From assembly GCA_023264635.1 (NCBI GenBank), contig JAHFLT010000001.1:35307-99306 (forward strand): a stretch of DNA of 64,000 nt. The letters are read 5' to 3'. This DNA comes from Candidatus Woesearchaeota archaeon. Its GTDB lineage: Archaea > Nanobdellota > Nanobdellia > Woesearchaeales > JAGVYF01. Made by a program: the position numbers and the translations under genes. This document shows positions 1-64,000 of this stretch, piece by piece. The notes below the pieces were generated by a model. The model was not told where the DNA came from, searched no databases, and was given only the letters and a program-made list of their open reading frames with translations. Positions within the stretch are counted from its first letter, which is position 1. Each line of letters opens with the position of its first letter.

Positions 1-774
1 TTTTTGGGCAGAATCAGTCTCAGCATTAACGAGTTGGTAATGTACTCCGAAAAATGATATCTTTGCCCCCAACAGATCATCAAGTTTGTTGTTCGCGCTT
101 ACCTTACTCTCCCATCCACGGCTGAAATCAACGACATATTCCAGAATATCGTCACCTTGTACATACTTCAGATAATCACCAATCCTGCTCGTACGATCCT
201 TGCCATAATAGACTTCTCCAGCTTCAATCTTATCATCAACATCCCCGCCAAACCGCAGGAGATATTTAACGTCAGTTATGCCGTTTGCAGTGTTTGTGCG
301 GGTGGTGGTCAATGCCTTCATATCATTCTCAACAAGCACTTGCTTCCTACTGCCCAGGGTTTTACCGATAGGCAAGTCGCTGAATACAAATTCTTCCTCT
401 GTCACTTCTTTCGAGACGCACTTTCCATCCTTACACATATCAGAACACGTGATGTTATACAAAGCCTTCTTGAGCAAACATTTCTGTAAGACATTGCCTA
501 TACAGATATCTTTGTCACAGACAGTCTTTTTACTGTCCTCCGTTTTCACTTCCTGCTTCTCTTCTGCTCTCTCTCCTTTTTTCGGTTCTTCCTTTTTCTC
601 TTCTTTCGTTTCCACTTTTTCTACGACTTTCTCTGCGGGTTTTCCGATCTCAGCGGATTTCTTTGCGACTTCTTTTTCCTCTACCCGAATTGGTTGCTTT
701 TCTTGCTTAGTCCAGCAACCAACGAATAGCATTGTAACGAGCAGGATAAAAACAAGTGACCACGATTTTAGCAT
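1..774 (-). CDS. Partial CDS (C-terminus runs off window start): putative secreted lipoprotein with Lys/Glu-rich linker
   Basis: Reverse-strand translation from ATG at 774 gives MLKSWSLVFILLVTMLFVGCW (signal plus lipobox-like FVGC), a KE-rich spacer and a Cys-containing domain. No stop before position 1. Plus-strand ORFs 157..489 and 278..937 are antisense to it. Confidence 0.45.
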   Translation of the reverse strand, partial: MLKSWSLVFILLVTMLFVGCWTKQEKQPIRVEEKEVAKKSAEIGKPAEKVVEKVETKEEKKEEPKKGERAEEKQEVKTEDSKKTVCDKDICIGNVLQKCLLKKALYNITCSDMCKDGKCVSKEVTEEEFVFSDLPIGKTLGSRKQVLVENDMKALTTTRTNTANGITDVKYLLRFGGDVDDKIEAGEVYYGKDRTSRIGDYLKYVQGDDILEYVVDFSRGWESKVSANNKLDDLLGAKISFFGVHYQLVNAETDSAQK

Positions 775-1030
775 TATTTCACCCACTTTTTTTTCTTTTT
801 CTCCTTTTTGTTTCTACGTTCTCTTTTCTTTCTCCAGCCTCTCTCCTTTCTCCTGTCTCTATAATTCTATCTTATCATCTCTCTCTGTGCCATCTCTAAT
901 ACGCATTCTGTTTATCACCATATGCTTCTGCATTTAAATGCTTTTTGGAGAGAATGCGTACAATCTCTCTTCACCAGTTTTAAGCAGTCTTTACGCAATC
1001 TCCAAGCAGTCTCTAGTAAAGATGCCATAT

Positions 1031-1292
1031 GCTCTGTAGAAAGTCTCGCTCTCGCTAGCCATTGCACCTCAGCTCGCATGTGCTGTTAATCTGCAGAGTG
1101 ACACAAAGGAGAACCGCTGTTCTCCTTGTGCAAGAAGCCTATGGCTTCTTTGCATTTCCCGGATGGAGCACAAAGAAATCTCGCAGATTTCTTGTGCAAG
1201 TTGCTTCGCAACTTTGCATCCCCTTTGTCACTTTTCCTGACTCTTGAAGGTGCTCGCCCTTAAGAGTGGCAATGGTACACTTTTTACAGAAC
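1031..1292. mobile_element. MITE-like non-autonomous element, type I, copy A
   Basis: About 262 bp, near-identical to copy at 5769..6030. Terminal inverted repeats GGCTCTGTAGAAAGT / ACTTTTTACAGAACC (right end has 2 mismatches). Flanking direct repeat GATGCCATA(T/G) at 1021-1030 and 1294-1302. Internal nested hairpins. Confidence 0.7.
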
Positions 1293-1338
1293 CGATGCCA
1301 TAGTAAGTTTTTTAATAGAATCAGATTTCCCATTATCC

Positions 1339-2106
1339 ATGAACATACCGTGCCCATACTGTCGCTATGATATAAGCGAAAAAGATATGCATCATAATAA
1401 TTATGCTCAGTGCGAGAAATGTCAGCTCCCTTTCCACAGGGAATGTTATGAGCTTAATGGAAAATGCATGTGTTTTGGCTGTGGAGGTAAGGCAGCTCTC
1501 CCCATTACGCAAGAATCGCAAAAATTACACCAAGAATCTGTAGACATCGTTGTGAGAAATCACTTTCTTGCAGCTCCAGATAAGGCTATCACAGCACACA
1601 TGCGTATTCTAGAGGATATTGTTACTGCCTATACAAAAGCAAGTGGAGAACATAATGCTAAAGTGCAGCATGCCATACAATCAGTCTGCAGTAATGCATT
1701 TCCCTCAACAATAACATCTCTCTACGTTTCTTATCTCACAGAATATAATCATTGTTGTGATGCGTATCAGAAGATAGCGACGAAAATGAAAGATGTAAAG
1801 CAGCCAGCAATTTTGGGAAATCCGTGCGATGTTTATTCAATGGGAGCCATGACAGGAGCAGCAGTAGGAGCTATTGTTAGTGCCTTGTTTGTCGGAGGAG
1901 GGGGATATCCCGCGTGGGACTATCTTATAAGTATGTTCATGGGCGCAGCTGTAACATGGTCTATGCGGCATCGTGCCAAAGAGTGGTATTCTGTAGAGAA
2001 GCTGTCAGCCGATTACCAGAAAGCTCACTTGCAGAAAGCGTATAAAAAAAAGCTGCTGAATCTTACTAAAAGATACGAACAAAAATTTCTCACTGCCCTT
2101 CCATAA
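1339..2106 (+). CDS. Zinc-ribbon (multiple CxxC) protein with C-terminal Gly-rich transmembrane segment, function unknown
   Basis: N-terminal CPYC...CEKC...CFGCGG motifs. C-terminal GAMTGAAVGAIVSALFVGGGG hydrophobic stretch. ORF of 255 aa. Confidence 0.45.
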   Translation: MNIPCPYCRYDISEKDMHHNNYAQCEKCQLPFHRECYELNGKCMCFGCGGKAALPITQESQKLHQESVDIVVRNHFLAAPDKAITAHMRILEDIVTAYTKASGEHNAKVQHAIQSVCSNAFPSTITSLYVSYLTEYNHCCDAYQKIATKMKDVKQPAILGNPCDVYSMGAMTGAAVGAIVSALFVGGGGYPAWDYLISMFMGAAVTWSMRHRAKEWYSVEKLSADYQKAHLQKAYKKKLLNLTKRYEQKFLTALP

Positions 2107-3460
2107 CCTTCATTACCGTCACAAGCACATCTTCTTTGAAATTACCCGCATAGAGTTGGACGCCTACAGGCACCCCATCAATCTTCCCAGCAGGTACAAC
2201 ACCTGCGCAAATCCCGGCAAGATTAGCAGGGATAGTGAATGCATCATAAGCATATGATGCTTCCGGGGATGGTATCTTTCTTAAGAGATGCGGCAGCTCT
2301 GGCGTTGTGGGCAATGCAATCACGTCTACTTCTTTGAATGCTTTCTCAAATTCTTCTTGTATTGCACGGCGTACTCGTAATGCTTTGCGGTAGTATCTCC
2401 CTTCATACTCTGCACAGCTTATCATCCTGCCACCTATGATGCGTCTCAGTACTTCTTCTTTGCATGATTCTTCAATGCGTTTCCCATATCTCCTTCCATC
2501 ATATTTTCTTGTCCCTGAGAAGAATTCTGTATACACAATGGGATAATACGACTCTACTGCCAATGCCACATACTTAAGGTCAATCTCTTTTAGTATAAGC
2601 TTCTGTTTCTTTGCAAAGTCCAGCACTTTTTCTTTGACTATCTTATAGATTTTTTTATCCTTGCATAGTTCCTCAAATACAGGAGAAAGCGCAATGGTCT
2701 TTGGTTGTTTTCCGAAGTGTGTGAATAGTGGCACCGACAGAGGATACATCATTGGATCATTGTCACTATATCCACTTATAACCTCAAGTAACAGTGCACA
2801 GCCATCTGTGTCAGGTGCGCATGGCGCAATTTGGTCAAGACTCATTGAAAGGTCTATAAGCCCATACCGCGACACTCTACCATATGATGGCTTTATGCCA
2901 ACAATACCACAATGCGATGCTGGATTTCGTATGCTTCCCCCAGTATCAGAACCCAGCGCCACATCACATAGCCCTGCAGCAACTGCGGCAGCGCTTCCTG
3001 AAGAAGAACCACCTGGAACATGCTTTGGTGATGTTGGATTTATTGTTGGGCCAAATGCACTTGTTTCTCCGGAGATACCACAGGCAAATTCATCCATATT
3101 AGTTATTCCTATAATGATTCCATCCTCTGCGAGTATTTTTTCAATCACATCTGCATTATATGTCCCGTAATAATTTTCGAGCGTTTTCGACGCACATGAT
3201 ATAGGCATTCCAATGACATTAATGTTCGCTTTTACTCCTACTGTCAGTCCGAATAGTTTCCCCACCTTTCCCTTTTTCCTCTTCCCATCAAGAGCGCGTG
3301 CTCTCTCCAGCGCTTCTTTCTCTGCTGTATAGAGAAATGCATTGATACGTGGATTCTCTTTTTTGATGAGTACAAGCTGCTGGTTCACATGCTCAATGCA
3401 TAACAACTTGCCTTCCTGTAATTGTGTGAGTAACTCTTTGGTTGCCATTAGTGTTACCAT
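2090..3460 (-). CDS. gatA: Glutamyl-tRNA(Gln)/Asp-tRNA(Asn) amidotransferase subunit A
   Basis: 456 aa. Amidase signature GGSSSGSAAAVAAG. Overlaps upstream gatC stop by 7 bp. Confidence 0.9.
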   Translation of the reverse strand: MVTLMATKELLTQLQEGKLLCIEHVNQQLVLIKKENPRINAFLYTAEKEALERARALDGKRKKGKVGKLFGLTVGVKANINVIGMPISCASKTLENYYGTYNADVIEKILAEDGIIIGITNMDEFACGISGETSAFGPTINPTSPKHVPGGSSSGSAAAVAAGLCDVALGSDTGGSIRNPASHCGIVGIKPSYGRVSRYGLIDLSMSLDQIAPCAPDTDGCALLLEVISGYSDNDPMMYPLSVPLFTHFGKQPKTIALSPVFEELCKDKKIYKIVKEKVLDFAKKQKLILKEIDLKYVALAVESYYPIVYTEFFSGTRKYDGRRYGKRIEESCKEEVLRRIIGGRMISCAEYEGRYYRKALRVRRAIQEEFEKAFKEVDVIALPTTPELPHLLRKIPSPEASYAYDAFTIPANLAGICAGVVPAGKIDGVPVGVQLYAGNFKEDVLVTVMKVMEGQ

Positions 3461-3750
3461 TTTTTTTTCTCAGCAACAATCTGGTTTTCTCTTGTTTTGG
3501 GGGCATTCTTCAACATACGGGAACTGAATTCTTTGTCGAACTCTTCGTCTTTGCTTTCTCTCGGATATTCTTCTTTACATTCTCTCTGGTTTTCTTTTTT
3601 GCATTCTATATTGTATTCCCTCATGTACGCTGGTCTCTCTGTGCCAACCTCGTATGGCAAGTGCTCTCCATTTCCTAAAGCGTTTAAAAATGCATCCATT
3701 ATCTGTTTTGCCTGTTGTTCAATTTTAGCTTTATCCATTATTTTATCCAT
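3454..3750 (-). CDS. gatC: Amidotransferase subunit C (divergent GatC)
   Basis: 98 aa between gatB and gatA, overlapping gatA start. C-terminal LKNAP motif and PAYMRE resemble GatC MKNAP / MRED motifs. Confidence 0.5.
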   Translation of the reverse strand: MDKIMDKAKIEQQAKQIMDAFLNALGNGEHLPYEVGTERPAYMREYNIECKKENQRECKEEYPRESKDEEFDKEFSSRMLKNAPKTRENQIVAEKKKW

Positions 3751-3754
3751 GAGC

Positions 3755-5140
3755 TTAGCATATCCTCCTTTTCAGCAGCTCCTTGACAGTGTCTGCTTTT
3801 GCTTTTCCTTTTGTCAAAGCCATGACTTTACCTATCAAGAAATTTAATGCCTTTTCTTCGCCAGCAAGATAATCCTTTACTGCTTCTGGATGTTCAGAGA
3901 CCACCTTTTGCGTAAGTTTACCTAACTCTTCTTCACTGCTTATAATGCCTAGTCCTTTTTGAGCTACGTATGCTCTCGGACTGAACGATTTCTCAATCAT
4001 CTGCTTGAGAAGCCCTTCTGCAGTCTGATCAGTAATTTCTTTTTTTACGACCATCTGCAGCAGCTCTGCAATATGTTTCTCATCAAACTCTACTTCCTGC
4101 AACGTTCGTTGTGTTACATTCATTATTTTCAGCAGCTCATGCCTGAGCCACTTTGCTGCGAGCAATGGGTCTACTGTCTTTGCAAGTTTTTCAAACAAAT
4201 CCGCAAGTGCGAGATCGCTTGCCAGGATTTTAGCATCCGTTGCTGATACTTTCATATTCTTGTATCGCTCAATCTTGATGTGCGGCTTCTCTGGAAGCAT
4301 CTTCTGGATGTTTTCCACAAGCGCATCAGTTATGTGAATTAATGGTAGATCTGGTTCCGGGATAAACATATAGTCAAGTGCAGTCTCTTTGGAGCGCATG
4401 AAGTGCGTCTTGCCATAGGTATCAGGAGGGCTTCTTGTGTGGGCAAAAACTTTTTCTCTCTGAGCTACTACCTCATGCTGCCTTTTTATTTCCCCGTCTA
4501 TTGCAAGCACGATAGTCTTAATTGAATTAACATTCTTGATCTCAACACGTGGGTGGTGCTCTGTGCTTACATTCACATCACATTTTATTCCCGCATTCTT
4601 ATTGACCGCTTTGAGATAAGATAATGTGGTCAGAAGGCTCTCCAGCCAATCTTTTACTTCTCCTGCACTTGTAAAATCAGGTTCAGTGACAATTTCAATC
4701 AGAGGATAGCCACTTCTGTTGTAATCCACAAGTCCTGTTTCAGGATCCCAACGTGCAGGATCCTCTTCCAAGTGACACTCCGTGATACCGACATCCAGAT
4801 ATTTCCCATGCTCACCTACTGGATGCGAGTACGTTCCCGAAATGGTGATCTGATATCCTTTGGGTAAATCAGGCCAGTCATAATGTTTTCGTTGAAAGAT
4901 AAGCTTTTTATTAATACTGCAGTCCAGCATTAATGCGCAAGTGACTACTTTTTCCACTGCTTCTTTGTTAGGCAACATGGGTTTTGAACCTGGCTGCCCT
5001 GTGCAGCGCGGGCAAACAGTTGTATTTGGTGCAGCATCTTGATCAACTGTGCATCGACAGAATAATTTCTGGTGAGTTTTGTGCATCGCCAGATAACCAT
5101 GAATCTCAAGCCCGATTCTTGCCATGACACTTTTCCCCAT
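3755..5140 (-). CDS. gatB: Glutamyl-tRNA(Gln)/Asp-tRNA(Asn) amidotransferase subunit B
   Basis: 461 aa. N-terminal MARIGLEIHGYL typical of GatB/GatE family. Start abuts stop of upstream gene at 5140. Confidence 0.9.
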   Translation of the reverse strand: MGKSVMARIGLEIHGYLAMHKTHQKLFCRCTVDQDAAPNTTVCPRCTGQPGSKPMLPNKEAVEKVVTCALMLDCSINKKLIFQRKHYDWPDLPKGYQITISGTYSHPVGEHGKYLDVGITECHLEEDPARWDPETGLVDYNRSGYPLIEIVTEPDFTSAGEVKDWLESLLTTLSYLKAVNKNAGIKCDVNVSTEHHPRVEIKNVNSIKTIVLAIDGEIKRQHEVVAQREKVFAHTRSPPDTYGKTHFMRSKETALDYMFIPEPDLPLIHITDALVENIQKMLPEKPHIKIERYKNMKVSATDAKILASDLALADLFEKLAKTVDPLLAAKWLRHELLKIMNVTQRTLQEVEFDEKHIAELLQMVVKKEITDQTAEGLLKQMIEKSFSPRAYVAQKGLGIISSEEELGKLTQKVVSEHPEAVKDYLAGEEKALNFLIGKVMALTKGKAKADTVKELLKRRIC

Positions 5141-5721
5141 TACACCTTCTCTTTCAGCTTAAGCTCAAAACAGACATCTTCCAGTTTCTTGAGGTCATAT
5201 TTGATGGAGTCAAATTTTCCGCGGAGTTCCCCATCCCTAATATCGAACTTCAAGAGCAGCTCATATAAACTGTCAAGAAAATCCTTTATGACAAACGGCT
5301 CTTTGTACTTTCCTTTGCTTGCTGCAGCGATTGCTTTCCGCGACAGTTCACCGGAAAGATCACACAGTCCAAGGAGATAATAATCGGTCTCTACTCCAAG
5401 CTCAGATCTCGTCATTAATTTGTGGTCTCGCACAAAGTGGTAGTAAAGCATTGCCTCTACATATTCCTGGATTGCAACCTTGTAGCTGCCTTGATGATAC
5501 ATTTTCTGATTCTTTTTAACATACTCATTCAAGGTCTTGAGCTGTTTCTGCATCTCTTTGACAAGCGTCTCTGCATCTTTCATATCATCACGATGCACAG
5601 CGTAAATTGTTTGTTTTGTCAGTTTAAGCACATCGCGGGATTTCTTGATTAGTTCCTCTCTCTGGCTGTCAAACTCCTGCGACTCTGTCAGCATATCTTC
5701 GAAATCATGTTTAGTTATCAT
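5140..5721 (-). CDS. Translin-family-like helical protein (start trimmed to first ATG outside the MITE)
   Basis: Listed ORF 5140..5817, but residues 1-16 are encoded by MITE copy B, so the first non-element Met at 5721 is taken as the start. YYHFVRDH...LLGLCDLSGEL resembles the translin YYRFHEHW core. Stop shares a base with the gatB start codon. Confidence 0.4.
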   Translation of the reverse strand: MITKHDFEDMLTESQEFDSQREELIKKSRDVLKLTKQTIYAVHRDDMKDAETLVKEMQKQLKTLNEYVKKNQKMYHQGSYKVAIQEYVEAMLYYHFVRDHKLMTRSELGVETDYYLLGLCDLSGELSRKAIAAASKGKYKEPFVIKDFLDSLYELLLKFDIRDGELRGKFDSIKYDLKKLEDVCFELKLKEKV

Positions 5722-5768
5722 GCAGAGCAACAGAAAAAGTGCATTATATATAGGTTTCTGTGGTGGAG

Positions 5769-6030
5769 GCTCTGTAGAAAGTCTCGCTCTCGCTCGCCAT
5801 TGTACCTCAGTTCGCATGTGCTGTTAGTCTGCAGAGTGACACAAAGGAGAACCGCTGTTCTCCTTGTGCAAGAAGCCTATGGCTTCTTTGCATTTCCCGG
5901 ATGGAGCACAAAGAAATCTCGCAGATTTCTTGTGCAAGTTGCTTCGCAACTTTGCATCCCCTTTGTCACTTTTCCTGACTCTTGAAGGTGCTCGCCCTTA
6001 AGAGTGGCAATGGTACACTTTCTACAGAGC
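5769..6030. mobile_element. MITE-like non-autonomous element, type I, copy B
   Basis: 262 bp. Perfect 15-bp terminal inverted repeats GGCTCTGTAGAAAGT...ACTTTCTACAGAGCC. Perfect 10-bp target duplication CTGTGGTGGA at 5758-5767 and 6031-6040. Confidence 0.8.
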
Positions 6031-6143
6031 CTGTGGTGGATGCTATGCGTGATGAGATGTTGGATGTGGTGGTGCTCAGTGATGATGCTGTGATAACGAC
6101 TCTGAGCAAAAGTTTATATCATACACCATGAATCACCAAGTGC

Positions 6144-6740
6144 ATGCAATTTTATAATGTAATAAGAGAATTCGTACTGACACTCGGTCTTTGCGAACCA
6201 GAAATAGAAGCAAGTGCGCCAAAAGAGAATAACAAAAAGAAGATATATCGATTCGACGAGAGTGAGGCACGCATCCGTGATACTGGTCTTCGTCGCCATC
6301 TCAGGCCGGTAGAGGCATTCTCTGAAATTTTTTCGGGAACCTCTATTGGAAAAGATATGCTTGAAGATTCTGGTGAATGGCTAAGCCTCGCATTTGAACG
6401 GACAGGAGAGAGTGTTACACTTTATCTGGATCCGAAAGGAATTAAATGGTGTGGTGAGGGGATTGAATGGGGCGGAGGAAAGTATACAGTTAGTGACAAA
6501 ATAAGCTACTCTAAGAAATACTCTTTCTCCATCCCGGAAAAATCGCTGCAAGTAATGCAATGCCCTAAAAATCTAGTCTCCCTTCTCTATGGTCACCATT
6601 TTGATGACTTTCCAGAGGAAGTGAAAACAGCAAAGATTTATTTTCCCCTGGATGGAATCTGGCCAGTTTGTAGAGGAAGTAATAATGTTAGCTATAACTT
6701 ATATTGCGCATATCTGGCTGCTTCTCGTGGGACAAGGTGA
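6144..6740 (+). CDS. Hypothetical protein
   Basis: 198-aa ORF with no recognisable motifs. Codon usage consistent with neighbours. Confidence 0.35.
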   Translation: MQFYNVIREFVLTLGLCEPEIEASAPKENNKKKIYRFDESEARIRDTGLRRHLRPVEAFSEIFSGTSIGKDMLEDSGEWLSLAFERTGESVTLYLDPKGIKWCGEGIEWGGGKYTVSDKISYSKKYSFSIPEKSLQVMQCPKNLVSLLYGHHFDDFPEEVKTAKIYFPLDGIWPVCRGSNNVSYNLYCAYLAASRGTR

Positions 6741-7056
6741 ATTGGTTGCTTATCTAAAATTGTCGGGTTTAATACCTTTAACTTTAGTTCGACAATTTTC
6801 TATCCAAAGAAATGCGAAGCATCTCTTGGACAAAGAAATCCATTCTGGATTTCTTTGTCCCGAAAACTCGCCTACAAAAGAGGAGCGAAAACCACGCACT
6901 TTAATGCGTGGAGAGTTCTGAGTCGGCGAGTTTTCGTTATTCCACTGCTTGCTCATGGTGATTCAATCCTTTTACTCTGTGAAGGAGAATTACCAGCAGA
7001 GTAGTAACTGAAAATTATTCCCACTTAAAATTTACCCAACATGAACTGACATGAGT

Positions 7057-7512
7057 TTACTCGACATACATTCTCAGTTTCGTTTTGTCTAACTTCCAGT
7101 CAGAAGGTAGTTTGTGTGTTCTCTTGCAATAATCAATAAGTCTGTTAAGCTTGCTTTGGGTTAAGATCAGACCACGTTGCGCTGGCTCATCATGCTTGTT
7201 CATTTCAAGATGAGCGGTGACATTCAGAATTTTTTTAATGAGTGCACATATGTCTTCAGGCAGCTGTGGGAGCACATTCTTTTCTTTTAGTATCTGTGAG
7301 AGCTTCTTGCCAGTGACTGTTTTAACATCCGGAAGCCCGTATGCATCACGCAAGTACAACCCAATTTGAGAAGGTGCCTTGCCTGCTTTTGCCAGCTTTA
7401 CTGCCAACAGCTCTATTTCCTTTGGCTGATAACGTTGCCATGCTGGATTGCTTTGTGTAATTGGTTTTTTTGAACCTGACTTGCCTCTTGCCTTAGAATA
7501 CATTCGTGCCAT
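7057..7512 (-). CDS. rps15: Ribosomal protein uS15 (archaeal S15P/S13e)
   Basis: 151 aa beginning MARMYSKARGKSGSKKP. Typical archaeal S15 length and N-terminus. Confidence 0.88.
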   Translation of the reverse strand: MARMYSKARGKSGSKKPITQSNPAWQRYQPKEIELLAVKLAKAGKAPSQIGLYLRDAYGLPDVKTVTGKKLSQILKEKNVLPQLPEDICALIKKILNVTAHLEMNKHDEPAQRGLILTQSKLNRLIDYCKRTHKLPSDWKLDKTKLRMYVE

Positions 7513-7683
7513 TGTATTTTCCTCCAGTCTACGTAAGCCTTGACCGGCGTAGCTGTTAATGTACAGAAATAGGGACTCTTTTAAAAATATTACTCTTTTT
7601 TTTACCTATACTCATTACAAGTACTTACATATACCACATATACGTGAGATATATATTATATCTTTGCAAGAAATAAGGAAGTT

Positions 7684-9990
7684 ATGAACCGCGAAAAGTG
7701 GGAAGTTTCCTTAGAAGACTTAGTCTGGATAGCAGATCCAACAGAGTTCACATTTGCAAATACAGTTGAGATACATCCACCTGTTAATCCTATTGACATT
7801 GTCAAAGGCCAACATGATGCCAAACAGACGCTTCTGTCAGCAATAAAACTTCGCCAAAATGCAATCCTTATAGGGCCTGCTGGGTGCGGCAAATCACTGC
7901 TGGCAAAAACAGTGGCTGAACAATTCTCACTGGAAAATGCGAACAAGATAAAGCTCTATGACCAATGCCTCATCTATAATTTGGAGAATGAATTTGAACC
8001 GGATGTGATTAGCCTTCCGACGCCACTCGGAAAGCAATTTGCCGAAGACTTCAGGACATTCATAAAATATATTCGTGCAGGTGCCCACTACAGGCCTACT
8101 GGCCATGGAAATCCTCAGGATACGAAAATAACGTTCCGCACACATTCATTTTTTTCCACAACTGAATATTCAGGAACGCTAAAGCAACTTTTGGAAGGTG
8201 TGGCCAAGCAGAATGGGTTGACTATAGTGCCTGATGCTGATGTACTTTTCAAACATAGTATCAGGATGCTTGATGCGCCAGTGCTTACTGATGGAAAAGA
8301 TTACTTTACGTTGCGAATCTTGTGCCCTCATTATGAATTTGACGAACCTCGCAATGGAAAATCATTTATCCTCGACAATTTAGTGCAGACCTATAAATAT
8401 TATCCTAAAGTGCTTCGCTATTTTGGTGATATGGCTCGTGAAGTTCGTGAAACTGAAGAAATGAAAGGATTATTTGACATGGAGCAGCCATTTATAAAAA
8501 AAATGCGCGAAGAGAAATACATGATTAACGTTATTGTCAATAACGCTGAGACCGTTGGAGTCCCTGTGGAATATATTGAGAATCCGAGTATACAGAACAT
8601 TATCGGAGAAGCTGGCCATGATGCATATAATCTCCGCCCAATGCATATGCGTATCAAACCAGGCAAGCTCCATCGCGGTAATGGGGGTATCGTCATTATA
8701 GATGAGCTTATCACTGTCTTGCAGGATCAATACATGCGTAACTTTTTGCTTACTGTACTTAACGACAAGCAAGGCCGGATCGGGGGTGGCGCTGGCTTGA
8801 GTGGTGGAGGGACAAGCGCTGGCGTTGAGACAAAGCCTGTTGCAGCGGATTGCATCGTCATTGGATGCGCAAATGACGATGTATTCAAGTACATGACAGA
8901 CAAGATTGCCAGACGTTTCCAGCACAAGGTGAAATTCCATACAACTATGGACAACACATTGGAAAATAGGATGGGATACGCAGAATTTATTGCTTATGAA
9001 ATCAATAAATACAATAATGACTCCTCAAATCAAGTAAAGCTTTCTCATTGTACTCCTGAAGCAGTTGCTGCTGTTGTCGAGTGGGGCGTTCGCTTTGCCC
9101 AGAATGCTGCGCATGGCAAGAAAAAGCTCACTAATGTGCTTGATCCAGTGGCATTACTTGTGAAATCAGCAGCGATGAAGGCATCACAAGAGAATGCACC
9201 ACTTGTTGAGCGTATCCATGTCCAAGCTGCTCGCGAGGAGTTGCGGCGGTTGTCGACACAGATGCAGACAGACTATCTTACTTATATTAATGAGGGTCTC
9301 ATATCCATAGAGGTGGATGGTTTCCGAGAGCGTATAGTTAACGGGCTTGTTGTTATTAAAGATAACTATGGACTTGTTGCATATGGATTTCCTACACGAT
9401 TAATAGCTACAGCATCGCAAGGCAAAGGCGGATTTCTCAGCAGTGAAAAGGAGGCCGGGCTTTCAGGAAAAATTATGCTGAAAACGCATGAAATAATTAA
9501 GACTTACTTTAATGCAACCTATGGGAAAGCATTGGCAAAAGTAAATTTATCAGTCAGTTTCGCACAGAGCTATTCATCGATAGATGGCGATAGCGCATCG
9601 ATAGCGACTGTCATCGCACTTAAAAGTGCTCTTAGTGGCATGCCTGTAGATCAAGGACTGGCTGTTACAGGTTCGATGAATGAGCTGGGAGAAATCCAGC
9701 CAATAGGCGGCGTCAATGAGAAGATAGAGGGATTCTATGCGGTTTGTAAGCAAAAAGGATTCACCAGAAAGCAAGGTGTCATCATTCCCCCGAGCAATGT
9801 TCCGGATCTAATGTTAGCAAAAGATGTTATAGATGATGTCTGCGCTGGAAACTTCCATGTGTATTCTGTCAAACATCTGGATGAAGCAGTGGAGCTTATG
9901 TTTGCCAAGCCAGCACAGGACGTTGACAGATGCATACGGAAAAAGCTTGAGGAATACTGGAGGGAAGACAGTGTCACGGGTAAACGCTGA
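7684..9990 (+). CDS. Soluble LonB-like AAA+ serine protease with about 250-aa insertion between Walker A and Walker B
   Basis: Walker A GPAGCGKS, Walker B GGIVIIDE. C-terminal Lon protease domain DGDSASIA (Ser) and GGVNEKIEG (Lys). No hydrophobic transmembrane segment in the insert, unlike canonical archaeal LonB. RBS-like AGGAAG upstream. Confidence 0.8.
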   Translation: MNREKWEVSLEDLVWIADPTEFTFANTVEIHPPVNPIDIVKGQHDAKQTLLSAIKLRQNAILIGPAGCGKSLLAKTVAEQFSLENANKIKLYDQCLIYNLENEFEPDVISLPTPLGKQFAEDFRTFIKYIRAGAHYRPTGHGNPQDTKITFRTHSFFSTTEYSGTLKQLLEGVAKQNGLTIVPDADVLFKHSIRMLDAPVLTDGKDYFTLRILCPHYEFDEPRNGKSFILDNLVQTYKYYPKVLRYFGDMAREVRETEEMKGLFDMEQPFIKKMREEKYMINVIVNNAETVGVPVEYIENPSIQNIIGEAGHDAYNLRPMHMRIKPGKLHRGNGGIVIIDELITVLQDQYMRNFLLTVLNDKQGRIGGGAGLSGGGTSAGVETKPVAADCIVIGCANDDVFKYMTDKIARRFQHKVKFHTTMDNTLENRMGYAEFIAYEINKYNNDSSNQVKLSHCTPEAVAAVVEWGVRFAQNAAHGKKKLTNVLDPVALLVKSAAMKASQENAPLVERIHVQAAREELRRLSTQMQTDYLTYINEGLISIEVDGFRERIVNGLVVIKDNYGLVAYGFPTRLIATASQGKGGFLSSEKEAGLSGKIMLKTHEIIKTYFNATYGKALAKVNLSVSFAQSYSSIDGDSASIATVIALKSALSGMPVDQGLAVTGSMNELGEIQPIGGVNEKIEGFYAVCKQKGFTRKQGVIIPPSNVPDLMLAKDVIDDVCAGNFHVYSVKHLDEAVELMFAKPAQDVDRCIRKKLEEYWREDSVTGKR

Positions 9991-10003
9991 TGAAATTGAA
10001 GGA

Positions 10004-10543
10004 ATGGAGAAGCAATCAAAATTCCATACATTCCGTTTTCTTCTGGTTGCGTTCACAGCATATTTTGCAATAAATTGGTATGTTAAGAAGAGCGATGAGC
10101 CGTATAAAGAACCAGCATCGTTGTATGGCAGTCTTGAAGAAGCTATTGCTGGCCAGCTGCCCAGATATGGTTATGCTGCGGTGAAGATAGATGATACTAT
10201 TGGACCATATGACCCAGTCATAAAGGGAAAACAGATGCTCGGCTATGTCCATGATGATGCAGATACATTGCAGCTAGATGGGAAAGATATAGGCTACATC
10301 GTTCACGGTGTTGTCTATAATGCTGCTGGTAGAAAAGTGGCAAGATTGACAACAGGAGCTGTAGGTTATGAGATTTATTCCTATGATAACAAGAAACTGG
10401 GAACACTGACAGAAAAAAAACTTTTGAATTCTTCTGGTGCTGTGCTCGGAACGCTAGGTCCAAAGGCTGCTGTCGTTATGGACAATGGAGATAACTTAAC
10501 AGGGATTATCACAGGATATGATTATTCACGGAAGAATCTGTGA
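10004..10543 (+). CDS. Membrane-anchored protein with Tyr/Gly-rich repeats, co-operonic with Lon-like protease
   Basis: ATG 13 bp after the Lon stop, in frame with listed ORF 9833..10543. N-terminal FRFLLVAFTAYFAINWY transmembrane helix. Repeated G-Y/V motifs. Stop lies inside the target duplication of MITE copy C. Confidence 0.45.
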   Translation: MEKQSKFHTFRFLLVAFTAYFAINWYVKKSDEPYKEPASLYGSLEEAIAGQLPRYGYAAVKIDDTIGPYDPVIKGKQMLGYVHDDADTLQLDGKDIGYIVHGVVYNAAGRKVARLTTGAVGYEIYSYDNKKLGTLTEKKLLNSSGAVLGTLGPKAAVVMDNGDNLTGIITGYDYSRKNL

Positions 10544-10549
10544 GAGAAG

Positions 10550-10690
10550 GCTCCATCCAAAAATTCTCGCTCTCACTCGGCTCAGCGGCTTCTCGCCTTT
10601 GCATTTCCCAGATATCATCCCTTTGTCAGCACAAAATGAGCTACTGCTAAAGCTCGACCTTAGGCTGCTGAGCGCTTTTTTGGATGGAGC
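10550..10690. mobile_element. MITE-like non-autonomous element, type II, copy C (shares termini with the IS at 26799..27981)
   Basis: 141 bp. Termini GCTCCATCCAAAAAT...TTTTTTGGATGGAGC match the IS terminal inverted repeats. Perfect 10-bp target duplication GTGAGAGAAG at 10540-10549 and 10692-10701. Confidence 0.8.
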
Positions 10691-10849
10691 CGTGAGAGAA
10701 GAAACGAATAATGGGGAGAAACAAACTTTATTCTAATAGACAGCTTACACTAAAAAAAATCCCTCCCCGTTTGGGGAGAGTTTTTTCCTCAGAACTCAAA
10801 TCGGGGGTAAGAGGAGGAACATGAAAAAAAAAAGGAAAAAAAATTCCCA

Positions 10850-11917
10850 TTATCGCACTATCTCTATGCCCAGCTCGTGGCTTATCTGTCGTGATTCATA
10901 CTGCTGGTTGCGCTTATCCATTTTGCCCAGAATCCAAGGCGATCTCACTCCAGTGATGATAGTCATCACCGTGATCTTGCCTTTCATCTCATCGACAACA
11001 CGCGCGCCCCAGATGACATTTGCATCGTCATCCATGCTCTCTGTGACAAGCTCACCTACTTTGTTGATGTCAGCCAGCGTCATATCATGGCCGCCAACAA
11101 CGTGGATGATAGCGCCTGTTGCGCCTTCGTAGCTTATGTCCAAGAGTGGGTTAGACAATGCACCCTTTACCGCTTCTTCCACTCTATTGTTGGTATCTGA
11201 CGAGCCAACACCGATAGCTGCGACTCCACCATTTGTCATTATTGCCTTAACGTCTGCATAATCCAGGTTGACTAATGAGGGGATTGCAATGGTCTCGACA
11301 ATGCCTTTTATCATTGTAGATACAAGTTCGTTTGCCACTGCAAATGCCTGTTGCACTGGCAAGTTTCCAGCAATCTGCACAAGGCGGTTATTATCAATCA
11401 CCACAACAGTATCTGATACTTGACGCAGCTGTTGTAATCCAAATTCTGCTTTATCTACACGTGCACGCTCTATTTTGAATGGCATCGTTACAGTGCCGAT
11501 GACAATAGCTCCCAAATCCTTGGCTACCTGCGCGATGACAGGTGCACTTCCTGTTCCTGTGCCACCACCCATGCCTGCACACACGAAGACCATGTCCGAG
11601 CTCTTCAATGCTTCTTTTATTTCAGATAAGCTTTCTTTTGCAGATTCCGCTCCTTTTTCTGGGAACCCACCGCAACCAAGACCTCTGGTTGTGTCCTTGC
11701 CGAGCAGGAACTTCCTGTCTGCCTCTGTGAAACTCAAATGTTGAGCATCAGTGTTGCATGCGATTATTTCAGCGCCTTTTATTCCTTTCTTGTAGAGCCA
11801 TGCGACCATATTGTTGCCAGCGCCACCGCACCCTATAACTTTAATATTCGCTTGGCCAATAAGCCCTTCGAATTCATTGTCTTGTTTTTTCATTGCATTT
11901 TCGACGATATAATCCAT
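10850..11917 (-). CDS. ftsZ: Cell division GTPase FtsZ
   Basis: 355 aa. GGGTGTG tubulin signature (GMGGGTGTGSAP). N-terminal KVIGCGGAGNN. Confidence 0.92.
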   Translation of the reverse strand: MDYIVENAMKKQDNEFEGLIGQANIKVIGCGGAGNNMVAWLYKKGIKGAEIIACNTDAQHLSFTEADRKFLLGKDTTRGLGCGGFPEKGAESAKESLSEIKEALKSSDMVFVCAGMGGGTGTGSAPVIAQVAKDLGAIVIGTVTMPFKIERARVDKAEFGLQQLRQVSDTVVVIDNNRLVQIAGNLPVQQAFAVANELVSTMIKGIVETIAIPSLVNLDYADVKAIMTNGGVAAIGVGSSDTNNRVEEAVKGALSNPLLDISYEGATGAIIHVVGGHDMTLADINKVGELVTESMDDDANVIWGARVVDEMKGKITVMTIITGVRSPWILGKMDKRNQQYESRQISHELGIEIVR

Positions 11918-12272
11918 TTTCTACCCCTCCTTTCCTCCATTTTTGTTTCGCTAAACATAACTAACATCAACATAACTAACACCATCACCCTATTCATCAT
12001 ATGGTTGAAGTTGTCAAGTTGATGTTATCACTACCAAAAGCTTTAAATATATGTTTAGCCTAATCTTTCTCTAGAAAACAGCAAGTGTCACGCCAATGAC
12101 CTTGTATGCCTAACACCAATGTCAAATCAAGTTTTCCGCCAAGAGACTTGATTTTTTCTCAATTTTTTATGACTTCTTAAAGTAGAAAGTAATATTTAAA
12201 TATATCTGTGATAGGATATATAACATCTTGTTATTGAAAATAATTATAAAGGATTAATTTTTCCTCGATGAA

Positions 12273-13037
12273 ATGTTATGCTTAATCGGAATTGGATTAC
12301 GCGATGCGAACGATATCACGCTCAAAGGACTTGAGCACATAAAGAAAGCTGATGTCATCTACCTTGAAGGCTATACGTCGCTGATGCAATGCTCTGTAGA
12401 TGATTTGTCCACAGTATATGGAAAAAAGGTTACTCCATTGGGAAGACCAGAGATAGAAAGCAGCTTTATCCTCGATGAAGCGGAGAAAAAAAAAGTTGCC
12501 CTTCTCATCATTGGGGATCCATTTGCAGCTACCACGCACAGTTCCCTCGTCATGGAAGCGCGTGACCGTGGCATTTTTGTCGAGATTGTGCATAATGCAT
12601 CCATTCTTTCTGCCGTTGGAGAGACTGGGCTTTCGTTGTACAAATTTGGACGTGTTATTTCTCTCCTCTTTGGGGCATTGCCGGAATCAGTATATGATGC
12701 CCTATGTGCTAATCAAAAATGCGGTCTGCATACATTATGCTTGCTCGACATAAAAGTGGATGAGAACCGGTTCATGACGGTAAATGAAGGCATCCGGGCA
12801 TTGTTAGCATTAGAAGAAAAATGCAAAAAAAACCTTCTTTCATCAGTAATGCTCGCACTTGGTATTGCTCGTCTCGGTGGCAATGGCCAAGTCATAAAGG
12901 CAGGCACGTTTACAGAGTTGGAAAAAGTAGACTTTGGTCCTCCACCTCATTGTATTATTATTCCTGCATCAGAGAGACACTTTATAGAGGAGGGATGGAT
13001 TAGTCATTGGAGAAAGTATACTAGCGGTAGTAATTGA
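12273..13037 (+). CDS. dph5: Diphthine synthase (tetrapyrrole-methylase-fold methyltransferase)
   Basis: 254 aa. MLCLIGIGLRD...YLEGYTS N-terminus characteristic of Dph5. Confidence 0.8.
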   Translation: MLCLIGIGLRDANDITLKGLEHIKKADVIYLEGYTSLMQCSVDDLSTVYGKKVTPLGRPEIESSFILDEAEKKKVALLIIGDPFAATTHSSLVMEARDRGIFVEIVHNASILSAVGETGLSLYKFGRVISLLFGALPESVYDALCANQKCGLHTLCLLDIKVDENRFMTVNEGIRALLALEEKCKKNLLSSVMLALGIARLGGNGQVIKAGTFTELEKVDFGPPPHCIIIPASERHFIEEGWISHWRKYTSGSN

Positions 13038-13717
13038 TAGATATCACTTTCCGCTATTCTATTTGAAGGAACAAACAATTGGGATTATAGTAAATCCACT
13101 CCATCATGAAACTAATTCAGTGGATTTGCTAGATAACAAGTTAATTATTAGACAGTTCCAATAATTCATGAACTTGCTATAATTACTTTGTTTCTTTGTT
13201 ATAATCATTCTTGCAAAATTTTCATGTACTTTTGTTTACATGTTTGCAGTTCTCTGTTTTTTTCTCTCTCCCAGCTACGTTTTATAAAGGGATGAATAAG
13301 GATGCACAAACCATAACCAATGCCAAAACCAAGAAAACCTCCTGTGATTACTCCTCACAAAAAAAGAAGGCTGTTGTACTGAGAAGGTGCTATTCCTGCA
13401 CCAGGAAGTCCACCAAGTAAAGCCCCAACAAGCGAAAATGGTCTTGCACAAAAAACATAATTGATGTCATATTCTCAATAGTTTATTTTTATTTTTTCAT
13501 ATTCAATTAGATACTCACCATATTGTTGTTTTTTTTTTGGAAGAGATAGTGTTATCCCATGTGCTTGTAGTTGCTTTTTCTCTTAAAACTGTTTTTTCTA
13601 AAGGGGATTTTTTGTGCTGTACTCTTCATAGTATTTTACGATCACATCAAGTGATTCACGTTGGTTCATTTTTTCTTCAAAGGGATGTTTCATTTTTAAT
13701 TTTTGCTTATTTTTTAC

Positions 13718-14482
13718 TTATATAAAGTACCTAACTGCATTTGTGAAAATCTGTAAACCGGCACCTTCTTTTGGCAGGTTTTTAGTCCACAGAGGATGTT
13801 GGTATGTGTCAATGAATCGCTCAGGATGTGGCATTAATCCGAAGATTCTGCCACTCTCATCACAAATTCCGGCAATATCATCTAATGAGCCATTAGGATT
13901 ATAAGGAAATTCTCCTTTGGCAGAAAATCCATTCTTCGCATAGCGCAGGGCAATCATATCACGCTTAGTCAATTCGTTCACTGTATTATCTGACGCATAG
14001 AATCTTCCTTCTCCGTGTGCAATCGGTAACTCTATCTTGTCTATTCCCTGCGTAAAAATGCACTTTGATGAGCCAATGAGCTCAACCCATCTACATTCAT
14101 ACCGTGCACTTGTGTTGTGCGTCAATGCCACAGTCCGTGCGCCGTATTCCCCAGTAATGGCAGGAAGCAGCCCGAGGTTAGTCATCACCTGAAATCCGTT
14201 ACATATACCTATGATTAATTTGCCTACAGCAATGAACTGCAACAGTTCCTCCCACATAGTGTTGCGCAATCTGTTCGCCAAAGCCTTGCCTGATCCAGTA
14301 TCGTCTCCATAAGAAAATCCTCCGGGAAATGCTAAGAGGTGATATGTCTCTAATTTTTTTTTATTCTCGATTAATTCGGTGATATGCATCTGTTCTGTCA
14401 GAGCTCCAGCTCGTTCGAAGGCATATTTGGTCTCTTCATTGCAATTGATTCCATACCCAGTTAGCACAAGTGCTTTTACCAT
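13718..14482 (-). CDS. purQ: Phosphoribosylformylglycinamidine synthase, glutamine amidotransferase subunit
   Basis: 254 aa. Class I glutamine amidotransferase (ICNGFQ Cys, HPER His region). Overlaps purL stop. Confidence 0.85.
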   Translation of the reverse strand: MVKALVLTGYGINCNEETKYAFERAGALTEQMHITELIENKKKLETYHLLAFPGGFSYGDDTGSGKALANRLRNTMWEELLQFIAVGKLIIGICNGFQVMTNLGLLPAITGEYGARTVALTHNTSARYECRWVELIGSSKCIFTQGIDKIELPIAHGEGRFYASDNTVNELTKRDMIALRYAKNGFSAKGEFPYNPNGSLDDIAGICDESGRIFGLMPHPERFIDTYQHPLWTKNLPKEGAGLQIFTNAVRYFI

Positions 14483-17343
14483 TTATTAAACCTAACCTTA
14501 TACACCCTTTCAAGTGCAGTTAGAGTGGTATTAATGACAAGCTTGCTTCCATCGCGTACAAAAAACATATGTGGCGTAACGTACCCTATACGGAAATACA
14601 TACACTCGAGCATTTTCTCAAAGGCGCCTGCATTCTTCTGTGAAACACTTACAATGAATCGCCCGGGTGATTCTGAGAATAGTGTTTTATACTGTGGCAA
14701 ATGTAGTTGGTTTATGTCACCATGAACGCCTTTTCTCCCAGCGATTGCACATTTTGCCAGACTTACAGCCAGCCCACCTAATCCAACAGCGTGTGCACTT
14801 TCAACCAGACCTTGCTCGATTGCTTTCTCGAGTTTGCCATAAAGTTGAATTGTTTCATCTAACCTGACCATTGGAACATTCTTGCCGACAACATCATTCA
14901 TTGCATAATACTCTGAGCCGCCCAATTCATCTCTTGTTTTTCCGATAATATAAAGGACATCTCCTGATTTTTTGAAATCCATACTGATACATTTTCTGAT
15001 ATCAGAAATAATACCGATAGAGGAAATAAGTATCGTCGGTGGGATAGAAAGGGATATTTTATTTTCATATTCATCAAATCCTCTGAAATCATTATGCATG
15101 CTGTCCTTTCCGGATATGAAGGGGGTACCATACATTACAGCAGTATTATAGCATGCTTCAGCTGCACGTTTCAGCTGGCCCAATCTTTTTGGATCGTTAG
15201 GACTGCACCAGCAGAAATTGTCCAGCAGTGCTGTCTGTTCCAGCTTTCCACCAACAGCAATTATATTTCTAACTGCATAGTCAATGGCACAGGCAGCCAT
15301 CCAGTATGCGTCTATATCCCCATACGATGGAAAAATGCCCTGTGATAATGCAATTCCTCGATAGGAATCTAATAACGGCCTCGCCACAGTAGCATCCGCA
15401 TTAACCCTTCCTTTTCCAATGAGTGGTTTTAGCACAGAGCCACCCTGAACTTCATGATCATACTGCCGAGAGATAAATTCACGGCTGCATATGTTTGCAC
15501 GGTTGAGCATTTCTGTTAACACGTGTGTCAAATCTTTCGGCACTTTCAGTATGGGCTCTCTGTGCCTCGCAAGTTCATCGGTAGAAGCTACTTTCTTTTT
15601 GGGTAATCCATTGTGCAGAAAATCTAGTTCGAGGTCCATCACTGTTTCATTGCCATACTTTACAGTACATTTTCCACTGTGTGTAAATTTCCCGATAGTC
15701 GTTGCCTCTACTCCGTGCTTTTTCATTACACTAAGAAATGCCTCTACTCTCTCAGGAGGCACAGCAATTGTCATACGTTCCTGCGATTCACTCACCCAGA
15801 GCTGCCATGGCGCCATGCCAGCATATTTTGTCGGTATATTTTCCAATTGGACAAAGCAGCCATTGCTCTCTTTTGCCATCTCTGCAATAGAGCAGGACAA
15901 TCCACCAGCACCGTTATCTGTAATGCTATTATAAAGTCCTCTTGCTTCAAGCAAGGCGTCTGCCATTTTTTTCTGGGTGATTGGGTCTCCTATTTGCACT
16001 GCAGTAGCTGGACTTCCTGCATTGAGCGCTTCTGAAGAGAATGTTGCACCGTGTACCCCATCCACTCCAACTTTACCCCCTATCATCAAGATGTAGTCTT
16101 CGGGCAGTGCCTTTTTTTCGTGACTTGGTTTTCCTGCAACAGTTCGCGGGATGAACCCCACAGTACCTACAAAAACCAATGGTTTTGCACGATACTGTTC
16201 ATTAAAAAGCATAAATCCCTGTGTAGTGGGAATGCCTGAGCAGTTTCCACCAACACGCACTCCTTCAATAACTCCTTCCATGATTCTTTTTGGTGATAGC
16301 ATCAGAACATTTTTTGTGCGATAAAGTTTTTTATTATCTTCGGGTATTCCGAAACAGAAGCCGTATGTGTTGATAATGGGTTTTGCGCCAGTTCCAAAGC
16401 CAAGACAATCACGATTAACACCAAGGATACCTGTGATAGCACCTCCGAAGGGATCCAATGCAGACGGACTGTTATGGGTCTCTACTTTATGTGTAACAAG
16501 ATACTTGTCATCAAAAACTAGTGCGCCGGAATTGTCAACGAAAACAGATGGACAAGTCACATGTCCCCACTTCATGTTCAGTATCCTTTCTGTTGCTCCT
16601 TGGATATACGTCTTGAACAATCCTTCTCTATTATTCATTTGTGCTGCAAAAATTCGGTGCTTACAGTGCTCAGACCATGTTTGTGCAAGGGATTCAAGTT
16701 CAACATCAGTTGGCTTCCTTCCTTTGTTTCGGAAATAGTTTTGAATGGCTTTCATCGCATCTCCATCAAGAGCAAGAGGACCATTGATTCCCTTATTGCC
16801 TATTGCAACGAGTGCAGCATCGCTCACGTCCAAGTCAATGAGTGCTGCTGCAGTGGATTGTAATGGCATTTGTAAAGATACTTTTGGGATAGTAATGCAC
16901 AACGGCTCGTTTCTCTTCCTTATCGTAATTTTGTTAATAAGCGGATTGGCGAATTGGGTAGCTATTTTTTGGATCTCACTATATGTTCCACCAACAAGAT
17001 ACATTGTTTGTGAAGAATAGACATTCACTGGCATGCACAGGCAATCCTCAATTGTTTGGTGTGCAGTGGCGCCAATATTATCAGTAACTCCGGGCAAGAA
17101 TCCAACATCTACAACCCATTCAAAGTTGTGTATGCAGTAGTCATCAATGCTATACTTTTCTATAACCGGATTAATGAACAGCAAAGCACATTGCTCGAGT
17201 TGTTCCTTGAAGAGATTTTTATCTATTGTATATGTATCAGTCAATGCGATGATTCTGGCTTCTATGCCCAAACCAGTTATCTTTCTTTCTCTCATTGCTG
17301 CACGTGTATCTGTAATTATGGGAAAGACTTCAATACGGTGCAT
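14476..17343 (-). CDS. purL: Phosphoribosylformylglycinamidine synthase PurL with two N-terminal PurS-like domains (PurS-PurS-PurL fusion)
   Basis: Listed ORF extends to 17490, but its first 31 codons are MITE copy D, so the start is taken at the next ATG, 17343 (MHRIEVF). N-terminal about 150 aa carry two PurS-like units ending NPVIEKYSI and NPLINKITI. PurL core follows. Confidence 0.8.
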   Translation of the reverse strand: MHRIEVFPIITDTRAAMRERKITGLGIEARIIALTDTYTIDKNLFKEQLEQCALLFINPVIEKYSIDDYCIHNFEWVVDVGFLPGVTDNIGATAHQTIEDCLCMPVNVYSSQTMYLVGGTYSEIQKIATQFANPLINKITIRKRNEPLCITIPKVSLQMPLQSTAAALIDLDVSDAALVAIGNKGINGPLALDGDAMKAIQNYFRNKGRKPTDVELESLAQTWSEHCKHRIFAAQMNNREGLFKTYIQGATERILNMKWGHVTCPSVFVDNSGALVFDDKYLVTHKVETHNSPSALDPFGGAITGILGVNRDCLGFGTGAKPIINTYGFCFGIPEDNKKLYRTKNVLMLSPKRIMEGVIEGVRVGGNCSGIPTTQGFMLFNEQYRAKPLVFVGTVGFIPRTVAGKPSHEKKALPEDYILMIGGKVGVDGVHGATFSSEALNAGSPATAVQIGDPITQKKMADALLEARGLYNSITDNGAGGLSCSIAEMAKESNGCFVQLENIPTKYAGMAPWQLWVSESQERMTIAVPPERVEAFLSVMKKHGVEATTIGKFTHSGKCTVKYGNETVMDLELDFLHNGLPKKKVASTDELARHREPILKVPKDLTHVLTEMLNRANICSREFISRQYDHEVQGGSVLKPLIGKGRVNADATVARPLLDSYRGIALSQGIFPSYGDIDAYWMAACAIDYAVRNIIAVGGKLEQTALLDNFCWCSPNDPKRLGQLKRAAEACYNTAVMYGTPFISGKDSMHNDFRGFDEYENKISLSIPPTILISSIGIISDIRKCISMDFKKSGDVLYIIGKTRDELGGSEYYAMNDVVGKNVPMVRLDETIQLYGKLEKAIEQGLVESAHAVGLGGLAVSLAKCAIAGRKGVHGDINQLHLPQYKTLFSESPGRFIVSVSQKNAGAFEKMLECMYFRIGYVTPHMFFVRDGSKLVINTTLTALERVYKVRFNKW

Positions 17344-17398
17344 ACCCACCTGGGGAAGAACAACTACATAAAAATTGTGGATTTCAGAGGTAAAACAG

Positions 17399-17538
17399 GT
17401 TCCATCCAAAAAAGCGCTCAGCAGCCTAAGGTCGAGCTTTAGCAGTAGCTCATTTTGTGCTGACAAAGGGATGATATCTGGGAAATGCAAAGGCGAGAAG
17501 CCGCTGAGCCGAGTGAGAGCGAGACTTTCTACAGAGCC
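17399..17538. mobile_element. MITE-like hybrid element, copy D
   Basis: One end GGTTCCATCCAAAAAA (type II / IS-like terminus, 1 mismatch). Other end ACTTTCTACAGAGCC (type I terminus). Imperfect flanking repeat TAAAA(A)CA(A)G. Lies 55 bp upstream of purL start. Confidence 0.65.
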
Positions 17539-17636
17539 ATAAAAACAAGTAGATTTATAAATAGCACATTATTCTCTGCTCCCATAGAAGGTTTACGAAT
17601 TCTTCGTAAATACCTTCAAATTAGGTGAAAAACAAC

Positions 17637-17810
17637 ATGGGATTTGGCGGACAAGGTGGTGGCGGTTTTAGACGCAGCTTTGGTCCTCGTGAAATGCATC
17701 CAGCAACATGTGCTGCATGCGGTCAGGAGACTCAGGTGCCGTTTAAGCCATCAGGAGATAGACCAGTCTATTGCCGTGATTGCTATCAAAAGCAAAAAGC
17801 GCAACAGTAA
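17637..17810 (+). CDS. Small RGG-box / zinc-ribbon protein
   Basis: MGFGGQGGGGFRR Gly/Arg-rich N-terminus followed by CAACGQ...CRDC zinc ribbon. Listed ORF starts 17625 and an internal Met at 17637 also fits. Confidence 0.4.
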   Translation: MGFGGQGGGGFRRSFGPREMHPATCAACGQETQVPFKPSGDRPVYCRDCYQKQKAQQ

Positions 17811-17896
17811 ACGATAACGAGTCATTTTTCTCGTAATCACTGGTACATTTTTTTTTATTTTTTGTTTTTATTCTAGGTGCATATTGGTACCTATTT

Positions 17897-19657
17897 ATGG
17901 CAAAGAAGCTAAATTTATGTCCATTTGTAATCGTGGCATTTTTTGTTTATATTGCCTTTGCATGGCAAGTTTCTTATCAACCACTAAAATATGATGAAAT
18001 CTGGTTCTTGGAGAGCGCGCATACCATAAACAGGTTTGGTATTCCTTTATATTATTGGGGAGAAGACACTTCATACAAGTATGAAAATAATGCTTCATCT
18101 TCTTTAGTTTCTGGGCTAGTACATCCGCCACTTTATCCTTATGCATTAACACTTTTTTATAACCTCTTTGGTTCAAAAACCCAAACATTGAGACTCTTTG
18201 GCATGGTTTTCAATCTAATTTCTGTTTTTTTATTGTACTCCATTGCTCTTTCTCTTTGGGGGAAAGAAAGAGGGAAAAGAATCTGGTACATTGCAGCGAT
18301 ACTTTATTTTATCAATCCAGCACAAATATACCATTCATTAAATTTGGCAGTTGATACGGGTCTCTATCCCCTTTTCATTAATCTTTTTATTGCTGTATTT
18401 GTATCACAAATATCAGAAAAAAAAAAAATAACTATTCTCAGCATTATTCTATGGCTTGGGTTACTATCAAAATACACAACAATCCTCTTCCTGCCTATCA
18501 CGATGTGCATTTTCTTTCTCATGAAAAAAGAATGGAAGAAGATATTCTCTTTTGTTTTGCCGATCACGGGAGTTGGCCTCATCCTATGGATTACAACTTT
18601 TTCATTGTATGCACTACTATTCAATCAATCCTGGCTGTTCGTCCTGAAATTTACTTTGTTGAGCAGAATAATAGAAGCCCCGCTCACTCTGACTCATGGA
18701 CTTTTTAACATGGTGAAAAGTATAGCTTATAACACTTTATTGTTGACACCCCCTTTTTTTCTTCTTCTGTGTATGACTTCAATTAATCGGTTGGCCGCAA
18801 TCATTAAAGAGAAACTTAGTCCATTTGACTATATTACACTATTTAGTACTCTTGTTTTATTGGCGTATTCTCTAAAAGCTCCCAATTTTTATTATATTTA
18901 TCCATTATTCATTAGTTGGTCATTGATTATCGCTCATTATCTCGAGCCATATGTGCAATTCTCATCGAGAAAACAAATATGCTGCGCTATGCTTTACATA
19001 TCCCTCCTAATTACCTTCTTCGGTTTCTTATTCGATGATCCTTTGCTTTTGCTTCCGCGTGTGCTGCCTCTTAATCACAATACAGGTAGTCTTCTTCTCT
19101 ATCTCATTATGTATGTCATGCTCGCAGTTTTGCCAGTAGTTGCTTTTTTTTTTACGAAAGCAAAAAAAAATGTGCAGTGGTTGTTTTTTATTGCAATTGT
19201 TGGAGTATCATTAGGCGTTATTGTCCAACACTATTTTGCAGACTATTCAACGATTAACATCTATGGAGAAAGGGGGTATGAACAAACAATAGGATTTATG
19301 AAAGAGAGAGTCAATAAAAGTGAGGTGATTATTGCACGGTGGGATATTGGCTACCTTATTGGTACAAAATTTTATAGCGACGATGAATTTACCACGAAAA
19401 ACCTATGCGGCATTGATAACAAACAAACGAGGCGGCATACAAGCACTTGCGGGATTCTTAATGTCACATACCACCTAAACCAAAAAGAAATACTCTCTTA
19501 TGATAATGTTACGTATATAGTCCATTCAAAATTTTTTAGAGAACTTGATGGTGGGATTGAGCCGGAATTACAGAAAATAATTGATAGTGAGTATCAAAAA
19601 GAAGCTGTCTTTGGAGACTTTACTCTCTTTAAGAAAAGGCAAGAAAAGAATAGTTAG
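17897..19657 (+). CDS. Polytopic membrane glycosyltransferase, GT-C fold (ArnT/PMT-like)
   Basis: 586 aa with more than 10 hydrophobic segments. N-terminal region resembles the glycosyltransferase family 39/83 loop (YDEIWF...HPPLY). Confidence 0.5.
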   Translation: MAKKLNLCPFVIVAFFVYIAFAWQVSYQPLKYDEIWFLESAHTINRFGIPLYYWGEDTSYKYENNASSSLVSGLVHPPLYPYALTLFYNLFGSKTQTLRLFGMVFNLISVFLLYSIALSLWGKERGKRIWYIAAILYFINPAQIYHSLNLAVDTGLYPLFINLFIAVFVSQISEKKKITILSIILWLGLLSKYTTILFLPITMCIFFLMKKEWKKIFSFVLPITGVGLILWITTFSLYALLFNQSWLFVLKFTLLSRIIEAPLTLTHGLFNMVKSIAYNTLLLTPPFFLLLCMTSINRLAAIIKEKLSPFDYITLFSTLVLLAYSLKAPNFYYIYPLFISWSLIIAHYLEPYVQFSSRKQICCAMLYISLLITFFGFLFDDPLLLLPRVLPLNHNTGSLLLYLIMYVMLAVLPVVAFFFTKAKKNVQWLFFIAIVGVSLGVIVQHYFADYSTINIYGERGYEQTIGFMKERVNKSEVIIARWDIGYLIGTKFYSDDEFTTKNLCGIDNKQTRRHTSTCGILNVTYHLNQKEILSYDNVTYIVHSKFFRELDGGIEPELQKIIDSEYQKEAVFGDFTLFKKRQEKNS

Positions 19658-19679
19658 GATATGGCTAGAGCTACTGTGT

Positions 19680-21182
19680 TCATGCAGCATTTTTGGTATA
19701 CTTCGATGTTATTTTTATCATCCTTAGTGTATTCAGGGGATATTTCAAAAAAACCATTACGTTTTGTAGAAGTTTTATTGGATCCTGTATCATCTGCAGT
19801 ACATACAGAGCCCTGACTCTTTTGTAAAAGGTAATTGAAAGAATTTTTAGATCTTCTGGAGTAAAATGTTCTGTCCTTAAAGCGCTCATGCCAAATATTC
19901 TGCCTTTGGTGTATTCTTCATCAACGAGATATCCTTTTGCTTTTGCTAGAGCATACATTTCCGTCCCAATAAGTGGCATTGCGAAATTTACGTGTGGTTT
20001 TACAAAGTATTCTTTCATCATCTTATAGGCAAAGTTCAACGTTTCTTGTATGTTTTCCTTAGTTTCCCCAGGAAAACCAATAATGTAAAATGCACTAAGT
20101 GGAATCTTCAATTCTTTACAGTTTCTTGCAGTCTCAATTACTTTATCTAGTTTAAGCCTCTTCTTGATGACTGTATTCAGGAATTCTTCATTGCCTGATT
20201 CAATGGCAATTCTAAGATGTTTCAAACCTGTGCGTTTTGCTTTCTCAAGAAGACTAAAATTAAGAGCATCTGCACGAACGCCATTTGGTGTATCCCAGCC
20301 AAACGTGAGGTTTTTCTTCAAAACAAGATCAAGAATTTTCTCAAACCTGGGTTGATTAAGGGTCAAATTGTCATCTTCAAAATGGATAAAATCAACATCG
20401 TATTTTTTGATGAGAAGTTCTATATGGGCAACAACATATTCTGGAGAATGATATCTATACTTGTAACCCATTGTTGGGTGTATGGAACAGAATATACACT
20501 CATAAGGACAACCCCTACTTGTTATCATTGTCACTTCTTTCATAGGCTCGTAAAAAACATCATAATATCGAGATCCCCTTCCCGACCTTGCGAGTTCAAA
20601 ATATCTTTTTATATCAACAAGGTGATATGCTGGATATGGTAATGCATCCAAATTCTGTATGTATTCCGAAGGAGTAATTTTTACTTTTCCCTCGTGTATG
20701 TAAGCAACGCCTTTCAGATCACTGAATTTTATCTTCCCCTCATAGAAATCAATGATGTTCGCCAATGTAATTTCACCTTCTCCAACACAGACCATATCTA
20801 TACCGGATGAAGATACCAGGAAATCTTCAGGTTTAGCTGTAGCATGCGGTCCACCAACAATTATTTTCGCTCGAGGGTATCTAGCTTTTATGTATTCTGT
20901 GATACGAAGAGCCCGTTCCATTTGAGTAGAAAATAAATTTGTTACTCCAACGATGTCTGGTTCACACTCTTCGATTACTTTACCGATCGTATCAAATGAT
21001 GCACCAAAATGAGCTATGTTTTCAGTTTTATCGGGATAAAGCAGTGAATCAAAAATTTTAACATCGTGCCCCTTTTTCTCTAGATATGCAGCTATGCTAA
21101 GTGTTCCGAGTGGTATCCCAACCGCTGTATGGGGAAGAGAGTCCATATCCAATTGAGGTGGTCGCAATAAAAGTACTTTCAT
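19680..21182 (-). CDS. B12-binding-domain radical SAM enzyme
   Basis: 500 aa. N-terminal cobalamin-binding-like domain. CPYECIFCS CxxxCxxC radical SAM cluster motif. Confidence 0.75.
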   Translation of the reverse strand: MKVLLLRPPQLDMDSLPHTAVGIPLGTLSIAAYLEKKGHDVKIFDSLLYPDKTENIAHFGASFDTIGKVIEECEPDIVGVTNLFSTQMERALRITEYIKARYPRAKIIVGGPHATAKPEDFLVSSSGIDMVCVGEGEITLANIIDFYEGKIKFSDLKGVAYIHEGKVKITPSEYIQNLDALPYPAYHLVDIKRYFELARSGRGSRYYDVFYEPMKEVTMITSRGCPYECIFCSIHPTMGYKYRYHSPEYVVAHIELLIKKYDVDFIHFEDDNLTLNQPRFEKILDLVLKKNLTFGWDTPNGVRADALNFSLLEKAKRTGLKHLRIAIESGNEEFLNTVIKKRLKLDKVIETARNCKELKIPLSAFYIIGFPGETKENIQETLNFAYKMMKEYFVKPHVNFAMPLIGTEMYALAKAKGYLVDEEYTKGRIFGMSALRTEHFTPEDLKILSITFYKRVRALYVLQMIQDPIKLLQNVMVFLKYPLNTLRMIKITSKYTKNAA

Positions 21183-21363
21183 TTTTTCAATACAAATAAT
21201 ATATGAAGAGAAGATAAAAAGGTGTGTATATAAATTTTTTGTGATTGATGAAATCTAACGGTGAAAGTATAGCAAGCTCATGAAATATTGAACCTGTCAA
21301 ATAGTAAACTTGCTATATAGCAAATTCACAAAAATTGTTTCACTGTTTGGTGGATTGTTCTGT

Positions 21364-23946
21364 CTATTGTACCATCTTCTTTATTACTATTCTAGCTGCG
21401 AGAGACCCTAGCACAATTCCTACTACCAACACAAAAAGGATTATCCAATCACTTGTTGTCAATGCGATGAGTTTAAAATAAGTAGAGAGTGATGTGTACA
21501 AGAGCAAATATTGTAGTAAGACAGCAGCCCCGACCGCCATCAACAGCCACATATTAACAAAGAGAGGAGTAGCATACTCACGCCTAACCATGAACAAGCG
21601 CACAAACTCTCCAAGGATAATCCCCGTGAATGCCATTGTCTGCGCATGCCGAAGGCCATTTGGCAAGTCAATGACAAAGACAGCAAGCGTGCCCAAGCCA
21701 ATAATAAGTCCAACAACAATTAATTCCAGCAGCAAAGGCTTTGGCAATAATGCCTCATGGGGACTGCGTGGTGGCCGTTGCATTACACCCGGACTTGCAG
21801 GATCTACAGCTACAGCCAACGCAGGTAATCCATCCGTTACTAGATTTATCCACAGAAGCTGCACAGCTGTCACCGGCAATGGCAGCCTGGTCAAAGATGC
21901 CACAAAGACCAGTACCACCTCCCCAAAATTACATGATAAGAGAGTATCGATGAATTTTTTGATATTATCATAAATCCGTCTCCCTTCTTGCACTGCATTC
22001 ACAATTGTACTGAAGTTATCATCTGTCAGCACAATGCCAGATGCCTGCTTTGCCACTTCGGTGCCGCGCATGCCCATTGCAATCCCTATATCTGCTTTCT
22101 TAAGTGCTGGTGCATCATTCACCCCATCACCAGTCATAGCCACGATATGGCCAATAGCCTGCAGTGCACTTACAATCCTGATTTTATGGTGAGGCGTGGC
22201 ACGAGCATAAACAGTCACATGACCTGCATGTTTGCGCAATTCTTTATCAGACATTGCCTCAAGCTCTTCTCCAGAAACTGCCTCTCCCGCCATATCCAAG
22301 TCATTAGCTATAGCGGTAGCGGTTGTCTTATTATCGCCAGTTATCATAACAACTTTGATTCCCGCTTGCTTGCAGAGTGCGATAGCTTCCTTTACGCCTT
22401 CCCGCGGTGGATCCATCATCCCCTGTAACCCAACAAAGATAAGGTCATTTTCTATGATTTTGCTAGTCATTGGTTTGTAAGCAAAAGCAAGAACTCGAAG
22501 CGCATGGCTTGCCATGGTATTTTCATGCTGTACCACTTTTGCTTTTATGTTCTTTGTCAACGGCATTACCTTTCCATTCCCAACATAACGGCTACACTTC
22601 GCCAAAACAGCATCGACAGAACCCTTGGTATATGCCTCTGTCCCATGCTTCGTTTGATGAACAGTCGTCATCATGGCTCGTGTAGAAGTAAATGACACAA
22701 CATTCGTTCTCTTATAATCATGAGCAAGTTTCTTTGTTCCTAATCCTCCTTTTGTTGCGCTGACGAGCAATGCAACTTCAGTTGGATCACCAATCATTTC
22801 CCCATTTGCTATTGTCGCATCGTTGCACAAAGCTCCAATACGCAATAATAATTCAATATCTGGATGATTACCTTTCTCTGTGAAACCTGCAGCGGTAAGA
22901 TGTACGACTACATCGTCTACGGACAATTGTACAACAGTCATCTCATTCTTTGTCAGCGTTCCGGTCTTATCAGAGCATATAGCAGTACATGAGCCAAGCG
23001 CTTCCACTGCAGGCAACCTCCTAACAAGTGCTTTTTGCTGCATCATCCTAAATATGCCTGTTGCAAGTGCAATTGTGACAACAGCCGGCAACCCTTCAGG
23101 TATGGCTGCAACAGCCAGACTCAAAGATTCGAGAAATGCATCAATTACGCGCAAACCATCCAGCATTTCTGTCACAAATATGACTCCACACAGAAGCAGA
23201 ATTCCCTTGCCAAGCAGTTTCCCAAAATGCTCCAGTCGTTTCTGCAGTGGCGTCTGCTCTATTACTACTGTCTCAAGCATTTTGGATATCTTTCCCAGTT
23301 CAGTTATCAACCCCGTTGCAATCACCACGCCAGTTGCTGAGCCACGCGTCACAAGAGTCCCGGAAAATGCCATATTTTTCTGAGCAGTAACAAGCGCACC
23401 ACTGTTTACTCCTAAGGTCATTTTGCTGATGGGTGCTGACTCCCCGGTCAGCAATGCTTCACTCACTTGGAGGTCATAAACTTCAATTAGTCGCATATCT
23501 GCTGCAATGCTATCCCCTTCTGCCAATACAACAATGTCCCCAGGCACCAGCTCGAGAGAAGATATTGTATGTTTACTACCATTGCGGACAACAACTGCGC
23601 TCGGTGTCAATAACTTTTCAAGCGCTTCCAGAGAGCGTTCTGCTTTGTATTCCTGAAAGAATCCAAAAATTGCATTGAAGATAACGATAAGCAGAATCAG
23701 CAATGCGTCAAAGCGTTCTCCAACAAAAAAAGAGATTATTGCTGCACCAATGAGAATAAGCACTAGGGGGTCAGTGAATTGGTCAAGGAACAGCATCCAT
23801 GAGCTTGCCTGTTTGCGTTTGGGGAGTGCATTAGGTCCATAAGTACCTAGTCTTGATGTGGCTTCTTTTTCTGTCAAACCGTCTTTTTTTGTCTTCAAGG
23901 CAGCAAGCACCGCCTTGGGAGACATTGTGTAGTACTCCATATGCAC
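21364..23946 (-). CDS. P-type cation-transporting ATPase (Ca2+/P2-type-like)
   Basis: 860 aa. DKTGTLT phosphorylation motif. TGDGVNDAPALKKADIGIAMG hinge motif. Multiple transmembrane helices. Confidence 0.88.
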   Translation of the reverse strand: MHMEYYTMSPKAVLAALKTKKDGLTEKEATSRLGTYGPNALPKRKQASSWMLFLDQFTDPLVLILIGAAIISFFVGERFDALLILLIVIFNAIFGFFQEYKAERSLEALEKLLTPSAVVVRNGSKHTISSLELVPGDIVVLAEGDSIAADMRLIEVYDLQVSEALLTGESAPISKMTLGVNSGALVTAQKNMAFSGTLVTRGSATGVVIATGLITELGKISKMLETVVIEQTPLQKRLEHFGKLLGKGILLLCGVIFVTEMLDGLRVIDAFLESLSLAVAAIPEGLPAVVTIALATGIFRMMQQKALVRRLPAVEALGSCTAICSDKTGTLTKNEMTVVQLSVDDVVVHLTAAGFTEKGNHPDIELLLRIGALCNDATIANGEMIGDPTEVALLVSATKGGLGTKKLAHDYKRTNVVSFTSTRAMMTTVHQTKHGTEAYTKGSVDAVLAKCSRYVGNGKVMPLTKNIKAKVVQHENTMASHALRVLAFAYKPMTSKIIENDLIFVGLQGMMDPPREGVKEAIALCKQAGIKVVMITGDNKTTATAIANDLDMAGEAVSGEELEAMSDKELRKHAGHVTVYARATPHHKIRIVSALQAIGHIVAMTGDGVNDAPALKKADIGIAMGMRGTEVAKQASGIVLTDDNFSTIVNAVQEGRRIYDNIKKFIDTLLSCNFGEVVLVFVASLTRLPLPVTAVQLLWINLVTDGLPALAVAVDPASPGVMQRPPRSPHEALLPKPLLLELIVVGLIIGLGTLAVFVIDLPNGLRHAQTMAFTGIILGEFVRLFMVRREYATPLFVNMWLLMAVGAAVLLQYLLLYTSLSTYFKLIALTTSDWIILFVLVVGIVLGSLAARIVIKKMVQ

Positions 23947-24104
23947 TCTTATTCCCTACTCATTCCCATTCTCCATTATGTCTCTTCCGCTATTATATTT
24001 TCCAGGGGATAGTATTTTATCTCTTACTATGAAAACACCTATTTGAATGTTATGCCCAATATAGCATATTTTTTTAAAGCTGCAGAATAATATAATTCCC
24101 TTAT

Positions 24105-26561
24105 ATGATTCCTGTGAAGGTAATGGATTATAAGGTTCCGGTAGAAAAGTTACGTATAGAGGTCGACAAACAAGAATTCGGACTTAAAGGCCAGACGACC
24201 AGCGTACTACCAGTACCGAAAGGACTGGAAGTTGTGGTAGGTAATGAAGAAGCAATCAGCACAGTCCTCAGAGGATTAGAGGACAAAAGTCCGACAACAA
24301 ACATCATTATCACCGGAGATCCTGGCGTGGGAAAAAGCCTTTTGACGAATATACTTCTGGAAGATTATTGTAAAAAGCAGCCGAACGATCATCTGACAGA
24401 TAAAGTCGTGTTCTATAATTTCAAGCACGAGAAACAACCGATTATTGCGGAATTGCCGAAGGGGACTGCTTATCAGTTTGCAAAATCAGTAGATGATACG
24501 TTGTCGCAACTGGTAATTGAAGCAATGACTATTGGGCAGAATTACATGATAAAAAAGAACGTAAGCCAAGTCAAGTATAGGATTATGGAGAAGAAAGTTA
24601 TCGATGACCTTGAGAAGAAGTACAAAATTCCAAAGAAACCAATACTGGATAAAAATAATCAGCAGAGAGTAGACAAAAACGGTCAGCCACTCTCAGAGTA
24701 TGATCCAAAAACCCAACAGGATTGTGATAACCTTGTGCAAATGCTGCATGATTTGTCGATTGTACAATCCACCAACGATACTGCTTGCAAGAAAGAGTCA
24801 CGAACATTAACATCCCAAAAAAAGAAAGAGTTTGGCAGCTGTATGGGAAAAGCATTAAAAGAACTCCATACAGCATATGGACAGAACCTTCTCATTAAAG
24901 AGTACCTGGATGATTTCGTAATCAACGCAAAAGAGGATTTTGACCTATTTTTGGGGGAGGGACTAAGTAAAGATGCCCCACAAAATGATTACGGAATAGA
25001 AAAATACCGTGTCAATGTTGTCGTGGACCATACGCATACAATAGGCATTCCTTACGCAAAGATAGAGCGTCCTGATGAGCGAACATTACTCGGAGAAATA
25101 AAGGGAGACAACCTTAACGAGGAAAGCAAACCACCACAGTTCTGTGTGGATATAGGAAAAATGATAGAATGCGATGGAGGCATTGTTTTTCTTGATGAAA
25201 AATTCACAGGCATATTTCGGCATGGGCTGGGGCTTGAGCAGAGACTCCTGACTATTTTGGAAGAACGAAAGGCACGCGTGAGTGGAAACCAGAATTACTT
25301 ACTTCCAACACAGCAGATAGAGACTAGTGAAGTCAGCGCACAGACGAAGATTGTGGCATGCATGAACTTACCAGATTACTATATTTGCCAAGATTATTTT
25401 CCCCAGTTAATGGAGCGTTTTGCATACAAAGCGCATTTCCAGAGCAGGATGGAGAACAACGTAAAGCACAGAAAACAGGTTGTATCCTTTGTTGCCACCG
25501 AAATAAGGGCACACAACGAAAATGAAAAAATAAAGGTTCCACATTTTTCTGAAGATGGCTTAGCTGCACTGCTTGAGCATATGTCTCGTCAGGAGAATCA
25601 GCATTATTTGACAACACGACTGCGCACAATAAGACAGCTCCTTTTCTCTGCAGCAGAGCTTGCACGGCAAGAGAATAAGCCTGCTATTGAACGTCAGCAT
25701 GTGCTTGCTGCACGGGAGCTGCAAAACAAAGGATGCACATTGTATAAAATAGAGCAAGATATACTAGCAGGATTCGGCGTTGATGGGAGAGTACTACTGC
25801 TTACAACTGGTGAGAAAACCGGTCAAATAAACGGACTACTCTATTACAGCATCAACGCAGAAAACTATGCATTTGGCAGCTCGCAAAGGTACCGTTTTGT
25901 AATCAAACCAGGCTATTATGGCAGGGGATTGAAATTCACCGACATAGAGAAAGCATCTGACTTAACCGGACCAACTCATAACAAAGGAGTAGAACTGTTA
26001 AAATCATTCTACAACAACCTAACTAATGAGCTGCGTGAACGGAAGATGATTTCAGGTTTAGCACCTGGATTAGAGGTTGACATGTCAGTACCAGAAAGTT
26101 GGAGCGGGAGGGATGGACCTTCTGCGACAGCTGCACAAGCATATGCATTCTTATCTGAACTAACTGGAATCCCCATAAAGCAGGGAATTGCTGTTACTGG
26201 TGCAATGGGTCCTGATGGTGAAGTGACTCTTGTTGGAGGCTTAAATGAAAAGATAGAAGGCTGGTACAAGATTCTGGCAAAGAGAGGCCATCTTGGGAAA
26301 GAGGCTGGTGTAATGATTCCGGCTGCCAACATACTGGAGTGTAATCTTTCTGATGACTGTATCAAGGCAGTGAAGAAGGGGGAATTCTCAGTCTATTATC
26401 ACAAGGATATTAGAACTGGTGTTGAAGTAATACTGGGTAAGAGTTGGGATGACGTGCTACAGGGTATCAAGAATACGTTCGACAAGTGGGAGAAAATGCT
26501 GGAAGAAGATGAAGTGAAACGTGCTAAAAGGAAAAAGGAGATAAAAGCAGCATTACCGTAA
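24105..26561 (+). CDS. Second soluble LonB-like AAA+ serine protease paralog with about 300-aa insertion between Walker A and B
   Basis: Walker A GDPGVGKS, Walker B GGIVFLDE. Lon protease domain GRDGPSATAA and GGLNEKIEG. Insert is hydrophilic and unrelated in sequence to the first paralog insert. Confidence 0.75.
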   Translation: MIPVKVMDYKVPVEKLRIEVDKQEFGLKGQTTSVLPVPKGLEVVVGNEEAISTVLRGLEDKSPTTNIIITGDPGVGKSLLTNILLEDYCKKQPNDHLTDKVVFYNFKHEKQPIIAELPKGTAYQFAKSVDDTLSQLVIEAMTIGQNYMIKKNVSQVKYRIMEKKVIDDLEKKYKIPKKPILDKNNQQRVDKNGQPLSEYDPKTQQDCDNLVQMLHDLSIVQSTNDTACKKESRTLTSQKKKEFGSCMGKALKELHTAYGQNLLIKEYLDDFVINAKEDFDLFLGEGLSKDAPQNDYGIEKYRVNVVVDHTHTIGIPYAKIERPDERTLLGEIKGDNLNEESKPPQFCVDIGKMIECDGGIVFLDEKFTGIFRHGLGLEQRLLTILEERKARVSGNQNYLLPTQQIETSEVSAQTKIVACMNLPDYYICQDYFPQLMERFAYKAHFQSRMENNVKHRKQVVSFVATEIRAHNENEKIKVPHFSEDGLAALLEHMSRQENQHYLTTRLRTIRQLLFSAAELARQENKPAIERQHVLAARELQNKGCTLYKIEQDILAGFGVDGRVLLLTTGEKTGQINGLLYYSINAENYAFGSSQRYRFVIKPGYYGRGLKFTDIEKASDLTGPTHNKGVELLKSFYNNLTNELRERKMISGLAPGLEVDMSVPESWSGRDGPSATAAQAYAFLSELTGIPIKQGIAVTGAMGPDGEVTLVGGLNEKIEGWYKILAKRGHLGKEAGVMIPAANILECNLSDDCIKAVKKGEFSVYYHKDIRTGVEVILGKSWDDVLQGIKNTFDKWEKMLEEDEVKRAKRKKEIKAALP

Positions 26562-26753
26562 TGATTCTTTGCGTAGAAGGAAATGATACCCTGCGAAATA
26601 ATCATCATCTTCCCATTCCTGTGCATGTTCAGCATATACAGAATTTTCCATTTCCAGACGGGCAAAACAAATTGAGCATAAGAACATCAAGCTTTCCTCA
26701 AATGCAACTTCTTGGATCGCCTGCCTGCGGCGGCAAACCTGGCAGTTACGCAT
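26553..26753 (-). CDS. Possible small zinc-ribbon protein (CxxC...CxxC)
   Basis: Listed ORF 26553..26810 takes its first codons from the IS terminus. Internal Met at 26753 gives a 66-aa CQVC...CSIC protein. Weak support. Confidence 0.2.
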   Translation of the reverse strand: MRNCQVCRRRQAIQEVAFEESLMFLCSICFARLEMENSVYAEHAQEWEDDDYFAGYHFLLRKESLR

Positions 26754-26798
26754 TTTTCTTACTAGTGGAATGTTGCTTTTAAGGTTTTCTACAGCTTT

Positions 26799-27981
26799 GG
26801 CTCCATCCAAAAATAGATTAACTTCCGAGTTCTAAGTAAAATAAAATGGGCAAGCCGAATATTCGGCTCAACCCACAAGTAGAATCGGTTCGTAACCGAA
26901 TTCTGCTCAATAAGGCCACTGAGATTCTTCTCTCTTGCGCCTTGTTGCTTCCCGAACCTTCTCACGTGGGTAAGGGAAGAATACCATACGATTACCGCGT
27001 CGTATTGGTATTATGTATACTCCGTATCCTGCTCCGCAAGAGTTATGCGGACTATGAAACGGAGATGCGGTCAGATAAGAGGTTGCATGAGATGTTAAAA
27101 ATTGACAAGCTACCATGTAAAAGCACCGTCAATAATTATGCATCTCAATTTACGTTGACCTTCTTATCCGAGTTCAACAAGAAGCTTATAGACAACTGGA
27201 TTAAAAAACCTGTCGATTTGCTTCTTGATGCTTCAGGCATTAGGCTAGTGGGCAGAAGCATCTGGTTCTGCCTCAAAACCAGACAAAAGATTCAGAAGAA
27301 AGACTGCGATAAAATACACATAGCAGTAAGTTTATGCAGCTTACTTATAGTTAACTTCAGAATCTCTAATTCTAATAGGAATGACTCACCATTCCTCAGA
27401 AAACTTCTTAGGCCATTTAGTTCTTTGGGTTTATTTCTCGTCGATAAAGGTTACAGCAACGAAACAAATGCCAATTTTGTGGCAAATAAAAAAGGTGCAT
27501 TCTTTTCACCATTTAAGGTGAATGCAAGACCTTCGGCATTTAGTCTTTGGAAAAAACTATACACACTATGGGAAACCTTCCATAGTCTTTGTGAAGGGAT
27601 TTATCACCAAAGATCCAAAGTGGAAGCTGTTTTTTCCGCATTGAAAAATAGGTATGAAGACCAGCTTTACTCGACGAGATGGTACATGATGAGACGGGAA
27701 ATGGCAATGCGGTTTATTGCCTATAACGTGAGAATTATTGTGGGAATACAAATAGCAAGAGAGAAGAACATACCTTTGTGGGTTAGAGCCTAAAAAAACG
27801 GTTTCTGCCAAGAAAACGTCATAGCGATAGCTCTATTCATTTTGCCGTTACTGGCGCCGTACAGGCAGGAATTGTCCCTTCGGAAATGCTTGCGAGACTT
27901 TTCTACCAGAAAATCCATCGATTACCTATTGCAACGGCAAAACCTTTAACGAAGGTTAGAACTCATTTTCTGGATGGAGCC
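26799..27981 (+). mobile_element. Insertion sequence (DDE transposase, IS4/IS5-superfamily-like) with terminal inverted repeats and target-site duplication
   Basis: Left terminus GGCTCCATCCAAAAAT (26799-26814). Right terminus reverse-complements to GGCTCCATCCAGAAAAT (27965-27981). Flanking direct repeat CTACAGCTTT at 26789-26798 and 27981/27982-27990 (one-base ambiguity). Single transposase ORF inside. Confidence 0.8.
26846..27793 (+). CDS. DDE-type transposase
   Basis: 315 aa. Candidate catalytic residues in LLLDASGIRL, FLVDKGYSNE and VEAVFSALKNRYED. Typical DDE_Tnp_1 arrangement. Confidence 0.8.
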   Translation: MGKPNIRLNPQVESVRNRILLNKATEILLSCALLLPEPSHVGKGRIPYDYRVVLVLCILRILLRKSYADYETEMRSDKRLHEMLKIDKLPCKSTVNNYASQFTLTFLSEFNKKLIDNWIKKPVDLLLDASGIRLVGRSIWFCLKTRQKIQKKDCDKIHIAVSLCSLLIVNFRISNSNRNDSPFLRKLLRPFSSLGLFLVDKGYSNETNANFVANKKGAFFSPFKVNARPSAFSLWKKLYTLWETFHSLCEGIYHQRSKVEAVFSALKNRYEDQLYSTRWYMMRREMAMRFIAYNVRIIVGIQIAREKNIPLWVRA

Positions 27982-28132
27982 TACAGCTTTTTTGTGGGTT
28001 TGCCTTCAGTTCGTTCCGCTTGCAACGGTGAACCCCGGAAAAGACTGAACCGACGTTCTCTGTGTTGAACACAGATGCTTTTTCTTATACCCTCATGAGG
28101 CGTAGACTCCTTCGTTTTTTCCCATACCGAAG

Positions 28133-28396
28133 TTACTTCAGCAAACTCTCAACGCTCTTTCCATCAATCTCATTGAAGTATTTTCGTCCCAAAATCTCAT
28201 AATATACCTCAGGAATTCCGTTGTTGTTGAGATCTTTTCGTTGCAGGACATACCCATATTTTGCTCTCTCTTTCTCTTCCTCATCTTTGGAAAAGAGACG
28301 CTGGTTTTCTAAGTGGACAAGAGATATAAGAATTCCACCCGCTAATGTAAAACCCGCTAAAACATACATTCCTTCAGACACGTTCATAATTATCAC
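28133..28396 (-). CDS. Small membrane protein
   Basis: 87 aa. VLAGFTLAGGILISLV transmembrane segment then charged tail. Confidence 0.3.
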   Translation of the reverse strand: MIIMNVSEGMYVLAGFTLAGGILISLVHLENQRLFSKDEEEKERAKYGYVLQRKDLNNNGIPEVYYEILGRKYFNEIDGKSVESLLK

Positions 28397-28526
28397 CTTT
28401 TCTATTTCAATTCTTCAATTTCCCGGAATCAAAACTGCAACGAAGTCGTAGTGATTCTCTCATTTTTTTCACAGGTTTTTTTTCGTTGAGTCAAGCCAAT
28501 GGCGAAGACAAAACCAAAAAAAAAGC

Positions 28527-28631
28527 CGGGGTGGATGGGATTTGAACCCATGACAAACCGCGCATGGAAGGAAAGCTTCCACACTTCACGGGCTTCAGCC
28601 GTGTGCTCTCCCAGGCTGTAGCTACCACCCC
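28527..28631 (-). tRNA. tRNA-Phe (GAA) with about 30-nt intron-like insertion between anticodon arm and T arm
   Basis: Reverse strand folds as acceptor GGGGTGG/CCACCCC, D arm GCT..AGC, anticodon stem CACGG/CCGTG with loop CTGAAGC, and T arm ATGGG-TTCAAAT-CCCAT. About 35 nt separate the anticodon stem from the T stem instead of about 5. Confidence 0.65.
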
Positions 28632-28656
28632 GTGTACTGTCTCGAGGCGCAATCAC

Positions 28657-29178
28657 CTATGGATTTTTAATTCTTTTGCTCAATATGTCATCCAGATAGT
28701 GTGCTCGTGCCTTTGCTTCATCTTCATATTGCAGCAGGCTCATCGGGGCAAGCAGAACATCTCTGTATGTGCTTGGAATGATCCAGAGCATCAGAAGGCT
28801 TGTGACAGTAGTTGGTATCAAAGGTGCTCCACTCAGATAAGTAATAATCCCCAATAATCCTGTGAAGAAAACACTTTGCTTATGGACAAAGCCAATGAAG
28901 TCCTGCTTTGTCAACAGAGGCAGAGCAAGAAGGTACATCAACTCATTTTTCGTGGTATCTTCTTTGCTTTGGAAGGGAATGCAGCTCCTCCAGGTGTACT
29001 GCTTATCACGCTCTTGGTTAAATAAATGATCAACTGTGGCAGAGAGTGTCGTCTCACCAGTATATACACTTTTGATAAGCTGGCTTGGTGAAGATGGAGA
29101 GAGATAAGTATTTACCTTCACCTCGAGTTGTTCATCTTTTGCATCTTCCAGTTTTTTCAACGCAAGGTATAAGCTCAT
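28657..29178 (-). CDS. Hypothetical membrane protein
   Basis: 173 aa. Hydrophobic stretch VFFTGLLGIITYLSGAPLIPTTVTSLLMLWII. 4-bp overlap with upstream gene. Confidence 0.45.
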   Translation of the reverse strand: MSLYLALKKLEDAKDEQLEVKVNTYLSPSSPSQLIKSVYTGETTLSATVDHLFNQERDKQYTWRSCIPFQSKEDTTKNELMYLLALPLLTKQDFIGFVHKQSVFFTGLLGIITYLSGAPLIPTTVTSLLMLWIIPSTYRDVLLAPMSLLQYEDEAKARAHYLDDILSKRIKNP

Positions 29179-29672
29179 TTTTTAAGGAAAGTGTAAATCG
29201 AATCCACAAGCAGCGCTTCATCCTTCCATGTATTGAAGACACTCATCTGTTTTGTTGTGAAATGGAAATGCCCAATGGAGGATATCATTCCGCTCAGTAC
29301 CAACCCCCATGGCAGCCCGAGAAGCAACGGGCATCCAGCAGCTGCAAAATATGCAGGAAACTGACTAAATGGACGTAACTGTCCATTATTTGGTAGTGGC
29401 ATTATCTCTCGTAAGTCCTGTAGTTTCGGTACAAACTCTTTTTTGTATTGGTAAAACCTCAGAGGATTCAGCTTGCAGAGATACGGTTCGTAATTCACAT
29501 TATATTCCTTTTCAAGCTTAATCACAAACTGCAGTGCCCCCTTGTACATCTTCTGAAGATATTTGTACTGGTCGTACTCAGCGAAACAGCTTTCATATGC
29601 ATCACATAAATCTTTCAGCGAGTCTTTGTGTTGGCTGCTCGTTTCCAGCAGTTTTTCGTATAATGTGCTCAT
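29175..29672 (-). CDS. Hypothetical membrane-associated protein
   Basis: Listed ORF 29175..29804 overlaps the SSB gene by 136 bp. Start taken at the Met whose ATG overlaps the SSB stop (ATGA). Hydrophobic FAAAGCPLLLGLPWGLVLSGMISSIG segment. Confidence 0.45.
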   Translation of the reverse strand: MSTLYEKLLETSSQHKDSLKDLCDAYESCFAEYDQYKYLQKMYKGALQFVIKLEKEYNVNYEPYLCKLNPLRFYQYKKEFVPKLQDLREIMPLPNNGQLRPFSQFPAYFAAAGCPLLLGLPWGLVLSGMISSIGHFHFTTKQMSVFNTWKDEALLVDSIYTFLKK

Positions 29673-30031
29673 ATGTATTCTTCGTCGTAATGTGTTTCTT
29701 CTTTGGGCTCGGGCGCTGTCTCTTGTGCAGGTTGTGCAGTCGCCTTTCCAGTGACTTCCATCTTCCCAAAACGTCCTGCGGACAGCTGTAGCTCTCCTTG
29801 CCATTCTTTGACGTATCCGTTTGTAATCTGGACGATGTCTCCCACACTTATTGCATCCACTTCCTCATTCCATAAAGTGAGTTTTATTTGGCCAGAATCA
29901 TCTTTCACGACGGCATTACAGACTCTCCCTTCCTTTCCGAATTTTGAGAATGTTCTAATAGGGTCTTTGCTTACCACTTCTATTGTAACATCCACTTTAC
30001 CCTGATTGGGCTGCAGTTCTTTCACTTTCAT
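29669..30031 (-). CDS. Single-stranded DNA-binding protein (RPA-like OB fold with acidic C-terminal tail)
   Basis: 120 aa. OB-fold pattern VDV...DDSGQIKLTLWNEE...GDIVQITNGYV. Acidic tail EETHYDEEYI as in crenarchaeal-type SSB. Confidence 0.65.
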   Translation of the reverse strand: MKVKELQPNQGKVDVTIEVVSKDPIRTFSKFGKEGRVCNAVVKDDSGQIKLTLWNEEVDAISVGDIVQITNGYVKEWQGELQLSAGRFGKMEVTGKATAQPAQETAPEPKEETHYDEEYI

Positions 30032-31553
30032 GTTGTATCACCTTACCTTGCTTGTTGAATTGAGCGCCACCAAAGAGTTTTTCAAGAGCACTAATCAGCT
30101 TTTTCTCAGGCACACGTATCTGCATGCCCGTATCTCTGTCTCTTAACGTGACATCTTTGTTCTGAAGCGATTCATAATCTATCGTGATGCAATAAGCTGT
30201 ACCAGCCTCATCCTGTCGGAGATATCTTCTCCCTACGGTACCTGATTCATCGTACTGTGACACATACTGCACATTTATCATTTCATGAATGTGCTGTGCA
30301 TATTCCGCAAGACCATCTTTTTTCATCAATGGAAGGACAGCAACGTTCACAGGAGTCCATGGATACGGAATTTTTAATACAGGTTTCCCTTCTCCTTTTT
30401 CTGCAGGGGTGTAAAAAATGTCAAGCAATGCAAAGACAATCCTATCACTCCCGAAAGCCATCTCCAGTATATGGGGATGTATCGTTGCCCCGTCTTCTCC
30501 CCGCGCATCTAGTGATACTCCTGTCTTCTTTTCATGTTGCTTTAAATCGTAGTCAGTTCTGTCATGAACGCCACAACATTCTGTCCAGCCGAATGTATGC
30601 AGTTCTATCTCAATATCCCATGCATCATCTGCATAAAATGCTTTTTCGTCTTTATGGTGTTGTCTACATCGTATCTTCTCTTTTGGAATCCCTAAGTCTG
30701 CGAAGAATGTGTATGCTATGGAAAGCATACATGAATATGCCTTATTTCTTAGGTAATTCAGTTTGATTGCAGTATCAAGACTCATCCATTCTGGCTCTTT
30801 CTTTGTATCTTGATGCTGATGTGGCCAGAGAGGTAATTTGTTGTCTTTTACTTTTTCATACAGGTAATACTCATTCTTCTGGTGGGGGAAGATGAAAAGC
30901 TGTGCCTCTGCTTGCGTGAATTCACGGCAGCGGAGAACATGCTGTCGCGGAGATATCTCATTACGGTATGCTTTGCCTATCTGGAAGACCCCAAAAGGCA
31001 GCTTCTTCCGGAAAAAATCATAATATCTCGGAAACGGGAGGTATGTTGTCGTTGCAGTCTCTGGGCGATTATATGCCTCGATATCAACACCTATGGTTGT
31101 TCGCATCATCAGATCATGCCGAAGTATGTGCTCATCAAATGCACCTTTGCAGTTCGGGCAGCTAAGAGCATTTTCCTTAAAGAATGTTAGTAAATCCTGC
31201 TCTGTCTTAAACTGGTTGGCATGGACAGCGGGAAACAATTCATGAATAAGCGCATCTGCTCTAAACGCTGCTTTGCATTTGCTGCATTTTATCATCGGAT
31301 CAGTGAATCCGCCGAGATGTCCTGATGCTTCCCAGACCTCTTTCTGCATGATAGTAGGGCATTCTACCTCCCACAGGTTATTCTGTTGGAAATCGTGCCT
31401 CAGCTTTTGTTCGACGTTTTGCTTCAATAGTTTTCCCAATGGACCATAAGTATAAAATCCAGCAAGACCACCATATATTTCCGGACTTGGTCCCCAGATA
31501 AAACCTTTCTGCTGGAGAAAACTCATGAACTCTTTTGTGAAGTCTTCAGACAT
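29997..31553 (-). CDS. glyS: Glycyl-tRNA synthetase (archaeal/eukaryotic type)
   Basis: 518 aa. N-terminal GFIWGPSPEIYGGLAGFYTYGPLG. Class II synthetase motifs. Confidence 0.9.
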   Translation of the reverse strand: MSEDFTKEFMSFLQQKGFIWGPSPEIYGGLAGFYTYGPLGKLLKQNVEQKLRHDFQQNNLWEVECPTIMQKEVWEASGHLGGFTDPMIKCSKCKAAFRADALIHELFPAVHANQFKTEQDLLTFFKENALSCPNCKGAFDEHILRHDLMMRTTIGVDIEAYNRPETATTTYLPFPRYYDFFRKKLPFGVFQIGKAYRNEISPRQHVLRCREFTQAEAQLFIFPHQKNEYYLYEKVKDNKLPLWPHQHQDTKKEPEWMSLDTAIKLNYLRNKAYSCMLSIAYTFFADLGIPKEKIRCRQHHKDEKAFYADDAWDIEIELHTFGWTECCGVHDRTDYDLKQHEKKTGVSLDARGEDGATIHPHILEMAFGSDRIVFALLDIFYTPAEKGEGKPVLKIPYPWTPVNVAVLPLMKKDGLAEYAQHIHEMINVQYVSQYDESGTVGRRYLRQDEAGTAYCITIDYESLQNKDVTLRDRDTGMQIRVPEKKLISALEKLFGGAQFNKQGKVIQHESERTAAQSG

Positions 31554-31594
31554 AGAAACAGGAAAACCATTGAGACATATTTAAATGTTTTCTC

Positions 31595-32038
31595 GTGGAA
31601 TCACATTTTCTCACAATATTTAAATCCACTAGATGTTTCACCTACAGAATGCAAACTATCTCTGCTCTTACAATAGCATTGTGCATTGAATGCATTGGGG
31701 GAAGTGTTTCGTACTCAACACCTCCCTCCATAAGGATTTCATATGATAGCCGCACTATCGGAACATATTCACGTAGATATGATATAATGATAATGACGAC
31801 AAAGAGAAATGCCAGACCGCTTGAATTCATTATCCGGGATGCTGAGGGGATAGCGTTCTACGATGTGCGAAAAAACAACGTTCCCATACATCAGCATATA
31901 TATAAGTCAGGTGAAGAACCGCTCTTTGTGCACTTATCATTATCAGCTATACCTAATGACAGAATAACATTGGAAACAGCAGATGTCTATGATGCAAATA
32001 CCTCTGGTTTGGTAAGGATCATGCGAAAGTCGAGATGA
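31595..32038 (+). CDS. Hypothetical protein, possibly secreted
   Basis: 147-aa ORF. Internal Met followed by hydrophobic ISALTIALCIECIGG. Weak. Confidence 0.25.
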   Translation: MESHFLTIFKSTRCFTYRMQTISALTIALCIECIGGSVSYSTPPSIRISYDSRTIGTYSRRYDIMIMTTKRNARPLEFIIRDAEGIAFYDVRKNNVPIHQHIYKSGEEPLFVHLSLSAIPNDRITLETADVYDANTSGLVRIMRKSR

Positions 32039-32183
32039 TGAAAACTACTCTCTGCCCAAGGCAGCATCTTCTGATGATTATCTGATGGTTGTTCTCGCTT
32101 TTTCTTGTGCCATTGACACAATAACATTCCCTTCTCCAGCTTATGCGGATAGATAATCACCTAAACGTTTGCTGAGGAACTTG

Positions 32184-32963
32184 TCACTGGTACTTTAGTA
32201 CAAGCCCCACTGGTGCATGGTCTGAGCCGAGCACGGATGTTTGGATAAATCCATCTTCAACAGCCTCTTTTAGGTCATCAGTTACAAAGTGGTAATCGAT
32301 GCGCCAGCCAATGTTGCGTTTGCGTGCGTTGAAGCGGTATGTCCACCAGGAATATTCCTCTTTTGCAGGATGCTTGTAGCGGAAAGTATCGATATATCCA
32401 TTGGCAATAAGCTTGTCAATCCAGGCGCGTTCAACAGGAAGGAATCCTGTGTTCTGTTCATTCTCTTTCGGGTTCTTGAGGTCGATTTCTTTATGGGCGG
32501 TATTAACATCCCCGCTGATGATGAGCGGCTTTGCTGTACGCAATTCCTGACAGAACCGTAAGAATGATTCGTAAAATGAGAGTTTGTAGGTCAATCGTTT
32601 CTTTTCACCCTCTGGCCACGTATCTCCACGAGGAAAATACACATTGAGGAGATAAAATTGTGGGAATTCTGTAAGTAATGTTCTTCCCTCACAATCAAAT
32701 TCCGGAATGCCGAACCCTTCTTGCACTCGGATGGGATTTTCCTTCGTAAGCGTCGCAACGCCACTGTATCCAGGTCGTTGTGCAGGATGCCAAAATGCAT
32801 AGTATCCTTTTGGATTACGCAGCTCATCAGGGATCTGTTCTTTTTTTGCTTTGATCTCTTGAAGACACACGATATCCGGATTTGTTTTCGTAAGCCAGTC
32901 CATGAACCCTTTGCGGTGCACAGCACGAATACCATTGACATTCCATGAGATGATAGTGACCAT
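32184..32963 (-). CDS. xth: Exodeoxyribonuclease III (AP endonuclease, Xth/APE1 family)
   Basis: 259 aa. MVTIISWNVNGIRA...CLQEIKA N-terminus. C-terminal SDHAPV. Confidence 0.88.
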   Translation of the reverse strand: MVTIISWNVNGIRAVHRKGFMDWLTKTNPDIVCLQEIKAKKEQIPDELRNPKGYYAFWHPAQRPGYSGVATLTKENPIRVQEGFGIPEFDCEGRTLLTEFPQFYLLNVYFPRGDTWPEGEKKRLTYKLSFYESFLRFCQELRTAKPLIISGDVNTAHKEIDLKNPKENEQNTGFLPVERAWIDKLIANGYIDTFRYKHPAKEEYSWWTYRFNARKRNIGWRIDYHFVTDDLKEAVEDGFIQTSVLGSDHAPVGLVLKYQ

Positions 32964-33062
32964 ACAAAACCAGAACAGAATACTTATTTATGTATTTTTA
33001 TCTATTCTCTGTGTGTATTTTGGAGTGATGAGGTTTAGAATGGTGATATCACCGGCATTGTT

Positions 33063-33869
33063 CTAATGCTTCTCAATAAACTGCTTCATGTGCTCCACAA
33101 AGTCATATGCCTCTCGATACAGCTCTTCGTATTCCTTTCCATGCACATCCTTCTTTTCCCGGGTAATTATCGCTTTGGATAGTCTGTAGAATTTCTCAGG
33201 CACATGCGCATGCTTTTTGTGTATAAGCCCCGGCTTCACCATCTTTTCCACCATGAGCTCTGCGACATGTTCGGGGGAGGGTGGCACAATGCCCAGCTTC
33301 ATCAAAGCTGCATGTGATGCGTCTATAACTGCCCAGTATAAGTCGATAGTCGCCTGCATGATATGCCATCTGCTGTTGACCAATGTCCGCGGAGCCCTGC
33401 CATAGTATGTCCAGATGCTTTCACTTGTTGGTCTTATTCTTCCCATGAAGAGCAATGCCTGTAATGGATCGAAAAAACCTGTATCAACCACTGCAATTCC
33501 ATCACGCAGGATATTCACAGCTACGGGATCAGAATTCCGGACATAATCCCAGAATGCGGATAGTTTCAATGTAGTGACATGAAGCTTTGTGCTTGTGTCT
33601 ATGATTATCTTTTCAGTGATTATGCGGTATGCTTCTACAATCTCAGGAGTGAGCCGCATAGATACATCGTCCACAATAACCATAATATCTATATCATTAC
33701 GCTTCTCTTTTTCCATGGAACGCGCAACAGAACCGAATAATACAATTGCCTTGAGGAATTCCTTAAACTCTTGGTAAAGCCGTTTTGAGAAATCATATGC
33801 TATCTTGAGATCATCTTCTCTATATTTAGAGGCATTCTTGCTGATAACCTTATGAAGCTCGAACTGCAT
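33063..33869 (-). CDS. Nucleotidyltransferase (Pol-beta-like GS...DxD) fused to a C-terminal helical HEPN-like domain
   Basis: LFGSVARS...DIDIMVIV nucleotidyltransferase motif. C-terminal helical region with an R-x6-H stretch (RTLVNSRWH). Confidence 0.55.
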   Translation of the reverse strand: MQFELHKVISKNASKYREDDLKIAYDFSKRLYQEFKEFLKAIVLFGSVARSMEKEKRNDIDIMVIVDDVSMRLTPEIVEAYRIITEKIIIDTSTKLHVTTLKLSAFWDYVRNSDPVAVNILRDGIAVVDTGFFDPLQALLFMGRIRPTSESIWTYYGRAPRTLVNSRWHIMQATIDLYWAVIDASHAALMKLGIVPPSPEHVAELMVEKMVKPGLIHKKHAHVPEKFYRLSKAIITREKKDVHGKEYEELYREAYDFVEHMKQFIEKH

Positions 33870-33986
33870 AACACCTCTCTATGAGAAGTAACTATATTAA
33901 GATTTGTTACTATTGGTGAATAACATTTTTAGGCTAGAATATGTTTATATAGTTGGAAAACACGTAATCATGTAGAAAAAAAGATT

Positions 33987-34030
33987 GTCACATAGTCTAA
34001 ATTGTTACATAGTCTATAGTCAGATAGTCG
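33987..34030. promoter_or_regulatory. Direct repeats in divergent intergenic region upstream of the aconitase-family gene
   Basis: TGTCACATAGTCTA (33987-34000) and TGTTACATAGTCTA (34004-34017) then ATAGTC/AGATAG iterations. About 150 bp upstream of ATG 34175. Confidence 0.3.
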
Positions 34031-34174
34031 GTAATCAGATAGAGAGTGAGATAAAGAAACAGGTAACTATAGGAAAGGAAATTAATTTTCGTATAAATTG
34101 TATTTCCTTTCCTACTAAGCGGAGGACATTTGACCTACGATTATTTGGTTCCTCCGCTATAAGATGGTTTTAAG

Positions 34175-36133
34175 ATGACCCTTTCCCTTACATATAAACT
34201 ATTCAGGGAACATCTTGTTGAAGGAGAATTAGGACTAGGCAATGAAATTGGCCTAAAGATTGATCAAACGCTGACGCAAGATGCCACAGGGACAATGGCA
34301 TATCTCCAGTTTGAAGCGTTGGGACTTTCGAAGGTCATGACAGAACTTTCAGTTTCTTATGTTGATCATAATCTTCTTCAGTCTGGTTTTGAAAACATGG
34401 ATGATCATGTGTTCCTGCAAAGTGTTGCTGCAAAATATGGGATATACTATTCCAGACCGGGAAATGGTATCTGTCATCAAGTTCATCTTGAACGTTTTGG
34501 CATTCCGGGGAAGACACTGCTCGGATCAGACTCACACACCCCGACCAATGGCGGATTGGGGATGCTTGCGATAGGGGCAGGAGGTCTTGATGTTGCAATG
34601 GCTATGGGCGGCCATCCTTTCTATCTCAAGATGCCGAAAGTGGTCGGAATAAAATTACAGGGGAGGCTTCAACCATGGGTCTCTGCAAAGGATGTCATTC
34701 TTGAAATTTTACGGCAGCTTACAGTAAAAGGTGGTGTTGGAAAAATCATAGAATATTTTGGGGAGGGCATTGCTTCTCTCAGTGTCCCTGAACGCGCAAC
34801 CATAACCAATATGGGCGCTGAATTAGGGGCAATGACAAGCATCTTCCCCAGCGATGAGAGAACAAAGGAATATCTTTCCTTACAAAAACGTGTACATGTC
34901 TGGAAATCGTTGCAGGCTGATGAAAATGCATATTATGATGAAAAGCTAGAAATAGATCTCTCCTCATTAGAACCATTAGTTGCTTGTCCTCAGAGCCCGG
35001 ATAATGTGCATACTGTCCGGGAATATGAGGGAATGCCTGTGCAGCAGGTGCTTATCGGAAGCTGTACTAATTCGAGCTTTAAGGATCTTACAATAGTAGC
35101 CAGTGTCTTGAAAGACAAGCACGTTCATCCACACACAACAATGGCAGTAAATCCAGGATCAAAGCAGGTGTATGAAAATATTGCAGCTAATGGTGCGCTT
35201 ACTCATTTTATTATGGCTGGTGCCAGAATGCTTGAAGCCGGATGTGGCGGCTGCATCGGGATGGGGAGTGCACCTGGAACAAATGTGAATTCAGTTCGTA
35301 CATTCAATCGAAATTTTCCCGGCAGATCTGGCACACCCAATGATAATGTATACCTTGTTTCTCCCGAAGTTGCTGCTGCAACCGCTCTTAATGGCGTGTT
35401 GACAGACCCACGCCGTCTTGGTTCTTATCCCAAGATTAGCTGGCCAGAACTACATATAGATGACAGCCAGATTCTCCCCCCACCAAGAGACGCTTCTTCG
35501 GTGGAGATTATCAGAGGACCTAATATCAAGCCATTGCCATACAATGAACGTTTCCCCACTCGATTTGAGAAAGAGGTTATTATCAAGGTTGGTGATAATA
35601 TTAGTACAGACACAATCATGAAAGCAGGCGCTAAAGTGTTGCCATTGCGAAGCAATATTCCAGCAATGGCCGAGTATGTTTTCGAACCACTAGATCCGTC
35701 ATTTGCACGTCTCGCAAAAGAAAAGAAAGGTGGTATTATTGTTGCCGGAGCAAATTATGGACAGGGATCAAGCAGAGAACATGCAGCACTTGCACCGATG
35801 TACCTGGGAATCAAAGCAGTTATTGCAAAGAACTTTGCACGTATCCATAAAGACAATCTCGTCAATGTCGGAATTCTTCCTTTGGAGTTTGTAAACGAAT
35901 GGGATTATGAGAAAGTGGAAAAAGGTGATGTTCTGTTCTTGGATGATGTAAGAGAACAAGTTACCCAAGAGATCCCTATCACGACTATCACTATCACCAA
36001 TAAAACAAAAAACACACTCATCGCAACAAAATTAGATCTCAGTCCTCGACAGAGAAAATATGTTCTTACGGGTGGGTTGTTGAACTATGTACGAGAGAAG
36101 AATATACTGAAAGAACCAAAAGAGCCAAACTAA
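34175..36133 (+). CDS. Aconitase-family hydro-lyase with fused catalytic and swivel domains
   Basis: 652 aa. GSDSHT and LIGSCTNSS cluster-ligand motifs. C-terminal LeuD/swivel-like domain (IVAGANYGQGSSREHAALAP). Confidence 0.8.
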   Translation: MTLSLTYKLFREHLVEGELGLGNEIGLKIDQTLTQDATGTMAYLQFEALGLSKVMTELSVSYVDHNLLQSGFENMDDHVFLQSVAAKYGIYYSRPGNGICHQVHLERFGIPGKTLLGSDSHTPTNGGLGMLAIGAGGLDVAMAMGGHPFYLKMPKVVGIKLQGRLQPWVSAKDVILEILRQLTVKGGVGKIIEYFGEGIASLSVPERATITNMGAELGAMTSIFPSDERTKEYLSLQKRVHVWKSLQADENAYYDEKLEIDLSSLEPLVACPQSPDNVHTVREYEGMPVQQVLIGSCTNSSFKDLTIVASVLKDKHVHPHTTMAVNPGSKQVYENIAANGALTHFIMAGARMLEAGCGGCIGMGSAPGTNVNSVRTFNRNFPGRSGTPNDNVYLVSPEVAAATALNGVLTDPRRLGSYPKISWPELHIDDSQILPPPRDASSVEIIRGPNIKPLPYNERFPTRFEKEVIIKVGDNISTDTIMKAGAKVLPLRSNIPAMAEYVFEPLDPSFARLAKEKKGGIIVAGANYGQGSSREHAALAPMYLGIKAVIAKNFARIHKDNLVNVGILPLEFVNEWDYEKVEKGDVLFLDDVREQVTQEIPITTITITNKTKNTLIATKLDLSPRQRKYVLTGGLLNYVREKNILKEPKEPN

Positions 36134-36193
36134 ATATGGTAATTGGCAGTACTTTGCTATTTGTTATTATCCTGCTATTTATTATACTATTCT

Positions 36194-37819
36194 TTACTCT
36201 AATCTTTTCACTTCCTCATACTCCTTAATGCTCGAAGCCAGAAGTCGTGGAAGCAGCTTTGTCCGAAGCTTACCATACAGTGGCCGTGTCGGTTGCTTCA
36301 AAACCAACTGTACAATCTCATAATTTGCCAGCATCCGTGTCAGCCGTTCAGCGTGATACTGCGTCGTATCAGACCCTTTTCTGTACATTCGATAGAGAGT
36401 CCCCGCAAGCATTCGTTCCATCTTTCCAAGTAATCGTGTATCTGCATTGGGCGACAACATATGTGCGACTCCATCGATGCTGTATCTTTTTACATGGGTG
36501 AATCCATCCTTTGCTAAAAACTTTAGTTCTGTCAGCGCCTGAATCTGGGAAGTTCCTTCATAAATGGGGAACACCAATGAATCTCTGAGAAGCTGTTCGG
36601 GGAGATATTCTTTGATATAGCCATAGCCGCCATGCACTTGCAGTGCGAGCCTGCATACTCTTACACATTCTTCAGCAAGGTAATACTTTGAAAGGAACGT
36701 TAATGAGTTTGCGCGTTTTTCGCTCCATTTTCTTTCTTCCTCATAAGAACAGTGATTCTTCTTTTCCACAGAAAATGCGGCTTCATACAACAGCGCCCGC
36801 ATGCCTAGTAACGTTAGTGACATATCGTCCAAGATATTCTGCATAGCTGGCAACTCGCTGAGTTTTTTTCCGAATTGCTGTCTTTGTCTCGTATACGTAT
36901 TTGCTTCAACAATCGCACTTTGTGCAACACCAAGAGCTTGTGCTGCAACTCCGAGCCGTGCAGTATGCATGAGATGGAGCATGTGCTTTAGACCCTGTCC
37001 TTTTTCTCCAATAAGATGAGCTCGGGCATTATCATAAACGATAGTTCCCGTTATGGATGCATGCAAACCTAATTTCTCCTCTGTTCTGGTGTTCTTCACA
37101 GCATCGTGATTCTCTGCAGTTGCAACAAGGTACATGCTCAGTCCCTTCATTTTTCCTTTTGTTTCTGCAAAAGTATCTGCATCTCGTGCAAGAACCAGTT
37201 GTATCGTTGCATCGCAGTTGGATATGAGTTGTTTTGTGCCACCAAGAAAAGTATCACTTTCATTACTTGTTGCTTTTGTGAGAATACCACCGAGATCGCT
37301 TCCTGCGCCATCTTCTGTAAGGACCATCGCTCCCACGTCATTACCACTAAGCAGCCCGGGTAAATATTTTTTTTTTATTTCCCCAGTTGCAAAACGTTCA
37401 AGTGTTTCAGCTACTCCTGCCGAAAGCCCATAACGAACCATTAATGCGGGATCTGCCTGTGCAAGCAGTTCGTAGGCGCCCATTGCAACGAAGAATGGCA
37501 AATTAAGTTCGCTTTTCAAAGGCAATCCAATAAAGCCATTTTCTGCCAGCACCTTATATGCTTTAATGGTGCCCGGTGCGAGCGTATGATGCTCTTCCCC
37601 ATAACGGTCATTCTCGCTCATGTGCGGAGCAATAATTTCTCCGGCAATTTCTCCGGCCAGTTCCAGCACCATTTTACATTCTTCACCAGTCTTGTCGGGA
37701 TAGTACTTCAGAATTTTGTCCAGATAGCCACTTTTCTCAATGATCCATACCAAGTCATCATTAACCGTATACAGGTTTCTTGGTTTTCTTGGTTGTGGAA
37801 GCGACATGCAACAGAGCAT
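36194..37819 (-). CDS. Acyl-CoA dehydrogenase family protein
   Basis: 541 aa. General ACAD fold pattern (YEGTSQIQ near C-terminus). Confidence 0.65.
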   Translation of the reverse strand: MLCCMSLPQPRKPRNLYTVNDDLVWIIEKSGYLDKILKYYPDKTGEECKMVLELAGEIAGEIIAPHMSENDRYGEEHHTLAPGTIKAYKVLAENGFIGLPLKSELNLPFFVAMGAYELLAQADPALMVRYGLSAGVAETLERFATGEIKKKYLPGLLSGNDVGAMVLTEDGAGSDLGGILTKATSNESDTFLGGTKQLISNCDATIQLVLARDADTFAETKGKMKGLSMYLVATAENHDAVKNTRTEEKLGLHASITGTIVYDNARAHLIGEKGQGLKHMLHLMHTARLGVAAQALGVAQSAIVEANTYTRQRQQFGKKLSELPAMQNILDDMSLTLLGMRALLYEAAFSVEKKNHCSYEEERKWSEKRANSLTFLSKYYLAEECVRVCRLALQVHGGYGYIKEYLPEQLLRDSLVFPIYEGTSQIQALTELKFLAKDGFTHVKRYSIDGVAHMLSPNADTRLLGKMERMLAGTLYRMYRKGSDTTQYHAERLTRMLANYEIVQLVLKQPTRPLYGKLRTKLLPRLLASSIKEYEEVKRLE

Positions 37820-37900
37820 TGCAACGAATTATAAAAATCTTGTTTATTTTGAACGCTGCCTTATTTTTCTATAGCTCCTAGTTTTCTATTATTGTTCTAT

Positions 37901-38203
37901 TTATTGTTCTATATGTCTCTTAATAAAAATAATGATACAAGACAAGACGTAGAGATAAGGAACTACAACAAAAATGAAAATGAATGCTACGGGAATAATA
38001 TTGGCTGCGGATAGTTGTCCTATTTTGTAGACAATAAGTAACCCTGGCCATAAAAGGATCCAGCCTAGAAAAATAAGGTCAAGACTCGCACCAGTCATGA
38101 CAAAAAGAAAGACAATTAGTGTCAGTATAATCAAGAAGATGAAACAATTCTTTTTCGGTCTTTCCCACCAAATGAATTCTTTTATGACAGAGGATAAAAC
38201 CAT
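37901..38203 (-). CDS. Small polytopic membrane protein
   Basis: 100 aa, three hydrophobic segments. Confidence 0.3.
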   Translation of the reverse strand: MVLSSVIKEFIWWERPKKNCFIFLIILTLIVFLFVMTGASLDLIFLGWILLWPGLLIVYKIGQLSAANIIPVAFIFIFVVVPYLYVLSCIIIFIKRHIEQ

Positions 38204-38300
38204 ACCTGAAGATAAAGCACAATTACTTTAAAACTTGTCTGCTTTAATTGCAAGGTTTCCAATAATTTTATATACGCACTGTTTGTCCTCTTCCTGCTTT

Positions 38301-38431
38301 GCAGGGGTAGCGAAGCCTGGTCAAACGCGCAGGACTCAGAGCACATCACCTGGCTGAGTGCGATACTTAAGACCAGGTGTGAGAGATCCTGTCTCTTAGT
38401 GGGTTCGAGGGTTCAAATCCCTTCCCCTGCA
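38301..38431 (+). tRNA. tRNA-Leu (CAG) with about 45-nt canonical-position intron
   Basis: Acceptor GCAGGGG/CCCCTGC. Anticodon stem CAGGA/TCCTG with loop CTCAGA then insertion after position 37. Long variable arm. T arm GAGGG-TTCAAAT-CCCTT. Discriminator A. No encoded CCA. Confidence 0.7.
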
Positions 38432-39144
38432 TTTTTCTCTTTTTTTTCTAAATCTGTTTGTGAATTGTCCTTTATTGCTTTAGGCTGTACGGGAAGGGAA
38501 AGGCGCTGTACGATGGTTTTGTATTTTTCGCTAAGGTGGGATGTTACATCAGCAACGCATTTTACAGGAAGGAACAGCACGATATTAGTGATCCCTTTCC
38601 AACATGTATAGACTAACATAGATAGCATGCCATTTATTACAAGCTGCTCATAGGGAGTGCCATCACGAGGGAAATAAGCTCGATAGTACAAGGTAGCCCA
38701 TGTCAATGCAAACTCCGTCATGAGTTCTCCTGTCAGACCAATCCATCTGCCATAGCGTCGTGGTCCTTCAGGTTCTGCTGTCATTGCGATGATGGACTTG
38801 CCTATTACATTATCTATAGGACAATATAAGAATAATGATACGTTCGTCCGTAATGCAGAGAGCACGAATCCTTCGGGTATCCCTTTAATGACTTGTACCA
38901 ACTCGTCAAGACACTCTTTTCCAAAGTGGTTAAGGACTTTCCTCGTAGAAGGCACAAGCAGTTTTTTATCATAGTGAATTACAGACGGACATGCATATGC
39001 AGAACACTTATCCTCATTGCTTGCAACACAATTGATGTGGTACTTACTTTCACATGTTGGGCATGCGACAAGTGGGATAGTATCTTCTAATGGATACTTG
39101 CAATAGCCGCAATGCAATGTGACAATAGTCTCAAGCTCTCCCAT
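38413..39144 (-). CDS. Zinc-finger (RING/PHD-like Cys/His cluster) protein with hydrophobic C-terminal half
   Basis: CGYC...CPTC...H..C...C....C at N-terminus. Hydrophobic segments later. 3-prime end overlaps tRNA-Leu by 19 bp on the opposite strand. Confidence 0.45.
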   Translation of the reverse strand: MGELETIVTLHCGYCKYPLEDTIPLVACPTCESKYHINCVASNEDKCSAYACPSVIHYDKKLLVPSTRKVLNHFGKECLDELVQVIKGIPEGFVLSALRTNVSLFLYCPIDNVIGKSIIAMTAEPEGPRRYGRWIGLTGELMTEFALTWATLYYRAYFPRDGTPYEQLVINGMLSMLVYTCWKGITNIVLFLPVKCVADVTSHLSEKYKTIVQRLSLPVQPKAIKDNSQTDLEKKEKNAGEGI

Positions 39145-39196
39145 ATTCTCGAGTGGAGAAACAGTATATTATAAAAGTATGGGGGAATCTTACAAA

Positions 39197-39988
39197 TCAA
39201 AGATACGTTATAGCTATGGTCGTTACCTTATCAGCTTCAACACTTACCGTCATTTTCTTTTTCCCAAGAGATTCATGCCATACCGAAAGCTCATATGTCC
39301 CGGAAGGAATAGTGTCGATAATAAAGCTACCATGCTCATCGCTGACAACAAAATAAGGATTCTCTTTGACAATGACATATCCTTTCATCCAAGGATGGAC
39401 ATCACATTTCATGGGATAAAAACCAGGATTGTGAAAAACATTCGTTGTTTTCGCACCTTTCCACGGTAATGCGGCATTTATGTTGCCACCGTGAATGTTA
39501 TGCAGCGTATCATCTGTATTGGTAAAAGTCACTTTTGCATTCTTCATCGCTACGAGAACATGAGGCACATAGGCGCATTGCGCATTCACGACATCGTACA
39601 CCAACACTGCAGTTTTGCCTTCCACGACATTGTCGAGAGAGATAACAGCATTCTTGAGTCCTTTGTCTTTTCCTACAACGAGCAGTTCATGAAAAACCTG
39701 ATGAGGGCAGGCACTATCGGATGTCGAAACGTATCTCTGCTCTGGTGCTTCTAATGCATATATCACTTTTCCATGGAGAGTACCGGGATGTTGAACATCG
39801 ATAACGTGGTATTCTCCATTGTTGTGGTTGTTGTCATTTTGATTGCTGTTCATGTTTTGATTACTGTTTTTATTGGAGTTACTATTGTTTATGTTGTTGT
39901 TATTTTGCGGTATATCACCGCAGCCCAGAATCATTGCAAGTGTACCAACGAATAGTGTATTTTTCGCATTCATCCCTCTCCCCCCCAA
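39197..39988 (-). CDS. Secreted cupredoxin-like (type 1 copper) protein with poly-Asn linker and C-terminal Ig/CarboxypepD_reg-like domain
   Basis: Signal peptide. NNNNINNSNSNKNSNQNMNSNQNDNNHNN low-complexity linker. Copper-ligand-like H..H...C-x3-H-x2-M (HNIHGG...MKCDVHPWM). SGTYELSV beta-sandwich motif. Confidence 0.45.
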   Translation of the reverse strand: MGGRGMNAKNTLFVGTLAMILGCGDIPQNNNNINNSNSNKNSNQNMNSNQNDNNHNNGEYHVIDVQHPGTLHGKVIYALEAPEQRYVSTSDSACPHQVFHELLVVGKDKGLKNAVISLDNVVEGKTAVLVYDVVNAQCAYVPHVLVAMKNAKVTFTNTDDTLHNIHGGNINAALPWKGAKTTNVFHNPGFYPMKCDVHPWMKGYVIVKENPYFVVSDEHGSFIIDTIPSGTYELSVWHESLGKKKMTVSVEADKVTTIAITYL

Positions 39989-40038
39989 AAGGACAATAAA
40001 TCAGAGTATTTACGTACATCTTTATGAGTTATGTACAT

Positions 40039-40629
40039 CTATTTATGTTTATTCCTACCTCGTCCTTCTACTTCGTCCATGCGGGCAAGGACTACTGGAT
40101 AATCAGGATACGTTTCCTTGTACCCATCCAGCACAGCGGTAAAGCATTCTTCGTAGATGTCACAATGTTTTGATTCAAGCGCACAACGCAGCAAATGCAG
40201 GTCAACTGCCTTGTCTTCTGCCTTGTCAGAAAAAAAACTTAAGCCGAAGTCAATGAAGTGCACTTCTCCATTATGGATCATGTTAGACGTTGTCAAGTCG
40301 CCGTGAATGATTCCATGCGTGTGCAAGACGCCAACTTTTTTGCCAATCTCTCGCCCAAGCGTGGGTGACAGAATGTCTCTTACTTTCTGACCATTAATGA
40401 AATCCATTGTGAGTTCCATTTTTTCATCGTCCATCTTTTGAAGATGAGGACATGGGAAACCAAGAACGTTGAGCTTCCCAATAACTTTTGCTTCTCGTCT
40501 TGTCCTGAATTTTCTCAGTTGTTCATCTATCTCGGGATGGCGATAGTTCTTCACGTGCCGTACTTTCACAACACCCTCCCCGGTATGGTAAAGGATGGCT
40601 TCAGCTCCTTGAGCCAGTATTGTTGTCAT
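40039..40629 (-). CDS. bud32: Bud32/PRPK-type small kinase (KEOPS subunit)
   Basis: Start trimmed to MTTILAQGAEAILY, which resolves an overlap with the upstream gene. Catalytic HGDLTTSN and FIDFG motifs. About 197 aa. Confidence 0.8.
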   Translation of the reverse strand: MTTILAQGAEAILYHTGEGVVKVRHVKNYRHPEIDEQLRKFRTRREAKVIGKLNVLGFPCPHLQKMDDEKMELTMDFINGQKVRDILSPTLGREIGKKVGVLHTHGIIHGDLTTSNMIHNGEVHFIDFGLSFFSDKAEDKAVDLHLLRCALESKHCDIYEECFTAVLDGYKETYPDYPVVLARMDEVEGRGRNKHK

Positions 40630-41281
40630 CTTTATTGTCATCTGGTTGGGGAAGGATGATCTTTTTATCAACATATCGGGTAACCTGTTCCATCCCGGGA
40701 AGTTGACGCTTGATCACCTCCTCGATTTTATTGCCTGCTAATAAAAAAAGGTAGTGAGCGAATGCCTGCTCTCTAAGCTGTTGGTGGTTCAGAACAACAT
40801 ACCCTTTTTCCCTGAACAACTCATCATATTGCTCCAAGAAGTATTGCTTCAGCCCCTTGTCATCCAACTGCGTCTTGACTTTAGTAACGATAGTACCTTG
40901 ATAATAGTGATCAACATCTTGCCAAACCTTGTCTGCAATGCTAAGGTATGCCATCATATCAAGCGTCTGTGCTTGATGCAGCAGCATAACATAATATGTT
41001 GCTTGCGCAGGTTCAGTGTGTGAGAGCTCAATTTTTGGAAAGTATGTCCTCGCAATGTCTGAAAAAATAGCTGCAGCACCTTTTCCGAAATCACCAAGAA
41101 AAGTGTAGGTTGGAACTCCATGGTCCAGGAGGTCTGCCTTGTGCTTCGCCATGCCTTCCAACCACAGACGACCGTAGTGATCCTTAAGCTCTGGCTCAGC
41201 TTCTTTACGTTGCTTCAGATACTCAGTGATATCACAGAAAAGCGTCTCTACTCGAACTAATTTACCCAAATCAAAAGCCAT
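40601..41281 (-). CDS. Hypothetical protein
   Basis: 226-aa ORF, co-directional and tightly spaced with bud32. Confidence 0.4.
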   Translation of the reverse strand: MAFDLGKLVRVETLFCDITEYLKQRKEAEPELKDHYGRLWLEGMAKHKADLLDHGVPTYTFLGDFGKGAAAIFSDIARTYFPKIELSHTEPAQATYYVMLLHQAQTLDMMAYLSIADKVWQDVDHYYQGTIVTKVKTQLDDKGLKQYFLEQYDELFREKGYVVLNHQQLREQAFAHYLFLLAGNKIEEVIKRQLPGMEQVTRYVDKKIILPQPDDNKDDNNTGSRS

Positions 41282-41299
41282 ACCAAAAATAAAAAAACA

Positions 41300-41926
41300 T
41301 TACGGCTTTGGAGCCGCTGGTTTATAGGGTTTGACATTGTTTTCGCCAAGCACTTGTGCCAGACCTTCGCTCTGTTGGCTCAAGATGCTGTAGACGCTGA
41401 AGAACTGCTGTGGACCCATTCTTGTCAGATAACCTTTATCAATTTCATATCCCTTTGACTTCGCAAAACCATCAAATTGGGTTCTAAAGTCATCACTGGT
41501 CATCAGGGCATCCTGCAATCTTACCCCAACGTTCTGCTGTTTTGTATCAAGAACGTGTTTAGCTAAAATGTCTTTACCTATCTCTGCAAAATTTTCTACA
41601 GTAACACGTTGGTTCTGTAATCGCAACTTTAGCTCTGTCGAAGTGATACCAAGAAGATTTTTTGCATTTGTATCAATATCAACTATTTGAGGATCTTTGA
41701 TACCCATATATTCTTTCATATATTCAGTAAGTGCAGATTTAATAAGATTCTCTGCAAGCTCTTCTGCCTGTGCAGCGTTCAAGCGATCTCCTTTTTTTAC
41801 GCCGGGATTAGCAGCGCTGAACTTAAGGAAATAATCAACAGCAACTCCTTGGAAAACGGATAATGCTCTCGCATTCTCCTTGGGATCTATACTCTTCGTC
41901 AAATCGTCTAATGTGAATTTTGCCAT
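41300..41926 (-). CDS. Hypothetical protein
   Basis: 208-aa ORF, 18 bp from downstream gene. Confidence 0.4.
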   Translation of the reverse strand: MAKFTLDDLTKSIDPKENARALSVFQGVAVDYFLKFSAANPGVKKGDRLNAAQAEELAENLIKSALTEYMKEYMGIKDPQIVDIDTNAKNLLGITSTELKLRLQNQRVTVENFAEIGKDILAKHVLDTKQQNVGVRLQDALMTSDDFRTQFDGFAKSKGYEIDKGYLTRMGPQQFFSVYSILSQQSEGLAQVLGENNVKPYKPAAPKP

Positions 41927-41943
41927 TTCGTTTCCTCCGGTTT

Positions 41944-42336
41944 TTAGTATCCTGTTCCCATTTCTACTTTTACTTCAAGGTTCTTGTTTTTTGCGTAGTC
42001 TTCGAGCAGTTTCTGTACCAGTTCCTGAGGCGCTTTTCCGTAGTCGATGCTGTAGCCGTAGGCGTAGATTGTTTTGTCAGTGACTTCAATTCTACCGCCT
42101 CCGCTAGGGTAGCCCACTTGTACTCCGTCTGGCAGGTTTCTTTTGTAGGCACTTGCTATATCTGCGTGGGAGCCGTATTTTGGGCTTCCGACCAGGACAT
42201 CTTTGGTGTTTGTTCCATCACTTACTTTAGCTACGATGAACTTGTAAGTGCCAAGTGTTGGCAGTTCGACCGCAGCTAGTTCTTCCAGTGTTTTTATCAT
42301 TTTGTAGTACCTTAATTTGGGAGAGTATCCATCCAA
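41944..42336 (-). CDS. Hypothetical protein
   Basis: 130-aa ORF, Gly-rich core YPSGGGRIEV. 17 bp from next gene. Confidence 0.4.
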   Translation of the reverse strand: MDGYSPKLRYYKMIKTLEELAAVELPTLGTYKFIVAKVSDGTNTKDVLVGSPKYGSHADIASAYKRNLPDGVQVGYPSGGGRIEVTDKTIYAYGYSIDYGKAPQELVQKLLEDYAKNKNLEVKVEMGTGY

Positions 42337-42504
42337 TATTTAAAGCTTTCGTTTATGTTGTCACTTCTTAGTGGTCAAATATATTTTTACTACCTGCTCA
42401 CTGTTACCTTGTCCACCATAAGCACAAGAGTAGAACTGTTATTAAGAGTAAAACTGCTATTTAAGCATTGATGGGGAGAAACAGATAGGTGTGTAACAAT
42501 ATGG

Positions 42505-43251
42505 TCACTTTATTATTCCATACCATTTCAAAAGAAGACGGTCTACTGCTTTAACTAGATTCCAATTATCTCCGGTGATAAGGATACAGTTTCCTTTGTA
42601 CGTGACACTAGTCTCATTACTCTGTCGCAACTCGATGATTGCTCTGTCATGATCAGAATCGCATGATAGGATTGGCTGTTTTGCACAAGGATATGTCTGA
42701 TTTTGCGTGCATGCTGCTTTCAGAAGCAGATTCATTGCCCTCACAAGGGATAAGCTAAGTTCGCCGTTTGCGAGAGCGACGTATGTCAGATTATGATCCA
42801 GCGGATTGAATGCTATGTAGATAAGTCGTGCGTCTGTGAAACGGTTATCCAACTCTCCAAGGAGGGTAATATTTTCTACGTCTCTTGGACTGTAATGGAG
42901 AGGGATCGTTATTTTCTTATCTTTGTACAGCAACTCGGTATACCAAATAGTATCTATGTTCACAAAGTTGAATTCATTATATCTAAATCTTTCATCTACT
43001 ATTCCCTTAATCAGATGGCCGCTCATGTCTTTGACAGTAGCCACTTCTTCGTCACGGAGAAGAGTAAAAGTGATGATAATGAGGAATAATATACCGAAAG
43101 TGCCAGCAAGGATATACATATTTCTACGGCTTTTTTTGTCAGTAACAGGGTCGTGAGGCACCGGCTGAGGTGCCATTTTTTTCTGTATCCGCTCATCGAT
43201 CATTTCTTCTTCTCTTAGTTCTTCTGCAATGTCAGCAACACCTTCTTTCAT
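42505..43251 (-). CDS. Single-pass membrane protein with extracytoplasmic domain
   Basis: 248 aa. Charged N-terminus then MYILAGTFGILFLIIITFTLL transmembrane helix. Confidence 0.4.
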   Translation of the reverse strand: MKEGVADIAEELREEEMIDERIQKKMAPQPVPHDPVTDKKSRRNMYILAGTFGILFLIIITFTLLRDEEVATVKDMSGHLIKGIVDERFRYNEFNFVNIDTIWYTELLYKDKKITIPLHYSPRDVENITLLGELDNRFTDARLIYIAFNPLDHNLTYVALANGELSLSLVRAMNLLLKAACTQNQTYPCAKQPILSCDSDHDRAIIELRQSNETSVTYKGNCILITGDNWNLVKAVDRLLLKWYGIIK

Positions 43252-43341
43252 GTGCAGTCAGCAAACAGGCGTTATTTTTAAATATTATCTCCCTTTTGGG
43301 ATAACATTACAAAAAATGTATATGCAAAAAGATTACCTCCA

Positions 43342-44115
43342 ATGAGAAAATGCTTGGCGTTTTTGATTCTGTTGTTGCTGCTGGTGATTGCTTTTACTAT
43401 TGCGTTTTCCAATTCTTCACTCGTTTTTGACCTTTACAAGATGGAGTACAAATCAAATGGGAAAGAGCTAAAGGAGATTGAGGTAAAAAATACTGGTACA
43501 GATAGAGTGACATTTTCAAAAGCGGTTATTTACGGGAACAATAATGCGAACTTGAAAGAGGTGAAATTAGGAAGTATAAAGATGTGGAGCAATGATTCAA
43601 ATTCTCAACCATTTGGGGCACTTCTCCCTTTGGAGAATGTGTCAATCGCAGCAGGCGAGGATGATGAGCTATCACTGAAATTTGACAATGATGCAACAAA
43701 TCACGTCAGTATGATTGTGTTCGAACTGGGAGATGGCTCCAGTGTTTTTGTTAAAATTTTGGAAGGGTATGTTACTGGAACGCTGGACTACCAGATAAGG
43801 GATGGAAGCAATGTCATTGGAACCGAGTCTGCAAAAAATGCCACAATCTATCTCATACCCTCTGGCTTTGCACTGAGCAACCCTTCACTTCTTTTACCGC
43901 TCCAACTTTATCATAGAAACATTACTTTAGATGCCGATGGAGCTGGAAGTCGCTGCAGCACGCAATTGCATACTACACAACAATATTTTTATGATGACAA
44001 CAATGACGGCAAGAATGCTATAACTGAAAAATTAGTTTATGGTGTTCAGACAAATCAACAAGGTTGCTATGCATTCAATGTGCCTGAAGGGAATTATGAT
44101 ATTTATACGGGCTAA
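43342..44115 (+). CDS. Secreted hypothetical protein
   Basis: 257 aa. N-terminal signal LAFLILLLLLVIAFTIAFS. Confidence 0.4.
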   Translation: MRKCLAFLILLLLLVIAFTIAFSNSSLVFDLYKMEYKSNGKELKEIEVKNTGTDRVTFSKAVIYGNNNANLKEVKLGSIKMWSNDSNSQPFGALLPLENVSIAAGEDDELSLKFDNDATNHVSMIVFELGDGSSVFVKILEGYVTGTLDYQIRDGSNVIGTESAKNATIYLIPSGFALSNPSLLLPLQLYHRNITLDADGAGSRCSTQLHTTQQYFYDDNNDGKNAITEKLVYGVQTNQQGCYAFNVPEGNYDIYTG

Positions 44116-44186
44116 GAAGCTATGTCGTGTCTGCAGCGGTGTGTCAGTAGTGTCTGTTTTACACATCACGATATAATTACATATTT

Positions 44187-44480
44187 TTACACATCAACGT
44201 AAACGTCATCTCCCTTTACTTCAACCTTGTAAGACGGAACAGAACCTCCATAAGGTGGGTTAACCCCGTCTCCTGTCCGCACATCAAATGACCATCTGTG
44301 CCATGGGCAAGTTACCGTAGTTTGTTCAAGTTCCCCATCACAAAGCGGGCCTCCTGCATGCGGGCATGTATTGTCAATGCAATACACTTTTCCATCGATT
44401 AAAAAAAGAGCCACATCCTTTCCGTTAACAGAAACACGCTTTGGTGTCTTAAGTTCACTCAATTTTGCAAGTTTTTGCAT
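44187..44480 (-). CDS. Rieske [2Fe-2S] domain protein (NirD-like small ferredoxin subunit)
   Basis: 97 aa. CPHAGG...CPWHRW Rieske ligand boxes. Confidence 0.7.
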   Translation of the reverse strand: MQKLAKLSELKTPKRVSVNGKDVALFLIDGKVYCIDNTCPHAGGPLCDGELEQTTVTCPWHRWSFDVRTGDGVNPPYGGSVPSYKVEVKGDDVYVDV

Positions 44481-44581
44481 GATGGTTGAATAGATTACAG
44501 CTTATATTTAAGATTTTCCTAAGAAAGCTTTATATACCACAATAAAATTCCAAGAGTCACTTTTTAAGAAGGAGGAAGAAA

Positions 44582-45868
44582 ATGGCAAAAGGAAAACCAC
44601 ACATTAACCTAGTATTTATCGGTCACGTTGATCACGGGAAATCTACAACTGTTGGGAGACTCTTATATGATTCAGGTAATATAGATGAACAGTCCATGCG
44701 CAAGCTCAAGGAGAAGGCAGAAGAGCTTGGAAAAGGTGGCTTTGAGTTCGCATTTGTCATGGACAACTTGAAAGAAGAGCGTGAGCGCGGTGTCACTATA
44801 GACTTGGCTCACAAGAAATTTGAAACAGAAAAGTATTATTTCACTATTATCGATGCACCCGGCCACAAGGACTTCATCAAAAATATGATTACTGGTGCAT
44901 CGCAAGCAGATGCTGCGGTGCTTGTTGTCGGTTCTGAAGGTGTCCAGGCACAGACAAAGGAACACGTTTTCCTTGCCAAGACGCTTGGTGTTGGTCAGTT
45001 GATTGTTGCATGTAACAAGATGGACTTGGCGAAATACAGTCAAGCTACATTCGATAAGTTAAAGGGAGAGGTCCAGACACTCCTAAAAAGCTATGGGTGG
45101 AAGGTTGATCAAATTCCTGTTATCCCTATGGCATCTTTCCTCGGTGAAAATATCATTAAGAAGTCACCTAATATGCCTTGGTATACTGGATCAACACTGT
45201 ATGAAGCAATTAACCAGTTAAAGGAGCCAGTAAAGCCAACAAACTTACCACTGCGTCTTCCTATACAAGATGTTTATAATATTACAGGTATCGGCGTCGT
45301 CCCTGTTGGGCGTGTCGAGACAGGAGTATTAAAGATAGGTGACAAGGTCATAGCAGTTCCAGGTAGAGAAGGCAAAGGTGTTCCTGGTGAAGTCAAGACA
45401 ATAGAGATGCACCATGAGCAAATCCAGGAAGCTGAACCAGGAGACAACGTTGGTTTGTCTGTCCGTGGTTTTGGAAAGAAAGATGTCACGCGTGGTGATG
45501 TTCTAGGTCATCCAGATAAAGTGCCGCCTGTTGTGATAGAATTCACCGCGCAGATTGTTGTGTTGAATCACCCAACAGTTCTCACAGCCGGATACACACC
45601 CGTATTCCACGTGCACACTGCACAGATTGCATGTTCAATTGTGGAGATTGTCAAGAAAATCAATCCAGCAACAGGAGAAACGTTGCAGGAAAAGCCGGAT
45701 TTCATCAAGAATGGGGATGTTGCAATTGTTAAGGTTAAGCCAACACAACCATTAGTTATTGAGAAGCAGTCTGAGAATCCGAAGATGGCACGCTTTGCAG
45801 TTCGCGACAGCGGTGCGACAGTTGCTGCGGGTATGTGCATTGACTATGTTGTCAAGCCGCTGGCATAA
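44582..45868 (+). CDS. tuf: Translation elongation factor 1-alpha
   Basis: 428 aa. [17 protein letters not shown] and NKMD GTPase motifs. Confidence 0.95.
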
Positions 45869-45880
45869 GAAGGGTGACTG

Positions 45881-46189
45881 ATGCAAAAAGCACGAATCAA
45901 ACTAGCAAGCACAGACATAGAAAAGATTAACAAGACATGTACCTACATTAAGGATATTGCTGACAAGACGGGAGTCACCATGTGTGGTCCTATTCCTTTG
46001 CCGACGAAGAAGCTGAAGCTTACTACACGCAAATCGCCGTGTGGCAATGGTAAGGCAACATGGGAACGTTACGAAATGCGCATACACAAACGCATTATTG
46101 ATTTGGGTATGGATGAACGTGCCTTGCGTTTGGTCATGAGAGTACCAATCCCGGAAGGATTAGACATCCAGATTGATATGTTGGAATAG
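45881..46189 (+). CDS. rps10: Ribosomal protein uS10
   Basis: 102 aa directly downstream of tuf, the conserved archaeal tuf-rps10 arrangement. T-rich terminator-like tract follows. Confidence 0.9.
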   Translation: MQKARIKLASTDIEKINKTCTYIKDIADKTGVTMCGPIPLPTKKLKLTTRKSPCGNGKATWERYEMRIHKRIIDLGMDERALRLVMRVPIPEGLDIQIDMLE

Positions 46190-46288
46190 GAGTACACCTT
46201 TTCTTTTCAGTTTTTTTTTCACCCGAAAGAGTTAAATAGTCGGGATATTTAAATTATATAAAAAAGGCTTTTAAAAAAAAGGTGAAGT

Positions 46289-47323
46289 ATGGTCAAACTC
46301 TGTCCACACTGTGGTAAAGAATTCTCTAAGGGTAAGATTTGTCCAATCTGTAATACACCCCTTATTACAGAAAAGGAAGTAAAAGAAGCAAAAACAGTGC
46401 TCAAAAAAGGAAGATGGCACTGGTATGATGCTGTTATTGTTTTAGTTGCTCTGCTTGCTATCTATCTGATTCTTATTAAGGTAACAATAGGATATGTTGT
46501 TGATGAGCCTTACACTGTGCAGGAGCGTTATGAGGAAACTGAAGAATATAACGTCACAGAACCGTACACTATCGTTGTACTATACACAGTGACTCAACTA
46601 GTTGTTGATTACGAACCGTACACACCAGAGAAAACAACAACCAAAGAGACATGCTATTACAAAGACACATCATATACAATCAACTATGAGGGGGGATTAC
46701 AGAATCCGTACAATCCTGCAACTGAAACAGGTTACCGTTTTAAGAACTTAGGGATTTCTGGGGAATACGTACAGAAAGTGGAGATCTGTCATCCGCCAAC
46801 GCGTAAACAGGACACACAATCAGGCTTCCATGCAGTCTTTGCTATCTGCAATTATATGGGTGAGACAAAGGTAGATTGCCCCAATAACCTGATAACAACG
46901 TATGGTGACAGAGCGGCAGGGTACGCTAAGCAAGGGTATATCGAGGATAAAAATTATCCGGGAGTTTACTCAACAAATAAAGGTCTTATATGCATGAGAA
47001 AAGAACCAGTGGTCTGGCAAACAACATACGACGTCAGAAAATCCATACGACTTGAACCACTATCCCTCCCCCAAATCCGAGTCTGTGAAAACGAGGAAGT
47101 ATCGCAAAAGGTAAACCTTTATACCGAGGCTGGTCAGAAAGCAGAGCAGCCCATGCGCCCAGTTGAGAGAGAGATTACAAAAACACAGTATAAGAACGAG
47201 ACACAATTCAAAGACGTTACAAAGACTAGAAAGATTGAGAAATTCCGGGATGTGGCAAAGATCCGTTATAGTGTGAAGCAACGCACGCTTTGGGAAGAAC
47301 TACGGTTGCAATACCATTTCTAA
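46289..47323 (+). CDS. Zinc-ribbon membrane protein with EPYT-repeat extracytoplasmic region
   Basis: CPHCGKEF...CPICNTP ribbon. Transmembrane helix IVLVALLAIYLILI. Repeated (E/T)EPYT motifs. Confidence 0.45.
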   Translation: MVKLCPHCGKEFSKGKICPICNTPLITEKEVKEAKTVLKKGRWHWYDAVIVLVALLAIYLILIKVTIGYVVDEPYTVQERYEETEEYNVTEPYTIVVLYTVTQLVVDYEPYTPEKTTTKETCYYKDTSYTINYEGGLQNPYNPATETGYRFKNLGISGEYVQKVEICHPPTRKQDTQSGFHAVFAICNYMGETKVDCPNNLITTYGDRAAGYAKQGYIEDKNYPGVYSTNKGLICMRKEPVVWQTTYDVRKSIRLEPLSLPQIRVCENEEVSQKVNLYTEAGQKAEQPMRPVEREITKTQYKNETQFKDVTKTRKIEKFRDVAKIRYSVKQRTLWEELRLQYHF

Positions 47324-47350
47324 CTATTTTTCTTACCAATTAAAATTTAC

Positions 47351-48358
47351 TTAGTTTCTTTTTTTTTTGATTTTCTTTGATAACTTTGCTACTTCTTCCA
47401 GCTCTGCTGCTGCCTGCTGGATTGCCTGGTCATTAGCTTCCAATGTCGGAATTGGTTCTGCTCCTTTCTCAGACTCCATAATACCGGGAAGGAATATGTC
47501 TGTAATGCCTTTGTGTGGCTCATCTTCTGCTTCCTCAATGTTCTCTATAAGAAAAAGCTTACGTTTCTCTTCTTCTTTCTGTGTTTTTTTACTGAAAGCG
47601 TGTTTCAATGAAAGCTTTATGGCATGGTCGTTGCATACAGATAAAACATATTTTGGATTATTTTGTTGTTCACGGATGATATGTTTTAGTAGGGCTTCGT
47701 CAAATGGCTCAATGCCATTCCCACCAAGCGCCTCAATCCTAAGTTGCAGGAATTCCTTAGTCTCAGCAAAACTCAGACCATGCAATACGATGCCGAGCTT
47801 ATCTTGTCCTAAGGTAGATACAATGCTTCTACGCATCTCATCTATGGGACCAGCTACAATAAGTTGTGTGCGGAGGGGTGAATCAAAGATATGTTTAAGT
47901 ATCAGAATGTCTGGTTTTGAGATTTGATGTGCTTCATCCAAAAGGATAATCATACTTTTCGCGTGCTGCCGTGGTGTTAGAAACTCAACAACATTACCTA
48001 TATGCAGTTTTCTCCATGGCCTTGTTAACCATCTTTCAAAAAAATTAAGTTGAGGATACACCAAAGTCTTTATGAACTCGTGCTCAGTAAGATTCCTGGC
48101 ATTCACATAAATGACGCAGAATCTGTTCTTGTAATTCTGCAATTGGTTGCGCAGCCAGCGTAATAAGGTCGTCTTCCCAAGCCCTTCCTCACCAAGAAGG
48201 GTACCGTATTTGTAGTTTTCTATGAGAAAAAGATTGAGACGCTGGCGTTCCTTTTCATATCCTACAACAAAATTTTCTACTGGTTCGAATATCTTGTCCT
48301 GGAATGGATTATTACGCCATCCCAATGCCTTATCCCACTCAAGAACAAATTGCCGCAT
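47351..48358 (-). CDS. Archaeal-type AAA ATPase (Arch_ATPase/PF01637-like)
   Basis: FVVGYEKERQRL...LLGEEGLGKTTLLRWL Walker A. ILLDEAH Walker B. Confidence 0.55.
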   Translation of the reverse strand: MRQFVLEWDKALGWRNNPFQDKIFEPVENFVVGYEKERQRLNLFLIENYKYGTLLGEEGLGKTTLLRWLRNQLQNYKNRFCVIYVNARNLTEHEFIKTLVYPQLNFFERWLTRPWRKLHIGNVVEFLTPRQHAKSMIILLDEAHQISKPDILILKHIFDSPLRTQLIVAGPIDEMRRSIVSTLGQDKLGIVLHGLSFAETKEFLQLRIEALGGNGIEPFDEALLKHIIREQQNNPKYVLSVCNDHAIKLSLKHAFSKKTQKEEEKRKLFLIENIEEAEDEPHKGITDIFLPGIMESEKGAEPIPTLEANDQAIQQAAAELEEVAKLSKKIKKKRN

Positions 48359-48402
48359 GTGTCATTAAGCAAATGGGTTTTTATAAACCTTTCCTAGAGG
48401 AA

Positions 48403-48618
48403 GCTCCATCAAAAATTCTCGCTTCCTCCTGGCTCAGCAGCTTCTCGCCTTTGTATTTCAGGCGATAGCTGACACAAAGGAGAACTATTGTTCTCCTTGT
48501 GCGAGAAGCCTATGGCTTTTTTGCATTTCCCGGACGTCGTCCCCCCATTGTCAGCACAAAATGGGCTACTGCTAAGGCTCGACCTTAGGTTGCTGAGCGC
48601 TTTTTTTTGATAGAGTCC
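48403..48618. mobile_element. MITE-like composite element, copy E (degenerate termini)
   Basis: Ends resemble type II / IS termini (GCTCCATCAAAAAT ... TTTTTTTTGATAGAGTCC). Centre carries the type I hairpin core (GTGACACAAAGGAGAAC...GTTCTCCTTGTG). Sits 44 bp upstream of the ATPase start. Confidence 0.6.
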
Positions 48619-48657
48619 TAGGGAAGTAATAAAAAAAAAGAAAAGAGAAAAAAAATC

Positions 48658-49317
48658 CTAAACCTTTCTGCAATCAGATCTTGTTCTGCGTAATTCTCTC
48701 TTTAAGTCGTCTTCCTTTCGTTGTGCATCGCGAAGGTCGTCTTTGGACGTTTTCAACTCATCCTGATCCCTTCGGAGGTCACGCGCGAGGTCACGCTGCT
48801 GGTCTCGCAGTAAGCTCAACTTTGTCGTGTCAGTGGTGTTTGCCTGTAATGCAGACAAACGGCTGATCTCAGTTTGATCCTGCAATACCCTCTCATTATT
48901 ATCATCTACATCATTCTGCGCTTTGTCCACATCATCTGTAGCAGCATCACTTACTTTCTCAAGTCGCTTGACTTTGTCGTCACAGGTTTCTTCCTTAGGC
49001 TTTTCTGGCTCTTTCTGTGCAGTACTCTGCGCATCTTCTATTTGCTTAAGGGCTTCTTCCTGGAGCGCTTTCATCTTCTGCTGGAACTCAGCATCTTTAT
49101 CCTGAAGCTTCTTCTGGAGCTCCTGAATCTTTAGCTCCATCTGCGCCTGTGCAAGCAGTGCTGTATTCAATCCATCATCTTGTGCGCTATGAGCACCAGT
49201 GATGTTTTCGTTGTAAACGTAATAAACACCCAAGACGCCGCCAATAACGGCTATCAAACCCAAAACCAATGTAAAGAGTAACATAACATTCTTATCCATA
49301 GTGGGCACCTCGCTCAC
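48658..49317 (-). CDS. Membrane-anchored coiled-coil protein
   Basis: N-terminal transmembrane LLFTLVLGLIAVIGGVLGVYYV then long charged heptad-like Q/E/K/D-rich region. Confidence 0.45.
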   Translation of the reverse strand: MSEVPTMDKNVMLLFTLVLGLIAVIGGVLGVYYVYNENITGAHSAQDDGLNTALLAQAQMELKIQELQKKLQDKDAEFQQKMKALQEEALKQIEDAQSTAQKEPEKPKEETCDDKVKRLEKVSDAATDDVDKAQNDVDDNNERVLQDQTEISRLSALQANTTDTTKLSLLRDQQRDLARDLRRDQDELKTSKDDLRDAQRKEDDLKRELRRTRSDCRKV

Positions 49318-49459
49318 AGTGCTGGTTTTTTCGTGGATTATATAAATATTACTATTTTAAAGGAGTGAAATTTGTTGTATACTTAATGCCCCCCCATAGT
49401 GACAAAATTAAGGAAATCTTTATATAGTACCTATTGTGGTTTCCAACCAGTGATGAAAA

Positions 49460-49636
49460 ATGGCAAAAAAAATCAAGAAAAAGATAATGAAGAAGGCAAA
49501 GCCAAAGGTCAAGCCCATTATGCTTGAAGCTGAAGCTACTCCACAAGAGAGTGATGAGGACCTGAGAACTATCCTCAACAAATCTGATTTTGACAAGTAT
49601 GAGCTTGACAACTACCTTAATGACTTTTCTGCGTGA
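49460..49636 (+). CDS. Possible small Lys-rich protein (58 aa, below ORF-track cutoff)
   Basis: MAKKIKKKIMKKAKPKVKP... then acidic tail. Stop is 3 bp before next gene ATG. Confidence 0.3.
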   Translation: MAKKIKKKIMKKAKPKVKPIMLEAEATPQESDEDLRTILNKSDFDKYELDNYLNDFSA

Positions 49637-49639
49637 ACC

Positions 49640-50275
49640 ATGACAAAGTATGTCCTTGAGGCGATTGCAGAAAAGGAGTCACATCAGACAAATCACAATC
49701 ATAAATCGCAATCATGGGATTTTGTTACCCTCACCTGCGCCAAGTGTGATACTATTTATCCTGTCATGTGCGAAGAAAAGCCATCGCACTGCACGAAGTG
49801 TGGCACTGCATTGTTTCCACCATCAAGTACATTGTCACCAAGCGGAGTTGAGGGTGTGGTGGAGACTGTGGTAGCTTTCTATGAGCTCTCACTAAAGCAG
49901 TCGTGGAATAATAAAATTCATTCATCTTATATTTCATCTTATCTTCAGCATCTGCAAGCATGGTTTACTATCAATAATACGGGTGTACTGGGTTATGAAA
50001 TTGCCACAAGAGACATTGCCACAAGAGAACTTTATGCGCATACCCTATTGCAATCTAAAAACAATTTATACATTCCAGTGAGTCTCCTTACATGTATAGT
50101 AATTGAAACAAGTATATTCTCATTTTTCCTTGGATATTTAGCATTGCCTTTTGTTGCAGCAAAAAATTTCGGTGCAAATTTCTTTGGTTATCGTATTGGC
50201 AGAGTCGCTAATAAATATGAAAGGGAACGCAAATATGAAAAGAAGTTGCTACCGGAGGTCCATCATGATCGATGA
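49640..50275 (+). CDS. Zinc-ribbon protein with C-terminal membrane segments
   Basis: CAKCD...CTKCG ribbon. Hydrophobic C-terminal third. Overlaps MoxR start by 11 bp. Confidence 0.45.
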   Translation: MTKYVLEAIAEKESHQTNHNHKSQSWDFVTLTCAKCDTIYPVMCEEKPSHCTKCGTALFPPSSTLSPSGVEGVVETVVAFYELSLKQSWNNKIHSSYISSYLQHLQAWFTINNTGVLGYEIATRDIATRELYAHTLLQSKNNLYIPVSLLTCIVIETSIFSFFLGYLALPFVAAKNFGANFFGYRIGRVANKYERERKYEKKLLPEVHHDR

Positions 50276-51284
50276 AAAAAAACTAGACAACGATTGCTTC
50301 CCTGATGTCTTAGGCCAAGAGAAAGTGAAGTATGACATCAAATCAGCAATCCTGTCAAAGAGGCATATCCTTATTGCAGGACCTGCTGGAGTCGGAAAGA
50401 CAACACTCGCCAAAAGCATTGCAAAGGTGCTTCCCTCTCTCTCTGTTATTGCCGGATGTCCATTCCATTGCACACCTGCACAGAGAGTATGTCCAAGCTG
50501 CAAAAAAGCAAAAGAGCTGAAGACAATAACGTTGGTTGGCGAAGAACGTTTTGTCAGAGTGCAGGGAAGTCCGGACTTAACAGTTGAGGACCTTATTGGT
50601 GACATTGACCCAATCAAAGCGCTGCACTTCGGTCCACTGTCTATGGAAGCATTCACTCCCGGAAAGATATTCCAGGCAAACAATGGTATTCTCTTCTTCG
50701 ATGAGTTAAACAGATGTCCTGAGAAGCTGCAGAACGCACTGCTTCAGGTACTGCAGGAAAAGAAGGTTACCATCGGTAGCTATCAGGTGGACATTGAAGC
50801 TGATTTCCTGTTCATCGCTACCATGAACCCAGACGACACGAACACAGAGAAGCTGAGTGACGTCTTATTGGACAGGTTTGATATCATTAGAATGAGCTAT
50901 CCCGAAACTGCAGGAGTGGAGCTGGAGATTATTGACAAATACGGACAGAAGATAGTCGCTGTTCCGAAAGAGATGTCACAGTTCATCGTCTCCTTCATTC
51001 GATTGCTCAGACAAGCAAAAGATATCGAGAGAAAACCAAGCGTAAGAGCAACTCTTGGTTTGTACGAGCGAAGTCAGGCAAATGCAGTGCTGAAGAAGAA
51101 AAAGAAAGTTGATTTAGAAGACATACAGGAAGCTCTCTTTTCTGTTCTCGCACACAGAATCACATTGCGACCCGCAGTGCGCTATGTGCTGGCGCCAGAA
51201 GAGTTCCTGCAGAAGGAATTTACTTCAATGCTCAAAACGGGAATGGGGAGAGAGTTCAGAGAGAATAAAGGGGATGTTCCCTGA
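50265..51284 (+). CDS. MoxR-family AAA+ ATPase
   Basis: Start trimmed to MIDEKK. GPAGVGKTTLAK Walker A, LFFDELNR Walker B. 11-bp overlap with VWA gene. Confidence 0.85.
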   Translation: MIDEKKLDNDCFPDVLGQEKVKYDIKSAILSKRHILIAGPAGVGKTTLAKSIAKVLPSLSVIAGCPFHCTPAQRVCPSCKKAKELKTITLVGEERFVRVQGSPDLTVEDLIGDIDPIKALHFGPLSMEAFTPGKIFQANNGILFFDELNRCPEKLQNALLQVLQEKKVTIGSYQVDIEADFLFIATMNPDDTNTEKLSDVLLDRFDIIRMSYPETAGVELEIIDKYGQKIVAVPKEMSQFIVSFIRLLRQAKDIERKPSVRATLGLYERSQANAVLKKKKKVDLEDIQEALFSVLAHRITLRPAVRYVLAPEEFLQKEFTSMLKTGMGREFRENKGDVP

Positions 51285-52452
51285 TGCTCCGACTGAAGTA
51301 AAAGCATTTTCTGCAATTGAAGAGCTGCAAGGCAAGTTGAGATTTACTGAACTTGATGATGCATTATTGCATACTGTTCTTGACAACGACAAGAACCTCA
51401 TTGAGGAAGGAAGAGTAATCACTGATTCTATTAATAAAGGAGTGCAAGCATTCACCCCCAATATGCTCTTTGAGCAGCTTGTGAAAAGTTATCGTATTAC
51501 TGAAGAACTGTTCGGAGAGAAACTTCTTCGCTACCTCACTGGCTATTCAGGAGACTACATTGCACGCAATATGAATATACCGGAGTTTCAGCGTGATATC
51601 AAGAGAAAGCTTGAGGAAGGATTCCAAAGACTAAAAGACAAGCAGCTCGTTGACGAAGAAGGGTGGACAAAGAAAGGGATTGAGCTTGCATCGCTCATGT
51701 TGTATATGGACGAGCTCGACCATTTGGTTCCTAAGGGAAACTGGGGAGATTATGTGCACAAGAAGAAATCACACCATGGTGTTCCTTTTGAGCAAGTAAA
51801 ATGGCAGAAAGGTACCCGTTACAGGGATATTGCAGTTAAGGGTACGGTAAAGACTGCACTGCGTAGACAGCACAATGAGATACTGGTGGATGATCTTCGT
51901 TCTCATAGACGGGAAAACAAAGGAAAAACAACAATCATCTATGCAATGGACGCTTCTGGAAGCATGAAAGGCGGAAAGATAGAAGCGTCAAAGAAAGCGG
52001 GGATCGCACTCGCATTCACGGCAATCAATAGGAAGGATAAGGTAGGGTTACTTGTCTTCAAAGACAAAGTGGTAGAAGAAGTTTTGCCAACAACAAGTTT
52101 CAGCTCGCTGCTGGAAACACTTATTCGAATACGTCCTGGTAAAGAGACTGATTTTGTTTCTACTGTAAAGCGTGCACTTGCATTATTCCCCAAAGGTAAT
52201 GAGACAAAACATCTCATTGTTTTGTCCGATGCGATACCAACTATTGGCAAAAATCCAGAAACTGAGACGCTGCAAGCAATTGCTGACGCAGCTGACCAGG
52301 GGATTACTATTTCGCTCATTGGTATTTCCCTTGAACCGCAGGGTCTTGCATTGGCACAGAAGATAGTAGAGGTCGGCAAAGGGCGTCTGTATATAGCTAA
52401 GAATATAGAAGAACTGGATAGGATTATTTTAGAAGACTACTCTGCATTGTAG
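51274..52452 (+). CDS. von Willebrand factor A domain protein (MoxR partner)
   Basis: Start trimmed to MFPDAP. C-terminal VWA with MIDAS-like DASGSM. Confidence 0.8.
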   Translation: MFPDAPTEVKAFSAIEELQGKLRFTELDDALLHTVLDNDKNLIEEGRVITDSINKGVQAFTPNMLFEQLVKSYRITEELFGEKLLRYLTGYSGDYIARNMNIPEFQRDIKRKLEEGFQRLKDKQLVDEEGWTKKGIELASLMLYMDELDHLVPKGNWGDYVHKKKSHHGVPFEQVKWQKGTRYRDIAVKGTVKTALRRQHNEILVDDLRSHRRENKGKTTIIYAMDASGSMKGGKIEASKKAGIALAFTAINRKDKVGLLVFKDKVVEEVLPTTSFSSLLETLIRIRPGKETDFVSTVKRALALFPKGNETKHLIVLSDAIPTIGKNPETETLQAIADAADQGITISLIGISLEPQGLALAQKIVEVGKGRLYIAKNIEELDRIILEDYSAL

Positions 52453-52576
52453 GATCACTCATTTCATAAACGGGTCATCCCCACAATATCCTTCTTTAAT
52501 GAGATGTTTCTCATTCTGAAATCCAAGAGCAGATAATGGTTTAGGGAAGTTAGCCGTGATAAGGTCATATTTTTTT

Positions 52577-52895
52577 TTACAGGAGTTGCACAGTGCGCTG
52601 ACATATGCACTTAGCAGGAGATTTTCTGCATACTTTTCCATTACATACAATTCCTTCCCCTGCCAGCAGCTGTTTCTTTTTACTGCTGTGTATCTCCCCG
52701 AAGTATCCACCTACTGTTCCATCAGATGCAACAACACGATGGCAAGAGATAGCAATCGGATTATCATTCCGCCGCAATACTCGGAACTGCACGAAAGGCA
52801 CTTGTCCCAAGCGCAATGGCAATCTCCTTGTACATCATCACCCTGCCATGAGGAATGGTACTCACTACTTCCAGAACACGTTCTGAGAATTTCAT
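52577..52895 (-). pseudogene. ogt: Methylated-DNA-protein-cysteine methyltransferase (C-domain only), frameshifted
   Basis: Frame 1 from ATG 52895 gives MKFSERVLEVVSTIPHGRVMMYKEIAIALGTSAFRAV then stop. A different frame continues LRRNDNPIAISCHRVV (PCHR active site). Frames switch near 52790. Confidence 0.5.
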
Positions 52896-52903
52896 TTGTT
52901 TTG

Positions 52904-54229
52904 TTATTTGTTATTATATTCCTTGAGCTTCTGTTTAGCTATCTTCTTGAATTTCCCGGTCTCATCAAGCCTCAGCACCATCAAAAATGCTGCTTTTGCC
53001 TTGTCACGTTTGCTCAGTTTGTCATACGTCATGCCAAGGTGCAGTTGATATTCTGCTTCCATCAGTGAAGTAACTTTCAGCAATTCCCTCTCAGCTTCAT
53101 TGTATGAGCCGGTATTATAATATGCCCACCCAAGCGTATCGCGGAACGCATCCTGTGCTGGTTGTTTAGTGCATGCCTGCTTTGCAAGAGTGAGGGCACG
53201 ATCTACATGTTTTCCTGCTTCCAGATAATCATAAGCAAGATTGTTCTGCAGTGCTGCATATGCAGTACCTATCTGCAATGCTTTTTCATAAGCCTCAATC
53301 CCGTTTTCTAAATCTCCTTGATGTGTGCATATTTCTCCGACGGTAAAGTAAAGGTATCCTTCCTGTGGATATTTCTGGAGAAGGCTTTGTGCTATTTTTC
53401 TTGCATCTGCCCAGGCTTCCTTACCCATCAAGCGATGAAGGCCTTTCAGTTGCTTAGAAGAATTAGTATCCACTTTTTTGATCAATGCATATAAGCCTTT
53501 TATCTCATCAGCGGTGTCCCATGATCTATATTTTTGTAATAGTATAGTTCTTTTGCTTTGAGAATCCCACTGTGCATCTTCTTTTACAAATGGGTACATG
53601 ATAGAACTCTCATCATCGACGTGCCCCACACCAAAAATATGCCCCATCTCATGAACATATATCTGTGCTGTTGGTTCCGCGGGGGTGAATGCCACAACCA
53701 TATGATTCCCTTGTAATTCCGCTATTCCTAACGTCTGGTCAAAACTAAACTGAAAAAAACTGTCTATAAGAATCTCCCCGTTGCTCTTGCTGGTTAACCC
53801 AACAACGACTGCAGCATCTTCTGGCGGTATAAACTTTAGGTCATACAATAGCTCATCTAGAGAACCGTTCTCATGGTACCACTCCTCAACCTTCACCACG
53901 TCAAGGCATATCTTGAAGTTCTGAAGATACTGTTGCTGCACTGTTTTGGTAACATCATTTACATTATGATACCAATGACCACCGTTCCTTTCCATGTTTT
54001 GCTTTACCTTGTAATCTATTACTTCTATCAATTTCACATGCACATCGACATCTTTATACCGGTTATGGAAAAAATGATTAGTATCAGCTGCAATAGTCTC
54101 CAATGCCCGGACCTCTTTTCTGAATTCCTTTTCATCTTCTTTGGAATTTTCTTTAGAAGAGGGAATATCTATACAGGACGTGAGACCTACGGAAAGGAAA
54201 AAAAGGCTGGCGAGGAGTGGTTTAGACAT
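52904..54229 (-). CDS. Lipoprotein zinc metalloprotease (metzincin-like HExxHxxGxxH) with C-terminal TPR repeats
   Basis: Signal plus lipobox LTSC. HEMGHIFGVGH motif. C-terminal tetratricopeptide-like repeats. Confidence 0.65.
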   Translation of the reverse strand: MSKPLLASLFFLSVGLTSCIDIPSSKENSKEDEKEFRKEVRALETIAADTNHFFHNRYKDVDVHVKLIEVIDYKVKQNMERNGGHWYHNVNDVTKTVQQQYLQNFKICLDVVKVEEWYHENGSLDELLYDLKFIPPEDAAVVVGLTSKSNGEILIDSFFQFSFDQTLGIAELQGNHMVVAFTPAEPTAQIYVHEMGHIFGVGHVDDESSIMYPFVKEDAQWDSQSKRTILLQKYRSWDTADEIKGLYALIKKVDTNSSKQLKGLHRLMGKEAWADARKIAQSLLQKYPQEGYLYFTVGEICTHQGDLENGIEAYEKALQIGTAYAALQNNLAYDYLEAGKHVDRALTLAKQACTKQPAQDAFRDTLGWAYYNTGSYNEAERELLKVTSLMEAEYQLHLGMTYDKLSKRDKAKAAFLMVLRLDETGKFKKIAKQKLKEYNNK

Positions 54230-54378
54230 TTCATTACTTACCCATTGAGTGATATATATACGTTAAGGATATATCCCATATACCTTTTCTCATATATCTT
54301 TGGGGAAATGTAACAGAGGCGAGCAGGGAGTAAATAATATCCATAAGATATAAAAAAGAAGTATGAAATACAGGTAAT

Positions 54379-54762
54379 ATGCACCCCTTCATTGAAAAAA
54401 CAATCCAAGAGCTACAGGCAACTCCCGGTTTGGCCAATGTTTGTGTCTTGGGAGAAAATGATAAAAAGCTGATAGCTGCATTGGAAGAGAAAGAGAATAA
54501 AGGTGTGCATGCATGCTTGGCTAAAAGCATCACGCTTGCGTTGACGCATGATTCACAATTTCGTAATCCAGCAGCGCCGATAGTATTAAAGCAAGATGAG
54601 GGATATGTTTTTCCGCCAGTTCCATTCCCTGAAGTAAAACATGCAGTCTCATCCTCTCCCAGCAGAAAGGTGCATGACTTCCTGGTAAACCTACTGAACA
54701 TCCATACTAATGAGAAAGATGCTACGCTGCTTATTGGTTTTGATGTAAAAGATTTTAAATAG
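54379..54762 (+). CDS. Hypothetical protein
   Basis: 127-aa ORF. Antisense ORF 54234..54887 judged spurious. Confidence 0.3.
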   Translation: MHPFIEKTIQELQATPGLANVCVLGENDKKLIAALEEKENKGVHACLAKSITLALTHDSQFRNPAAPIVLKQDEGYVFPPVPFPEVKHAVSSSPSRKVHDFLVNLLNIHTNEKDATLLIGFDVKDFK

Positions 54763-54783
54763 GTACGTCGTGTAAATGGACAG

Positions 54784-55326
54784 ATGCACTGGTTGCTGGA
54801 AAGAATAGAAAAAAGGGTGGATGACCTTATTCCATATGCACTTCTTGTGCTGTTGGTCATTGTTATTCTCGAATTTACAATAAACACTGCTCGTTATGAT
54901 AAACTGATACAGATAATTGATGACATCATCCTCGGCATTTTTACCCTAGACCTTTGCTTCAAATATTATCGTATAAAAACAACTGCCTTATTCTTTAGAA
55001 CATACTGGCTTGAACTTATTGCAGTCTTTCCGTTCTATCTCTTAATTAGAGCGTACACAGCCCTCATTGAGCTCAGCAGAGGGGTTGAAGAAACACAGAA
55101 AGTGCTGCATGAAGCTGCACTCATCAAGGAAGCGAGGTTTTTGGAAGAAGGAAAAGTGCTGCGCGAGGCACGCGTGGTAGAAGAAGAAGCACGTCTCTTG
55201 CGTGAAAGTAGTACCCTGATGCGAACTGTACGACTCATACAAAAAATGCTGAGACTGTTGTATGCACGTATGGTGTTCGCAAAAAATCTTCTTTTCCATG
55301 TACGGAAGAAAAAACGGGTCAAATGA
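54784..55326 (+). CDS. Membrane protein resembling a voltage-sensor/ion-transport fragment
   Basis: Two or three transmembrane segments then Arg/Glu-rich helical tail. 180 aa. Confidence 0.3.
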   Translation: MHWLLERIEKRVDDLIPYALLVLLVIVILEFTINTARYDKLIQIIDDIILGIFTLDLCFKYYRIKTTALFFRTYWLELIAVFPFYLLIRAYTALIELSRGVEETQKVLHEAALIKEARFLEEGKVLREARVVEEEARLLRESSTLMRTVRLIQKMLRLLYARMVFAKNLLFHVRKKKRVK

Positions 55327-55394
55327 AAAGTGATTTGACCAATAGGAGGTGCTCTTAAGTGTCATTAATGAGGATATAATTAGGGAGTACACCA

Positions 55395-56258
55395 TTATTT
55401 GCATTTCTGCGCCAGAAAGGTTAATGCATCAGTCAACACATCATCCATTGTTGGACAATATCCGTGACACCCATTGGAAAGAGTATAGAGTTTCTTAGGT
55501 GCAGCTATTTTGTCATACGTCTGTTTCCCGAGAGAAAAAGGAATAGTAGGATCTTTGGTGTCGTGAATAAAGGCAATGGGATTGGTGAGTGATGGCGCAT
55601 ACTCATCTGGGTTTATGGAGGCAAGAAAGCGCCGCACGTCAAAGAGTTGATGATCTATCTTCCCATAGCCAGCAGTGCTTATGAGTAGGGATCCGGAGAT
55701 TGTCTTGTCTACAGCAGCTGCAATCAGCGCGATTCTTCCACCATTGCTTTCTCCACCAATGAGTGTACACGTCACACCACGTTCACGCATTGCATCAATT
55801 GCACGTAGTGCGTCCCAGACAACAAGATGATTATAAGGTTCTTCTCCTTTTGAGAATACAGTATAATCATCTTCGAATGAATGCACTTGCCCAGTTGTCT
55901 CTCCCAAGCCACGAACATCCACAATCATAGCAGCATAGCCACGTGATGCAAATGCAATGCCCCTATCTTCTGCATTCCTTCTTGTCTTGCCAGCTGCTGG
56001 AATCCAGACAATGCCTATCTTCGCATTTCGCGGGTAATAGTAATCAGCTGCTATCTCTGTTCCCTTGCTGGGAAATGTTACTCCATCCCGTGAGAAGTTA
56101 CCGAAGCCTTTTAGTTCAAGAACTGTTACAGGGATACCGCCGCGTTTCTCTGGATAATGTAAAAGCTCCTCATGATCAACTGGCTCGGCCAGGGAACAAC
56201 CAAATAGTAACAGAAACGCCAACGTTATTACGGCTATTACGATGTGTATTGTGTTCAT
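55395..56258 (-). CDS. Secreted alpha/beta hydrolase (dienelactone hydrolase / S9 peptidase-like)
   Basis: Signal peptide. GGESNGG nucleophile elbow. 287 aa. Confidence 0.65.
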   Translation of the reverse strand: MNTIHIVIAVITLAFLLLFGCSLAEPVDHEELLHYPEKRGGIPVTVLELKGFGNFSRDGVTFPSKGTEIAADYYYPRNAKIGIVWIPAAGKTRRNAEDRGIAFASRGYAAMIVDVRGLGETTGQVHSFEDDYTVFSKGEEPYNHLVVWDALRAIDAMRERGVTCTLIGGESNGGRIALIAAAVDKTISGSLLISTAGYGKIDHQLFDVRRFLASINPDEYAPSLTNPIAFIHDTKDPTIPFSLGKQTYDKIAAPKKLYTLSNGCHGYCPTMDDVLTDALTFLAQKCK

Positions 56259-56352
56259 TAGTTTTTATCATCTCATGACAAAATACAATTAAAATATAAT
56301 AATGGTACGTATAAAAAATAGTGGTTTATTTCTGGCATATAAAATGCTCCCG

Positions 56353-57687
56353 TTAAAATGCTCCTGTCTTTTGAAGATAGTCTGTTACATTCTGCGGATT
56401 ATATTGCGCTACCCTCGCGTTGTCAATCCGTTCTTTTCCACCCTTTATCTCATAAGGCACCACTTTGCCAAAGACATGGAATTGGGAATTATAGCCAAGA
56501 GGGCGTTGGTAGATGAGTATGTTCCTGTCTGCGTCAACAGCAGAAATCCCATTTAGTGCCTTGAAGTCACGCACGAGGACATCTGCGATAGCCAAAAACT
56601 GCTCCTTCGGGAATTGGAGAATATCCGGCATATGCTGCTTAAAGTAGAAAATGGTCTCGAAATTAGTCTGGGGGGAAGGATTCACGTACAACACCACAGA
56701 CTCATTCTCGTAAAGAAAAAAATCAGCAATGTTACTTTTTTTCAGGTTGCAGAAGAAGCACCCTCCGTGCCTCTTCTGGAATTCAAATGACTGAAGGATT
56801 TCTTCCATTGTCCTGCCATGGCCATCCTGATTAAGGTCAACATAGGTCTGTGAATGTATCCACTTTAAGCTGCCACCCACCTTTGGCCCGATATTGAAGA
56901 AAAGATCAAATGGCATATAGCGTATTCCATCACGATTAGCGTGGCGCTCAATATTTTGCATTGCAACTGCTTGAGAGGAGAACATCTTGCTTAACGTCTC
57001 TAGTGGCATATCCTCTATCCGTTCATAATATTGCGTGGGGAATGTGACAAGGTTTATGCCTTTGGATATTCGTGTCAGCTCTTTCTCGATTAGCGGCCTA
57101 ACTTTTCTGATGACGACCTCATCGATTACTCTCCCATAGGAAGGGAACCTGTTGATGAGCGTAGCGACAGTACAATTAGTGAGTGTCTCCAGTCTAGGTT
57201 GGTCACTGAAAGGATCATGGTTGCGGACCTCGTCTTTGCTGATGACGATGGAGTAATCCTTTCCGGCGATAATCTCCGGAAACACTTTCGGTGGCTCTTT
57301 TTTTGTGTCGTGCGGTGTTATCGTTTTGATAACTTCTACAACACCTTTGTGTTCTGCTGGCCTTTGGTCACGGAGTGCGCTAATGAGTGTATATTCTCCT
57401 GCGAATTTGTCTGGAAGATGTGTTTCAGTGCCTTTGGTCAAGTCTATATGGTTAGTTGTTATCGGATCCCACCGTTTCTGGAATACCTTCCTTACAGCAA
57501 GATCAAATCCCTCTGTCTCAACGAGCCGTGCAAAAGCCTCTTCTGTGATAATGCCCCAATGACCAAAAGGTATCTTGTCCCGTGATAGGATCAACGGCTT
57601 ATCTTCACATGGCTTATTGTCACTCACGTACATTCCCCCCCCAGTTTTTTTACAGAGATACCTCATTAATAAATATTTCGAGAGCAA
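56353..57687 (-). CDS. Hypothetical protein with HIT/GalT-like CxxC segment in C-terminal third
   Basis: 444 aa. HGGCFFCN resembles the GalT zinc-site DCFLCAGN but lies about 300 aa from the N-terminus. No clear HxHxQ motif. Confidence 0.35.
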   Translation of the reverse strand: MLSKYLLMRYLCKKTGGGMYVSDNKPCEDKPLILSRDKIPFGHWGIITEEAFARLVETEGFDLAVRKVFQKRWDPITTNHIDLTKGTETHLPDKFAGEYTLISALRDQRPAEHKGVVEVIKTITPHDTKKEPPKVFPEIIAGKDYSIVISKDEVRNHDPFSDQPRLETLTNCTVATLINRFPSYGRVIDEVVIRKVRPLIEKELTRISKGINLVTFPTQYYERIEDMPLETLSKMFSSQAVAMQNIERHANRDGIRYMPFDLFFNIGPKVGGSLKWIHSQTYVDLNQDGHGRTMEEILQSFEFQKRHGGCFFCNLKKSNIADFFLYENESVVLYVNPSPQTNFETIFYFKQHMPDILQFPKEQFLAIADVLVRDFKALNGISAVDADRNILIYQRPLGYNSQFHVFGKVVPYEIKGGKERIDNARVAQYNPQNVTDYLQKTGAF

Positions 57688-57720
57688 AGATTTATAATCC
57701 TACAGCTCTGACCAGACACC

Positions 57721-58080
57721 ATGACAGAACGACCACGGTGGGTAAAAGACAAGACGCTGCATAAGGACTTTGAGGCTATCCAGTGCAAAACATATGACGA
57801 TTACAAAGACCACAAGAACGATAACAACTGTTATACACTCATCAAAGTAGACTTTGAATCGTGGGAGATCCACGTTGCCATTTGCAACTATCACCATGAG
57901 ATTCTGAAGGTATTCATGGGAAGAAGGGCTCAGGACATCTACAACGCAATCTTTGATTATGAAAAGGAACATAACGTGCAGTGGTTTGCTGAGAAACAAC
58001 ACGTCGCTTATCTCGGCAAGGAATTAAAGAAGGCCGAAATTTCGCTTGCACTGGGAAATAGTGGATATTATCAAGAGTAA
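57721..58080 (+). CDS. Hypothetical protein
   Basis: 119-aa ORF, Lys/Asp-rich. Confidence 0.3.
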   Translation: MTERPRWVKDKTLHKDFEAIQCKTYDDYKDHKNDNNCYTLIKVDFESWEIHVAICNYHHEILKVFMGRRAQDIYNAIFDYEKEHNVQWFAEKQHVAYLGKELKKAEISLALGNSGYYQE

Positions 58081-58121
58081 TAACCAGAATATATATAAGT
58101 CACTCTTAACAAAATTATGAT

Positions 58122-59360
58122 ATGTTCCGCTTCGCCCATCTTGCAGACATTCATATAGGTGGATGGAGGGATCCTAAGATGAAGGACCTCTCCACGCAAG
58201 CGTTTGGTGCAGCAGTTGACAGAATCATTGCTGAAAAATTAGATTTCATGCTCATCTCCGGAGATATTTTTAATACAGCTCTACCTGCTATAGATAAAGT
58301 AAAAGAAGTCACGAAAAAATTAAAGGAGGTGAAAGATGCAGGAATCCCAGTGTATATAATCGCTGGGTCTCATGATTTCTCCCCTTCGGGAAAGACCATG
58401 CTGGATGTGTTAGAACATGCTGGTTTGTGGAAAAATGTTGTTCGGGGAGAAGTGGTTGACGGTTTGCTGACGTTGTCTTTTACCGTCGATCAAAAAACCG
58501 GTGCAAAGATTACAGGCATGTTAGGCAAGAAAGGGATGCTTGATCGGGCTTACTATGAAAATCTGCAGCGCCAGAATCTAGAAGCTGAATCGGGGTATAA
58601 GATTTTCATGTTCCATACTGCGCTCTCTGAGTTCAAGCCAAAGGATATGGAGATGATGGAGGCGCATCCCCTTAGTTTATTGCCAAAGGGTTTTAATTAT
58701 TATGCAGGCGGACATGTGCACTACATCTTTTCTAAACATGAGCAGGAGTATGGATTCATTGCGTATCCAGGTCCGCTTTTCCCAAATAACTTTGCAGAAC
58801 TAGAAAAGCTTACATGTGGAGGATTCAACATAGTTACCGTAGATGGAGACAAGACGACGCTGGAATATGTTGCACTGCAATTGCATCCCTGTCTAAGCAT
58901 CAGTATTAGTGCGCAGCATAAAACACCTGCAGAAGTGACAGATGAGTTATATGCAGAATTAGCAAAGCATAATCTTGAGAATGCGCTTGTGACAATACGT
59001 GTTGAGGGTGTGTTGTCACAAGGAAAGCCGGGAGCAATACAATTTGAGTCAATCTTTGACGGACTCTACAGGAGAAATGCTTATTTTGTGATGAAGAACA
59101 CAGCCAAGCTCACTGCAGTTGAGTTCGATGAGATAAAAGGTGATGCCCAGCAGGTGGATGATGTTGAGGAGAAAGTGATTTCACAGCATGTCGGAAAAAA
59201 TTCGCTCTTCTCTGCTGAGGAAGAGAAAAAGTTAGTGCTTTCGTTGCTTCAGGCATTATCTATGGAGAAAGGAGACGGTGAACGTACAAGTGATTTTGAA
59301 GAACGTCTCATCAAAGATGCAGAAAAGATATTGCTTATGAATAGACTATCCATTCATTAA
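58122..59360 (+). CDS. mre11: Mre11/SbcD-family metallophosphoesterase nuclease
   Basis: Phosphoesterase motifs I-V (HLADIHIG, GDIFN, GSHD, FHTAL, GGHVHY). 412 aa. Confidence 0.68.
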   Translation: MFRFAHLADIHIGGWRDPKMKDLSTQAFGAAVDRIIAEKLDFMLISGDIFNTALPAIDKVKEVTKKLKEVKDAGIPVYIIAGSHDFSPSGKTMLDVLEHAGLWKNVVRGEVVDGLLTLSFTVDQKTGAKITGMLGKKGMLDRAYYENLQRQNLEAESGYKIFMFHTALSEFKPKDMEMMEAHPLSLLPKGFNYYAGGHVHYIFSKHEQEYGFIAYPGPLFPNNFAELEKLTCGGFNIVTVDGDKTTLEYVALQLHPCLSISISAQHKTPAEVTDELYAELAKHNLENALVTIRVEGVLSQGKPGAIQFESIFDGLYRRNAYFVMKNTAKLTAVEFDEIKGDAQQVDDVEEKVISQHVGKNSLFSAEEEKKLVLSLLQALSMEKGDGERTSDFEERLIKDAEKILLMNRLSIH

Positions 59361-59390
59361 TTTTAAAAATACACTTATCTTCACTCGTCT

Positions 59391-59852
59391 ATGTCAAAGA
59401 AACTTCCAGGAGAAGACTTGGAGCTCATACTTGCTGAATATGACAGTCTCTTACTGGGTGATGTGTATGACATCGCTGTGAAACAAGAGGAACGTGGTAA
59501 TTCCGGATTAGCATTGAAGATATATGAATATGCTGTTAAGCGATTTAAGGTATCATGTAATGATACGACCTATGAAAGATATATGGGTGCTGTTATGTAT
59601 ACTGCACTTGGAAAGTTGTACTTTTTCAAAGAAGAGTATGATACTGCAGAAGTAGCATTATACAAAGCAGGCGAATTAAATGCGGGTAATCTTGAAGCCT
59701 TTTATTGGGAAGCGGAAATCTGTGCTGCCAAAGGGTTTATTGATAACGCAAAAACACTTTTTCGGCTTGTTCTCGAAAAAAGCAATAACAGTACGTTGAT
59801 AGCTCAAACACAACGTCGCTTAAATGATTTTGAAAAGAAAGTTATCAACTAA
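59391..59852 (+). CDS. TPR-repeat protein
   Basis: 153 aa. Tetratricopeptide-like helical repeats. Confidence 0.45.
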   Translation: MSKKLPGEDLELILAEYDSLLLGDVYDIAVKQEERGNSGLALKIYEYAVKRFKVSCNDTTYERYMGAVMYTALGKLYFFKEEYDTAEVALYKAGELNAGNLEAFYWEAEICAAKGFIDNAKTLFRLVLEKSNNSTLIAQTQRRLNDFEKKVIN

Positions 59853-59866
59853 TGGAAAGTCATTGA

Positions 59867-61162
59867 CTAAGGCGTCTTCCTCAGCATCGTTCTCGGAAAT
59901 GGAATTGCATCCTTAATGTTGTCCAATCCGCATACCCATGCAATGACTCTTTCAACTCCAAGCCCGAATCCTCCATGCGGAACACTCCCATATTTCCTTG
60001 TGTCAAGATAAAATAGGTACTGATTTGGATCTTCTCCCTGTTCCCTCAGTCTTTTCTCTATTTGCGTGATATCTGATTCTCTTTCGCTGCCGCCAATGAT
60101 TTCACCATAACACTCCGGCGCAATAAAATCACATCCATGCACGACGGTAGGATTTTTTGAATCTTCCTTCATGTAAAATGCTTTGACTGCTTTGGGATAA
60201 TTTGTTACTATTATTGGCGTATCAAACATTTTTGAAAGCTCATCTTCCTCGATAGTCCTCAAATCTTTACCCCATTCTATTTCTATCTTGCATTTGTCTT
60301 TGAGTATATTGAGCACCTCATCATAAGTCATTCTAACAAAAGATTTTTTAACAGCAGACTCTAATTTTTTTATGTCCCTCTTTAGTATCCTGAGCTCATC
60401 CTGATTTTTCTCCAGCACTCTTCCGACTATGCATTTTAAAAGCCCTTCTCCATAATTTTGTATATCATCAAATGTAGCCCAGGCAGCTTCCATTTCTGCA
60501 TGCCAGTATTCTGTCAAATGTCTTGATGTTTTCGATTTCTCTGCCCTGAAACTTGGTGCAATAGTGTATATTTTTTCCAGTGCAAATATTGCTGGTTCTG
60601 CGTACAGCTGCCATGTCTGCGCCAGGAAAACATCTTTTTGACCAAAGTAATCCACTTTGAACAAAGTTGAACCACCTTCACATTGGACTGATTGGAATAG
60701 GGGAGAATGATATTCATAGAACCCATTCTCTCTGAAATAGTCGTGTATTGCACCAAAAACAGTGCTTCTTATCTTAAGTATTGCCGTCATCTTTCTGCTT
60801 CTTAACCATAGATGTCTCATATCTGCCAAAAATTCAATTGATTGGTCCTTTGTAATGGGAAACTCGTGACTTTCACCTATTATTTCTAAATCAGTAATAT
60901 CAATCTCATACTCAGAAGGCGCACGTTTTTCTGGTCGAATTGTGCCATGCACGATGACGCTTGCTTCAATAGTGGCACGTTGTATTGCATCCTCCCAAAG
61001 CCTTTGCGGCACTTTATCTTTCTCGACAATGCATTGGATTATATTGGTACTGTCTCTTACGATGATGAATGCAAACTGATTGCTCTTCCTTTCCCGGTGA
61101 ACCCAACCGCGAATAGAGACTTGACCAGTTCCTTGCTCCATCGCTTCTTTAATAGACATCAT
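59867..61162 (-). CDS. asnS: Asparaginyl-tRNA synthetase (class IIb)
   Basis: 431 aa. N-terminal OB anticodon-binding domain. FRAEKSKTSRHLTEYWHAEME closely matches the AsnRS motif FRAENSNTSRHLAEFW. GLGVERV motif 3. Confidence 0.7.
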   Translation of the reverse strand: MMSIKEAMEQGTGQVSIRGWVHRERKSNQFAFIIVRDSTNIIQCIVEKDKVPQRLWEDAIQRATIEASVIVHGTIRPEKRAPSEYEIDITDLEIIGESHEFPITKDQSIEFLADMRHLWLRSRKMTAILKIRSTVFGAIHDYFRENGFYEYHSPLFQSVQCEGGSTLFKVDYFGQKDVFLAQTWQLYAEPAIFALEKIYTIAPSFRAEKSKTSRHLTEYWHAEMEAAWATFDDIQNYGEGLLKCIVGRVLEKNQDELRILKRDIKKLESAVKKSFVRMTYDEVLNILKDKCKIEIEWGKDLRTIEEDELSKMFDTPIIVTNYPKAVKAFYMKEDSKNPTVVHGCDFIAPECYGEIIGGSERESDITQIEKRLREQGEDPNQYLFYLDTRKYGSVPHGGFGLGVERVIAWVCGLDNIKDAIPFPRTMLRKTP

Positions 61163-61196
61163 GTTACAGCGGAAGTGCTACTGCGGTTTATAAAAT

Positions 61197-61589
61197 TTAG
61201 CTGCGTGTATAACAGGAACTCTTTTTTGTCATCTTATAATCCATAACAGCATTTATCAGAAGGACACCAGCTCCACCATATAACATGGGAGAATATTCAC
61301 CTATATACCGTGCACTAAAAACAGAAAACGATGCAAGCAACCCTACAAAGAGATATCTTTTCTTACCATGCTTTCGTGCATTGACATAAAGTCCAGCTAT
61401 ACCTATACCAAGTAAAAGTAGTGTGAGCCATTTTAGTAGTGTGAAATTGACAAGAAATCCCAATCCAATGGCAGAGAATAATGCGCCTACTGCTGGAACG
61501 CAGGCAGGACAGGCTACGCTAAAGAAAGACCCTAAACTGCTCCCTATTCCACCAACACCACTATATAAAAAAGTAAGCTTTTCTTTCAT
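61197..61589 (-). CDS. Four-transmembrane-helix membrane protein with intramembrane CPAC motif
   Basis: GVGGIGSSLGSFFSVACPACVPAVGALFSAIG. 130 aa. 4-bp overlap with upstream small gene. Confidence 0.45.
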   Translation of the reverse strand: MKEKLTFLYSGVGGIGSSLGSFFSVACPACVPAVGALFSAIGLGFLVNFTLLKWLTLLLLGIGIAGLYVNARKHGKKRYLFVGLLASFSVFSARYIGEYSPMLYGGAGVLLINAVMDYKMTKKSSCYTRS

Positions 61590-61777
61590 TGGTTGTTACC
61601 TCCATGTGCTGTCGGACATTTTCTGTCTCCATAATCGCAAAAGACACAACAACTCTTTTGTGCTGCAATGATTTTTTTGCATCCTTCGCAACGATAAAAT
61701 GCCTGACAACTTGATGTTGGTGTCTCCATTTTCTGTTTATGCCCACATTCAGGACAGGTTATTTTACCAGTAGTCAT
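61586..61777 (-). CDS. Small Cys-rich metal-binding protein (multiple CxxC)
   Basis: 63 aa with CPECG, CEGC and CCVFC...C clusters. Confidence 0.4.
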   Translation of the reverse strand: MTTGKITCPECGHKQKMETPTSSCQAFYRCEGCKKIIAAQKSCCVFCDYGDRKCPTAHGGNNQ

Positions 61778-61795
61778 ACTACGTCTCCTTGATTT

Positions 61796-62158
61796 TTACT
61801 CATATTGCTCAGCCCATTGACTTAGTGGGATAATCACACTATAGAGTGTGCTTCCTTTTTCGGTGAGAGAGTATTCGACACGCGGTGGTCTTTCCATGAA
61901 AACTGTCCGTTTGATGAGATACTGCTTTCCAAGTTCATTTAACCTTTCGGATAACATCTTAGGACTAATGCCTTCAACTTTGTCCAAAATGCCATTAAAA
62001 CGGAGTGTAGTAAAGTTACCAATCGTTACTAAAATTGATAATGTCCATTTTTTGCTAAGGAATGCTGTTGCGCATTCCAATGGGCGTGGACAATAACCTT
62101 TCCCTTTCATCTTGCAGCCTTGCGGCAAAACCTCTTTTGTTGTTGTTTTACTTACCAT
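61796..62158 (-). CDS. HxlR-family winged-helix transcriptional regulator
   Basis: CPRPLECATAFLSKKWTLSIL...PPRVEYSLTEKG is the HxlR signature layout. Confidence 0.7.
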   Translation of the reverse strand: MVSKTTTKEVLPQGCKMKGKGYCPRPLECATAFLSKKWTLSILVTIGNFTTLRFNGILDKVEGISPKMLSERLNELGKQYLIKRTVFMERPPRVEYSLTEKGSTLYSVIIPLSQWAEQYE

Positions 62159-62453
62159 TTTGAAACTGTCTCCTTTAAATAATATGGATAATTTACTAAG
62201 TATATATTAGTAAGTATTAAAATCTTTCGGAGGTGAAAAATATGCCAAAAACAAAATCACGTTGTTGTGCAAGTGGAGTCTGTCCCTGTTGTCCATGCTG
62301 CATTTGCACGAAGAAATTAAGTCCACAAGCACGACAACTACTCAGTGAGGATAGAGAATAGAGGAAAGAAAATTTTGGTTCCTCCGCTATAATTTCTTTT
62401 TTTCTCTTCTCTTAAAGAAAAACTTTAATAAGACGGCATCCCTCTTTTCTCTA

Positions 62454-62819
62454 ATGAACTTGCAAGATCTGGTGAAAATCACAGGGTTACCTGTTTTTAT
62501 TGCATCTTTATGTTGCTTAAGTTCAGTTATTTTAGTTTTATTTGGGTTAAGCACAGTGAGTTTTGCAGCGTCGCTTGCAGATACATTTTATGGTTCTTAC
62601 AGATGGCTCTTTCGCAGCGTAGGGCTGCTTTTGCTGGGTTTGAGTTTAGTAGTATACTTCCGTCAAAAGGGGATTTGTACACTAGACGAGGCGAAAAGAA
62701 GAAAAAAGATGATTATTAACACGATAATCATTAGTTTGATTACTGCTCTTGTTGGGTATCTGTTTTTTCTTTACGTTGTTGTGGAATATCTTGGTATCAT
62801 TTTTCATATCTGGGGGTGA
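62454..62819 (+). CDS. MerT-like small membrane protein (vicinal Cys pair in first transmembrane helix)
   Basis: 121 aa. FIASLCCLSSVILVLFGL resembles the MerT ILASACCLGPLVLIALG. Cytoplasmic-loop Cys (GICT). Confidence 0.4.
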   Translation: MNLQDLVKITGLPVFIASLCCLSSVILVLFGLSTVSFAASLADTFYGSYRWLFRSVGLLLLGLSLVVYFRQKGICTLDEAKRRKKMIINTIIISLITALVGYLFFLYVVVEYLGIIFHIWG

Positions 62820-62823
62820 ATAC

Positions 62824-63887
62824 CTATCTGGTGGTGAAGATCACCTTCTTTGTGTACTCCCATGCAAGCTTCCACTTGGGCAATAAACCAACGATTTTGA
62901 ATAGATAGATTGTTCTCTTCAACCACCATGCAAAGAACCCGAAAAAAGTAAAACCATTTATTTCTCCCACACCACAGAATTGACCAGCAGAAAGCAAAAA
63001 TCCTCTGCACCGGAATGAAAAAGGCACAAGTGGTTTTCTCTCTACTACTCTGATAATATTTATTGCTACCACTCTTGCCTGTTGTTCAGCAGTTTGTGCA
63101 ATTTTTGGTGCAAAAGTTGCAGCACAATCTCCTAAGGAAAAGACATTTTCTGCAGTTTTTACACGTAAATTTTTGTCAACAAGAACCTCGCCACTGATGG
63201 TGGTGATAGACATATCTGTAGGTGGTAACTCTTGTTTTACTCCTGTACACCAAATAAGGTAATCCACTCCTTTGGGTGGCGTATCCCAATGGGCATTGAC
63301 TATTATGTTGATTTTTCTTTTTTTCAAACAGTTTTCTACACTGTGTCGAAAGTTGGAAGAGGCTGTTGGCAAAATTGTGGGAGCCCCTTGGTAAATGGTT
63401 ACCTGGAACTTATTGGCTAATTCAGCTGCTAATTCCACTCCAGTTGCACCACCACCTAAGATGCCGATATGTGCAGAATGCGGAAGTACAGCTAATTCTT
63501 TTCTGATGTGTAATGCATCAGCAAGTGATTTCAATGTCACTTTTCCCGTTTCCCGCGCTTTTGCACCTAATGCAATAACTAAAATATCATAAGATATTGT
63601 CTGATTTCGCAGAGTAACTGTTTTGTTTTTTAGAGAGATATTACCTATTGACTCCTGAATAAATACATAATTTGTGAGAGAGAGAGCAAGGTGTGTAATC
63701 CTACTTGTATTACTTCTGGATCAATAATGCCCACAGCAACTTCATGAAGCAATGGAGAAAAAATAAAGGTTGGCTGCTTAGCAATAAGCGTTAGTGTATG
63801 TTCGGGGTGTCTTTTTAGATATGGTTGTAATCTTTTTGCTGTGTACACTGCTCCAAAACCGCCACCGAGTATAACAACATGGACCAT
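62824..63887 (-). pseudogene. Type II NADH dehydrogenase / SQR-family flavoprotein, interrupted by a frameshift at a (GA)n run
   Basis: N-terminal ORF 63645..63887 has VVILGGGFGAV FAD motif and FIFSPLL. A second frame continues NYVFIQESIG...YDILVIALGA...ILGGGATGVELA...GDCA to 62824. Frames change at GAGAGAGAGAG (about 63676-63686). Confidence 0.55.
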
Positions 63888-64000
63888 GGAATATATTTAG
63901 GGAAGAACTTTTCTGACAGTGATTAAAGAGTAATTGCTTATATAGCAAAGAAATAATTTTATAATTAAACAAAATATTTAAAAATAGGTAAAAGAAACAA

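Follow-up and report, generated by a model that had tools for sequence, protein, structure and literature searches.

Five short repeated elements and one IS share a stretch of DNA from an uncultured Woesearchaeota-like DPANN archaeon, a host known from one metagenome sample (SRR14366766 / ERZ27297570), and this raises the question of what these elements are, which transposase moves them and where they insert. The reading that we favor, with a good deal of confidence, is that they form one structured MITE family with two TIR subfamilies (type I and type II), of which type II would be driven by the resident IS, that one copy is recombinant, and that insertion occurs at the edge of promoters. Within the 64-kb stretch analyzed here (the window), self-BLAST and nhmmer found exactly five members of the family and no others (copies A–E; Table 1). 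This agrees with the five related copies recognized in a first-pass annotation of this DNA, which had placed them correctly to within 1–2 nt (A and B measure 264 bp, and C 143 bp).

The copies are dispersed, range from 141 to 264 bp, and all lie in intergenic DNA between ordinary housekeeping genes. Their proposed non-autonomous, MITE-like nature was borne out, in that they are small, non-coding and intergenic, with TIRs and clean target duplications. Their concatenated stop-free frames had no match among 5.8 billion proteins, and tblastn detected no transposase similarity in them. In these properties, and in their strong hairpin potential, they resemble the prokaryotic MITEs that have been surveyed in bulk across archaea (PMC11602168). 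A further likeness, ends that match those of an autonomous IS, is limited here to type II. That survey already reports a high MITE density for a Woesearchaea genome (105 MITEs/Mb; PMC11602168); in the window there are 5 in 64 kb. Unlike the surveyed MITEs, those described here place two end types on one homologous skeleton, include a naturally occurring chimera that combines both end types, and carry 0–2 double-hairpin units. Separately, and of consequence for annotation, the PurL and translin reading frames, when taken at their longest, extend into copies D and B, respectively.

Table 1. Coordinates of the MITE copies, the resident IS, their target duplications and the neighboring promoter-like motifs in the window.
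Feature	Position	Strand	Details
MITE copy A, type I	1030..1293		264 bp
Target duplication of A, GATGCCATA	left 1021..1029, right 1294-1302		9/9 match, base-by-base
MITE copy B, type I	5768..6031		264 bp; perfect 15-nt TIR GGCTCTGTAGAAAGT
Target duplication of B, TGTGGTGGA	left 5759..5767, right 6032-6040		9/9 match, base-by-base
MITE copy C, type II	10549..10691		143 bp; termini GGCTCCATCCAAAAAT / GGCTCCATCCAAAAAA
Target duplication of C, GTGAGAGAA	left 10540..10548, right 10692-10700		9/9 match
Copy D, chimera	17398..17538		141 bp; ends of type II (17398) and type I (17538)
Copy E	48402..48618		~217 bp; degenerate type II ends, type II-like skeleton, one hairpin module
Double-hairpin module M1	B 5840..5898; A 1102-1160; E 48473-48531		same outer stems as M2
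Double-hairpin module M2	B 5907..5961; A 1169-1223		same outer stems as M1, different inner stems
Resident IS	26799..27981	+	1183 bp; inverted repeats GGCTCCATCCAAAAAT / GGCTCCATCCAGAAAA
Target duplication of IS, TACAGCTTT	26790-26798 and 27982-27990		9/9 match
DDE transposase of IS	26846..27793	+	single ORF, 315 aa; Pfam DDE_Tnp_1
Promoter-like motif GTAAG-TTTTTTAATAG	1303..1318	+	abuts right duplication of A; ATG 1339, 29 nt downstream
BRE/TATA-like motif GAAACC-TATATATAAT	5743..5758	-	directly abuts left duplication of B
Promoter-like motif AGTAGA-TTTATAAATAG	17548..17564	+	adjoins type I end of D
Promoter-like motif GAAAACC-TTAAAAGC	26775..26789	-	abuts left duplication of IS
Promoter-like motif AAAGG-TTTATAAAAAC	48377..48392	-	abuts left flank of E; ATG 48358, 29 nt downstream

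When the flanks were compared base by base, A, B, C and the resident IS each showed complete agreement over 9 bp, and the MITE duplications are thus, as had been proposed, of the same length as that of the IS. Those of B and C had been described as perfect, which they are, and as 10 bp long, a reading that arose because the target base beside the duplication often equals the terminal base; taking the full symmetric ends GGCTC...GAGCC gives a length of 9 bp. The duplication of A, previously given as near-perfect and 9–10 bp, also turned out to be perfect. The copy itself has decayed termini, with a T at position 1 and GGTTCTGTAAAAAGT as its right end. The flanks of D (GGTAAAACA / ATAAAAACA) are imperfect, as first described, with only 6/9 positions in agreement, and for E (CCTAGAGGA / CCTAGGGAA) one parse gives 7/9. 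For any one element, a 9/9 match would arise by chance with a probability of about 5e-6, and from the target duplications we infer that the MITEs would in general be mobile. The copies could instead be collapsed or chimeric repeats from metagenome assembly, given that the window is a metagenome contig; moreover, many contigs carrying relatives of the IS show the non-matching flanks that are typical of repeat-induced chimeras. Nevertheless, each copy here lies between unique genes and is framed by a duplication of its own, and seven positions distinguish A from B (97–98% identity), three of them within the termini of A. The Logan assembly, made independently from the same run, also matches 6004–8373 and 58681–64000 at 100% identity, and includes the right junction of B (contig L153, which ends 28 nt inside the element). 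We consider an assembly artefact extremely unlikely.

The transposase of the resident IS matched Pfam DDE_Tnp_1 (PF01609) with 62.6 bits against a cut-off of 23 (E = 6e-17), and has more than 500 homologues in metagenomes. Its identity to annotated IS5-family transposases is 24–30%, and its sequence points to a distant IS5-like element with IS903-like traits, the best NCBIfam model (NF033579, transpos_IS5_2) scoring 88 bits, which is below the cut-off of 140. Like IS903, a member of the IS903 group of the IS5 family from enterobacterial plasmids (reference IS903B, L149 1201-2257), it has a single DDE_Tnp_1 transposase of ~310 aa, a length of about 1.05–1.2 kb, inverted repeats starting with GGCT (GGCTCC in the resident IS) and a 9-bp duplication. 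BLASTP shows a marginal similarity between the two transposases near the first catalytic region, where 65 aa align with 28% identity (E = 1e-4). Unlike IS903, the resident IS has an archaeal host. About 60 relatives of this IS, 1.17–1.21 kb in length, also make 9-bp duplications (TATCTCCTT, TGGCTTCCC and TAGACGAAG) and keep the terminus GGC-N-N-CATCCAAAAAA down to 64% amino-acid identity. The type II terminus GGCTCCATCCAAAAAT is of this kind, and in copy C it matches the IS at 16/16 positions on the left and 15/16 on the right, as expected from the earlier view that C ends in the IS termini (a shared terminus of 16 bp). Since all ~60 relatives keep this terminus, type II is plausibly mobilized in trans by the resident IS: its DDE transposase would make a 9-bp staggered cut and move C, E and the type II end of D.

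The type I terminus is a distinct 15-bp sequence carried by A, B and one end of D. It agrees at only 4 of the 11 positions (6–16) that are invariant across the ~60 relatives, none of which carries a type I terminus, and this makes it unlikely that type I is moved by the resident IS. Type I would instead depend on a related transposase encoded outside the window. One could argue that a single resident transposase tolerating divergent ends has moved all five elements, type I included, given that both end types begin with GGCTC, share T8 and A11–13, and show 9-bp duplications and promoter-adjacent placement. Against this stands the invariance of IS terminus positions 6–16 in relatives with as little as 64% protein identity, and no relative has an end resembling type I; we regard the argument as unlikely to hold. 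The earlier proposal that the same transposase family mobilizes all copies is plausible for type II, which has the termini and the duplication length of the IS. For type I the link is only indirect: like the IS, it starts with GGC, has a 9-bp duplication and lies beside promoters. A relative with 48% identity (L148) was considered as a carrier of type I ends and rejected, its end being of the GGCCCCTACATCC type.

The elements had also been thought to derive from the IS itself, which by the classical MITE route would make them internal-deletion derivatives. The identity of type II ends to IS ends is what one would expect of such derivatives, but when the IS head and its 188-bp tail were locally aligned to every copy, nothing similar was found beyond the 15–16-nt terminus. 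A type I-like string in the 3′ tail of the IS (27893–27912) had a score within the shuffle range. The interiors of type I and type II are homologous to each other instead. Derivation from the IS is, in our estimation, very improbable.

What both subfamilies have in common is a skeleton of subterminal TCTCGCTCTC, TTTGCATTTCCC, GCTCGMCCTTA and long internal stems, with 0, 1 or 2 tandem double-hairpin modules per copy; a perfect 15-nt inverted-repeat run is present in both B and C. Copy E had been described as C-like ends around the hairpin core of type I, and between its degenerate type II ends it does hold 65 nt of core sequence with 92% identity to A and B. It had further been called recombinant, and here we differ: E is better read as an old copy of intermediate architecture, and C is an E-like element minus one module, lost between TTTG(C/T)ATTTC direct repeats. 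An internal GGATGGAGC in A and B has the sequence of a type II terminus, but it can be put down to the junction that arose with module M2.

The copies fold strongly, with z = -8.0 (B), -4.5 (C) and -5.9 (E), and M1 and M2 have the same outer stems and inner stems that differ in sequence yet stay complementary. Such modular, structured repeats might have been selected by the host, for example as terminators, protein-binding sites or small RNA genes, and have spread through recombination or duplication, with the likeness to IS ends being incidental, and the T5–T8 runs in which type II ends finish could, judging from their sequence, terminate archaeal transcription. However, three perfect 9-bp duplications lie exactly outside perfect inverted termini and equal the IS duplication in length, and an Rfam search of the MITEs matched no family. 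A structural role would in any case be compatible with mobility, and we think it most doubtful that host selection by itself explains these repeats. Pneumococcal BOX and Neisseria Correia elements are likewise short intergenic repeats with a variable number of hairpin-forming modules, which lie near promoters and may affect transcription, and they resemble the MITEs described here in their modularity. They are not known to be related in sequence to these MITEs, which, unlike BOX and Correia elements, are tied to a DDE transposase by their clean 9-bp duplications and by the terminus of a cognate IS.

Copy D, in contrast to E, is the genuine chimera that it had been taken for, with one terminus of each type, and a recent one. 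Its body is the reverse complement of C with one mismatch, and the junction between end types falls within the 10-nt string TCTCGCTCTC (17515–17524) that is common to both subtypes. This switch within a shared string, together with the lack of a clean duplication, fits ectopic recombination or template switching, by which D would have arisen. With its mismatched ends, D is probably immobile.

We also searched for the family elsewhere. A specific left-end pattern covering both subtypes gave no matches in JGI metagenomes, and neither the hairpin core nor the type II core matched in IMG/VR, where the type I terminus gave 20 chance matches, none with a paired end or transposase. No MITE copy of either subtype was present at the ~60 loci bearing IS relatives. 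The 120 loci found in GTDB with the degenerate pattern GGCTCN{9,11}TCTCGCTCTC were all dismissed as chance matches in unrelated bacteria, and a literature search for the MITE terminal sequences returned only unrelated primers. Identical neighboring proteins, used to look for sister strains with empty sites, came from the same sample only. The family is ordinary selfish DNA in kind, and was itself met only in the window among the collections searched.

With regard to where these elements insert, we found that in 29 of 77 distinct IS and MITE ends a TATA-like hexamer begins +16 to +18 from the terminus (15–17 nt away), compared with about 2 expected from the rate at positions 19–54. Four of the five MITEs are among these 29 (ends A_R, B_L, D_R and E_L). 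The same hexamers peak 29–32 nt upstream of ORF start codons in the window, which identifies them as the promoters of the host. Beside B, the translin ATG (5721) lies 31 nt from the TATA start of the motif, and 29 nt downstream of the motif beside the IS, at 26753, is the start of a small zinc-ribbon ORF that had not been called. A 53% similarity between the left flank of B and the right flank of D (P ~2e-4) reflects promoters at equal spacing, not a longer element. IS903 has a target preference that reaches into the flanks of the duplication (WTTYA-N9-TRAAW; PMC2577343). The flanks of the resident IS family are comparable (TTTY-N9 / N9-RAAA), with a target motif that, unlike that of IS903, continues into the TATA box on one side.

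In our reading, the IS family and its MITEs insert with the 9-bp duplication against the upstream edge of a BRE/TATA promoter, leaving promoter and genes intact. Whether the IS family and MITEs are actively guided there, as a safe-haven strategy, is a matter on which we lean only tentatively, and slightly toward doubt. If so, the 9-bp staggered cut would be placed 6 nt upstream of the TATA box, beside the BRE, and the transposase could either recognize the motif RAAASS-TTTAWATA, which is similar to the terminus of its own element, or sense DNA bent by TBP/TFB. Promoter adjacency could also come in part from the survival of harmless insertions in a compact genome and not from target choice. Retroelements offer a parallel: Ty3 at Pol III start sites, Tf1 at Pol II promoters and Dictyostelium TRE near tRNA genes keep a short and constant distance to a transcription-initiation element when they insert, sparing genes in a compact genome, and their integrases are tethered by known transcription factors. 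Unlike these, the element described here is a DDE IS, and its bias could come from DNA sequence, TBP/TFB bending or survivorship.

The borrowing of IS ends by a MITE subtype is ordinary; placement ~15 bp upstream of the TATA box is less so. That one skeleton carries two end types, and that a chimera of both occurs naturally, shows how a non-autonomous element can swap its ends and thereby change the transposase that it parasitizes. If guidance is real, this would be the first promoter-guided archaeal DDE element and a case of safe-haven integration in a compact DPANN genome, and since type I MITEs share the placement, a whole clade of promoter-seeking transposases would be implied. Should the bias reflect target choice, it would provide a testable example of promoter-directed transposition in archaea, would help to explain how mobile DNA persists in streamlined DPANN genomes, and would offer a free promoter map for uncultured lineages.

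Direct reading, a repeat scan, self-BLAST and a family-profile nhmmer search concurred on exactly five related elements in the window (A to E), all of which are intergenic, with neighbors that encode a RING-finger protein, translin, LonB, FtsZ, PurL, a zinc-finger protein and an AAA ATPase. A and B differ at seven positions, three of them within the termini of A. With element boundaries set at the symmetric ends GGCTC...GAGCC, we found perfect 9-bp target duplications flanking A (GATGCCATA), B (TGTGGTGGA), C (GTGAGAGAA) and the resident insertion sequence (IS) (TACAGCTTT), each with a chance probability of about 5e-6; the flanks of D match at 6 of 9 positions, and those of E at 7 of 9 under one parse. 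Relatives of the IS likewise duplicate 9 bp (TATCTCCTT, TGGCTTCCC, TAGACGAAG). The first-pass annotation had put the duplications at 10 bp, a reading that arises because the target base beside the duplication is often a G or C identical to the terminal base of the element.

Coordinates of the elements, their interior modules and the adjacent promoter-like motifs
Feature	Position	Length	Description
MITE A	1030-1293	264 bp	type I ends
MITE B	5768-6031	264 bp	type I ends, perfect 15-nt inverted terminus GGCTCTGTAGAAAGT
MITE C	10549-10691	143 bp	type II ends, termini GGCTCCATCCAAAAAT / GGCTCCATCCAAAAAA
MITE D	17398-17538	141 bp	left end type II, right end type I
MITE E	about 48402-48618	about 217 bp	type II ends, decayed
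Resident IS	26799-27981	1183 bp	single 315-aa ORF (26846-27793) with Pfam DDE_Tnp_1
Module M1	1102-1160 (A), 5840-5898 (B), 48473-48531 (E)		double hairpin
Module M2	1169-1223 (A), 5907-5961 (B)		double hairpin
TATA-like motifs at element ends, window	1303-1318 (A), 5743-5758 (B), 17548-17564 (D), 26775-26789 (IS left), 48377-48392 (E)		
TATA-like motifs at ends of IS relatives	loci L121-L152 and L174-L202		

Mobility of the MITEs would rest on these target duplications, in an organism that is known from one sample. The window comes from a metagenome contig (ENA ERZ27297570), and its FtsZ shares 80–85% identity with proteins labelled as Candidatus Woesearchaeota or Nanoarchaeota. Two Logan contigs from run SRR14366766, L132 and L153, match the window at 100% identity, so that in the collections searched the organism was seen in that sample only. 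L153, an independent assembly of the same run corresponding to window positions 6004-8373, ends 28 nt into MITE B, as would be expected where a repeat is multi-copy. The window also carries two LonB-like AAA protease paralogues less than 17 kb apart (7684-9990 and 24105-26561).

Both by alignment and by nhmmer, types I and II proved homologous along their whole length, and they share a skeleton in which TCTCGCTCTC beside the left terminus is followed by CTCGCC(A/T)TTGTA, TTTGCATTTCCC, CCC(C/T)TTGTCA and GCTCG(A/C)CCTTA. Every copy forms long stems when folded (z of -8.0 in B, -4.5 in C and -5.9 in E), and the length differences among them are due to the number of interior modules, with none in C, M1 in E, and M1 and M2 in tandem in A and B. 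Each module consists of two adjacent hairpins. M1 and M2 share their linkers and their outer stems (CACAAAG/CTTGTG and CAAG/CTTTG) exactly, whereas the inner stems are unlike yet complementary (GAGAAC/GTTCTC vs. AAATCT/AGATTT, and AAGCC/GGCTT vs. TTGC/GCAA). This pattern, drawn from three independent element lineages only, may reflect either compensatory divergence or palindrome cassettes held in a fixed frame.

The module series also bears on the two copies that had been taken for recombinants. C equals an E-like element minus the segment between two TTTG(C/T)ATTTC direct repeats, and E thus looks like an old intermediate form, not a recent recombinant. The recombinant reading fared better for D, the body of which differs from C at one base and which nevertheless bears a type I terminus, with the switch point falling within the common TCTCGCTCTC (17515-17524) and without a clean target duplication. 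These features fit recombination or template switching between the subfamilies. A chimera with unlike ends, D is probably immobile.

As to the enzyme that moves these elements, the top NCBIfam model for the transposase of the resident IS was transpos_IS5_2, at 88 bits and under the cut-off of 140, and identity to annotated IS5-family transposases reached 24–30% at most (tblastn, plasmids). The transposase of IS903, the inverted repeat of which (GGCTTTGTTGAATAAATC) we confirmed on plasmid Rts1 (L149 1201-2257), showed 28% identity confined to 65 residues. Because of these matches, we regard the resident IS as a distant IS5-family element; it is like the IS903 group in layout, namely length, one ORF, GGC ends and a 9-bp duplication, a likeness that does not establish close membership. 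We found more than 500 homologues of the transposase, mainly on 1–2 kb contigs, some of them labelled Woesearchaeota or Nanoarchaeota. One relative (L131 1-20960) lies near ParA, ParB, a family B DNA polymerase, a DUF87 ATPase and a serine recombinase, in plasmid- or virus-like DNA that could carry the IS among DPANN hosts. At about 1-40 of L129, two copies of an IS relative stand exactly 9 nt apart (IRR-TCTTTTCTA-IRL), an insertion directly abutting the end of the other copy, and at about 1020-1040 of L128 this 9-mer recurs between the IS and the end of an rve-type IS. In the window, the resident IS is about 550 bp from an intron-bearing tRNA gene (28527-28631, minus strand), one of two such genes (the other at 38301-38431, plus strand) that Rfam finds and ARAGORN does not.

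The MITEs had been described as derived from or related to the resident IS; similarity between them is confined to a 15–16-nt terminus, which rules out deletion derivatives. We compared about 60 IS relatives, each 1.17–1.21 kb long, and found that they retain a GGC-N-N-CATCCAAAAAA terminus even at 64% protein identity. Type II ends agree with this site; in the type I ends, 4 of 11 positions (6–16 of the IS terminus) match, and such ends were absent from all of the roughly 60 relatives and from every other locus fetched. Given this fit and misfit, type II would be a plausible substrate for the resident transposase, and type I would require a different enzyme. A type I-like sequence, GCGAGACTTTTCTACCAGA, in the 3′ non-coding tail of the IS (27893-27912) has two indels and a score within the shuffle range, and is probably due to chance.

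Outward from the element ends, the 9-nt duplication often leads straight into RAAASS, beyond which lies a TATA-like box (TTTAWATA). When 77 distinct end flanks, drawn from both the window and the IS relatives, were pooled, 17 TATA-like hexamers began at +16, 16 at +17 and 18 at +18, compared with 0–3 at each of the remaining positions of 1–54. The motif occupies positions 15–18 in 29 of the 77 ends, against about 2 expected from the hexamer rate at positions 19–54, with a fixed spacing of 15–17 nt between the IS or MITE end and the box. Motif-bearing ends comprise 16 of 40 left and 9 of 27 right IS ends and 4 of 10 MITE ends (right ends A_R and D_R, left ends B_L and E_L); the left end of the window IS is a near miss (GAAAACC-TTAAAAGC).

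In the window, these hexamers peak 29–32 nt ahead of the first ATG of an ORF, which marks them as host promoters of leaderless genes, and an ATG lies 29–31 nt downstream of four of the five adjacent motifs (A_R, B_L, E_L and the IS left end). From these two spacings, the element terminus sits near -46 from the start codon, directly upstream of the BRE. The TATA-like box abutting the IS left end is followed, 29 nt downstream, by the start of an uncalled ORF of 66 aa (26553-26753, minus strand) that has a CxxC...CxxC pattern and is probably a genuine small zinc-ribbon gene. The longest PurL ORF (14476-17490, minus strand) runs into D and the longest translin ORF (5140-5817, minus strand) into B, the true start being downstream in both (ATG 5721 for translin); the elements thereby set an annotation trap.

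IS903 prefers the target WTTYA-N9-TRAAW (PMC2577343), a precedent in the family for sequence selectivity beside the duplication. The promoter bias seen here may stem from recognition of sequence or structure, from tethering by TBP/TFB, or from the survival of harmless insertions, although so sharp a peak speaks against survivorship as the sole cause. Type I ends are placed at the same promoter spacing as IS and type II ends, and this shared placement is the best available evidence that the type I transposase may be of the same kind as that of the IS.

In an earlier large survey, 20% of archaeal genomes carried MITEs, and one of the highest densities, 105 per Mb, was that of a Woesearchaea genome (PMC11602168). 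The present family had no match in JGI metagenomes, IMG/VR or the loci fetched, nor did any Rfam family match it. One full-text literature search turned up no archaeal IS described as inserting in a promoter-directed way, which is weak evidence of absence. The swapping of ends and the promoter-adjacent placement are the aspects of this family that deserve follow-up.

Follow-up and report, generated by a model that had tools for sequence, protein, structure and literature searches.

Probable insertion of IS5-like elements and their MITEs against the upstream edge of core promoters in a woesearchaeal genome

Judging from the layout of their insertion sites, five MITE copies (A-E, 141-264 bp each) in a 64-kb stretch of Candidatus Woesearchaeota DNA (the whole stretch analyzed, hereafter the window) and their parent insertion sequences (ISs) are probably promoter-targeted, inserting at one fixed spot against the upstream edge of the promoter. 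In the explanation that we prefer, and that we consider likely as a whole, A-E are MITEs that arose as non-autonomous derivatives of two related IS5-like ISs. A literature search yielded no earlier description of such promoter targeting in archaea. The initial annotation recorded the five MITEs correctly but overlooked one more element, the full-length IS that occupies 26799-27981 and brings the total to six. The elements, their duplications or flanks and the transposase gene are:

MITE A, 1030..1293, plus strand: 264 bp, type-1 repeats GGCTCTGTAGAAAGT, 98% identity to B; duplication GATGCCATA at 1021-1029 and 1294-1302
MITE B, 5768..6031, plus strand: 264 bp, type-1 repeats; duplication TGTGGTGGA at 5759-5767 and 6032-6040
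MITE C, 10549..10691, plus strand: 143 bp, type-2 repeats GGCTCCATCCAAAAA; duplication GTGAGAGAA at 10540-10548 and 10692-10700, overlapping the stop codon of 9971..10543
MITE D, 17398..17538, minus strand: 141 bp; flanks GGTAAAACA and ATAAAAACA, 6/9 identical
MITE E, 48402..48618 (ends +/-1), plus strand: about 216 bp, degenerate type-2 repeats; flanks CTAGAGGAA and CTAG-GGAA
Full-length IS, 26799..27981, plus strand: 1183 bp, terminal repeats GGCTCCATCCAAAAA and GGCTCCATCCAGAAA; 9-bp duplication TACAGCTTT at 26790-26798 and 27982-27990
Transposase of the IS, 26846..27793, plus strand: 315 aa, DDE_Tnp_1 domain (PF01609 at 62.6 bits)

Terminal inverted repeats of 15-16 bp bound A, B and C at both ends and the 9-bp target duplications of these three copies are perfect; those of D (6/9) and E (8/9, one indel) are imperfect, and E, with its degenerate repeats, is the oldest copy. 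The terminal repeats fall into two types, type-1 and type-2; in all of them, and in both lineages, positions 1-5 read GGCTC and +11 to +14 read RAAA. D is a hybrid with a type-2 end at 17398, a type-1 end at 17538 and an exact match of 124 bp to C, while E combines C-type ends with one hairpin module common to A and B. The elements form long hairpins on folding. According to the ORF list of the window they contain only short spurious ORFs, and an Rfam search returned no matching family. Outward-reading runs of T5-T8 are present at type-2 ends and resemble archaeal terminators.

The IS in the window is likely the autonomous partner of the type-2 MITEs, with which it shares the terminal repeat and a duplication length of 9 bp. 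The type-1 repeat, that of MITEs A and B, belongs to an IS lineage distantly related to the window IS. This lineage has no IS in the 64-kb window and is represented by an 888-bp IS with type-1 repeat in metagenome locus L122 (transposase with PF01609 at 39.3 bits) and by relatives in L131-L143. For the transposase from the window, DDE_Tnp_1 is the only Pfam match, the Y-x2-R-x3-E-x6-K signature occupies residues 253-267 (the alignment shows IYHQRSKVEAVFSALK) and, among the NCBIfam models, IS5-family NF033579 fits best. Elements of the IS903-like group of the IS5 family measure about 0.9-1.2 kb, have termini starting with GGC and generate a 9-bp duplication. Our elements resemble the IS5/IS903 group in the single DDE_Tnp_1 transposase, the Y-R-E-K signature, the GGC termini and the length of the duplication, but differ from the IS5 family in that identity to its annotated transposases is 24-30% and NF033579 scores only 88 (window) and 117 bits (L122), both below the cutoff of 140. 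For these two reasons we file the putative transposases as IS5-like, without placement in a named group. Promoter targeting is, to our knowledge, not among the properties described for IS903.

The motif RAAANNTTTWWAAA, read away from the element, adjoins the 9-bp duplication in four of the five MITEs and in the IS:

BRE/TATA GTAAGTTTTTTAAT, 1303..1316, plus strand: at the right duplication of A, offset 10, 2 mismatches
BRE/TATA GAAACCTATATATA, 5745..5758, minus strand: at the left duplication of B, offset 10, 2 mismatches
BRE/TATA AGTAGATTTATAAA, 17548..17561, plus strand: at the right flank of D, offset 10, 2 mismatches
BRE/TATA GAAAGGTTTATAAA, 48380..48393, minus strand: beside the left duplication of E, 0 mismatches
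BRE/TATA GAAAACCTTAAAAG, 26776..26789, minus strand: at the left duplication of the IS, offset 10, 2 mismatches

With no more than 2 mismatches, it is found at offset 10 in A, B, D and the IS, each time on one side and not on the other, and likewise on one side of E at offset 9-10, the ends of E being known to +/-1. Its start lies at -36 from ATG 1339 of the gene for a Prok-RING protein (1339..2106) beside A, at -37 from ATG 5721 of a translin-gatB-gatC-gatA operon beside B, at -35 from ATG 48358 of an AAA ATPase gene beside E and at -36 from ATG 26753 of an uncalled 66-aa CxxC...CxxC ORF (26553..26753, minus strand) beside the IS. C is the exception, with a half-motif (GAAACGAATAATGG at 10701-10714, 5 mismatches) and no gene downstream. 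The probability that the motif exactly adjoins the duplication is 0.023 per intergenic site and 1.5e-6 for at least four of five elements.

In about 24 of 63 window genes the motif starts at -34 to -38 from the ATG, with a peak at -36, and it is on this ground that we read the adjoining motif as the predicted BRE/TATA core promoter of leaderless mRNAs. It matches the BRE/TATA consensus of P. furiosus, BRE -36(RRAAA)-32 and TATA -30(WTTTAAAW)-23 (PMC6640164), although the positions of the window motif are counted from the ATG and those of the consensus from the transcription start. The suggestion that the distance between element and gene spans BRE and TATA fits these positions, with the motif at -36 to -23 and the duplication at -45 to -37. 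The promoter appears to be host DNA, since it is located outside the target duplication, varies in sequence from site to site and starts at the canonical -35 to -37 from the ATG in A, B and E.

The initial annotation had placed four of the five MITEs 44-55 bp upstream of a start codon. Upon re-measurement the spacing is 43-54 nt, i.e. 45 nt from A to ATG 1339, 46 nt from B to 5721 (minus strand), 54 nt from D to 17343 (minus strand) and 43 nt from E to 48358 (minus strand); the earlier values of 46, 47, 55 and 44 are the same distances counted inclusively. The start codons chosen at that time are borne out by public gene calls, which give the same proteins of 255, 193, 955 and 335 aa, by an alignment in which PurL homologues start at the residue encoded at 17343 and by Pfam coverage of translin that is complete from residue 20. 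In the window as reconstructed before the insertions, a 9-mer drawn at random from intergenic DNA falls 43-55 nt from a start with a probability of 0.092, and at least four out of five do so with a probability of 3e-4, or 6e-4 without promoter-cutting sites, for an interval that was picked post hoc; the statistic on the adjoining motif given above is the sharper of the two. The gap of about 45 bp would result from insertion at a fixed register to the promoter. D needs a different reading: its distance to 17343 holds, but the pairing with the purL promoter does not, as the distance from D to the purL TATA (TTTTTATG, -31 to -24 from 17343) exceeds the predicted one by 10 nt, and D adjoins a divergent promoter, putatively that of a 57-aa zinc-ribbon gene (17637..17810) whose leader spans roughly 50 nt and whose Shine-Dalgarno sequence is AGGTGA. 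The 55 bp between D and purL are incidental.

Outside the window, the sample comprised 73 unique type-2 and 20 type-1 IS junctions from unrelated metagenomes, the contigs of which are often chimeric across IS copies, with near-duplicates possible among the junctions. Of the 73 type-2 junctions, 25 have a motif start at offset 10, as compared with 3, 9 and 4 at offsets 9, 11 and 12 and 0-2 at any other offset from 1 to 125, the motif having been defined post hoc on this same set and then confirmed on the window promoters and the published consensus. The reverse motif orientation gave no comparable peak in these junctions. The TATA octamer resides at offset 16 in 26/73, as opposed to 0-5 at offsets away from 16-18. 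Eight of the 20 type-1 junctions carry the motif in the same register. An outward ATG follows 44-49 nt away, the commonest distance, in 11 of the 25 type-2 junctions and at 44, 44, 45, 45 and 45 nt in five of the eight type-1 junctions. Complete insertions with matching duplications (L062, L089/L141, L131, L135 and L143) have the motif on one side. Two loci even point at tandem reuse of one site, L118 with the order promoter-TSD-MITE-TSD-IS and L067 with IS-9 bp-IS; the MITE in L118 has an unrelated interior and yet keeps the same register. About a fifth to a third of the insertions lack the motif (C, L136, L139, L145). The initial annotation had weighed a preference for promoter DNA against elements that donate or perturb promoters and had favored target preference, which is strongly supported by the host-owned promoter, its facing by either element end and the shared register in the outside junctions. 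The original argument, that different ends face the genes in A and B, is weakened by the fact that both ends have one and the same inverted repeat over their outermost 15 bp.

We propose that IS5-like transposases would act in trans on the MITEs and cleave archaeal promoters at -45 to -37 with a stagger of 9 bp, so that the duplicated 9-mer would border the BRE/TATA unit (RAAA-NN-TTTWWAAA) immediately on its upstream side. Insertion could proceed in either orientation and the core promoter would stay intact. Provided that most mRNAs lack a leader and that their BRE/TATA occupies -36 to -23 relative to the ATG, the element end would come to lie about 45 nt before the start codon. As to recognition, there may be an even chance that the transposition complex docks on TFB/TBP at BRE/TATA, which would act as a protein ruler. 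The wider proposal, that an IS5-like family widespread in DPANN lands on the TFB/TBP-bound promoter and integrates one 9-bp step upstream of BRE, is conceivable but tentative and falls somewhat short of even probability. The pay-off would presumably be a near-neutral 'safe harbour' in a gene-dense genome. The insertions observed are survivors in assembled genomes, and selection surely removes intragenic ones, thereby inflating the promoter share.

Alternatively, the transposase might read the DNA directly and require no host protein, BRE/TATA resembling the binding site in its own terminal repeat. Targeting of sequences similar to the inverted repeat has been described for IS30. The RAAA at +11 to +14 of the repeats has a counterpart in the RAAA at +10 to +13 from the joined end in the target, the IS repeat runs on into a weak TATA, which occupies the canonical position relative to the transposase ATG (-37), and site C, where there is no gene, offers nothing more than GAAAC and a weak A/T stretch. 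However, the MITE repeats do not contain a TATA-like part, whereas TATA is strongly conserved at targeted sites; the target motif is indistinguishable from the general promoter consensus and thus shows no extra specificity; and a one-sided 14-bp recognition site would be unusual for a symmetric DDE transpososome. We regard direct read-out as rather unlikely and as less probable than docking.

It is improbable that random insertion followed by purifying selection, with survivors gathering just upstream of promoters without any targeting, accounts for the pattern. Intergenic DNA makes up about 10% of the window (6411/61736 nt), E sat in a 74-bp spacer, no MITE in the window is intragenic and the 43-55 nt statistic alone, with its post hoc interval, stands at 6e-4 once promoter-cutting sites are left out, all of which count in favor of this reading. 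Selection would, however, fix a minimum distance and not an exact one, and 25 junctions at offset 10 compare with 0-2 at each offset from 13 to 125. Beyond the occupied sites, the spacers upstream of the targeted promoters held another 30 to about 400 nt of intergenic DNA that was left unused, including some 100 to 400 nt of free spacer at A, B and the IS, and tandem insertions reused the same 9-mer. Retention of the elements for a function as outward promoter, terminator/insulator or regulatory RNA, for which the terminator-like T runs, the long hairpins and the precedent of MITE-borne promoters in the Correia elements of Neisseria (PMC10969869) could be adduced, is very improbable given that the promoter motif is host-owned and outside the duplication, that BRE/TATA with 2 or fewer mismatches does not occur inside any MITE, that full-length ISs and the unrelated MITE interior in L118 share the register and that Rfam holds no matching family.

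Promoter targeting as proposed here resembles that of the bacterial TnGBS integrative conjugative elements and ISLre2/ISKra4-group ISs in the fixed-distance insertion upstream of a promoter, here with a peak at offset 10. TnGBS/ISLre2 elements are DDE transposons whose insertion point is a short, fixed distance upstream of the core promoter, which they keep intact; they insert both ways when their inverted repeats are symmetric, and have been proposed to dock on the transcription initiation complex (PMC3942029). They were called unique among prokaryotic transposons by their authors, whose report contains nothing comparable for archaea and only speculation on the AT-rich target of ISH6 (PMC3942029). 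Their transposases are Mutator-like (p-MULT) and their target is the sigma-A -35 box at a gap of 15-17 bp, whereas the transposases studied here are IS5-like DDE_Tnp_1 proteins and the duplication adjoins the BRE of a BRE/TATA unit without a gap. Membership in TnGBS/ISLre2 was rejected, as DDE_Tnp_1, not p-MULT, is the only Pfam hit and the best NCBIfam model is IS5; our elements work alike without being members. In eukaryotes, Ty3, Ty1 and Dictyostelium TRE5-A (see PMC5911963 and PMC6101501) choose 'safe-haven' sites in gene-dense genomes via a transcription initiation complex. These are retroelements with integrases and Pol III gene targets that bear no sequence relationship to the archaeal elements. 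Ty3 relies on TFIIIB, and two components of that factor, TBP and the TFIIB-like Brf1, are homologous to the TBP and TFB of archaea; the likeness would lie in the docking step as we infer it here. Correia elements, mostly found just upstream of genes (PMC10969869), are short, non-coding, multicopy and furnished with terminal repeats, as are other prokaryotic MITEs and A-E, but they carry their own promoters and target TA, while a host promoter in fixed register to BRE/TATA is used here.

Promoter-directed transposition is known from few bacterial elements and from eukaryotic retroelements, and an archaeal case would complete the picture for the three domains. If this is true, Ty3/TFIIIB and TnGBS/sigma-A targeting would for the first time have a counterpart in archaea, and this transposase superfamily would have its first example. 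As the promoter machinery of archaea is of the TBP/TFIIB type common to archaea and eukaryotes, it would also permit a simple biochemical test of a transposase reading the TBP/TFB complex, and it would provide a natural tool for promoter-directed integration and for promoter mapping in uncultured archaea. It may explain how mobile elements persist in small, gene-dense DPANN genomes without destroying genes. The junctions themselves would mark promoters, point to leaderless mRNAs as dominant in an uncultured lineage and explain assembly breakpoints in these genomes. They also flag ORFs artificially extended into elements, as already noted in the initial annotation: 14476..17490 runs into D and 5140..5817 into B.

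Repeat finding and direct reading of the window yielded five short elements (MITEs A to E), each bounded by terminal inverted repeats and a 9-bp target duplication. Two kinds of terminal repeat occur, type 1 (GGCTCTGTAGAAAGT), found in A and B, and type 2 (GGCTCCATCCAAAAA), found in C and E; D combines one of each:

1030-1293: MITE A, type 1
5768-6031: MITE B, type 1
10549-10691: MITE C, type 2
17398-17538: MITE D, type 2 at one end and type 1 at the other
about 48402-48618: MITE E, type 2, the most decayed copy

The interiors are modular and form long hairpins on folding; A and B are 98% identical, and C equals D across 124 bp. The two ends of D meet within TCTCGCTCTC, a subterminal stretch that both have in common, and the 9-mers on either side of D are an imperfect match; the element may stem either from recombination or conversion between both MITE families or from mobilisation of a hybrid element. 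MITE C is squeezed between a stop codon and a CTCCCC/GGGGAG hairpin followed by T6 (10760-10795), which lies 3' of the element, where the beta-flower and FtsZ genes converge, and looks like a terminator. An Rfam search assigned the elements to no family and returned only two presumably intron-containing tRNAs elsewhere in the window. Scanning genome contigs with a 22-position pattern of the MITE ends gave only 5 chance bacterial matches, and scanning viral contigs with a 15-mer repeat only 51 single chance matches. The best non-self PurL match is 59% identical and labelled Woesearchaeota, so the collections contain no close relative of the host; an exact query with FtsZ gave no match.

The initial annotation lacked a full-length insertion sequence (IS) at 26799-27981, the likely autonomous partner of the type-2 MITEs, which came to light because 16 nt of it match the type-2 repeat. 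It has terminal repeats, shared with MITEs C and E, and a 9-bp duplication (TACAGCTTT), and it codes for a 315-aa transposase with a DDE_Tnp_1 domain. Judged from its sequence, the transposase is IS5-like; it features the Y-R-E-K signature, scores below the cutoff of NF033579 and is 24-30% identical to annotated IS5 transposases. Hundreds of relatives with 72-90% identity occur in metagenomes. Relatives of the transposase bear the labels Woesearchaeota or Nanoarchaeota, which together with the PurL label makes the host a probable DPANN archaeon.

Four of the MITEs had been placed 44-55 bp upstream of start codons, and the measured distances of 45 (A), 46 (B), 54 (D) and 43 nt (E) bear this out. 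The start codons are independently supported, as the products agree with those of public gene calls, PurL lines up with its homologues at the N-terminus and the translin domain is complete; the longer open reading frames entering B and D are indeed artefacts. Set against randomly drawn intergenic positions, finding four of the five elements at 43-55 nt from a start has a P of about 3e-4 to 6e-4 for this interval, which was chosen post hoc.

Reading outward from the element, the motif RAAA-NN-TTTWWAAA directly follows the 9-bp duplication:

MITE A: GTAAGTTTTTTAAT
MITE B: GAAACCTATATATA
MITE D, towards the small gene at 17637: AGTAGATTTATAAA
MITE E: GAAAGGTTTATAAA
IS at 26799-27981: GAAAACCTTAAAAG

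The outward flank of C just contains GAAAC and a weak A/T stretch. Only one side of an element has the motif, and either element end may face it. For D, the 54-nt spacing refers to the purL start (17343, minus strand); the abutting motif resides on the 17637 side and not on the purL side. The chance of finding the motif in this register at four of five intergenic sites is about 1.5e-6 for a motif that was first defined on junction data. In about 24 of 63 window genes the first base of the motif lies at -34 to -38 relative to the ATG, most often at -36. The archaeal consensus places BRE at -36 to -32 and TATA at -30 to -23, counted from the transcription start (PMC6640164), and the window motif has this same position when counted from the ATG. 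On the basis of the -36 peak and the agreement with the published consensus, the abutting motif reads as the core promoter, and leaderless mRNAs seem to dominate among the window genes. Adding the 9 bp of the duplication to the 36 nt from motif start to ATG gives the distance of about 45 nt between element and ATG. A minority of genes (e.g. 17637, 44582 and 46289) have a leader with a GGTGA/GGAGG Shine-Dalgarno sequence.

The IS at 26799-27981 obeys the same rule, with the start of a 66-aa zinc-ribbon reading frame 45 nt from its left end. This small reading frame (26553-26753, minus strand, 66 aa), which overlaps the 3' end of a Lon-like gene by 9 nt, and a second one (17637-17810, plus strand, 57 aa) both encode zinc ribbons (CxxC...CxxC), are absent from public gene calls and are preceded by a canonical BRE/TATA adjoining an element.

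Outside the window, ten loci of one transposase relative, together with a search of metagenomes for the left end of the IS, provided 73 unique type-2 junctions; the counts rest on metagenome contigs that may be chimeric across IS copies. The motif (two mismatches at most) begins at offset 10 from the element end, i.e. directly against the duplication, in 25 of the 73, at offsets 9, 11 and 12 in 3, 9 and 4, and at each remaining offset up to 125 in 0-2, while the reverse motif orientation gave no comparable peak in these junctions. About half of the junctions contain the motif, as predicted by one side per insertion, and either IS end can face it. An outward reading frame follows in 25 of 26 motif junctions, with the ATG at 44-49 nt in 11 and within 60 nt in 16. 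Type-1 elements behave alike. A metagenomic locus, L122, contains an IS of 888 bp that has the type-1 repeat and a 274-aa transposase, which shares about 29% identity with that of the window across a 101-residue aligned segment; for this IS and its relatives the motif is found at offset 10 in 8 of 20 junctions, with ATGs at 44, 44, 45, 45, 45, 70 and 120 nt. Complete insertions with matching duplications (L062, L089/L141, L131, L135 and L143) exhibit the motif on exactly one side.

These arrangements indicate targeted insertion of the elements at the upstream border of BRE/TATA, leaving the core promoter intact. With regard to recognition, we lean towards a transposition complex that docks on TFB/TBP at the promoter. 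Docking would provide specificity for BRE and TATA together, in a set orientation, without further cost, and would parallel Ty3 as well as a proposal made for TnGBS. Direct read-out of promoter DNA by the transposase is suggested by RAAA at +11 to +14, which all terminal repeats have in common. The BRE part of targeted promoters is no different from that of ordinary window promoters, and the two modes are therefore not separated; specificity beyond that for a general promoter was rejected on the same grounds. It is very improbable that selection alone, acting after random insertion, explains the promoter-proximal positions. All insertions seen are survivors, but selection would limit how near to the promoter an insertion can lie and would not impose a single-nucleotide register, and at A, B and the IS at 26799-27981 a spacer of 100-400 nt farther upstream was left unused. 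An outward promoter carried by the elements was discarded, since no MITE has an internal BRE/TATA match with two mismatches or fewer; the preference for a target over a carried promoter, already favoured in the initial annotation, is strengthened by the fixed register in window and metagenome junctions.

The closest precedent for such targeting is bacterial: TnGBS, ISLre2 and the ISKra4 group likewise insert at a fixed distance from promoters, choosing sites 15-17 bp ahead of the sigma-A -35 box (PMC3942029). These bacterial elements have Mutator-like transposases whereas the window elements are IS5-like, and the likeness is thus one of analogy and not of membership. No promoter-targeting archaeal IS or MITE was found in the open-access literature, and a prokaryotic MITE review and a 2026 archaeal IS survey do not mention promoter targeting in archaea.

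The same 9-mer can be struck repeatedly, a further sign of targeting, in the order promoter-duplication-MITE-duplication-IS in locus L118 and IS-9 bp-IS in L067. In L118 (9051-9267) a 184-bp type-2 MITE and an IS are separated solely by the repeated 9-mer TAACACTAC, and in L067 (1-60) 9 bp lie between two IS copies. A type-2 IS end is positioned directly against a type-1 IS end in L122 (105-141). The left junctions of L073 and L114 share the identical 9-mer TGAAAGCGA beside the IS end, with different DNA farther out; the L114 flank terminates in a hairpin (GTCAACTC...GAGTTGAC) that may represent an element of a third kind which entered this target too. Inside MITEs A and B, public assemblies of the organism begin or end (window positions 1143 and 1254; ends of L057). 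The Logan contig L058 starts at 48393, the exact outer edge of the duplication of E, and this break might reflect a polymorphic insertion or an empty-site allele.

Two tRNA genes, 28527-28631 (minus strand, 105 nt) and 38301-38431 (plus strand, 131 nt), are Rfam hits missed by ARAGORN and presumably contain introns. The window also encodes paralogous Prok-RING-like proteins (1339-2106 and 38413-39144) and two LonB-like proteases (7684-9990 and 24105-26561).

Follow-up and report, generated by a model that had tools for sequence, protein, structure and literature searches.

[quoted passage not shown] To which of these do two Lon genes on one contig of a Candidatus Woesearchaeota archaeon belong, and do their products keep the catalytic residues of the motor? 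We consider these questions for a stretch of 64,000 nucleotides, here called the window (GCA_023264635.1, JAHFLT010000001.1:35307-99306), and count all coordinates from its first letter. Comparisons are made mainly with LonB of Thermococcus onnurineus (TonLonB) and LonC of Meiothermus taiwanensis (MtaLonC).

Motifs, predicted fold and the insertion at the anchor site

[quoted passage not shown] The features that concern us are the following.

7684..9990, plus strand: P1 Lon open reading frame, 768 aa, a predicted soluble protease of LonC architecture with the AAA+ motif set intact
7873..7896, plus strand: P1 Walker A, GPAGCGKS (K70), invariant in the alignment of a 20-sequence clade
8077..8523, plus strand: P1 insertion domain, residues 132-280, from AF2 secondary structure
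8626..8628, plus strand: P1 aromatic residue of pore loop 1, Y315 of HDAY, which alignment pairs with the Phe in TonLonB HDPF
8689..8706, plus strand: P1 Walker B, IVIIDE (D340/E341), from the motif and the clade alignment
8872..8916, plus strand: P1 sensor-1 N397 and Arg finger R410/R411, from alignments
9592..9723, plus strand: P1 catalytic dyad, Ser637 (GDSAS) to Lys680 (GGVNEKIE)
9745..9768, plus strand: P1 LonC-specific insertion 1, CKQKGFTR (CX3GLX(G/E) type), after the catalytic Lys, from alignments; the feature is that of PMC3391209
24105..26561, plus strand: P2 Lon open reading frame, 818 aa, a predicted soluble protease of LonC architecture with Walker A and Walker B kept
24315..24338, plus strand: P2 Walker A, GDPGVGKS (K77), from the motif
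24468..24935, plus strand: P2 helical hairpin extension, AF2 pLDDT 84-94 across the region
25182..25199, plus strand: P2 Walker B, IVFLDE (D364/E365), from the motif; ortholog P0027 has LDN here
26121..26252, plus strand: P2 catalytic dyad, Ser673 (DGPSAT, with a LonA-like Pro) to Lys716 (GGLNEKIE)

Both proteins exceed the cut-offs of the Pfam models AAA_32, LonB_AAA-LID and Lon_C, and a weak match to LonC_helical falls just after Walker A. LonA has a large N-terminal substrate-binding (LAN) domain and no insert separating Walker A from Walker B. The Pfam search gave no match to that domain (LON_substr_bdg), and LonA models reach 32-36 bits on the protease domain alone. The closest PDB sequences are TonLonB and MtaLonC. 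The AF2 models, with pLDDT values of 79 for P1 and 84 for P2, match LonB and LonC structures in Foldseek with E values of 1e-35 to 1e-41. For P1 these are 2e-41 with TonLonB and about 1e-36 to 1e-39 with MtaLonC; for P2 the top match is the full-length MtaLonC cryo-EM chain 8k8v (TM 0.77 on the target). Two Lon genes are certainly present, and the word paralogs, previously applied to them, is nevertheless loose. They share 27% identity, neither is closer to the other than to bacterial LonC, and their mutual score of 232 bits is at the level of P1 against hundreds of bacterial LonC-like proteins. The sole other phmmer match in the window (50142..51281), considered as a third Lon, is a MoxR-type AAA protein with AAA_3 and AAA_lid_2.

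Neither P1 nor P2 is predicted to contain a transmembrane segment. The highest Kyte-Doolittle mean over 19 residues is 1.28 in P1 and 1.13 in P2, compared with 2.2-2.9 at residues 115-165 of five control LonB sequences. In both proteins an insertion occupies exactly the position of the LonB membrane anchor, as had been proposed. The insert had been described as 250-300 aa of non-hydrophobic sequence. The character is correct and the length is not, the figure being the spacing between Walker A and Walker B (262 aa in P1, 279 aa in P2). That spacing includes about 60 aa of ordinary AAA+ core and about 35 aa of a β-hairpin and helix common to LonB. The true insert occupies residues 132-280 of P1, some 150 aa, and residues 122-300 of P2, some 180 aa. 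The two inserts do resist alignment by eye, with 13% identity and an hhalign probability of 33%.

Structure prediction places soluble helices at the anchor site of P2 and an α/β domain at that of P1. The P2 model comprises helix 122-173, a β tip at 177-199, helix 204-258 and helix 262-277. The helices of the hairpin are antiparallel, 52 and 55 residues long, and the insert matches a LonC insert profile with an hhalign probability of 96.5% over 114 columns. As modelled, the P2 insertion is the classic long LonC helical hairpin. The P1 insert is predicted to consist of a short ascending helix, an α/β tip (148-236) and descending helices 241-260 and 269-278. Here the match to the LonC profile (96%, 56 columns) is due to the descending helices alone, and no other part of P1 is less conserved, identity being 31% in the insertion and 67% in the AAA core. 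On the model, the P1 insertion is a shortened hairpin with a lineage-specific α/β tip. The hairpin characteristic of LonC is therefore complete in P2 and partial in P1, where short helices carry the α/β tip.

Family assignment and retention of the ATPase motor residues

LonC is defined in the protease domain by two insertions (PMC3391209). Both are missing from LonB, which has a short α3-β9 loop and a short helix α5. In P1 helix α5 is longer by five residues, and the consensus of the P1 clade after the catalytic Lys is CKxKGLTG. P2 carries both length insertions; its LAKRGHLGKE fits in length and is without the Cys. Against the NCBIfam LonB equivalog, TIGR00764, P1 scores 258.3 bits and P2 142.6 bits, where the cut-off is 516.6. 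A neighbour-joining tree, built with one LonA outgroup and a low diversity of LonB, gives a LonB clade at 100% bootstrap and unites P1, P2 and three other intact lineages with LonC at 96%. The degenerate LonC sequences of this tree form a single clade (100%), below which the intact lineages branch. The other intact lineages are represented by P0033, P0034, P0035 and P0039.

On the basis of these sequence comparisons P1 and P2 belong to the LonC branch and are not LonB proteins that have lost an anchor. The profile searches and phylogeny suggested as checks by the first-pass annotation agree in this, and its description of the proteins as LonB-like has to be abandoned in view of TIGR00764 scores far under the cut-off, the LonC protease insertions, the LonC hairpin of P2 and the grouping with LonC in the tree. 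One LonB attribute is present, namely the canonical AAA+ catalytic residues. In P1 these are K70, D340/E341, N397 and R410/R411. In P2 they are K77, D364/E365 and, by alignment, sensor-1 N421 and the Arg finger R438.

How unusual is such retention? The nearest relatives were taken as 148 full-length representatives of clusters at 50% identity. Every one keeps the Ser-Lys pair, nine keep the motif set and the AAA+ motifs are degenerate in 139; the same degeneracy is seen in 79 of the 80 best GTDB-representative loci. The earlier observation that the ATPase motifs are not degenerate, unlike those of LonC, holds for P1 and P2 and extends throughout the P1 clade. Walker A, the DE of Walker B, the sensor-1 Asn and the RRF motif are invariant or near-invariant in the 20 sequences of that clade. 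Since the Walker B Glu, sensor-1 Asn, Arg finger and the His-Asp of the pore loop stay near-invariant down to about 36% identity, we infer purifying selection on catalysis, not on binding alone. The motor of both proteins is apparently a working one, although the survival of motifs is no proof of ATP hydrolysis or of substrate unfolding. The pore-loop residue is Tyr or Phe in many members of the P1 clade and Leu or Met in others, and the arginines of the LonB lid sequence LTLRLRDL, candidates for sensor-2, are replaced by LTN(V/I)LDP.

P2 probably also binds and hydrolyses ATP, as judged from its motifs. Its pore-loop position is occupied by the non-aromatic Leu337, and in the ortholog P0027 Walker B is DN, with the Glu lost. 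These two features suggest that P2 may be drifting toward the ATP-independent mode of LonC. A search of the literature on Lon in DPANN found no relevant report.

The position of the intact lineages below the crown of degenerate LonC implies that the soluble hairpin architecture is older than loss of the ATPase. The suggested order in Lon evolution is that the soluble hairpin and LonC protease insertions came first, followed by a single loss of the ATPase in the lineage that came to spread in bacteria. We caution that the retained AAA+ residues could themselves draw the intact lineages toward the base of the tree.

The partner gene and its surroundings

Downstream of P1 and P2 lie a small gene and two mobile elements.

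9971..10543, plus strand: partner gene of P1, coding for a putative β-flower protein with a probable N-terminal hydrophobic anchor (Pfam PF21784, start-codon analysis and conservation of the pair)
10549..10691, strand not assigned: MITE, 143 bp long, bounded by perfect 15-bp terminal inverted repeats GGCTCCATCCAAAAA, its target duplication being GTGAGAGAAG
26799..27981, plus strand: IS element of 1183 bp that shares the terminal repeats of the MITE and has a 9-bp target duplication TACAGCTTT
26846..27793, plus strand: DDE_Tnp_1 transposase open reading frame within the IS element

Coupling of the partner to P1 across a 13-bp gap had been suggested. The first ATG, at 10004, does lie 13 bp past the P1 stop and would give a protein of 179 aa. 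The start is, however, probably GTG 9971 (190 aa). It is preceded at a distance of 7 nt by an SD-like GGAGG and lies within P1, with a 20-nt overlap at the stop, in agreement with overlapping starts at five orthologous loci. The PF21784 match of the partner is marginal, reaching 25.2 bits where the gathering threshold is 25. Scores of 26.0 and 36.4 bits were obtained for orthologs, and the ortholog at locus L001 has no match at E ≤ 0.01. The hydrophobic segment is weak, with a 17-residue Kyte-Doolittle mean of 1.5-1.8.

The pairing of a P1-clade Lon with this partner occurs in seven independent loci with four different neighbourhoods, and the partner overlaps or abuts the Lon stop. Such co-occurrence supports the functional link between P1 and its downstream gene that had been proposed earlier. 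In a reverse search of metagenome contigs the only partner relative among the matches listed, at L089, is also behind a P1-clade Lon. The partner is not beside members of the P1 clade at 46% identity or less (L092, L005 and L006), so it is not obligatory for the enzyme, and it is absent from the 79 LonC loci among the best 80 GTDB-representative loci. We consider the partner most likely to be a membrane-localised adaptor, tether or regulator of P1. To our knowledge no function is known for the β-flower fold, and we found no description of β-flower proteins linked to a Lon protease; the strict adjacency to P1 provides a first testable functional context for the fold.

The MITE and the IS element form one family, with target duplications of 9-10 bp in intergenic DNA. 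It had been stated that a mobile element directly follows each Lon gene. The IS element does follow the P2 locus, but the MITE follows the partner gene and not P1 itself. The elements are incidental to the Lon genes and have no functional connection with them. The neighbouring genes are of housekeeping type (rpS15, FtsZ, PurL/PurQ, GatA/GatB, translin and a P-type ATPase), and no defence genes occur in the gene context of P1 and P2. L001 and L002 preserve the synteny of P1 with S15, and L007 that of P2 with the P-type ATPase. P1 appears to be the housekeeping Lon in a DPANN subgroup, comprising MAGs of Woese-, Pace- and Nanoarchaeota, and is placed beside the gene for ribosomal protein S15.

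Proposed mechanism, alternatives and comparison with known systems

From the motifs observed, the fold predicted, the place in the tree and the linkage of the genes, we think it probable that P1 and P2 are soluble Lon proteases that form rings, belong to the LonB/LonC lineage, have the LonC body plan and keep the AAA+ catalytic residues. In that plan the anchor is absent and a hairpin-type insertion extends from the α/β subdomain at the LonB anchor site. P1 would serve as an ATP-dependent unfoldase-protease. It would bind and hydrolyse ATP by means of K70, D340/E341, N397 and R410/R411, whilst the pore loop bearing Tyr315 would thread substrates into a chamber lined by Ser637-Lys680. In the putative hexamer the six insertion domains may form a crown above the pore entrance, selecting or gating substrates. 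In a subclade of at least 47% identity P1 would be co-translated with the small protein that combines an N-terminal anchor and a β-flower domain. P2 would belong to another lineage of this type, one that has diverged greatly and whose LonC-type coiled-coil hairpin is long.

Could the two proteins be LonC in function as well as in body plan? They would then be ATP-independent, chaperone-like proteases, with Walker motifs used for nucleotide binding and ring assembly in the manner of ATPγS binding by MtaLonC. The body plan and the protease-domain synapomorphies of both proteins are compatible with this, as are the non-aromatic pore loop of P2, the Walker B Glu missing from one P2 ortholog and the absence of the LonB lid arginines from the P1 clade. 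A precedent exists in that MtaLonC binds nucleotide without hydrolysis and closure of its hexamer is nucleotide-driven (PMC3391209, PMC13069640). Such a role would leave unexplained why residues specific to hydrolysis, absent from 139 of the 148 cluster representatives considered above, are kept here and are near-invariant in the P1 clade to about 36% identity, and we regard it as unlikely. The opposite proposal is that the proteins are ordinary membrane LonB with cryptic or weakly hydrophobic transmembrane helices, an outcome that the first-pass annotation had itself named as fatal to its reading. The AAA+ core and lid are indeed most like LonB, TIGR00764 is the top family, TonLonB the top PDB match and the host an archaeon. 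Hydropathy, family score and phylogeny all oppose it, however. No 19-residue window exceeds a Kyte-Doolittle value of 1.3, against 2.2-2.9 in the LonB controls, the models give the inserts a soluble helical or α/β structure with good confidence, the TIGR00764 scores of 258 and 143 bits compare with 516.6, and the LonC protease insertions and the tree separate P1 and P2 from LonB. We consider it very improbable.

The remaining proposals concern the locus itself. Mobile elements nearby and weak PADLOC matches (mad8 22, IetA 21, BrxL 17 and CARF_LON 11 bits) might suggest parts of an anti-phage or conflict system, with P1 and P2 as Lon-like effectors such as BrxL or CARF-Lon. The matches are very weak and driven by P-loop or Lon_C fragments; for BrxL P1 scores 17.4 bits and P2 has no match, and BrxL lies far beneath LonB and LonC in the fold search. 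With housekeeping neighbours here, and housekeeping synteny kept in other MAGs also, a conflict role has very little to recommend it. Artefacts of assembly or annotation, whether fragments of one gene, chimeras or a recent tandem duplicate, deserve thought in a metagenome-assembled contig where two Lon-like genes fall within 17 kb, each near the same family of mobile element. Both open reading frames are nevertheless complete with every domain, they are 27% identical and intact housekeeping genes lie between them. Orthologs with the same flanking genes occur in independent assemblies, P0002 and P0003 for P1 and P0026 for P2, and an artefact, which the annotation had also named as a possible outcome, can practically be dismissed.

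The preferred reading, of LonC-type enzymes with retained motors, can be extended to the partner, and here we are more tentative. P1 and its co-translated partner might, though we hold this doubtful, constitute a two-component, membrane-tethered Lon in which the insertion domain, on the ring face that bears the LonB hairpin, docks onto the single-pass partner. The latter would supply an anchor, or an adaptor for substrate delivery, in trans. If true, this would be the first function for the β-flower fold and would make the P1 clade a living intermediate between LonB and LonC, an ATP-driven LonC.

LonC has been viewed as the Lon subfamily that abandoned its motor, and here the same architecture occurs with the motor residues conserved. 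A natural comparison is offered for the role of a hairpin crown joined to an active translocase. In DPANN, with tiny genomes and few proteostasis components, a P1-type Lon may be the main energy-dependent protease.

Among known systems, BrxL of BREX and Lon-like-Ms of Methanobrevibacter smithii (PMC4864567) are also soluble, Lon-related proteins with Walker motifs, from prokaryotes including archaea. P1 and P2 match BrxL weakly (17 bits in PADLOC, Foldseek rank 27 or lower) and have no BREX context. Identity with Lon-like-Ms was considered and rejected, as that protein groups separately, with relatives that likewise have Tyr in place of the catalytic Ser. The partner, a candidate member of the β-flower proteins (PF21784/PF21785, Tubby-like clan; Durairaj et al. 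2023, PMC10584680), resembles them in small size, in a putative membrane-targeting N-terminus and in apparently repeated short β-hairpins with Gly-containing tips, the tip motif of the family being [DNEQ]xxG.

LonB (TonLonB, PDB code 3k1j; TIGR00764) is archaeal and has the same AAA+ subtype (AAA_32, LonB_AAA-LID), the β-hairpin and helix ahead of the insertion site and no LonA N-domain; P1 in addition resembles it in the HDP(F/Y) pore loop and EGDSAS-type active site. Unlike LonB, P1 and P2 have no transmembrane helices, carry a soluble insert of 150-180 aa instead, possess the LonC-type protease insertions, score below the equivalog cut-off and fall outside the LonB clade. LonC (MEROPS S16.007; MtaLonC and Thermus thermophilus TTC1975; PDB codes 4fw9, 4fwd and 8k8v) is, as P1 and P2 appear to be, soluble and without the LonA N-domain. 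The likeness extends to a size of about 770-820 aa, an insertion between Walker A and Walker B at the LonB-anchor position, modelled in P2 as a long helical hairpin bearing a small β tip, the two insertions in the protease domain, the C-terminal signature EGF(Y/F)xVCKxxGLTGxQGVIIP...G.FH(I/V)Y and membership of one clade (96%). There are differences between the two proteins in how they depart from LonC. P1 has the short hairpin with a lineage-specific α/β tip domain, whilst P2 has a LonA-like Pro ahead of the catalytic Ser and no Cys in the CX3GL motif. Above all, and unlike LonC, P1 keeps Walker A, the Walker B DE, the sensor-1 Asn, the Arg finger and the aromatic pore loop, and P2 keeps the same motifs except for the aromatic residue of the pore loop.

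Two full-length Lon-like proteases

The proteases P1 and P2, together with the mobile elements in their vicinity, occupy the following positions.

7684..9990, + strand: P1, long ORF, 768 aa
24105..26561, + strand: P2, long ORF, 818 aa
10549..10691: MITE, 143 bp, perfect 15-bp terminal inverted repeats GGCTCCATCCAAAAA, after the partner gene of P1
26799..27981, + strand: IS, 1,183 bp, DDE_Tnp_1 transposase, ends as GGCTCCATCCAAAAA with one mismatch, after P2

P1 and P2 match the Pfam families AAA_32 ('LonB-like AAA'), LonB_AAA-LID and Lon_C above gathering thresholds, and each carries a sub-threshold match to LonC_helical right behind the Walker A helix. The first-pass annotation had described two paralogs that keep the Walker motifs and the Ser-Lys dyad. 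These are indeed read in P1 as Walker A GPAGCGKS (K70), Walker B IVIIDE (D340/E341), Ser637 in GDSAS and Lys680 in GGVNEKIE, and in P2 as GDPGVGKS (K77), IVFLDE (D364/E365), Ser673 in GPSAT and Lys716 in GGLNEKIE. As also described, both lack the anchor of membrane-bound archaeal LonB and have non-hydrophobic sequence in its place; no hydrophobic segment occurs in either, the best 19-residue Kyte-Doolittle means being 1.28 (P1) and 1.13 (P2), compared to 2.2-2.9 at residues 115-165 of five canonical LonB controls.

Relatives of P1 number 3,222 among 1.84 billion cluster representatives searched exhaustively with phmmer. Six score over 490 bits and constitute the P1 clade, two lie at 290-350 bits, and beneath them is a plateau of approximately 800-aa proteins at 228-287 bits. 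P1 and P2 align end to end with an identity of only 27%, and P2 scores 232 bits against P1. This is within the plateau range, so neither is nearer to the other than to the plateau proteins, and 'paralogs' is a loose term for them. The sole other phmmer match to P1 in the window, a weak one at 50142..51281 (+), is not a further Lon but a MoxR-type AAA+ ATPase (AAA_3, AAA_lid_2).

That P1 and P2 are fragments of one misassembled gene, or another assembly artefact, is excluded by orthologous loci with the same flanks: the ribosomal protein S15 gene adjoins P1 in L001 and L002, and a P-type ATPase gene adjoins P2 in L007. These conserved flanks and the housekeeping neighbours (S15/S13e, FtsZ, PurL/PurQ, GatA/GatB, translin, P-type ATPase, a radical-SAM enzyme and ProRS) argue for core cellular genes. 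No defence-related genes were found near P1 or P2, and PADLOC gave only weak matches, to P-loop or Lon_C fragments. The MAGs that yielded the closest P1 relatives are labelled Woesearchaeota, Nanoarchaeota and Pacearchaeota, which assigns the window to a DPANN archaeon; the source contig measures 100,192 bp. Two proteins are encoded 5′ of the S15 gene. One (1339..2106, +) matches the prokaryotic RING-finger family 1 at 25.5 bits, short of the 29.1 that Pfam requires, and the other (5140..5817, -) belongs to the translin family and adjoins GatB in L002 also.

The MITE and IS both lie in intergenic DNA, flanked by direct target duplications of 9-10 bp (GTGAGAGAAG and TACAGCTTT, respectively). 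They are the non-autonomous and autonomous copies of one DDE_Tnp_1 family, the common terminal repeats and target duplications identifying the MITE as a derivative. It had been noted that a mobile element immediately follows each protease gene; this is correct for the IS and P2, but the MITE follows the partner gene rather than P1. No functional tie of either element to the Lon genes was seen. An unpaired, one-mismatch copy of the terminal repeat within the purL ORF (17398..17412) is probably a chance match.

Placement between LonB and LonC

LonC was defined by the lack of canonical AAA+ motifs, the lack of transmembrane segments and the presence of two protease-domain insertions: CX3GLX(G/E) in the loop following the catalytic lysine, and about five additional residues at helix α5 (Liao et al. 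2012, PMC3391209). In addition, the AAA-like module of LonC carries a 'helical hairpin extension' at the site of the LonB membrane anchor (PMC9569914, review). Alignment reveals both protease insertions in P1 and in P2, whereas LonB has gaps at both positions. P1 here reads ...NEKIEGFYAVCKQKGFTRKQGVIIP, and CKxKGLTG is the P1-clade consensus at the first insertion; P2 is lengthened to the same extent but lacks the cysteine. MtaLonC scores 145 bits against the protease domain and C-terminus of P1. AlphaFold models (mean pLDDT 79 for P1, 84 for P2) match both TonLonB and MtaLonC in Foldseek, with E values of 1e-35 to 1e-41, and the best match of P2 is 8k8v, a full-length LonC cryo-EM chain.

A neighbour-joining tree (713 trimmed columns, 100 bootstraps, LonA root) recovers LonB as monophyletic at 100% and unites P1, P2, the metagenomic relatives P0034, P0035 and P0039, and LonC at 96%. 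Degenerate LonC forms a clade at 100%, and the ATPase-intact lineages diverge below it; the simple method and narrow LonB sampling caution against over-reading the order within this basal grade. Taken with the protease insertions and fold matches, the tree puts P1 and P2 with LonC, after its split from LonB and apparently before loss of the motor. The original label 'LonB-like' is not sustained; besides these observations, the top NCBIfam family, the LonB equivalog TIGR00764, scores only 258 bits (P1) and 143 bits (P2) against a cut-off of 516.6.

The insertion between the Walker motifs had been put at 250-300 aa. That describes the spacing, 262 aa in P1 and 279 aa in P2 (about 290-300 aa in the approximately 800-aa bacterial relatives), but the insertion proper is approximately 150 aa in P1 (132-280) and 180 aa in P2 (122-300). 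The spacing also takes in ordinary AAA+ core, including some 35 residues after Walker A that form a β-hairpin and helix common to LonB, LonC, P1 and P2. The P2 insertion is modelled as a LonC-type hairpin, in which helices of 52 and 55 residues run out and back around a small β tip (pLDDT 84-94). That of P1 is modelled with short helices and an α/β subdomain tip (residues 148-236, pLDDT about 60-85), and no other part of the P1-clade proteins is less conserved (31% mean identity; AAA core 67%).

Insert regions alone, compared profile against profile
P2 and LonC: probability 96.5%, 114 columns
P1 and LonC: probability 96%, 56 columns, descending helices only
P1 and P2: probability 33%, 99 columns

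The Ser-Lys dyad is kept in all 148 full-length representatives of one alignment. Walker A, the Walker B Asp-Glu, sensor-1 Asn and Arg finger occur together in only nine, namely the P1 clade, P0034, P0035 and P0039. Plateau proteins typically display G(Y/F)L(I/V)(L/I)xA for hhhhDE, LIGDxx for GCANED and (K/E)LF for RRF. Among the best 80 loci listed from GTDB species representatives, whose hosts include many bacterial phyla, Bathyarchaeota and Methanomicrobiales, 79 have degenerate AAA+ motifs and the sole intact one is a P1-clade member from Pacearchaeota. Catalytic residues of the P1 clade are invariant or nearly so in an alignment of 20 sequences whose identity falls to about 36%, and Tyr315 aligns to the pore-loop Phe of the TonLonB HDPF motif. 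P2 retains Walker A and B, sensor-1 N421 and one arginine (R438), with Leu337 at the pore-loop position; in P0027, 48% identical to P2, Walker B is Asp-Asn. The earlier view that the ATPase motifs, unlike those of LonC, are not degenerate is therefore upheld, with the caveat that candidate sensor-2 arginines of the LonB lid (LTLRLRDL) are replaced in the P1 clade (LTN(V/I)LDP), whereas the P2 clade keeps them (LTTRLRTI).

The metagenomic proteins P0033, P0034, P0035 and P0039 represent additional rare lineages of LonC architecture in which Walker A, Walker B, sensor-1 and the Arg finger are all intact. Two of them reach about 955 aa and have larger inserts, 379-439 aa separating Walker A from B, and P0039 has a LonA-like GPSAG active site. 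P0027 lies directly 3′ of a Peptidase_C13 (legumain-like) gene (L008, 1173..2081), whereas P2 adjoins the P-type ATPase.

The partner gene and a possible mechanism

The partner, encoded by the ORF that follows P1, is small, has a hydrophobic stretch at its N-terminus and carries hairpin repeats rich in Gly and Tyr. Its first ATG, at 10004, leaves the reported 13-bp gap beyond the P1 stop. In five of five orthologous loci, the partner starts 8-17 nt inside the 3′ end of the Lon gene, behind a GGAG-type motif; the positional equivalent here is GTG 9971, with GGAGG 7 nt upstream (9958..9973) and an overlap of 20 nt, which is probably the true start. Its match to PF21784 (four-fold β-flower) is marginal, 25.2 bits where the cut-off is 25; orthologs reach 26 and 36 bits. 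This fold was first described in 2023 from AlphaFold models and its function is not known (PMC10584680).

Loci with the pair of Lon and putative β-flower protein, and identity to P1
Window itself
L001: 66%
L002/L003: 58%
L089: 51% (retrieved by search with the partner, not with Lon)
L004 and L093: 48%
L090: 47%

Co-occurrence is borne out, the pair being kept in seven independent loci and four different gene neighbourhoods, and translational coupling of Lon to the partner is conserved. The partner is absent beside the more distant P1-clade members (L092, L005/L009, L006) and from all 79 LonC-like loci. Its hydrophobic segment reaches a modest 1.5-1.8 as 17-residue Kyte-Doolittle mean, so membrane anchoring is only plausible.

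The fold, ATPase and protease catalytic residues, missing anchor, LonC-type insertion and basal position of P1 and P2 provide the setting for a working model. P1 would form an ATP-hydrolysing ring that threads substrates past Tyr315 and into the Ser637-Lys680 chamber. By analogy with the MtaLonC hairpins, six insertion domains might create a crown above the pore entrance, controlling substrate access, with the variable α/β tip a likely contact surface for substrates or the β-flower partner. The latter may hold P1 near the membrane, or have a role in supplying or regulating substrates. ATP binding and hydrolysis are probably retained by P2, though it shows first signs of relaxation and may act in a more LonC-like manner.

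Soluble LonC-like proteins of solved architecture are common. What is new, and was not found described in a search of the accessible literature, is a conserved, apparently catalytic AAA+ module within a LonC-like architecture, so far confined to a few rare lineages, most of them DPANN, together with the variant tip domain of P1 and a conserved, putative β-flower partner.

Follow-up and report, generated by a model that had tools for sequence, protein, structure and literature searches.

The window, the 64,000-nt stretch of Candidatus Woesearchaeota DNA that was analysed, contains a 1183-bp unit in the spacer between two genes, and the question is what this unit is, how it came to lie there and whether it can still move. 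It is very probably an autonomous insertion sequence (IS) of the IS5 family in the broad sense, with the IS903 group as its closest characterised relative, which belongs to a lineage abundant in DPANN archaea and was inserted by transposition with a 9-bp duplication. A first-pass annotation had described a complete IS with terminal inverted repeats, a single 315-aa DDE transposase and a perfect target duplication, and this description was borne out by a reading of the sequence, a repeat finder and a Pfam match. The element itself is routine; less ordinary are the short non-coding derivatives nearby and the conserved folded segment in its tail. All feature coordinates are collected in Table 1.

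Table 1. Features of the insertion sequence, its insertion site and the related short elements in the window
Feature	Position	Strand	Remarks
Whole insertion sequence	26799..27981	+	1183 bp; bounded by the inverted repeats and the 9-bp duplication
Left terminal inverted repeat	26799..26814	+	GGCTCCATCCAAAAAT; sequence read, repeat finder
Right terminal inverted repeat	27965..27981	-	plus strand reads ATTTTCTGGATGGAGCC
Target site duplication, left copy	26790..26798	.	TACAGCTTT; abuts left terminus
Target site duplication, right copy	27982..27990	.	TACAGCTTT; abuts right terminus
Transposase gene	26846..27793	+	315 aa, DDE_Tnp_1; only long ORF of the IS
Palindrome	26853..26868	+	AGCCGAATATTCGGCT; perfect, 16 nt; transposase codons 3-8; self-match
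Conserved structured element	27817..27950	+	3′ non-coding tail, ~135 nt; covariance model R1
Small flanking gene	26553..26753	-	66 aa, CxxC...CxxC (zinc-ribbon-like); true start ATG 26753
Promoter-like block of the small gene	26776..26790	-	AGAAAACCTTAAAAG (BRE/TATA-like); centred ~27 nt upstream of ATG
Other flanking gene	28133-28387	-	far side of the IS
MITE copy 1 (type A)	10549..10691	+	143 bp, non-coding; 15-16 nt termini identical to IS termini
MITE copy 2	17398..17538	-	98.5% identical to copy 1 over 131 nt, opposite orientation
MITE copy 3, older long form	48402..48617	+	86-87% identical to copy 1

When the two ends (16/17-nt terminal inverted repeats, GGCTCCATCCA-AAAAT) were extracted, the inverted repeats claimed earlier did align, with 14 of 15 matches ungapped in the repeat finder, or 16 of 17 once a single 1-nt indel is allowed. 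The repeats were symmetric to the final base (GGCTCC...GGAGCC), and the family consensus of the left terminus was GGCT(C/T)CATCCAA(A/T)AA. Related elements were 1168-1212 bp long and had the same ends. The terminal 15-mer, with up to two mismatches allowed, occurred five times in the window against 0.34 expected, and none of 100 shuffles reached five. The A/T-rich inner part of the left repeat (AAAAATAGATTAA) may serve the transposase gene as a TATA-like element.

The target duplication is present on both flanks, as the first-pass annotation had stated, and is perfect, but its length is 9 bp and not 10. The repeat finder reported the 10-nt string CTACAGCTTT at 26789-26798 and 27981-27990; since the C at 27981 already belongs to the right inverted repeat as its last base, the duplication proper is the 9-mer. 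The probability that nine bases abutting both termini would match by chance is ~4e-6 at these fixed positions. Nine-bp duplications were also found at nine other insertions of the family, including MITE copy 1, the contigs L002, L043, L044, L045 and L024, which are well assembled and carry perfect duplications, and two sites rebuilt across contigs. The 10th base differed at four of these sites (MITE copy 1, L045 and the two rebuilt ones). Many independent insertions of family members, and one of a MITE, thus carry 9-bp duplications.

The transposase matched the Pfam family PF01609 (DDE_Tnp_1) over residues 122-294 with an E-value of 5.7e-17 and a score of 62.6 bits against a cut-off of 23. Its catalytic residues are D128, D200 and E260, the last within the signature Y253-x2-R256-x3-E260-x6-K267; in 24 homologues D128, D200, E260, Y253 and R256 were invariant and K267 nearly so. 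A PDB sequence search with the family profile returned a chance match only, and a structure prediction based on the shallow 24-sequence alignment (72-90% identity) reached a pLDDT of 46.9 and a pTM of 0.30 and did not confirm the RNase-H-like fold. The palindrome just after the start codon was conserved at synonymous sites across the family, with the stem halves AGCCGAA/TTCGGCT kept in almost all distinct copies and variation confined to the central 2 nt, a pattern that suggests a regulatory hairpin or a protein-binding site.

The structured element downstream of the transposase gene combines a small hairpin (AGC-NNNN-GCU) with a long closing stem around two hairpins, and forms a three-way junction. 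Pairing was seen in 88% of cells, compared to 32-42% when the partners were slid, and compensatory changes were found at 23 of 35 pairs, compared to 6-10 in the slid controls. The covariance model scored 89.6 bits on the window copy and also found L046 and L009, both absent from the seed. Taken alone, the window tail did not stand out in folding energy (plus strand z = -1.9, minus strand z = -0.4), and a search of Rfam 15 with the tails of the window copy and eight relatives gave no match to the tail at E<=1, the relatives' only match being an unrelated tRNA. G-U and A-C combinations were equally frequent over all copies (12 and 12), whereas the well-folded copies had 12 and 3, which gives a weak preference for the transposase-sense strand as the one that would fold.

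A conserved structure in a non-coding part of an IS near one terminus is also found in IS200/IS605 elements, with the omega/reRNA of TnpB, and in IS110/IS1111 elements, with the bridge/seek RNA. However, the partners of those RNAs are RNA-guided TnpB nucleases or DEDD recombinases, whereas the window IS encodes a classical DDE transposase, and no guide-like variable loops were identified in its 3′ element. It is possible, rather than probable, that the 3′ element works as a structured RNA, of a type so far undescribed among IS with a DDE transposase. Together with the palindrome at the start, it could then be a cis-acting 3′-UTR element or a small RNA controlling transposase mRNA stability, translation or transposition in a DPANN-specific IS5-like clade.

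The state of the transposase and of the 3′ element also bears on whether the window copy, though of the same origin, has become an immobile relic of an older transposition, which we consider rather unlikely. The exact transposase was found at one locus only, with no second identical copy in the collection, and it has two private changes, G271E and R282M, at columns that are uniform among the other 23 homologues. The 3′ structure retains 25 of 35 pairs, compared to 31-34 in relatives, with four G-to-A changes in stems, and there is one indel or mismatch between the inverted repeats. An empty-site allele was not found either: the rebuilt junction, ...AAGGTTTTCTACAGCTTT joined to TTTGTGGGTT..., was searched for as the exact string AAGGTTTTCTACAGCTTTTTTGTGGGTT in the JGI metagenome contigs and gave no match, every contig retrieved by exact match to the flanking Lon and 84-aa proteins bore the insertion, and the insertion was present in all three assemblies carrying the flanking proteins. 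On the other hand, the two 9-bp repeats are identical, the ORF runs its full length and all catalytic and invariant residues are kept. The number of private changes is typical of the family, with six substitutions at near-invariant columns in the window copy and a family range of 0-9. The eroded structure need not abolish mobility, because L043 is without the 3′ structure and still has a perfect duplication, so the structure was dispensable for at least one recent insertion. The window copy may thus still be active today, and the earlier description of the transposition as recent is plausible from the perfect duplication and the intact ORF but unproven, since the search for an empty site found none.

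The placement of this autonomous IS in the IS5 family rests on remote similarity together with architecture. Altogether 523 transposase homologues were collected, mostly on contigs of IS length (1.1-1.6 kb for most of them), and those that could be named came from Woesearchaeota and Nanoarchaeota. The best NCBIfam model was NF033579, which represents IS903-type IS5 transposases, with an E-value of 6e-25 and 88.3 bits over model positions 44-287 of 289; the curated cut-off of 140 bits was not reached, so that the protein is homologous to but outside the curated equivalog. The transposase of IS903, which has the same best model, scored 352.8 bits. In a tblastn search on plasmids all matches lay under genes annotated as IS5 family, at 24-30% identity.

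Comparison with IS903 itself (the sequence used was 98.4-98.7% identical to more than 5000 plasmid records) revealed the same architecture. In both elements one ORF fills most of the length and encodes a DDE_Tnp_1 transposase, of 307 aa in IS903 and 315 aa in the window. The spacing between the two aspartates is 72 in both, the spacing between the second aspartate and the glutamate is 66 in IS903 and 60 here, and the Y-x2-R-x3-E-x6-K motif is collinear. An hhalign comparison aligned 234 collinear columns, including D121/D193/E259 and the YREK residues of IS903, with an E-value of 0.0056 and a probability of only 6.5%, and carries supporting weight only. In the ISfinder tables the IS903 subgroup is characterised by GGC ends and a length of ~1-1.2 kb; the window IS has GGC ends, a single ORF and a length in the ~1-1.2 kb range. 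The termini of IS903 and IS903B begin with GGCT as they do here, but the inverted repeats otherwise share little sequence, and an IS903B copy on a plasmid begins with GGCTTTGTTGAATAAATC and is 1057 bp long compared to 1183 bp for the window IS. IS903B produces 9-bp repeats, as does the window IS, and has been found inserted in the mgrB promoter (PMC10513040), the window IS likewise adjoining a putative promoter. The differences are that the two transposases share only ~24% identity, that IS903 is enterobacterial whereas the window IS is archaeal (DPANN), that 58 nt follow the stop codon in IS903 but 188 nt, with the covarying structure, in the window IS, and that the latter has the conserved palindrome.

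Some of these observations would also fit a family other than IS5 (IS4, ISNCY or IS1182) or a new family, with the resemblance to IS903 reflecting the generic DDE_Tnp_1 fold. The transposase falls below the curated cut-off of every NCBIfam transposase model, and the models IS4_1 (45 bits), ISNCY_1 (41 bits) and IS1182 (35 bits) gave weaker matches; the 24-30% identity to annotated IS5-family plasmid transposases, the 6.5% hhalign probability and the long non-coding tail point the same way. We find this improbable, because the IS903-type IS5 model leads the next by ~43 bits with 244 of its 289 positions matched, the spacing between the aspartates, the YREK signature, the protein length, the GGC termini and the 9-bp duplication are shared with IS903, and the plasmid matches all lay under IS5-annotated genes. 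As for the IS4 family, Tn5/IS50 and Tn10/IS10, whose transposases serve as mechanistic models of DDE_Tnp_1 enzymes, have the Pfam family, the YREK signature and the 9-bp duplication in common with the window IS, but their transposases are much longer (~400-480 aa) and contain a large insertion domain that the window protein is without. Membership in IS4 was rejected, as the IS4 model NF033592 gave 45.1 bits against a cut-off of 115 and the window protein is only 315 aa long, its second aspartate and its glutamate being 60 residues apart.

That the insertion is an assembly artefact, with an IS of another community member collapsed into the contig, is scarcely credible. Metagenomes of this kind do abound in related IS copies, at which assemblies break, the left and right flanks fail to correspond on many short contigs, and L001 and L006, both Logan contigs, stop within the IS. 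However, a chimera would not be expected to show nine bases of the local flank perfectly duplicated on both sides, Logan contigs built with a different assembler reproduced both junctions independently, and the ENA contig shows the same arrangement, as does an NCBI record according to the source listing of the collection.

For the transposed IS5-like element, a cut-and-paste chemistry may be proposed by analogy with IS903 and Tn5. The single DDE transposase would bind the ~16-bp terminal inverted repeats and then cleave at the element ends, and the 3′-OH ends would be joined to target phosphates staggered by 9 bp. Gap repair by the host would then generate the 9-bp duplication. The window copy would in this way have landed in the intergenic spacer between two minus-strand genes, just upstream of a BRE/TATA-like block.

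The first-pass annotation had placed the IS between convergent genes; however, both neighbours are on the minus strand, and the IS sits in a ~187-nt spacer between these tandem genes, 45 nt upstream of the ATG of the small one. The small ORF is a real gene starting at this ATG because its homologue P0122 (65 aa, 74% identity), which begins with MRHCQVC, starts at the equivalent methionine. A stop codon just upstream of the ATG in the rebuilt empty site leaves no room for a longer ORF there. The extended ORF 26553..26810 uses a TTG start at 26810-26808 inside the left repeat, and its N-terminus is an artefact of the insertion, as had been recognised, but it had been called annotated, which is not the case, as this ORF is absent from the ENA gene calls of the contig. 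The promoter-like block of the small gene directly adjoins the IS and is uninterrupted by the insertion; the left copy of the duplication overlaps it by one base. A homologue of the small gene in L047 has the same block at the same upstream distance, which makes the block a candidate promoter of the small gene. The L047 locus was also considered as an empty site and was ruled out, as it is not syntenic. The putative core promoter and the coding sequence of the small gene were left unbroken by the insertion.

The window also contains short elements with the hallmarks of MITEs: they are short and non-coding, have IS termini and duplications of the same length, occur in several copies and are all intergenic. 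Copy 1 is flanked by a perfect 9-bp duplication, GTGAGAGAA, at 10540-10548 and 10692-10700. Copy 2 has one IS-type terminus with a single mismatch, while its other end matches a terminus of a second MITE family perfectly (GGCTCTGTAGAAAGT); its flanks match at six of nine positions, and it is probably a recombinant. Copy 3 has degenerate termini and a degenerate duplication, and contains an extra ~60-nt segment with a perfect hairpin. Besides the hybrid copy, the window thus contains a sister MITE family whose termini differ. As in IS-derived MITEs of bacteria and archaea, the 143-bp elements carry IS termini and 9-bp duplications, and a transposase of the type encoded by the window IS presumably mobilises them in trans; the MITE interiors are not simple deletion derivatives of the window IS. 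A composition of left end, 3′ structured tail and right end was rejected, as the covariance model gave only 8.5 bits (E ~5) on the MITEs, limited to the small hairpin. Although DPANN genomes are very small, one IS and at least five MITEs are found within the 64 kb of this window.

A 9-mer, TTTCTACAG, adjoins the insertion site, recurs at the odd end of MITE copy 2 and is present in near-identical form inside the IS. It was considered as a target motif and rejected; four of its six occurrences in the window are termini of the second MITE family, and the other two are within chance.

The practical value of the analysis lies in correct annotation, in that the small gene starts at ATG 26753, ORF starts within IS or MITE ends are artefacts and the duplication is 9 bp long. 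The IS sits at the exact upstream edge of a putative core promoter, a position where an IS can alter regulation while the gene is not destroyed. If the 3′ structure is a functional RNA, it would add a new regulatory layer for a classical DDE IS. The window IS documents an abundant and apparently uncurated IS903-like lineage in DPANN archaea.

The insertion sequence was 1183 bp long (26799-27981), as determined both by reading the sequence and with a repeat finder, and its terminal arms paired at 14 of 15 positions in an ungapped alignment, or at 16 of 17 once a 1-nt indel was admitted. With up to two mismatches allowed, the terminal 15-mer occurred five times in the window compared to 0.34 expected, and none of 100 shuffles gave five. 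The sole long ORF in the element (26846-27793, plus strand) encoded a 315-aa protein that matched the Pfam model DDE_Tnp_1 (PF01609) with an E-value of 5.7e-17, above the gathering score. The first-pass annotation of an IS with terminal inverted repeats and a single DDE transposase was thus confirmed. It had also described a 10-bp direct repeat on both flanks, and the repeat finder did return CTACAGCTTT at 26789-26798 and 27981-27990. However, position 27981 is the last C of the right repeat, with GGCTCC...GGAGCC symmetric to the final base, and the duplicated target is therefore the 9-mer TACAGCTTT (26790-26798 and 27982-27990).

Perfect 9-bp duplications also flanked MITE1, a short non-coding element with IS-type termini, and full-length relatives of the IS on well-assembled contigs, namely L002 (CGCTGGAAG), L043 (TGGCTTCCC), L044 (TTGTAATAC), L045 (GTAAATTAA) and L024 (TATCTCCTT). 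Two more 9-bp sites, GATTTAAGC and CATAATTTG, were rebuilt from pairs of short contigs, one supplying the left flank and the other a right flank that matched it. The tenth base was mismatched at MITE1, L045 and both rebuilt sites, which fixed the duplication length at nine. At five of these nine insertions the left duplication copy was preceded by a base identical to the last base of the element (both were T in L044), which might be due either to a weak preference for certain targets or to a stagger that is occasionally 10 bp. Mismatched flanks were frequent on short metagenome contigs with relatives, a normal consequence of assembly through a multi-copy repeat.

The left junction of the window IS was reproduced in Logan contig L001 and the right junction in L006 (both SRR14366766), each contig ending inside the conserved IS interior, and a chimeric assembly would not produce a perfect local duplication. 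When the empty site was rebuilt and sought in JGI metagenome contigs, no match was found, nor were there contigs with the flanking proteins that lacked the IS. The only support for a recent transposition was thus that the duplication is perfect and the gene intact.

The best NCBIfam model for the transposase was NF033579 ('IS5 family transposase'; E 6e-25, positions 44-287 of 289), at 88.3 bits against a curated cut-off of 140. An IS903 transposase was used for comparison; tblastn verified it at 98.4-98.7% identity against genes labelled 'IS5 family transposase' in over 5000 plasmid records. It matched NF033579 over its full length with 352.8 bits, which makes the IS903 type of the IS5 family the closest curated family. 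In an alignment of 24 homologues, D128, D200, E260, Y253 and R256 were invariant and K267 nearly so, and Y253, R256, E260 and K267 formed a Y-x2-R-x3-E-x6-K signature. A profile comparison with IS903 was weak (E 0.0056, probability 6.5%), yet it was collinear across 234 columns and aligned D121, D193 and E259 of IS903 with D128, D200 and E260. At near-invariant columns the window protein had six changes of its own, G271E and R282M among them, compared to 0-9 in the others, and being inside the family range it did not look decayed. With the window transposase as the tblastn query, plasmids returned only 'IS5 family' genes of 24-30% identity, some of them haloarchaeal. A sequence search of the PDB gave nothing useful, and the predicted structure was of low confidence (pLDDT 47).

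The protein search returned 523 relatives, and the best 120 of these were 72-100% identical and located nearly all on contigs of 1.1-1.6 kb, which is usual for multi-copy repeats in assemblies. The few named relatives belonged to Candidatus Woesearchaeota and Nanoarchaeota, and species-representative genomes gave the same taxa plus one 4-kb contig binned as Thaumarchaeota. Together with the archaeal LonB-type protease encoded beside the IS, these origins indicate a DPANN archaeon as the probable host of the window. One exact homologous protein, P0098, was found on at least 24 contigs at differing sites. Full-length copies measured 1168-1212 bp and had the termini GGCT(C/T)CATCCAA(A/T)AA. The transposase gene of a decayed relative (L005:1737-2917) was interrupted by an in-frame TAA, and the flanks of this copy did not match; a tRNA gene (L007:1499-1583) was located 50 nt past the right end of another related IS. 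In L029, L033, L034 and L044, related copies adjoin other transposase genes (rve, DDE_3, IS240-type); on these DPANN contigs the elements are clustered or nested one in another.

Two features inside the element were shared among relatives. Codons 3-8 of the transposase gene (26853-26868) contained a perfect 16-nt palindrome, AGCCGAATATTCGGCT, at the same position in all relatives. In almost all of about 25 distinct copies the 7-nt halves were retained, even at synonymous sites of Pro and Arg codons, and only the two central bases varied; the sequence 3' of the palindrome, GGCTCAACCCACAA, was similar to the terminal repeat (11 of 15 positions). Conservation of this kind suggests that a hairpin forms or a protein binds near the start of translation, reminiscent of the damping of transposase expression known in other IS elements.

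The second feature was a three-way-junction fold at 27817-27950, within the 188 nt that separate the stop codon from the right repeat. The 3' tails of relatives diverged in sequence, and each copy folded alone gave the same plan: a small hairpin, AGC-NNNN-GCU, followed by a long closing stem around two hairpins, one rich in G+C and one rich in A/U (the latter being, for example, CUUUUCU/AGAAAAG, CUUUUGC/GCAAAAG or AAAUUGC/GCAAUUU). When nine copies were aligned with MAFFT and scored on a structure of 35 pairs, 84% of cells were paired compared to 30-44% with partners slid by 1-3 columns, both sides had changed at 19 pairs compared to 5-9, and the observed score was not attained by any shuffle. 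From this alignment a covariance model was made, which recovered the non-seed copies L046 (68.9 bits) and L009 (truncated). A model-fitted alignment of 12 distinct copies, which favours the structure by construction, gave 88% paired compared to 32-42%, and 23 pairs with changes on both sides compared to 6-10. The window copy scored 89.6 bits and kept 25 of the 35 pairs, with four of the broken pairs being G-to-A changes, while L002, L007, L033 and L045 kept 31-34. At E<=0.01 the model found no match in L003, L005, L010-L012, L018/L020 or L044. The tail of L043 (2461-2633) was near-pure A/C low-complexity sequence without structure (-12 kcal/mol), and as this copy had duplicated its target, the 3' structure is not needed for insertion. 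No Rfam family matched the window copy or eight relatives at E<=1. Wobble counts were weakly in favour of the transposase-sense strand as the folded strand, and the most economical reading is an element of the transposase mRNA 3'-UTR that may act in stability, 3'-end formation or regulation. Separately, most relatives had a GGGGGTG motif a few tens of nt 3' of the transposase stop (e.g. L004:1000-1040, L017, L023, L033), replaced by TTC(T/C)GCCAA(G/A)AAA in the window copy, L002 and L007.

To the left of the IS, a plus-strand gene for an archaeal LonB-type protease (24105-26561) overlaps by 9 nt (26553-26561), 3' end to 3' end, with a small minus-strand zinc-ribbon-like gene. The latter had been listed as ORF 26553..26810 with an N-terminus thought to be an artefact of the insertion, and this held: its TTG start (26810-26808) falls within the left repeat, and in silico removal of the IS and one 9-mer exposed a stop codon just upstream, leaving the ATG at 26753 (MRNCQVC...) as the first. 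P0122, the sole homologue in 5.8 billion clusters (65 aa, 74% identical), starts with MRHCQVC. The small ORF was absent from the ENA gene calls for the window contig. The L047 gene for the homologue is preceded by the block ACAGAAAACCTTAAAAGTAAC, as far from its ATG as GTAGAAAACCTTAAAAGCAAC is from the ATG of the small gene in the window. The latter block would comprise a BRE and a TATA-like part whose centre lies some 27 nt upstream of the start codon, consistent with an archaeal leaderless or short-leader transcript. The IS entered 45 nt upstream of the ATG of the small gene, and the 9-mer target adjoins the promoter-like block with a one-base overlap, so the IS is at the upstream edge of the putative core promoter of the downstream gene. 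The right neighbour (28133-28387, 84 aa) is likewise a minus-strand gene, which places the IS between tandem genes, in a spacer of about 187 nt, and not between convergent genes as first described.

Terminal repeats and MITEs in the window
Feature	Position	Description
Left terminal inverted repeat of the IS	26799-26814	GGCTCCATCCAAAAAT
Right terminal inverted repeat of the IS	27965-27981	ATTTTCTGGATGGAGCC
MITE1	10549-10691	143 bp, non-coding, IS termini; perfect 9-bp duplication GTGAGAGAA
MITE2	17398-17538	Inverted; 98.5% identical to 10549-10691
Older long-form MITE	48402-48617	Has a segment of about 60 nt missing from the short copies
Second-family MITE	5768-6031	Perfect 9-bp duplication TGTGGTGGA
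Second-family MITE	1030-1293	Perfect 9-bp duplication GATGCCATA

The stop codon (TGA) of ORF 9833..10543, upstream of MITE1, falls inside the duplication of this element (left copy 10540-10548); the insertion is exactly at the end of this ORF and leaves the gene intact. MITE2 had one IS-type terminus with one mismatch and one perfect terminus of a second family, and its flanks matched at only 6 of 9 positions, suggesting that it is probably a recombinant between two elements. A 1004-aa ORF (14476..17490) has its mechanical start inside MITE2, which makes this start suspect. The odd terminus of MITE2 led to the second MITE family, of 264 bp and with termini GGCTCTGTAGAAAGT, which has in common with the IS-type MITEs the sub-terminal sequence and the internal segment of the long form, which contains a perfect hairpin CACAAGGAGAAC-TATT-GTTCTCCTTGTG. 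No autonomous partner of this family was found in the window or in 48 other loci examined.

The chemistry of DDE_Tnp_1 transposases is established from IS903 and the Tn5/Tn10 enzymes, and by homology with these we infer the whole mechanism of transposition. The transposase would bind and pair both 16-bp ends and hydrolyse the 3' ends to release the element; the 3'-OH ends would then be joined to the target 9 bp apart, with repair yielding the 9-bp duplication. Observed directly were the anatomy of the element, the conservation of the catalytic residues and many independent insertions that had left the footprint this mechanism predicts. With IS ends and the same duplication length, the MITEs are presumably mobilised in trans. 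The window IS shares its defining architecture and inferred mode of action with IS903. In contrast, it is under the curated threshold of NF033579, has a longer tail after the stop codon than the 58 nt of IS903, and belongs to a family with a different host range. It is a new, distant, IS903-like member of the IS5 family, in itself ordinary, to which the MITE network and the covarying tail add slight interest.
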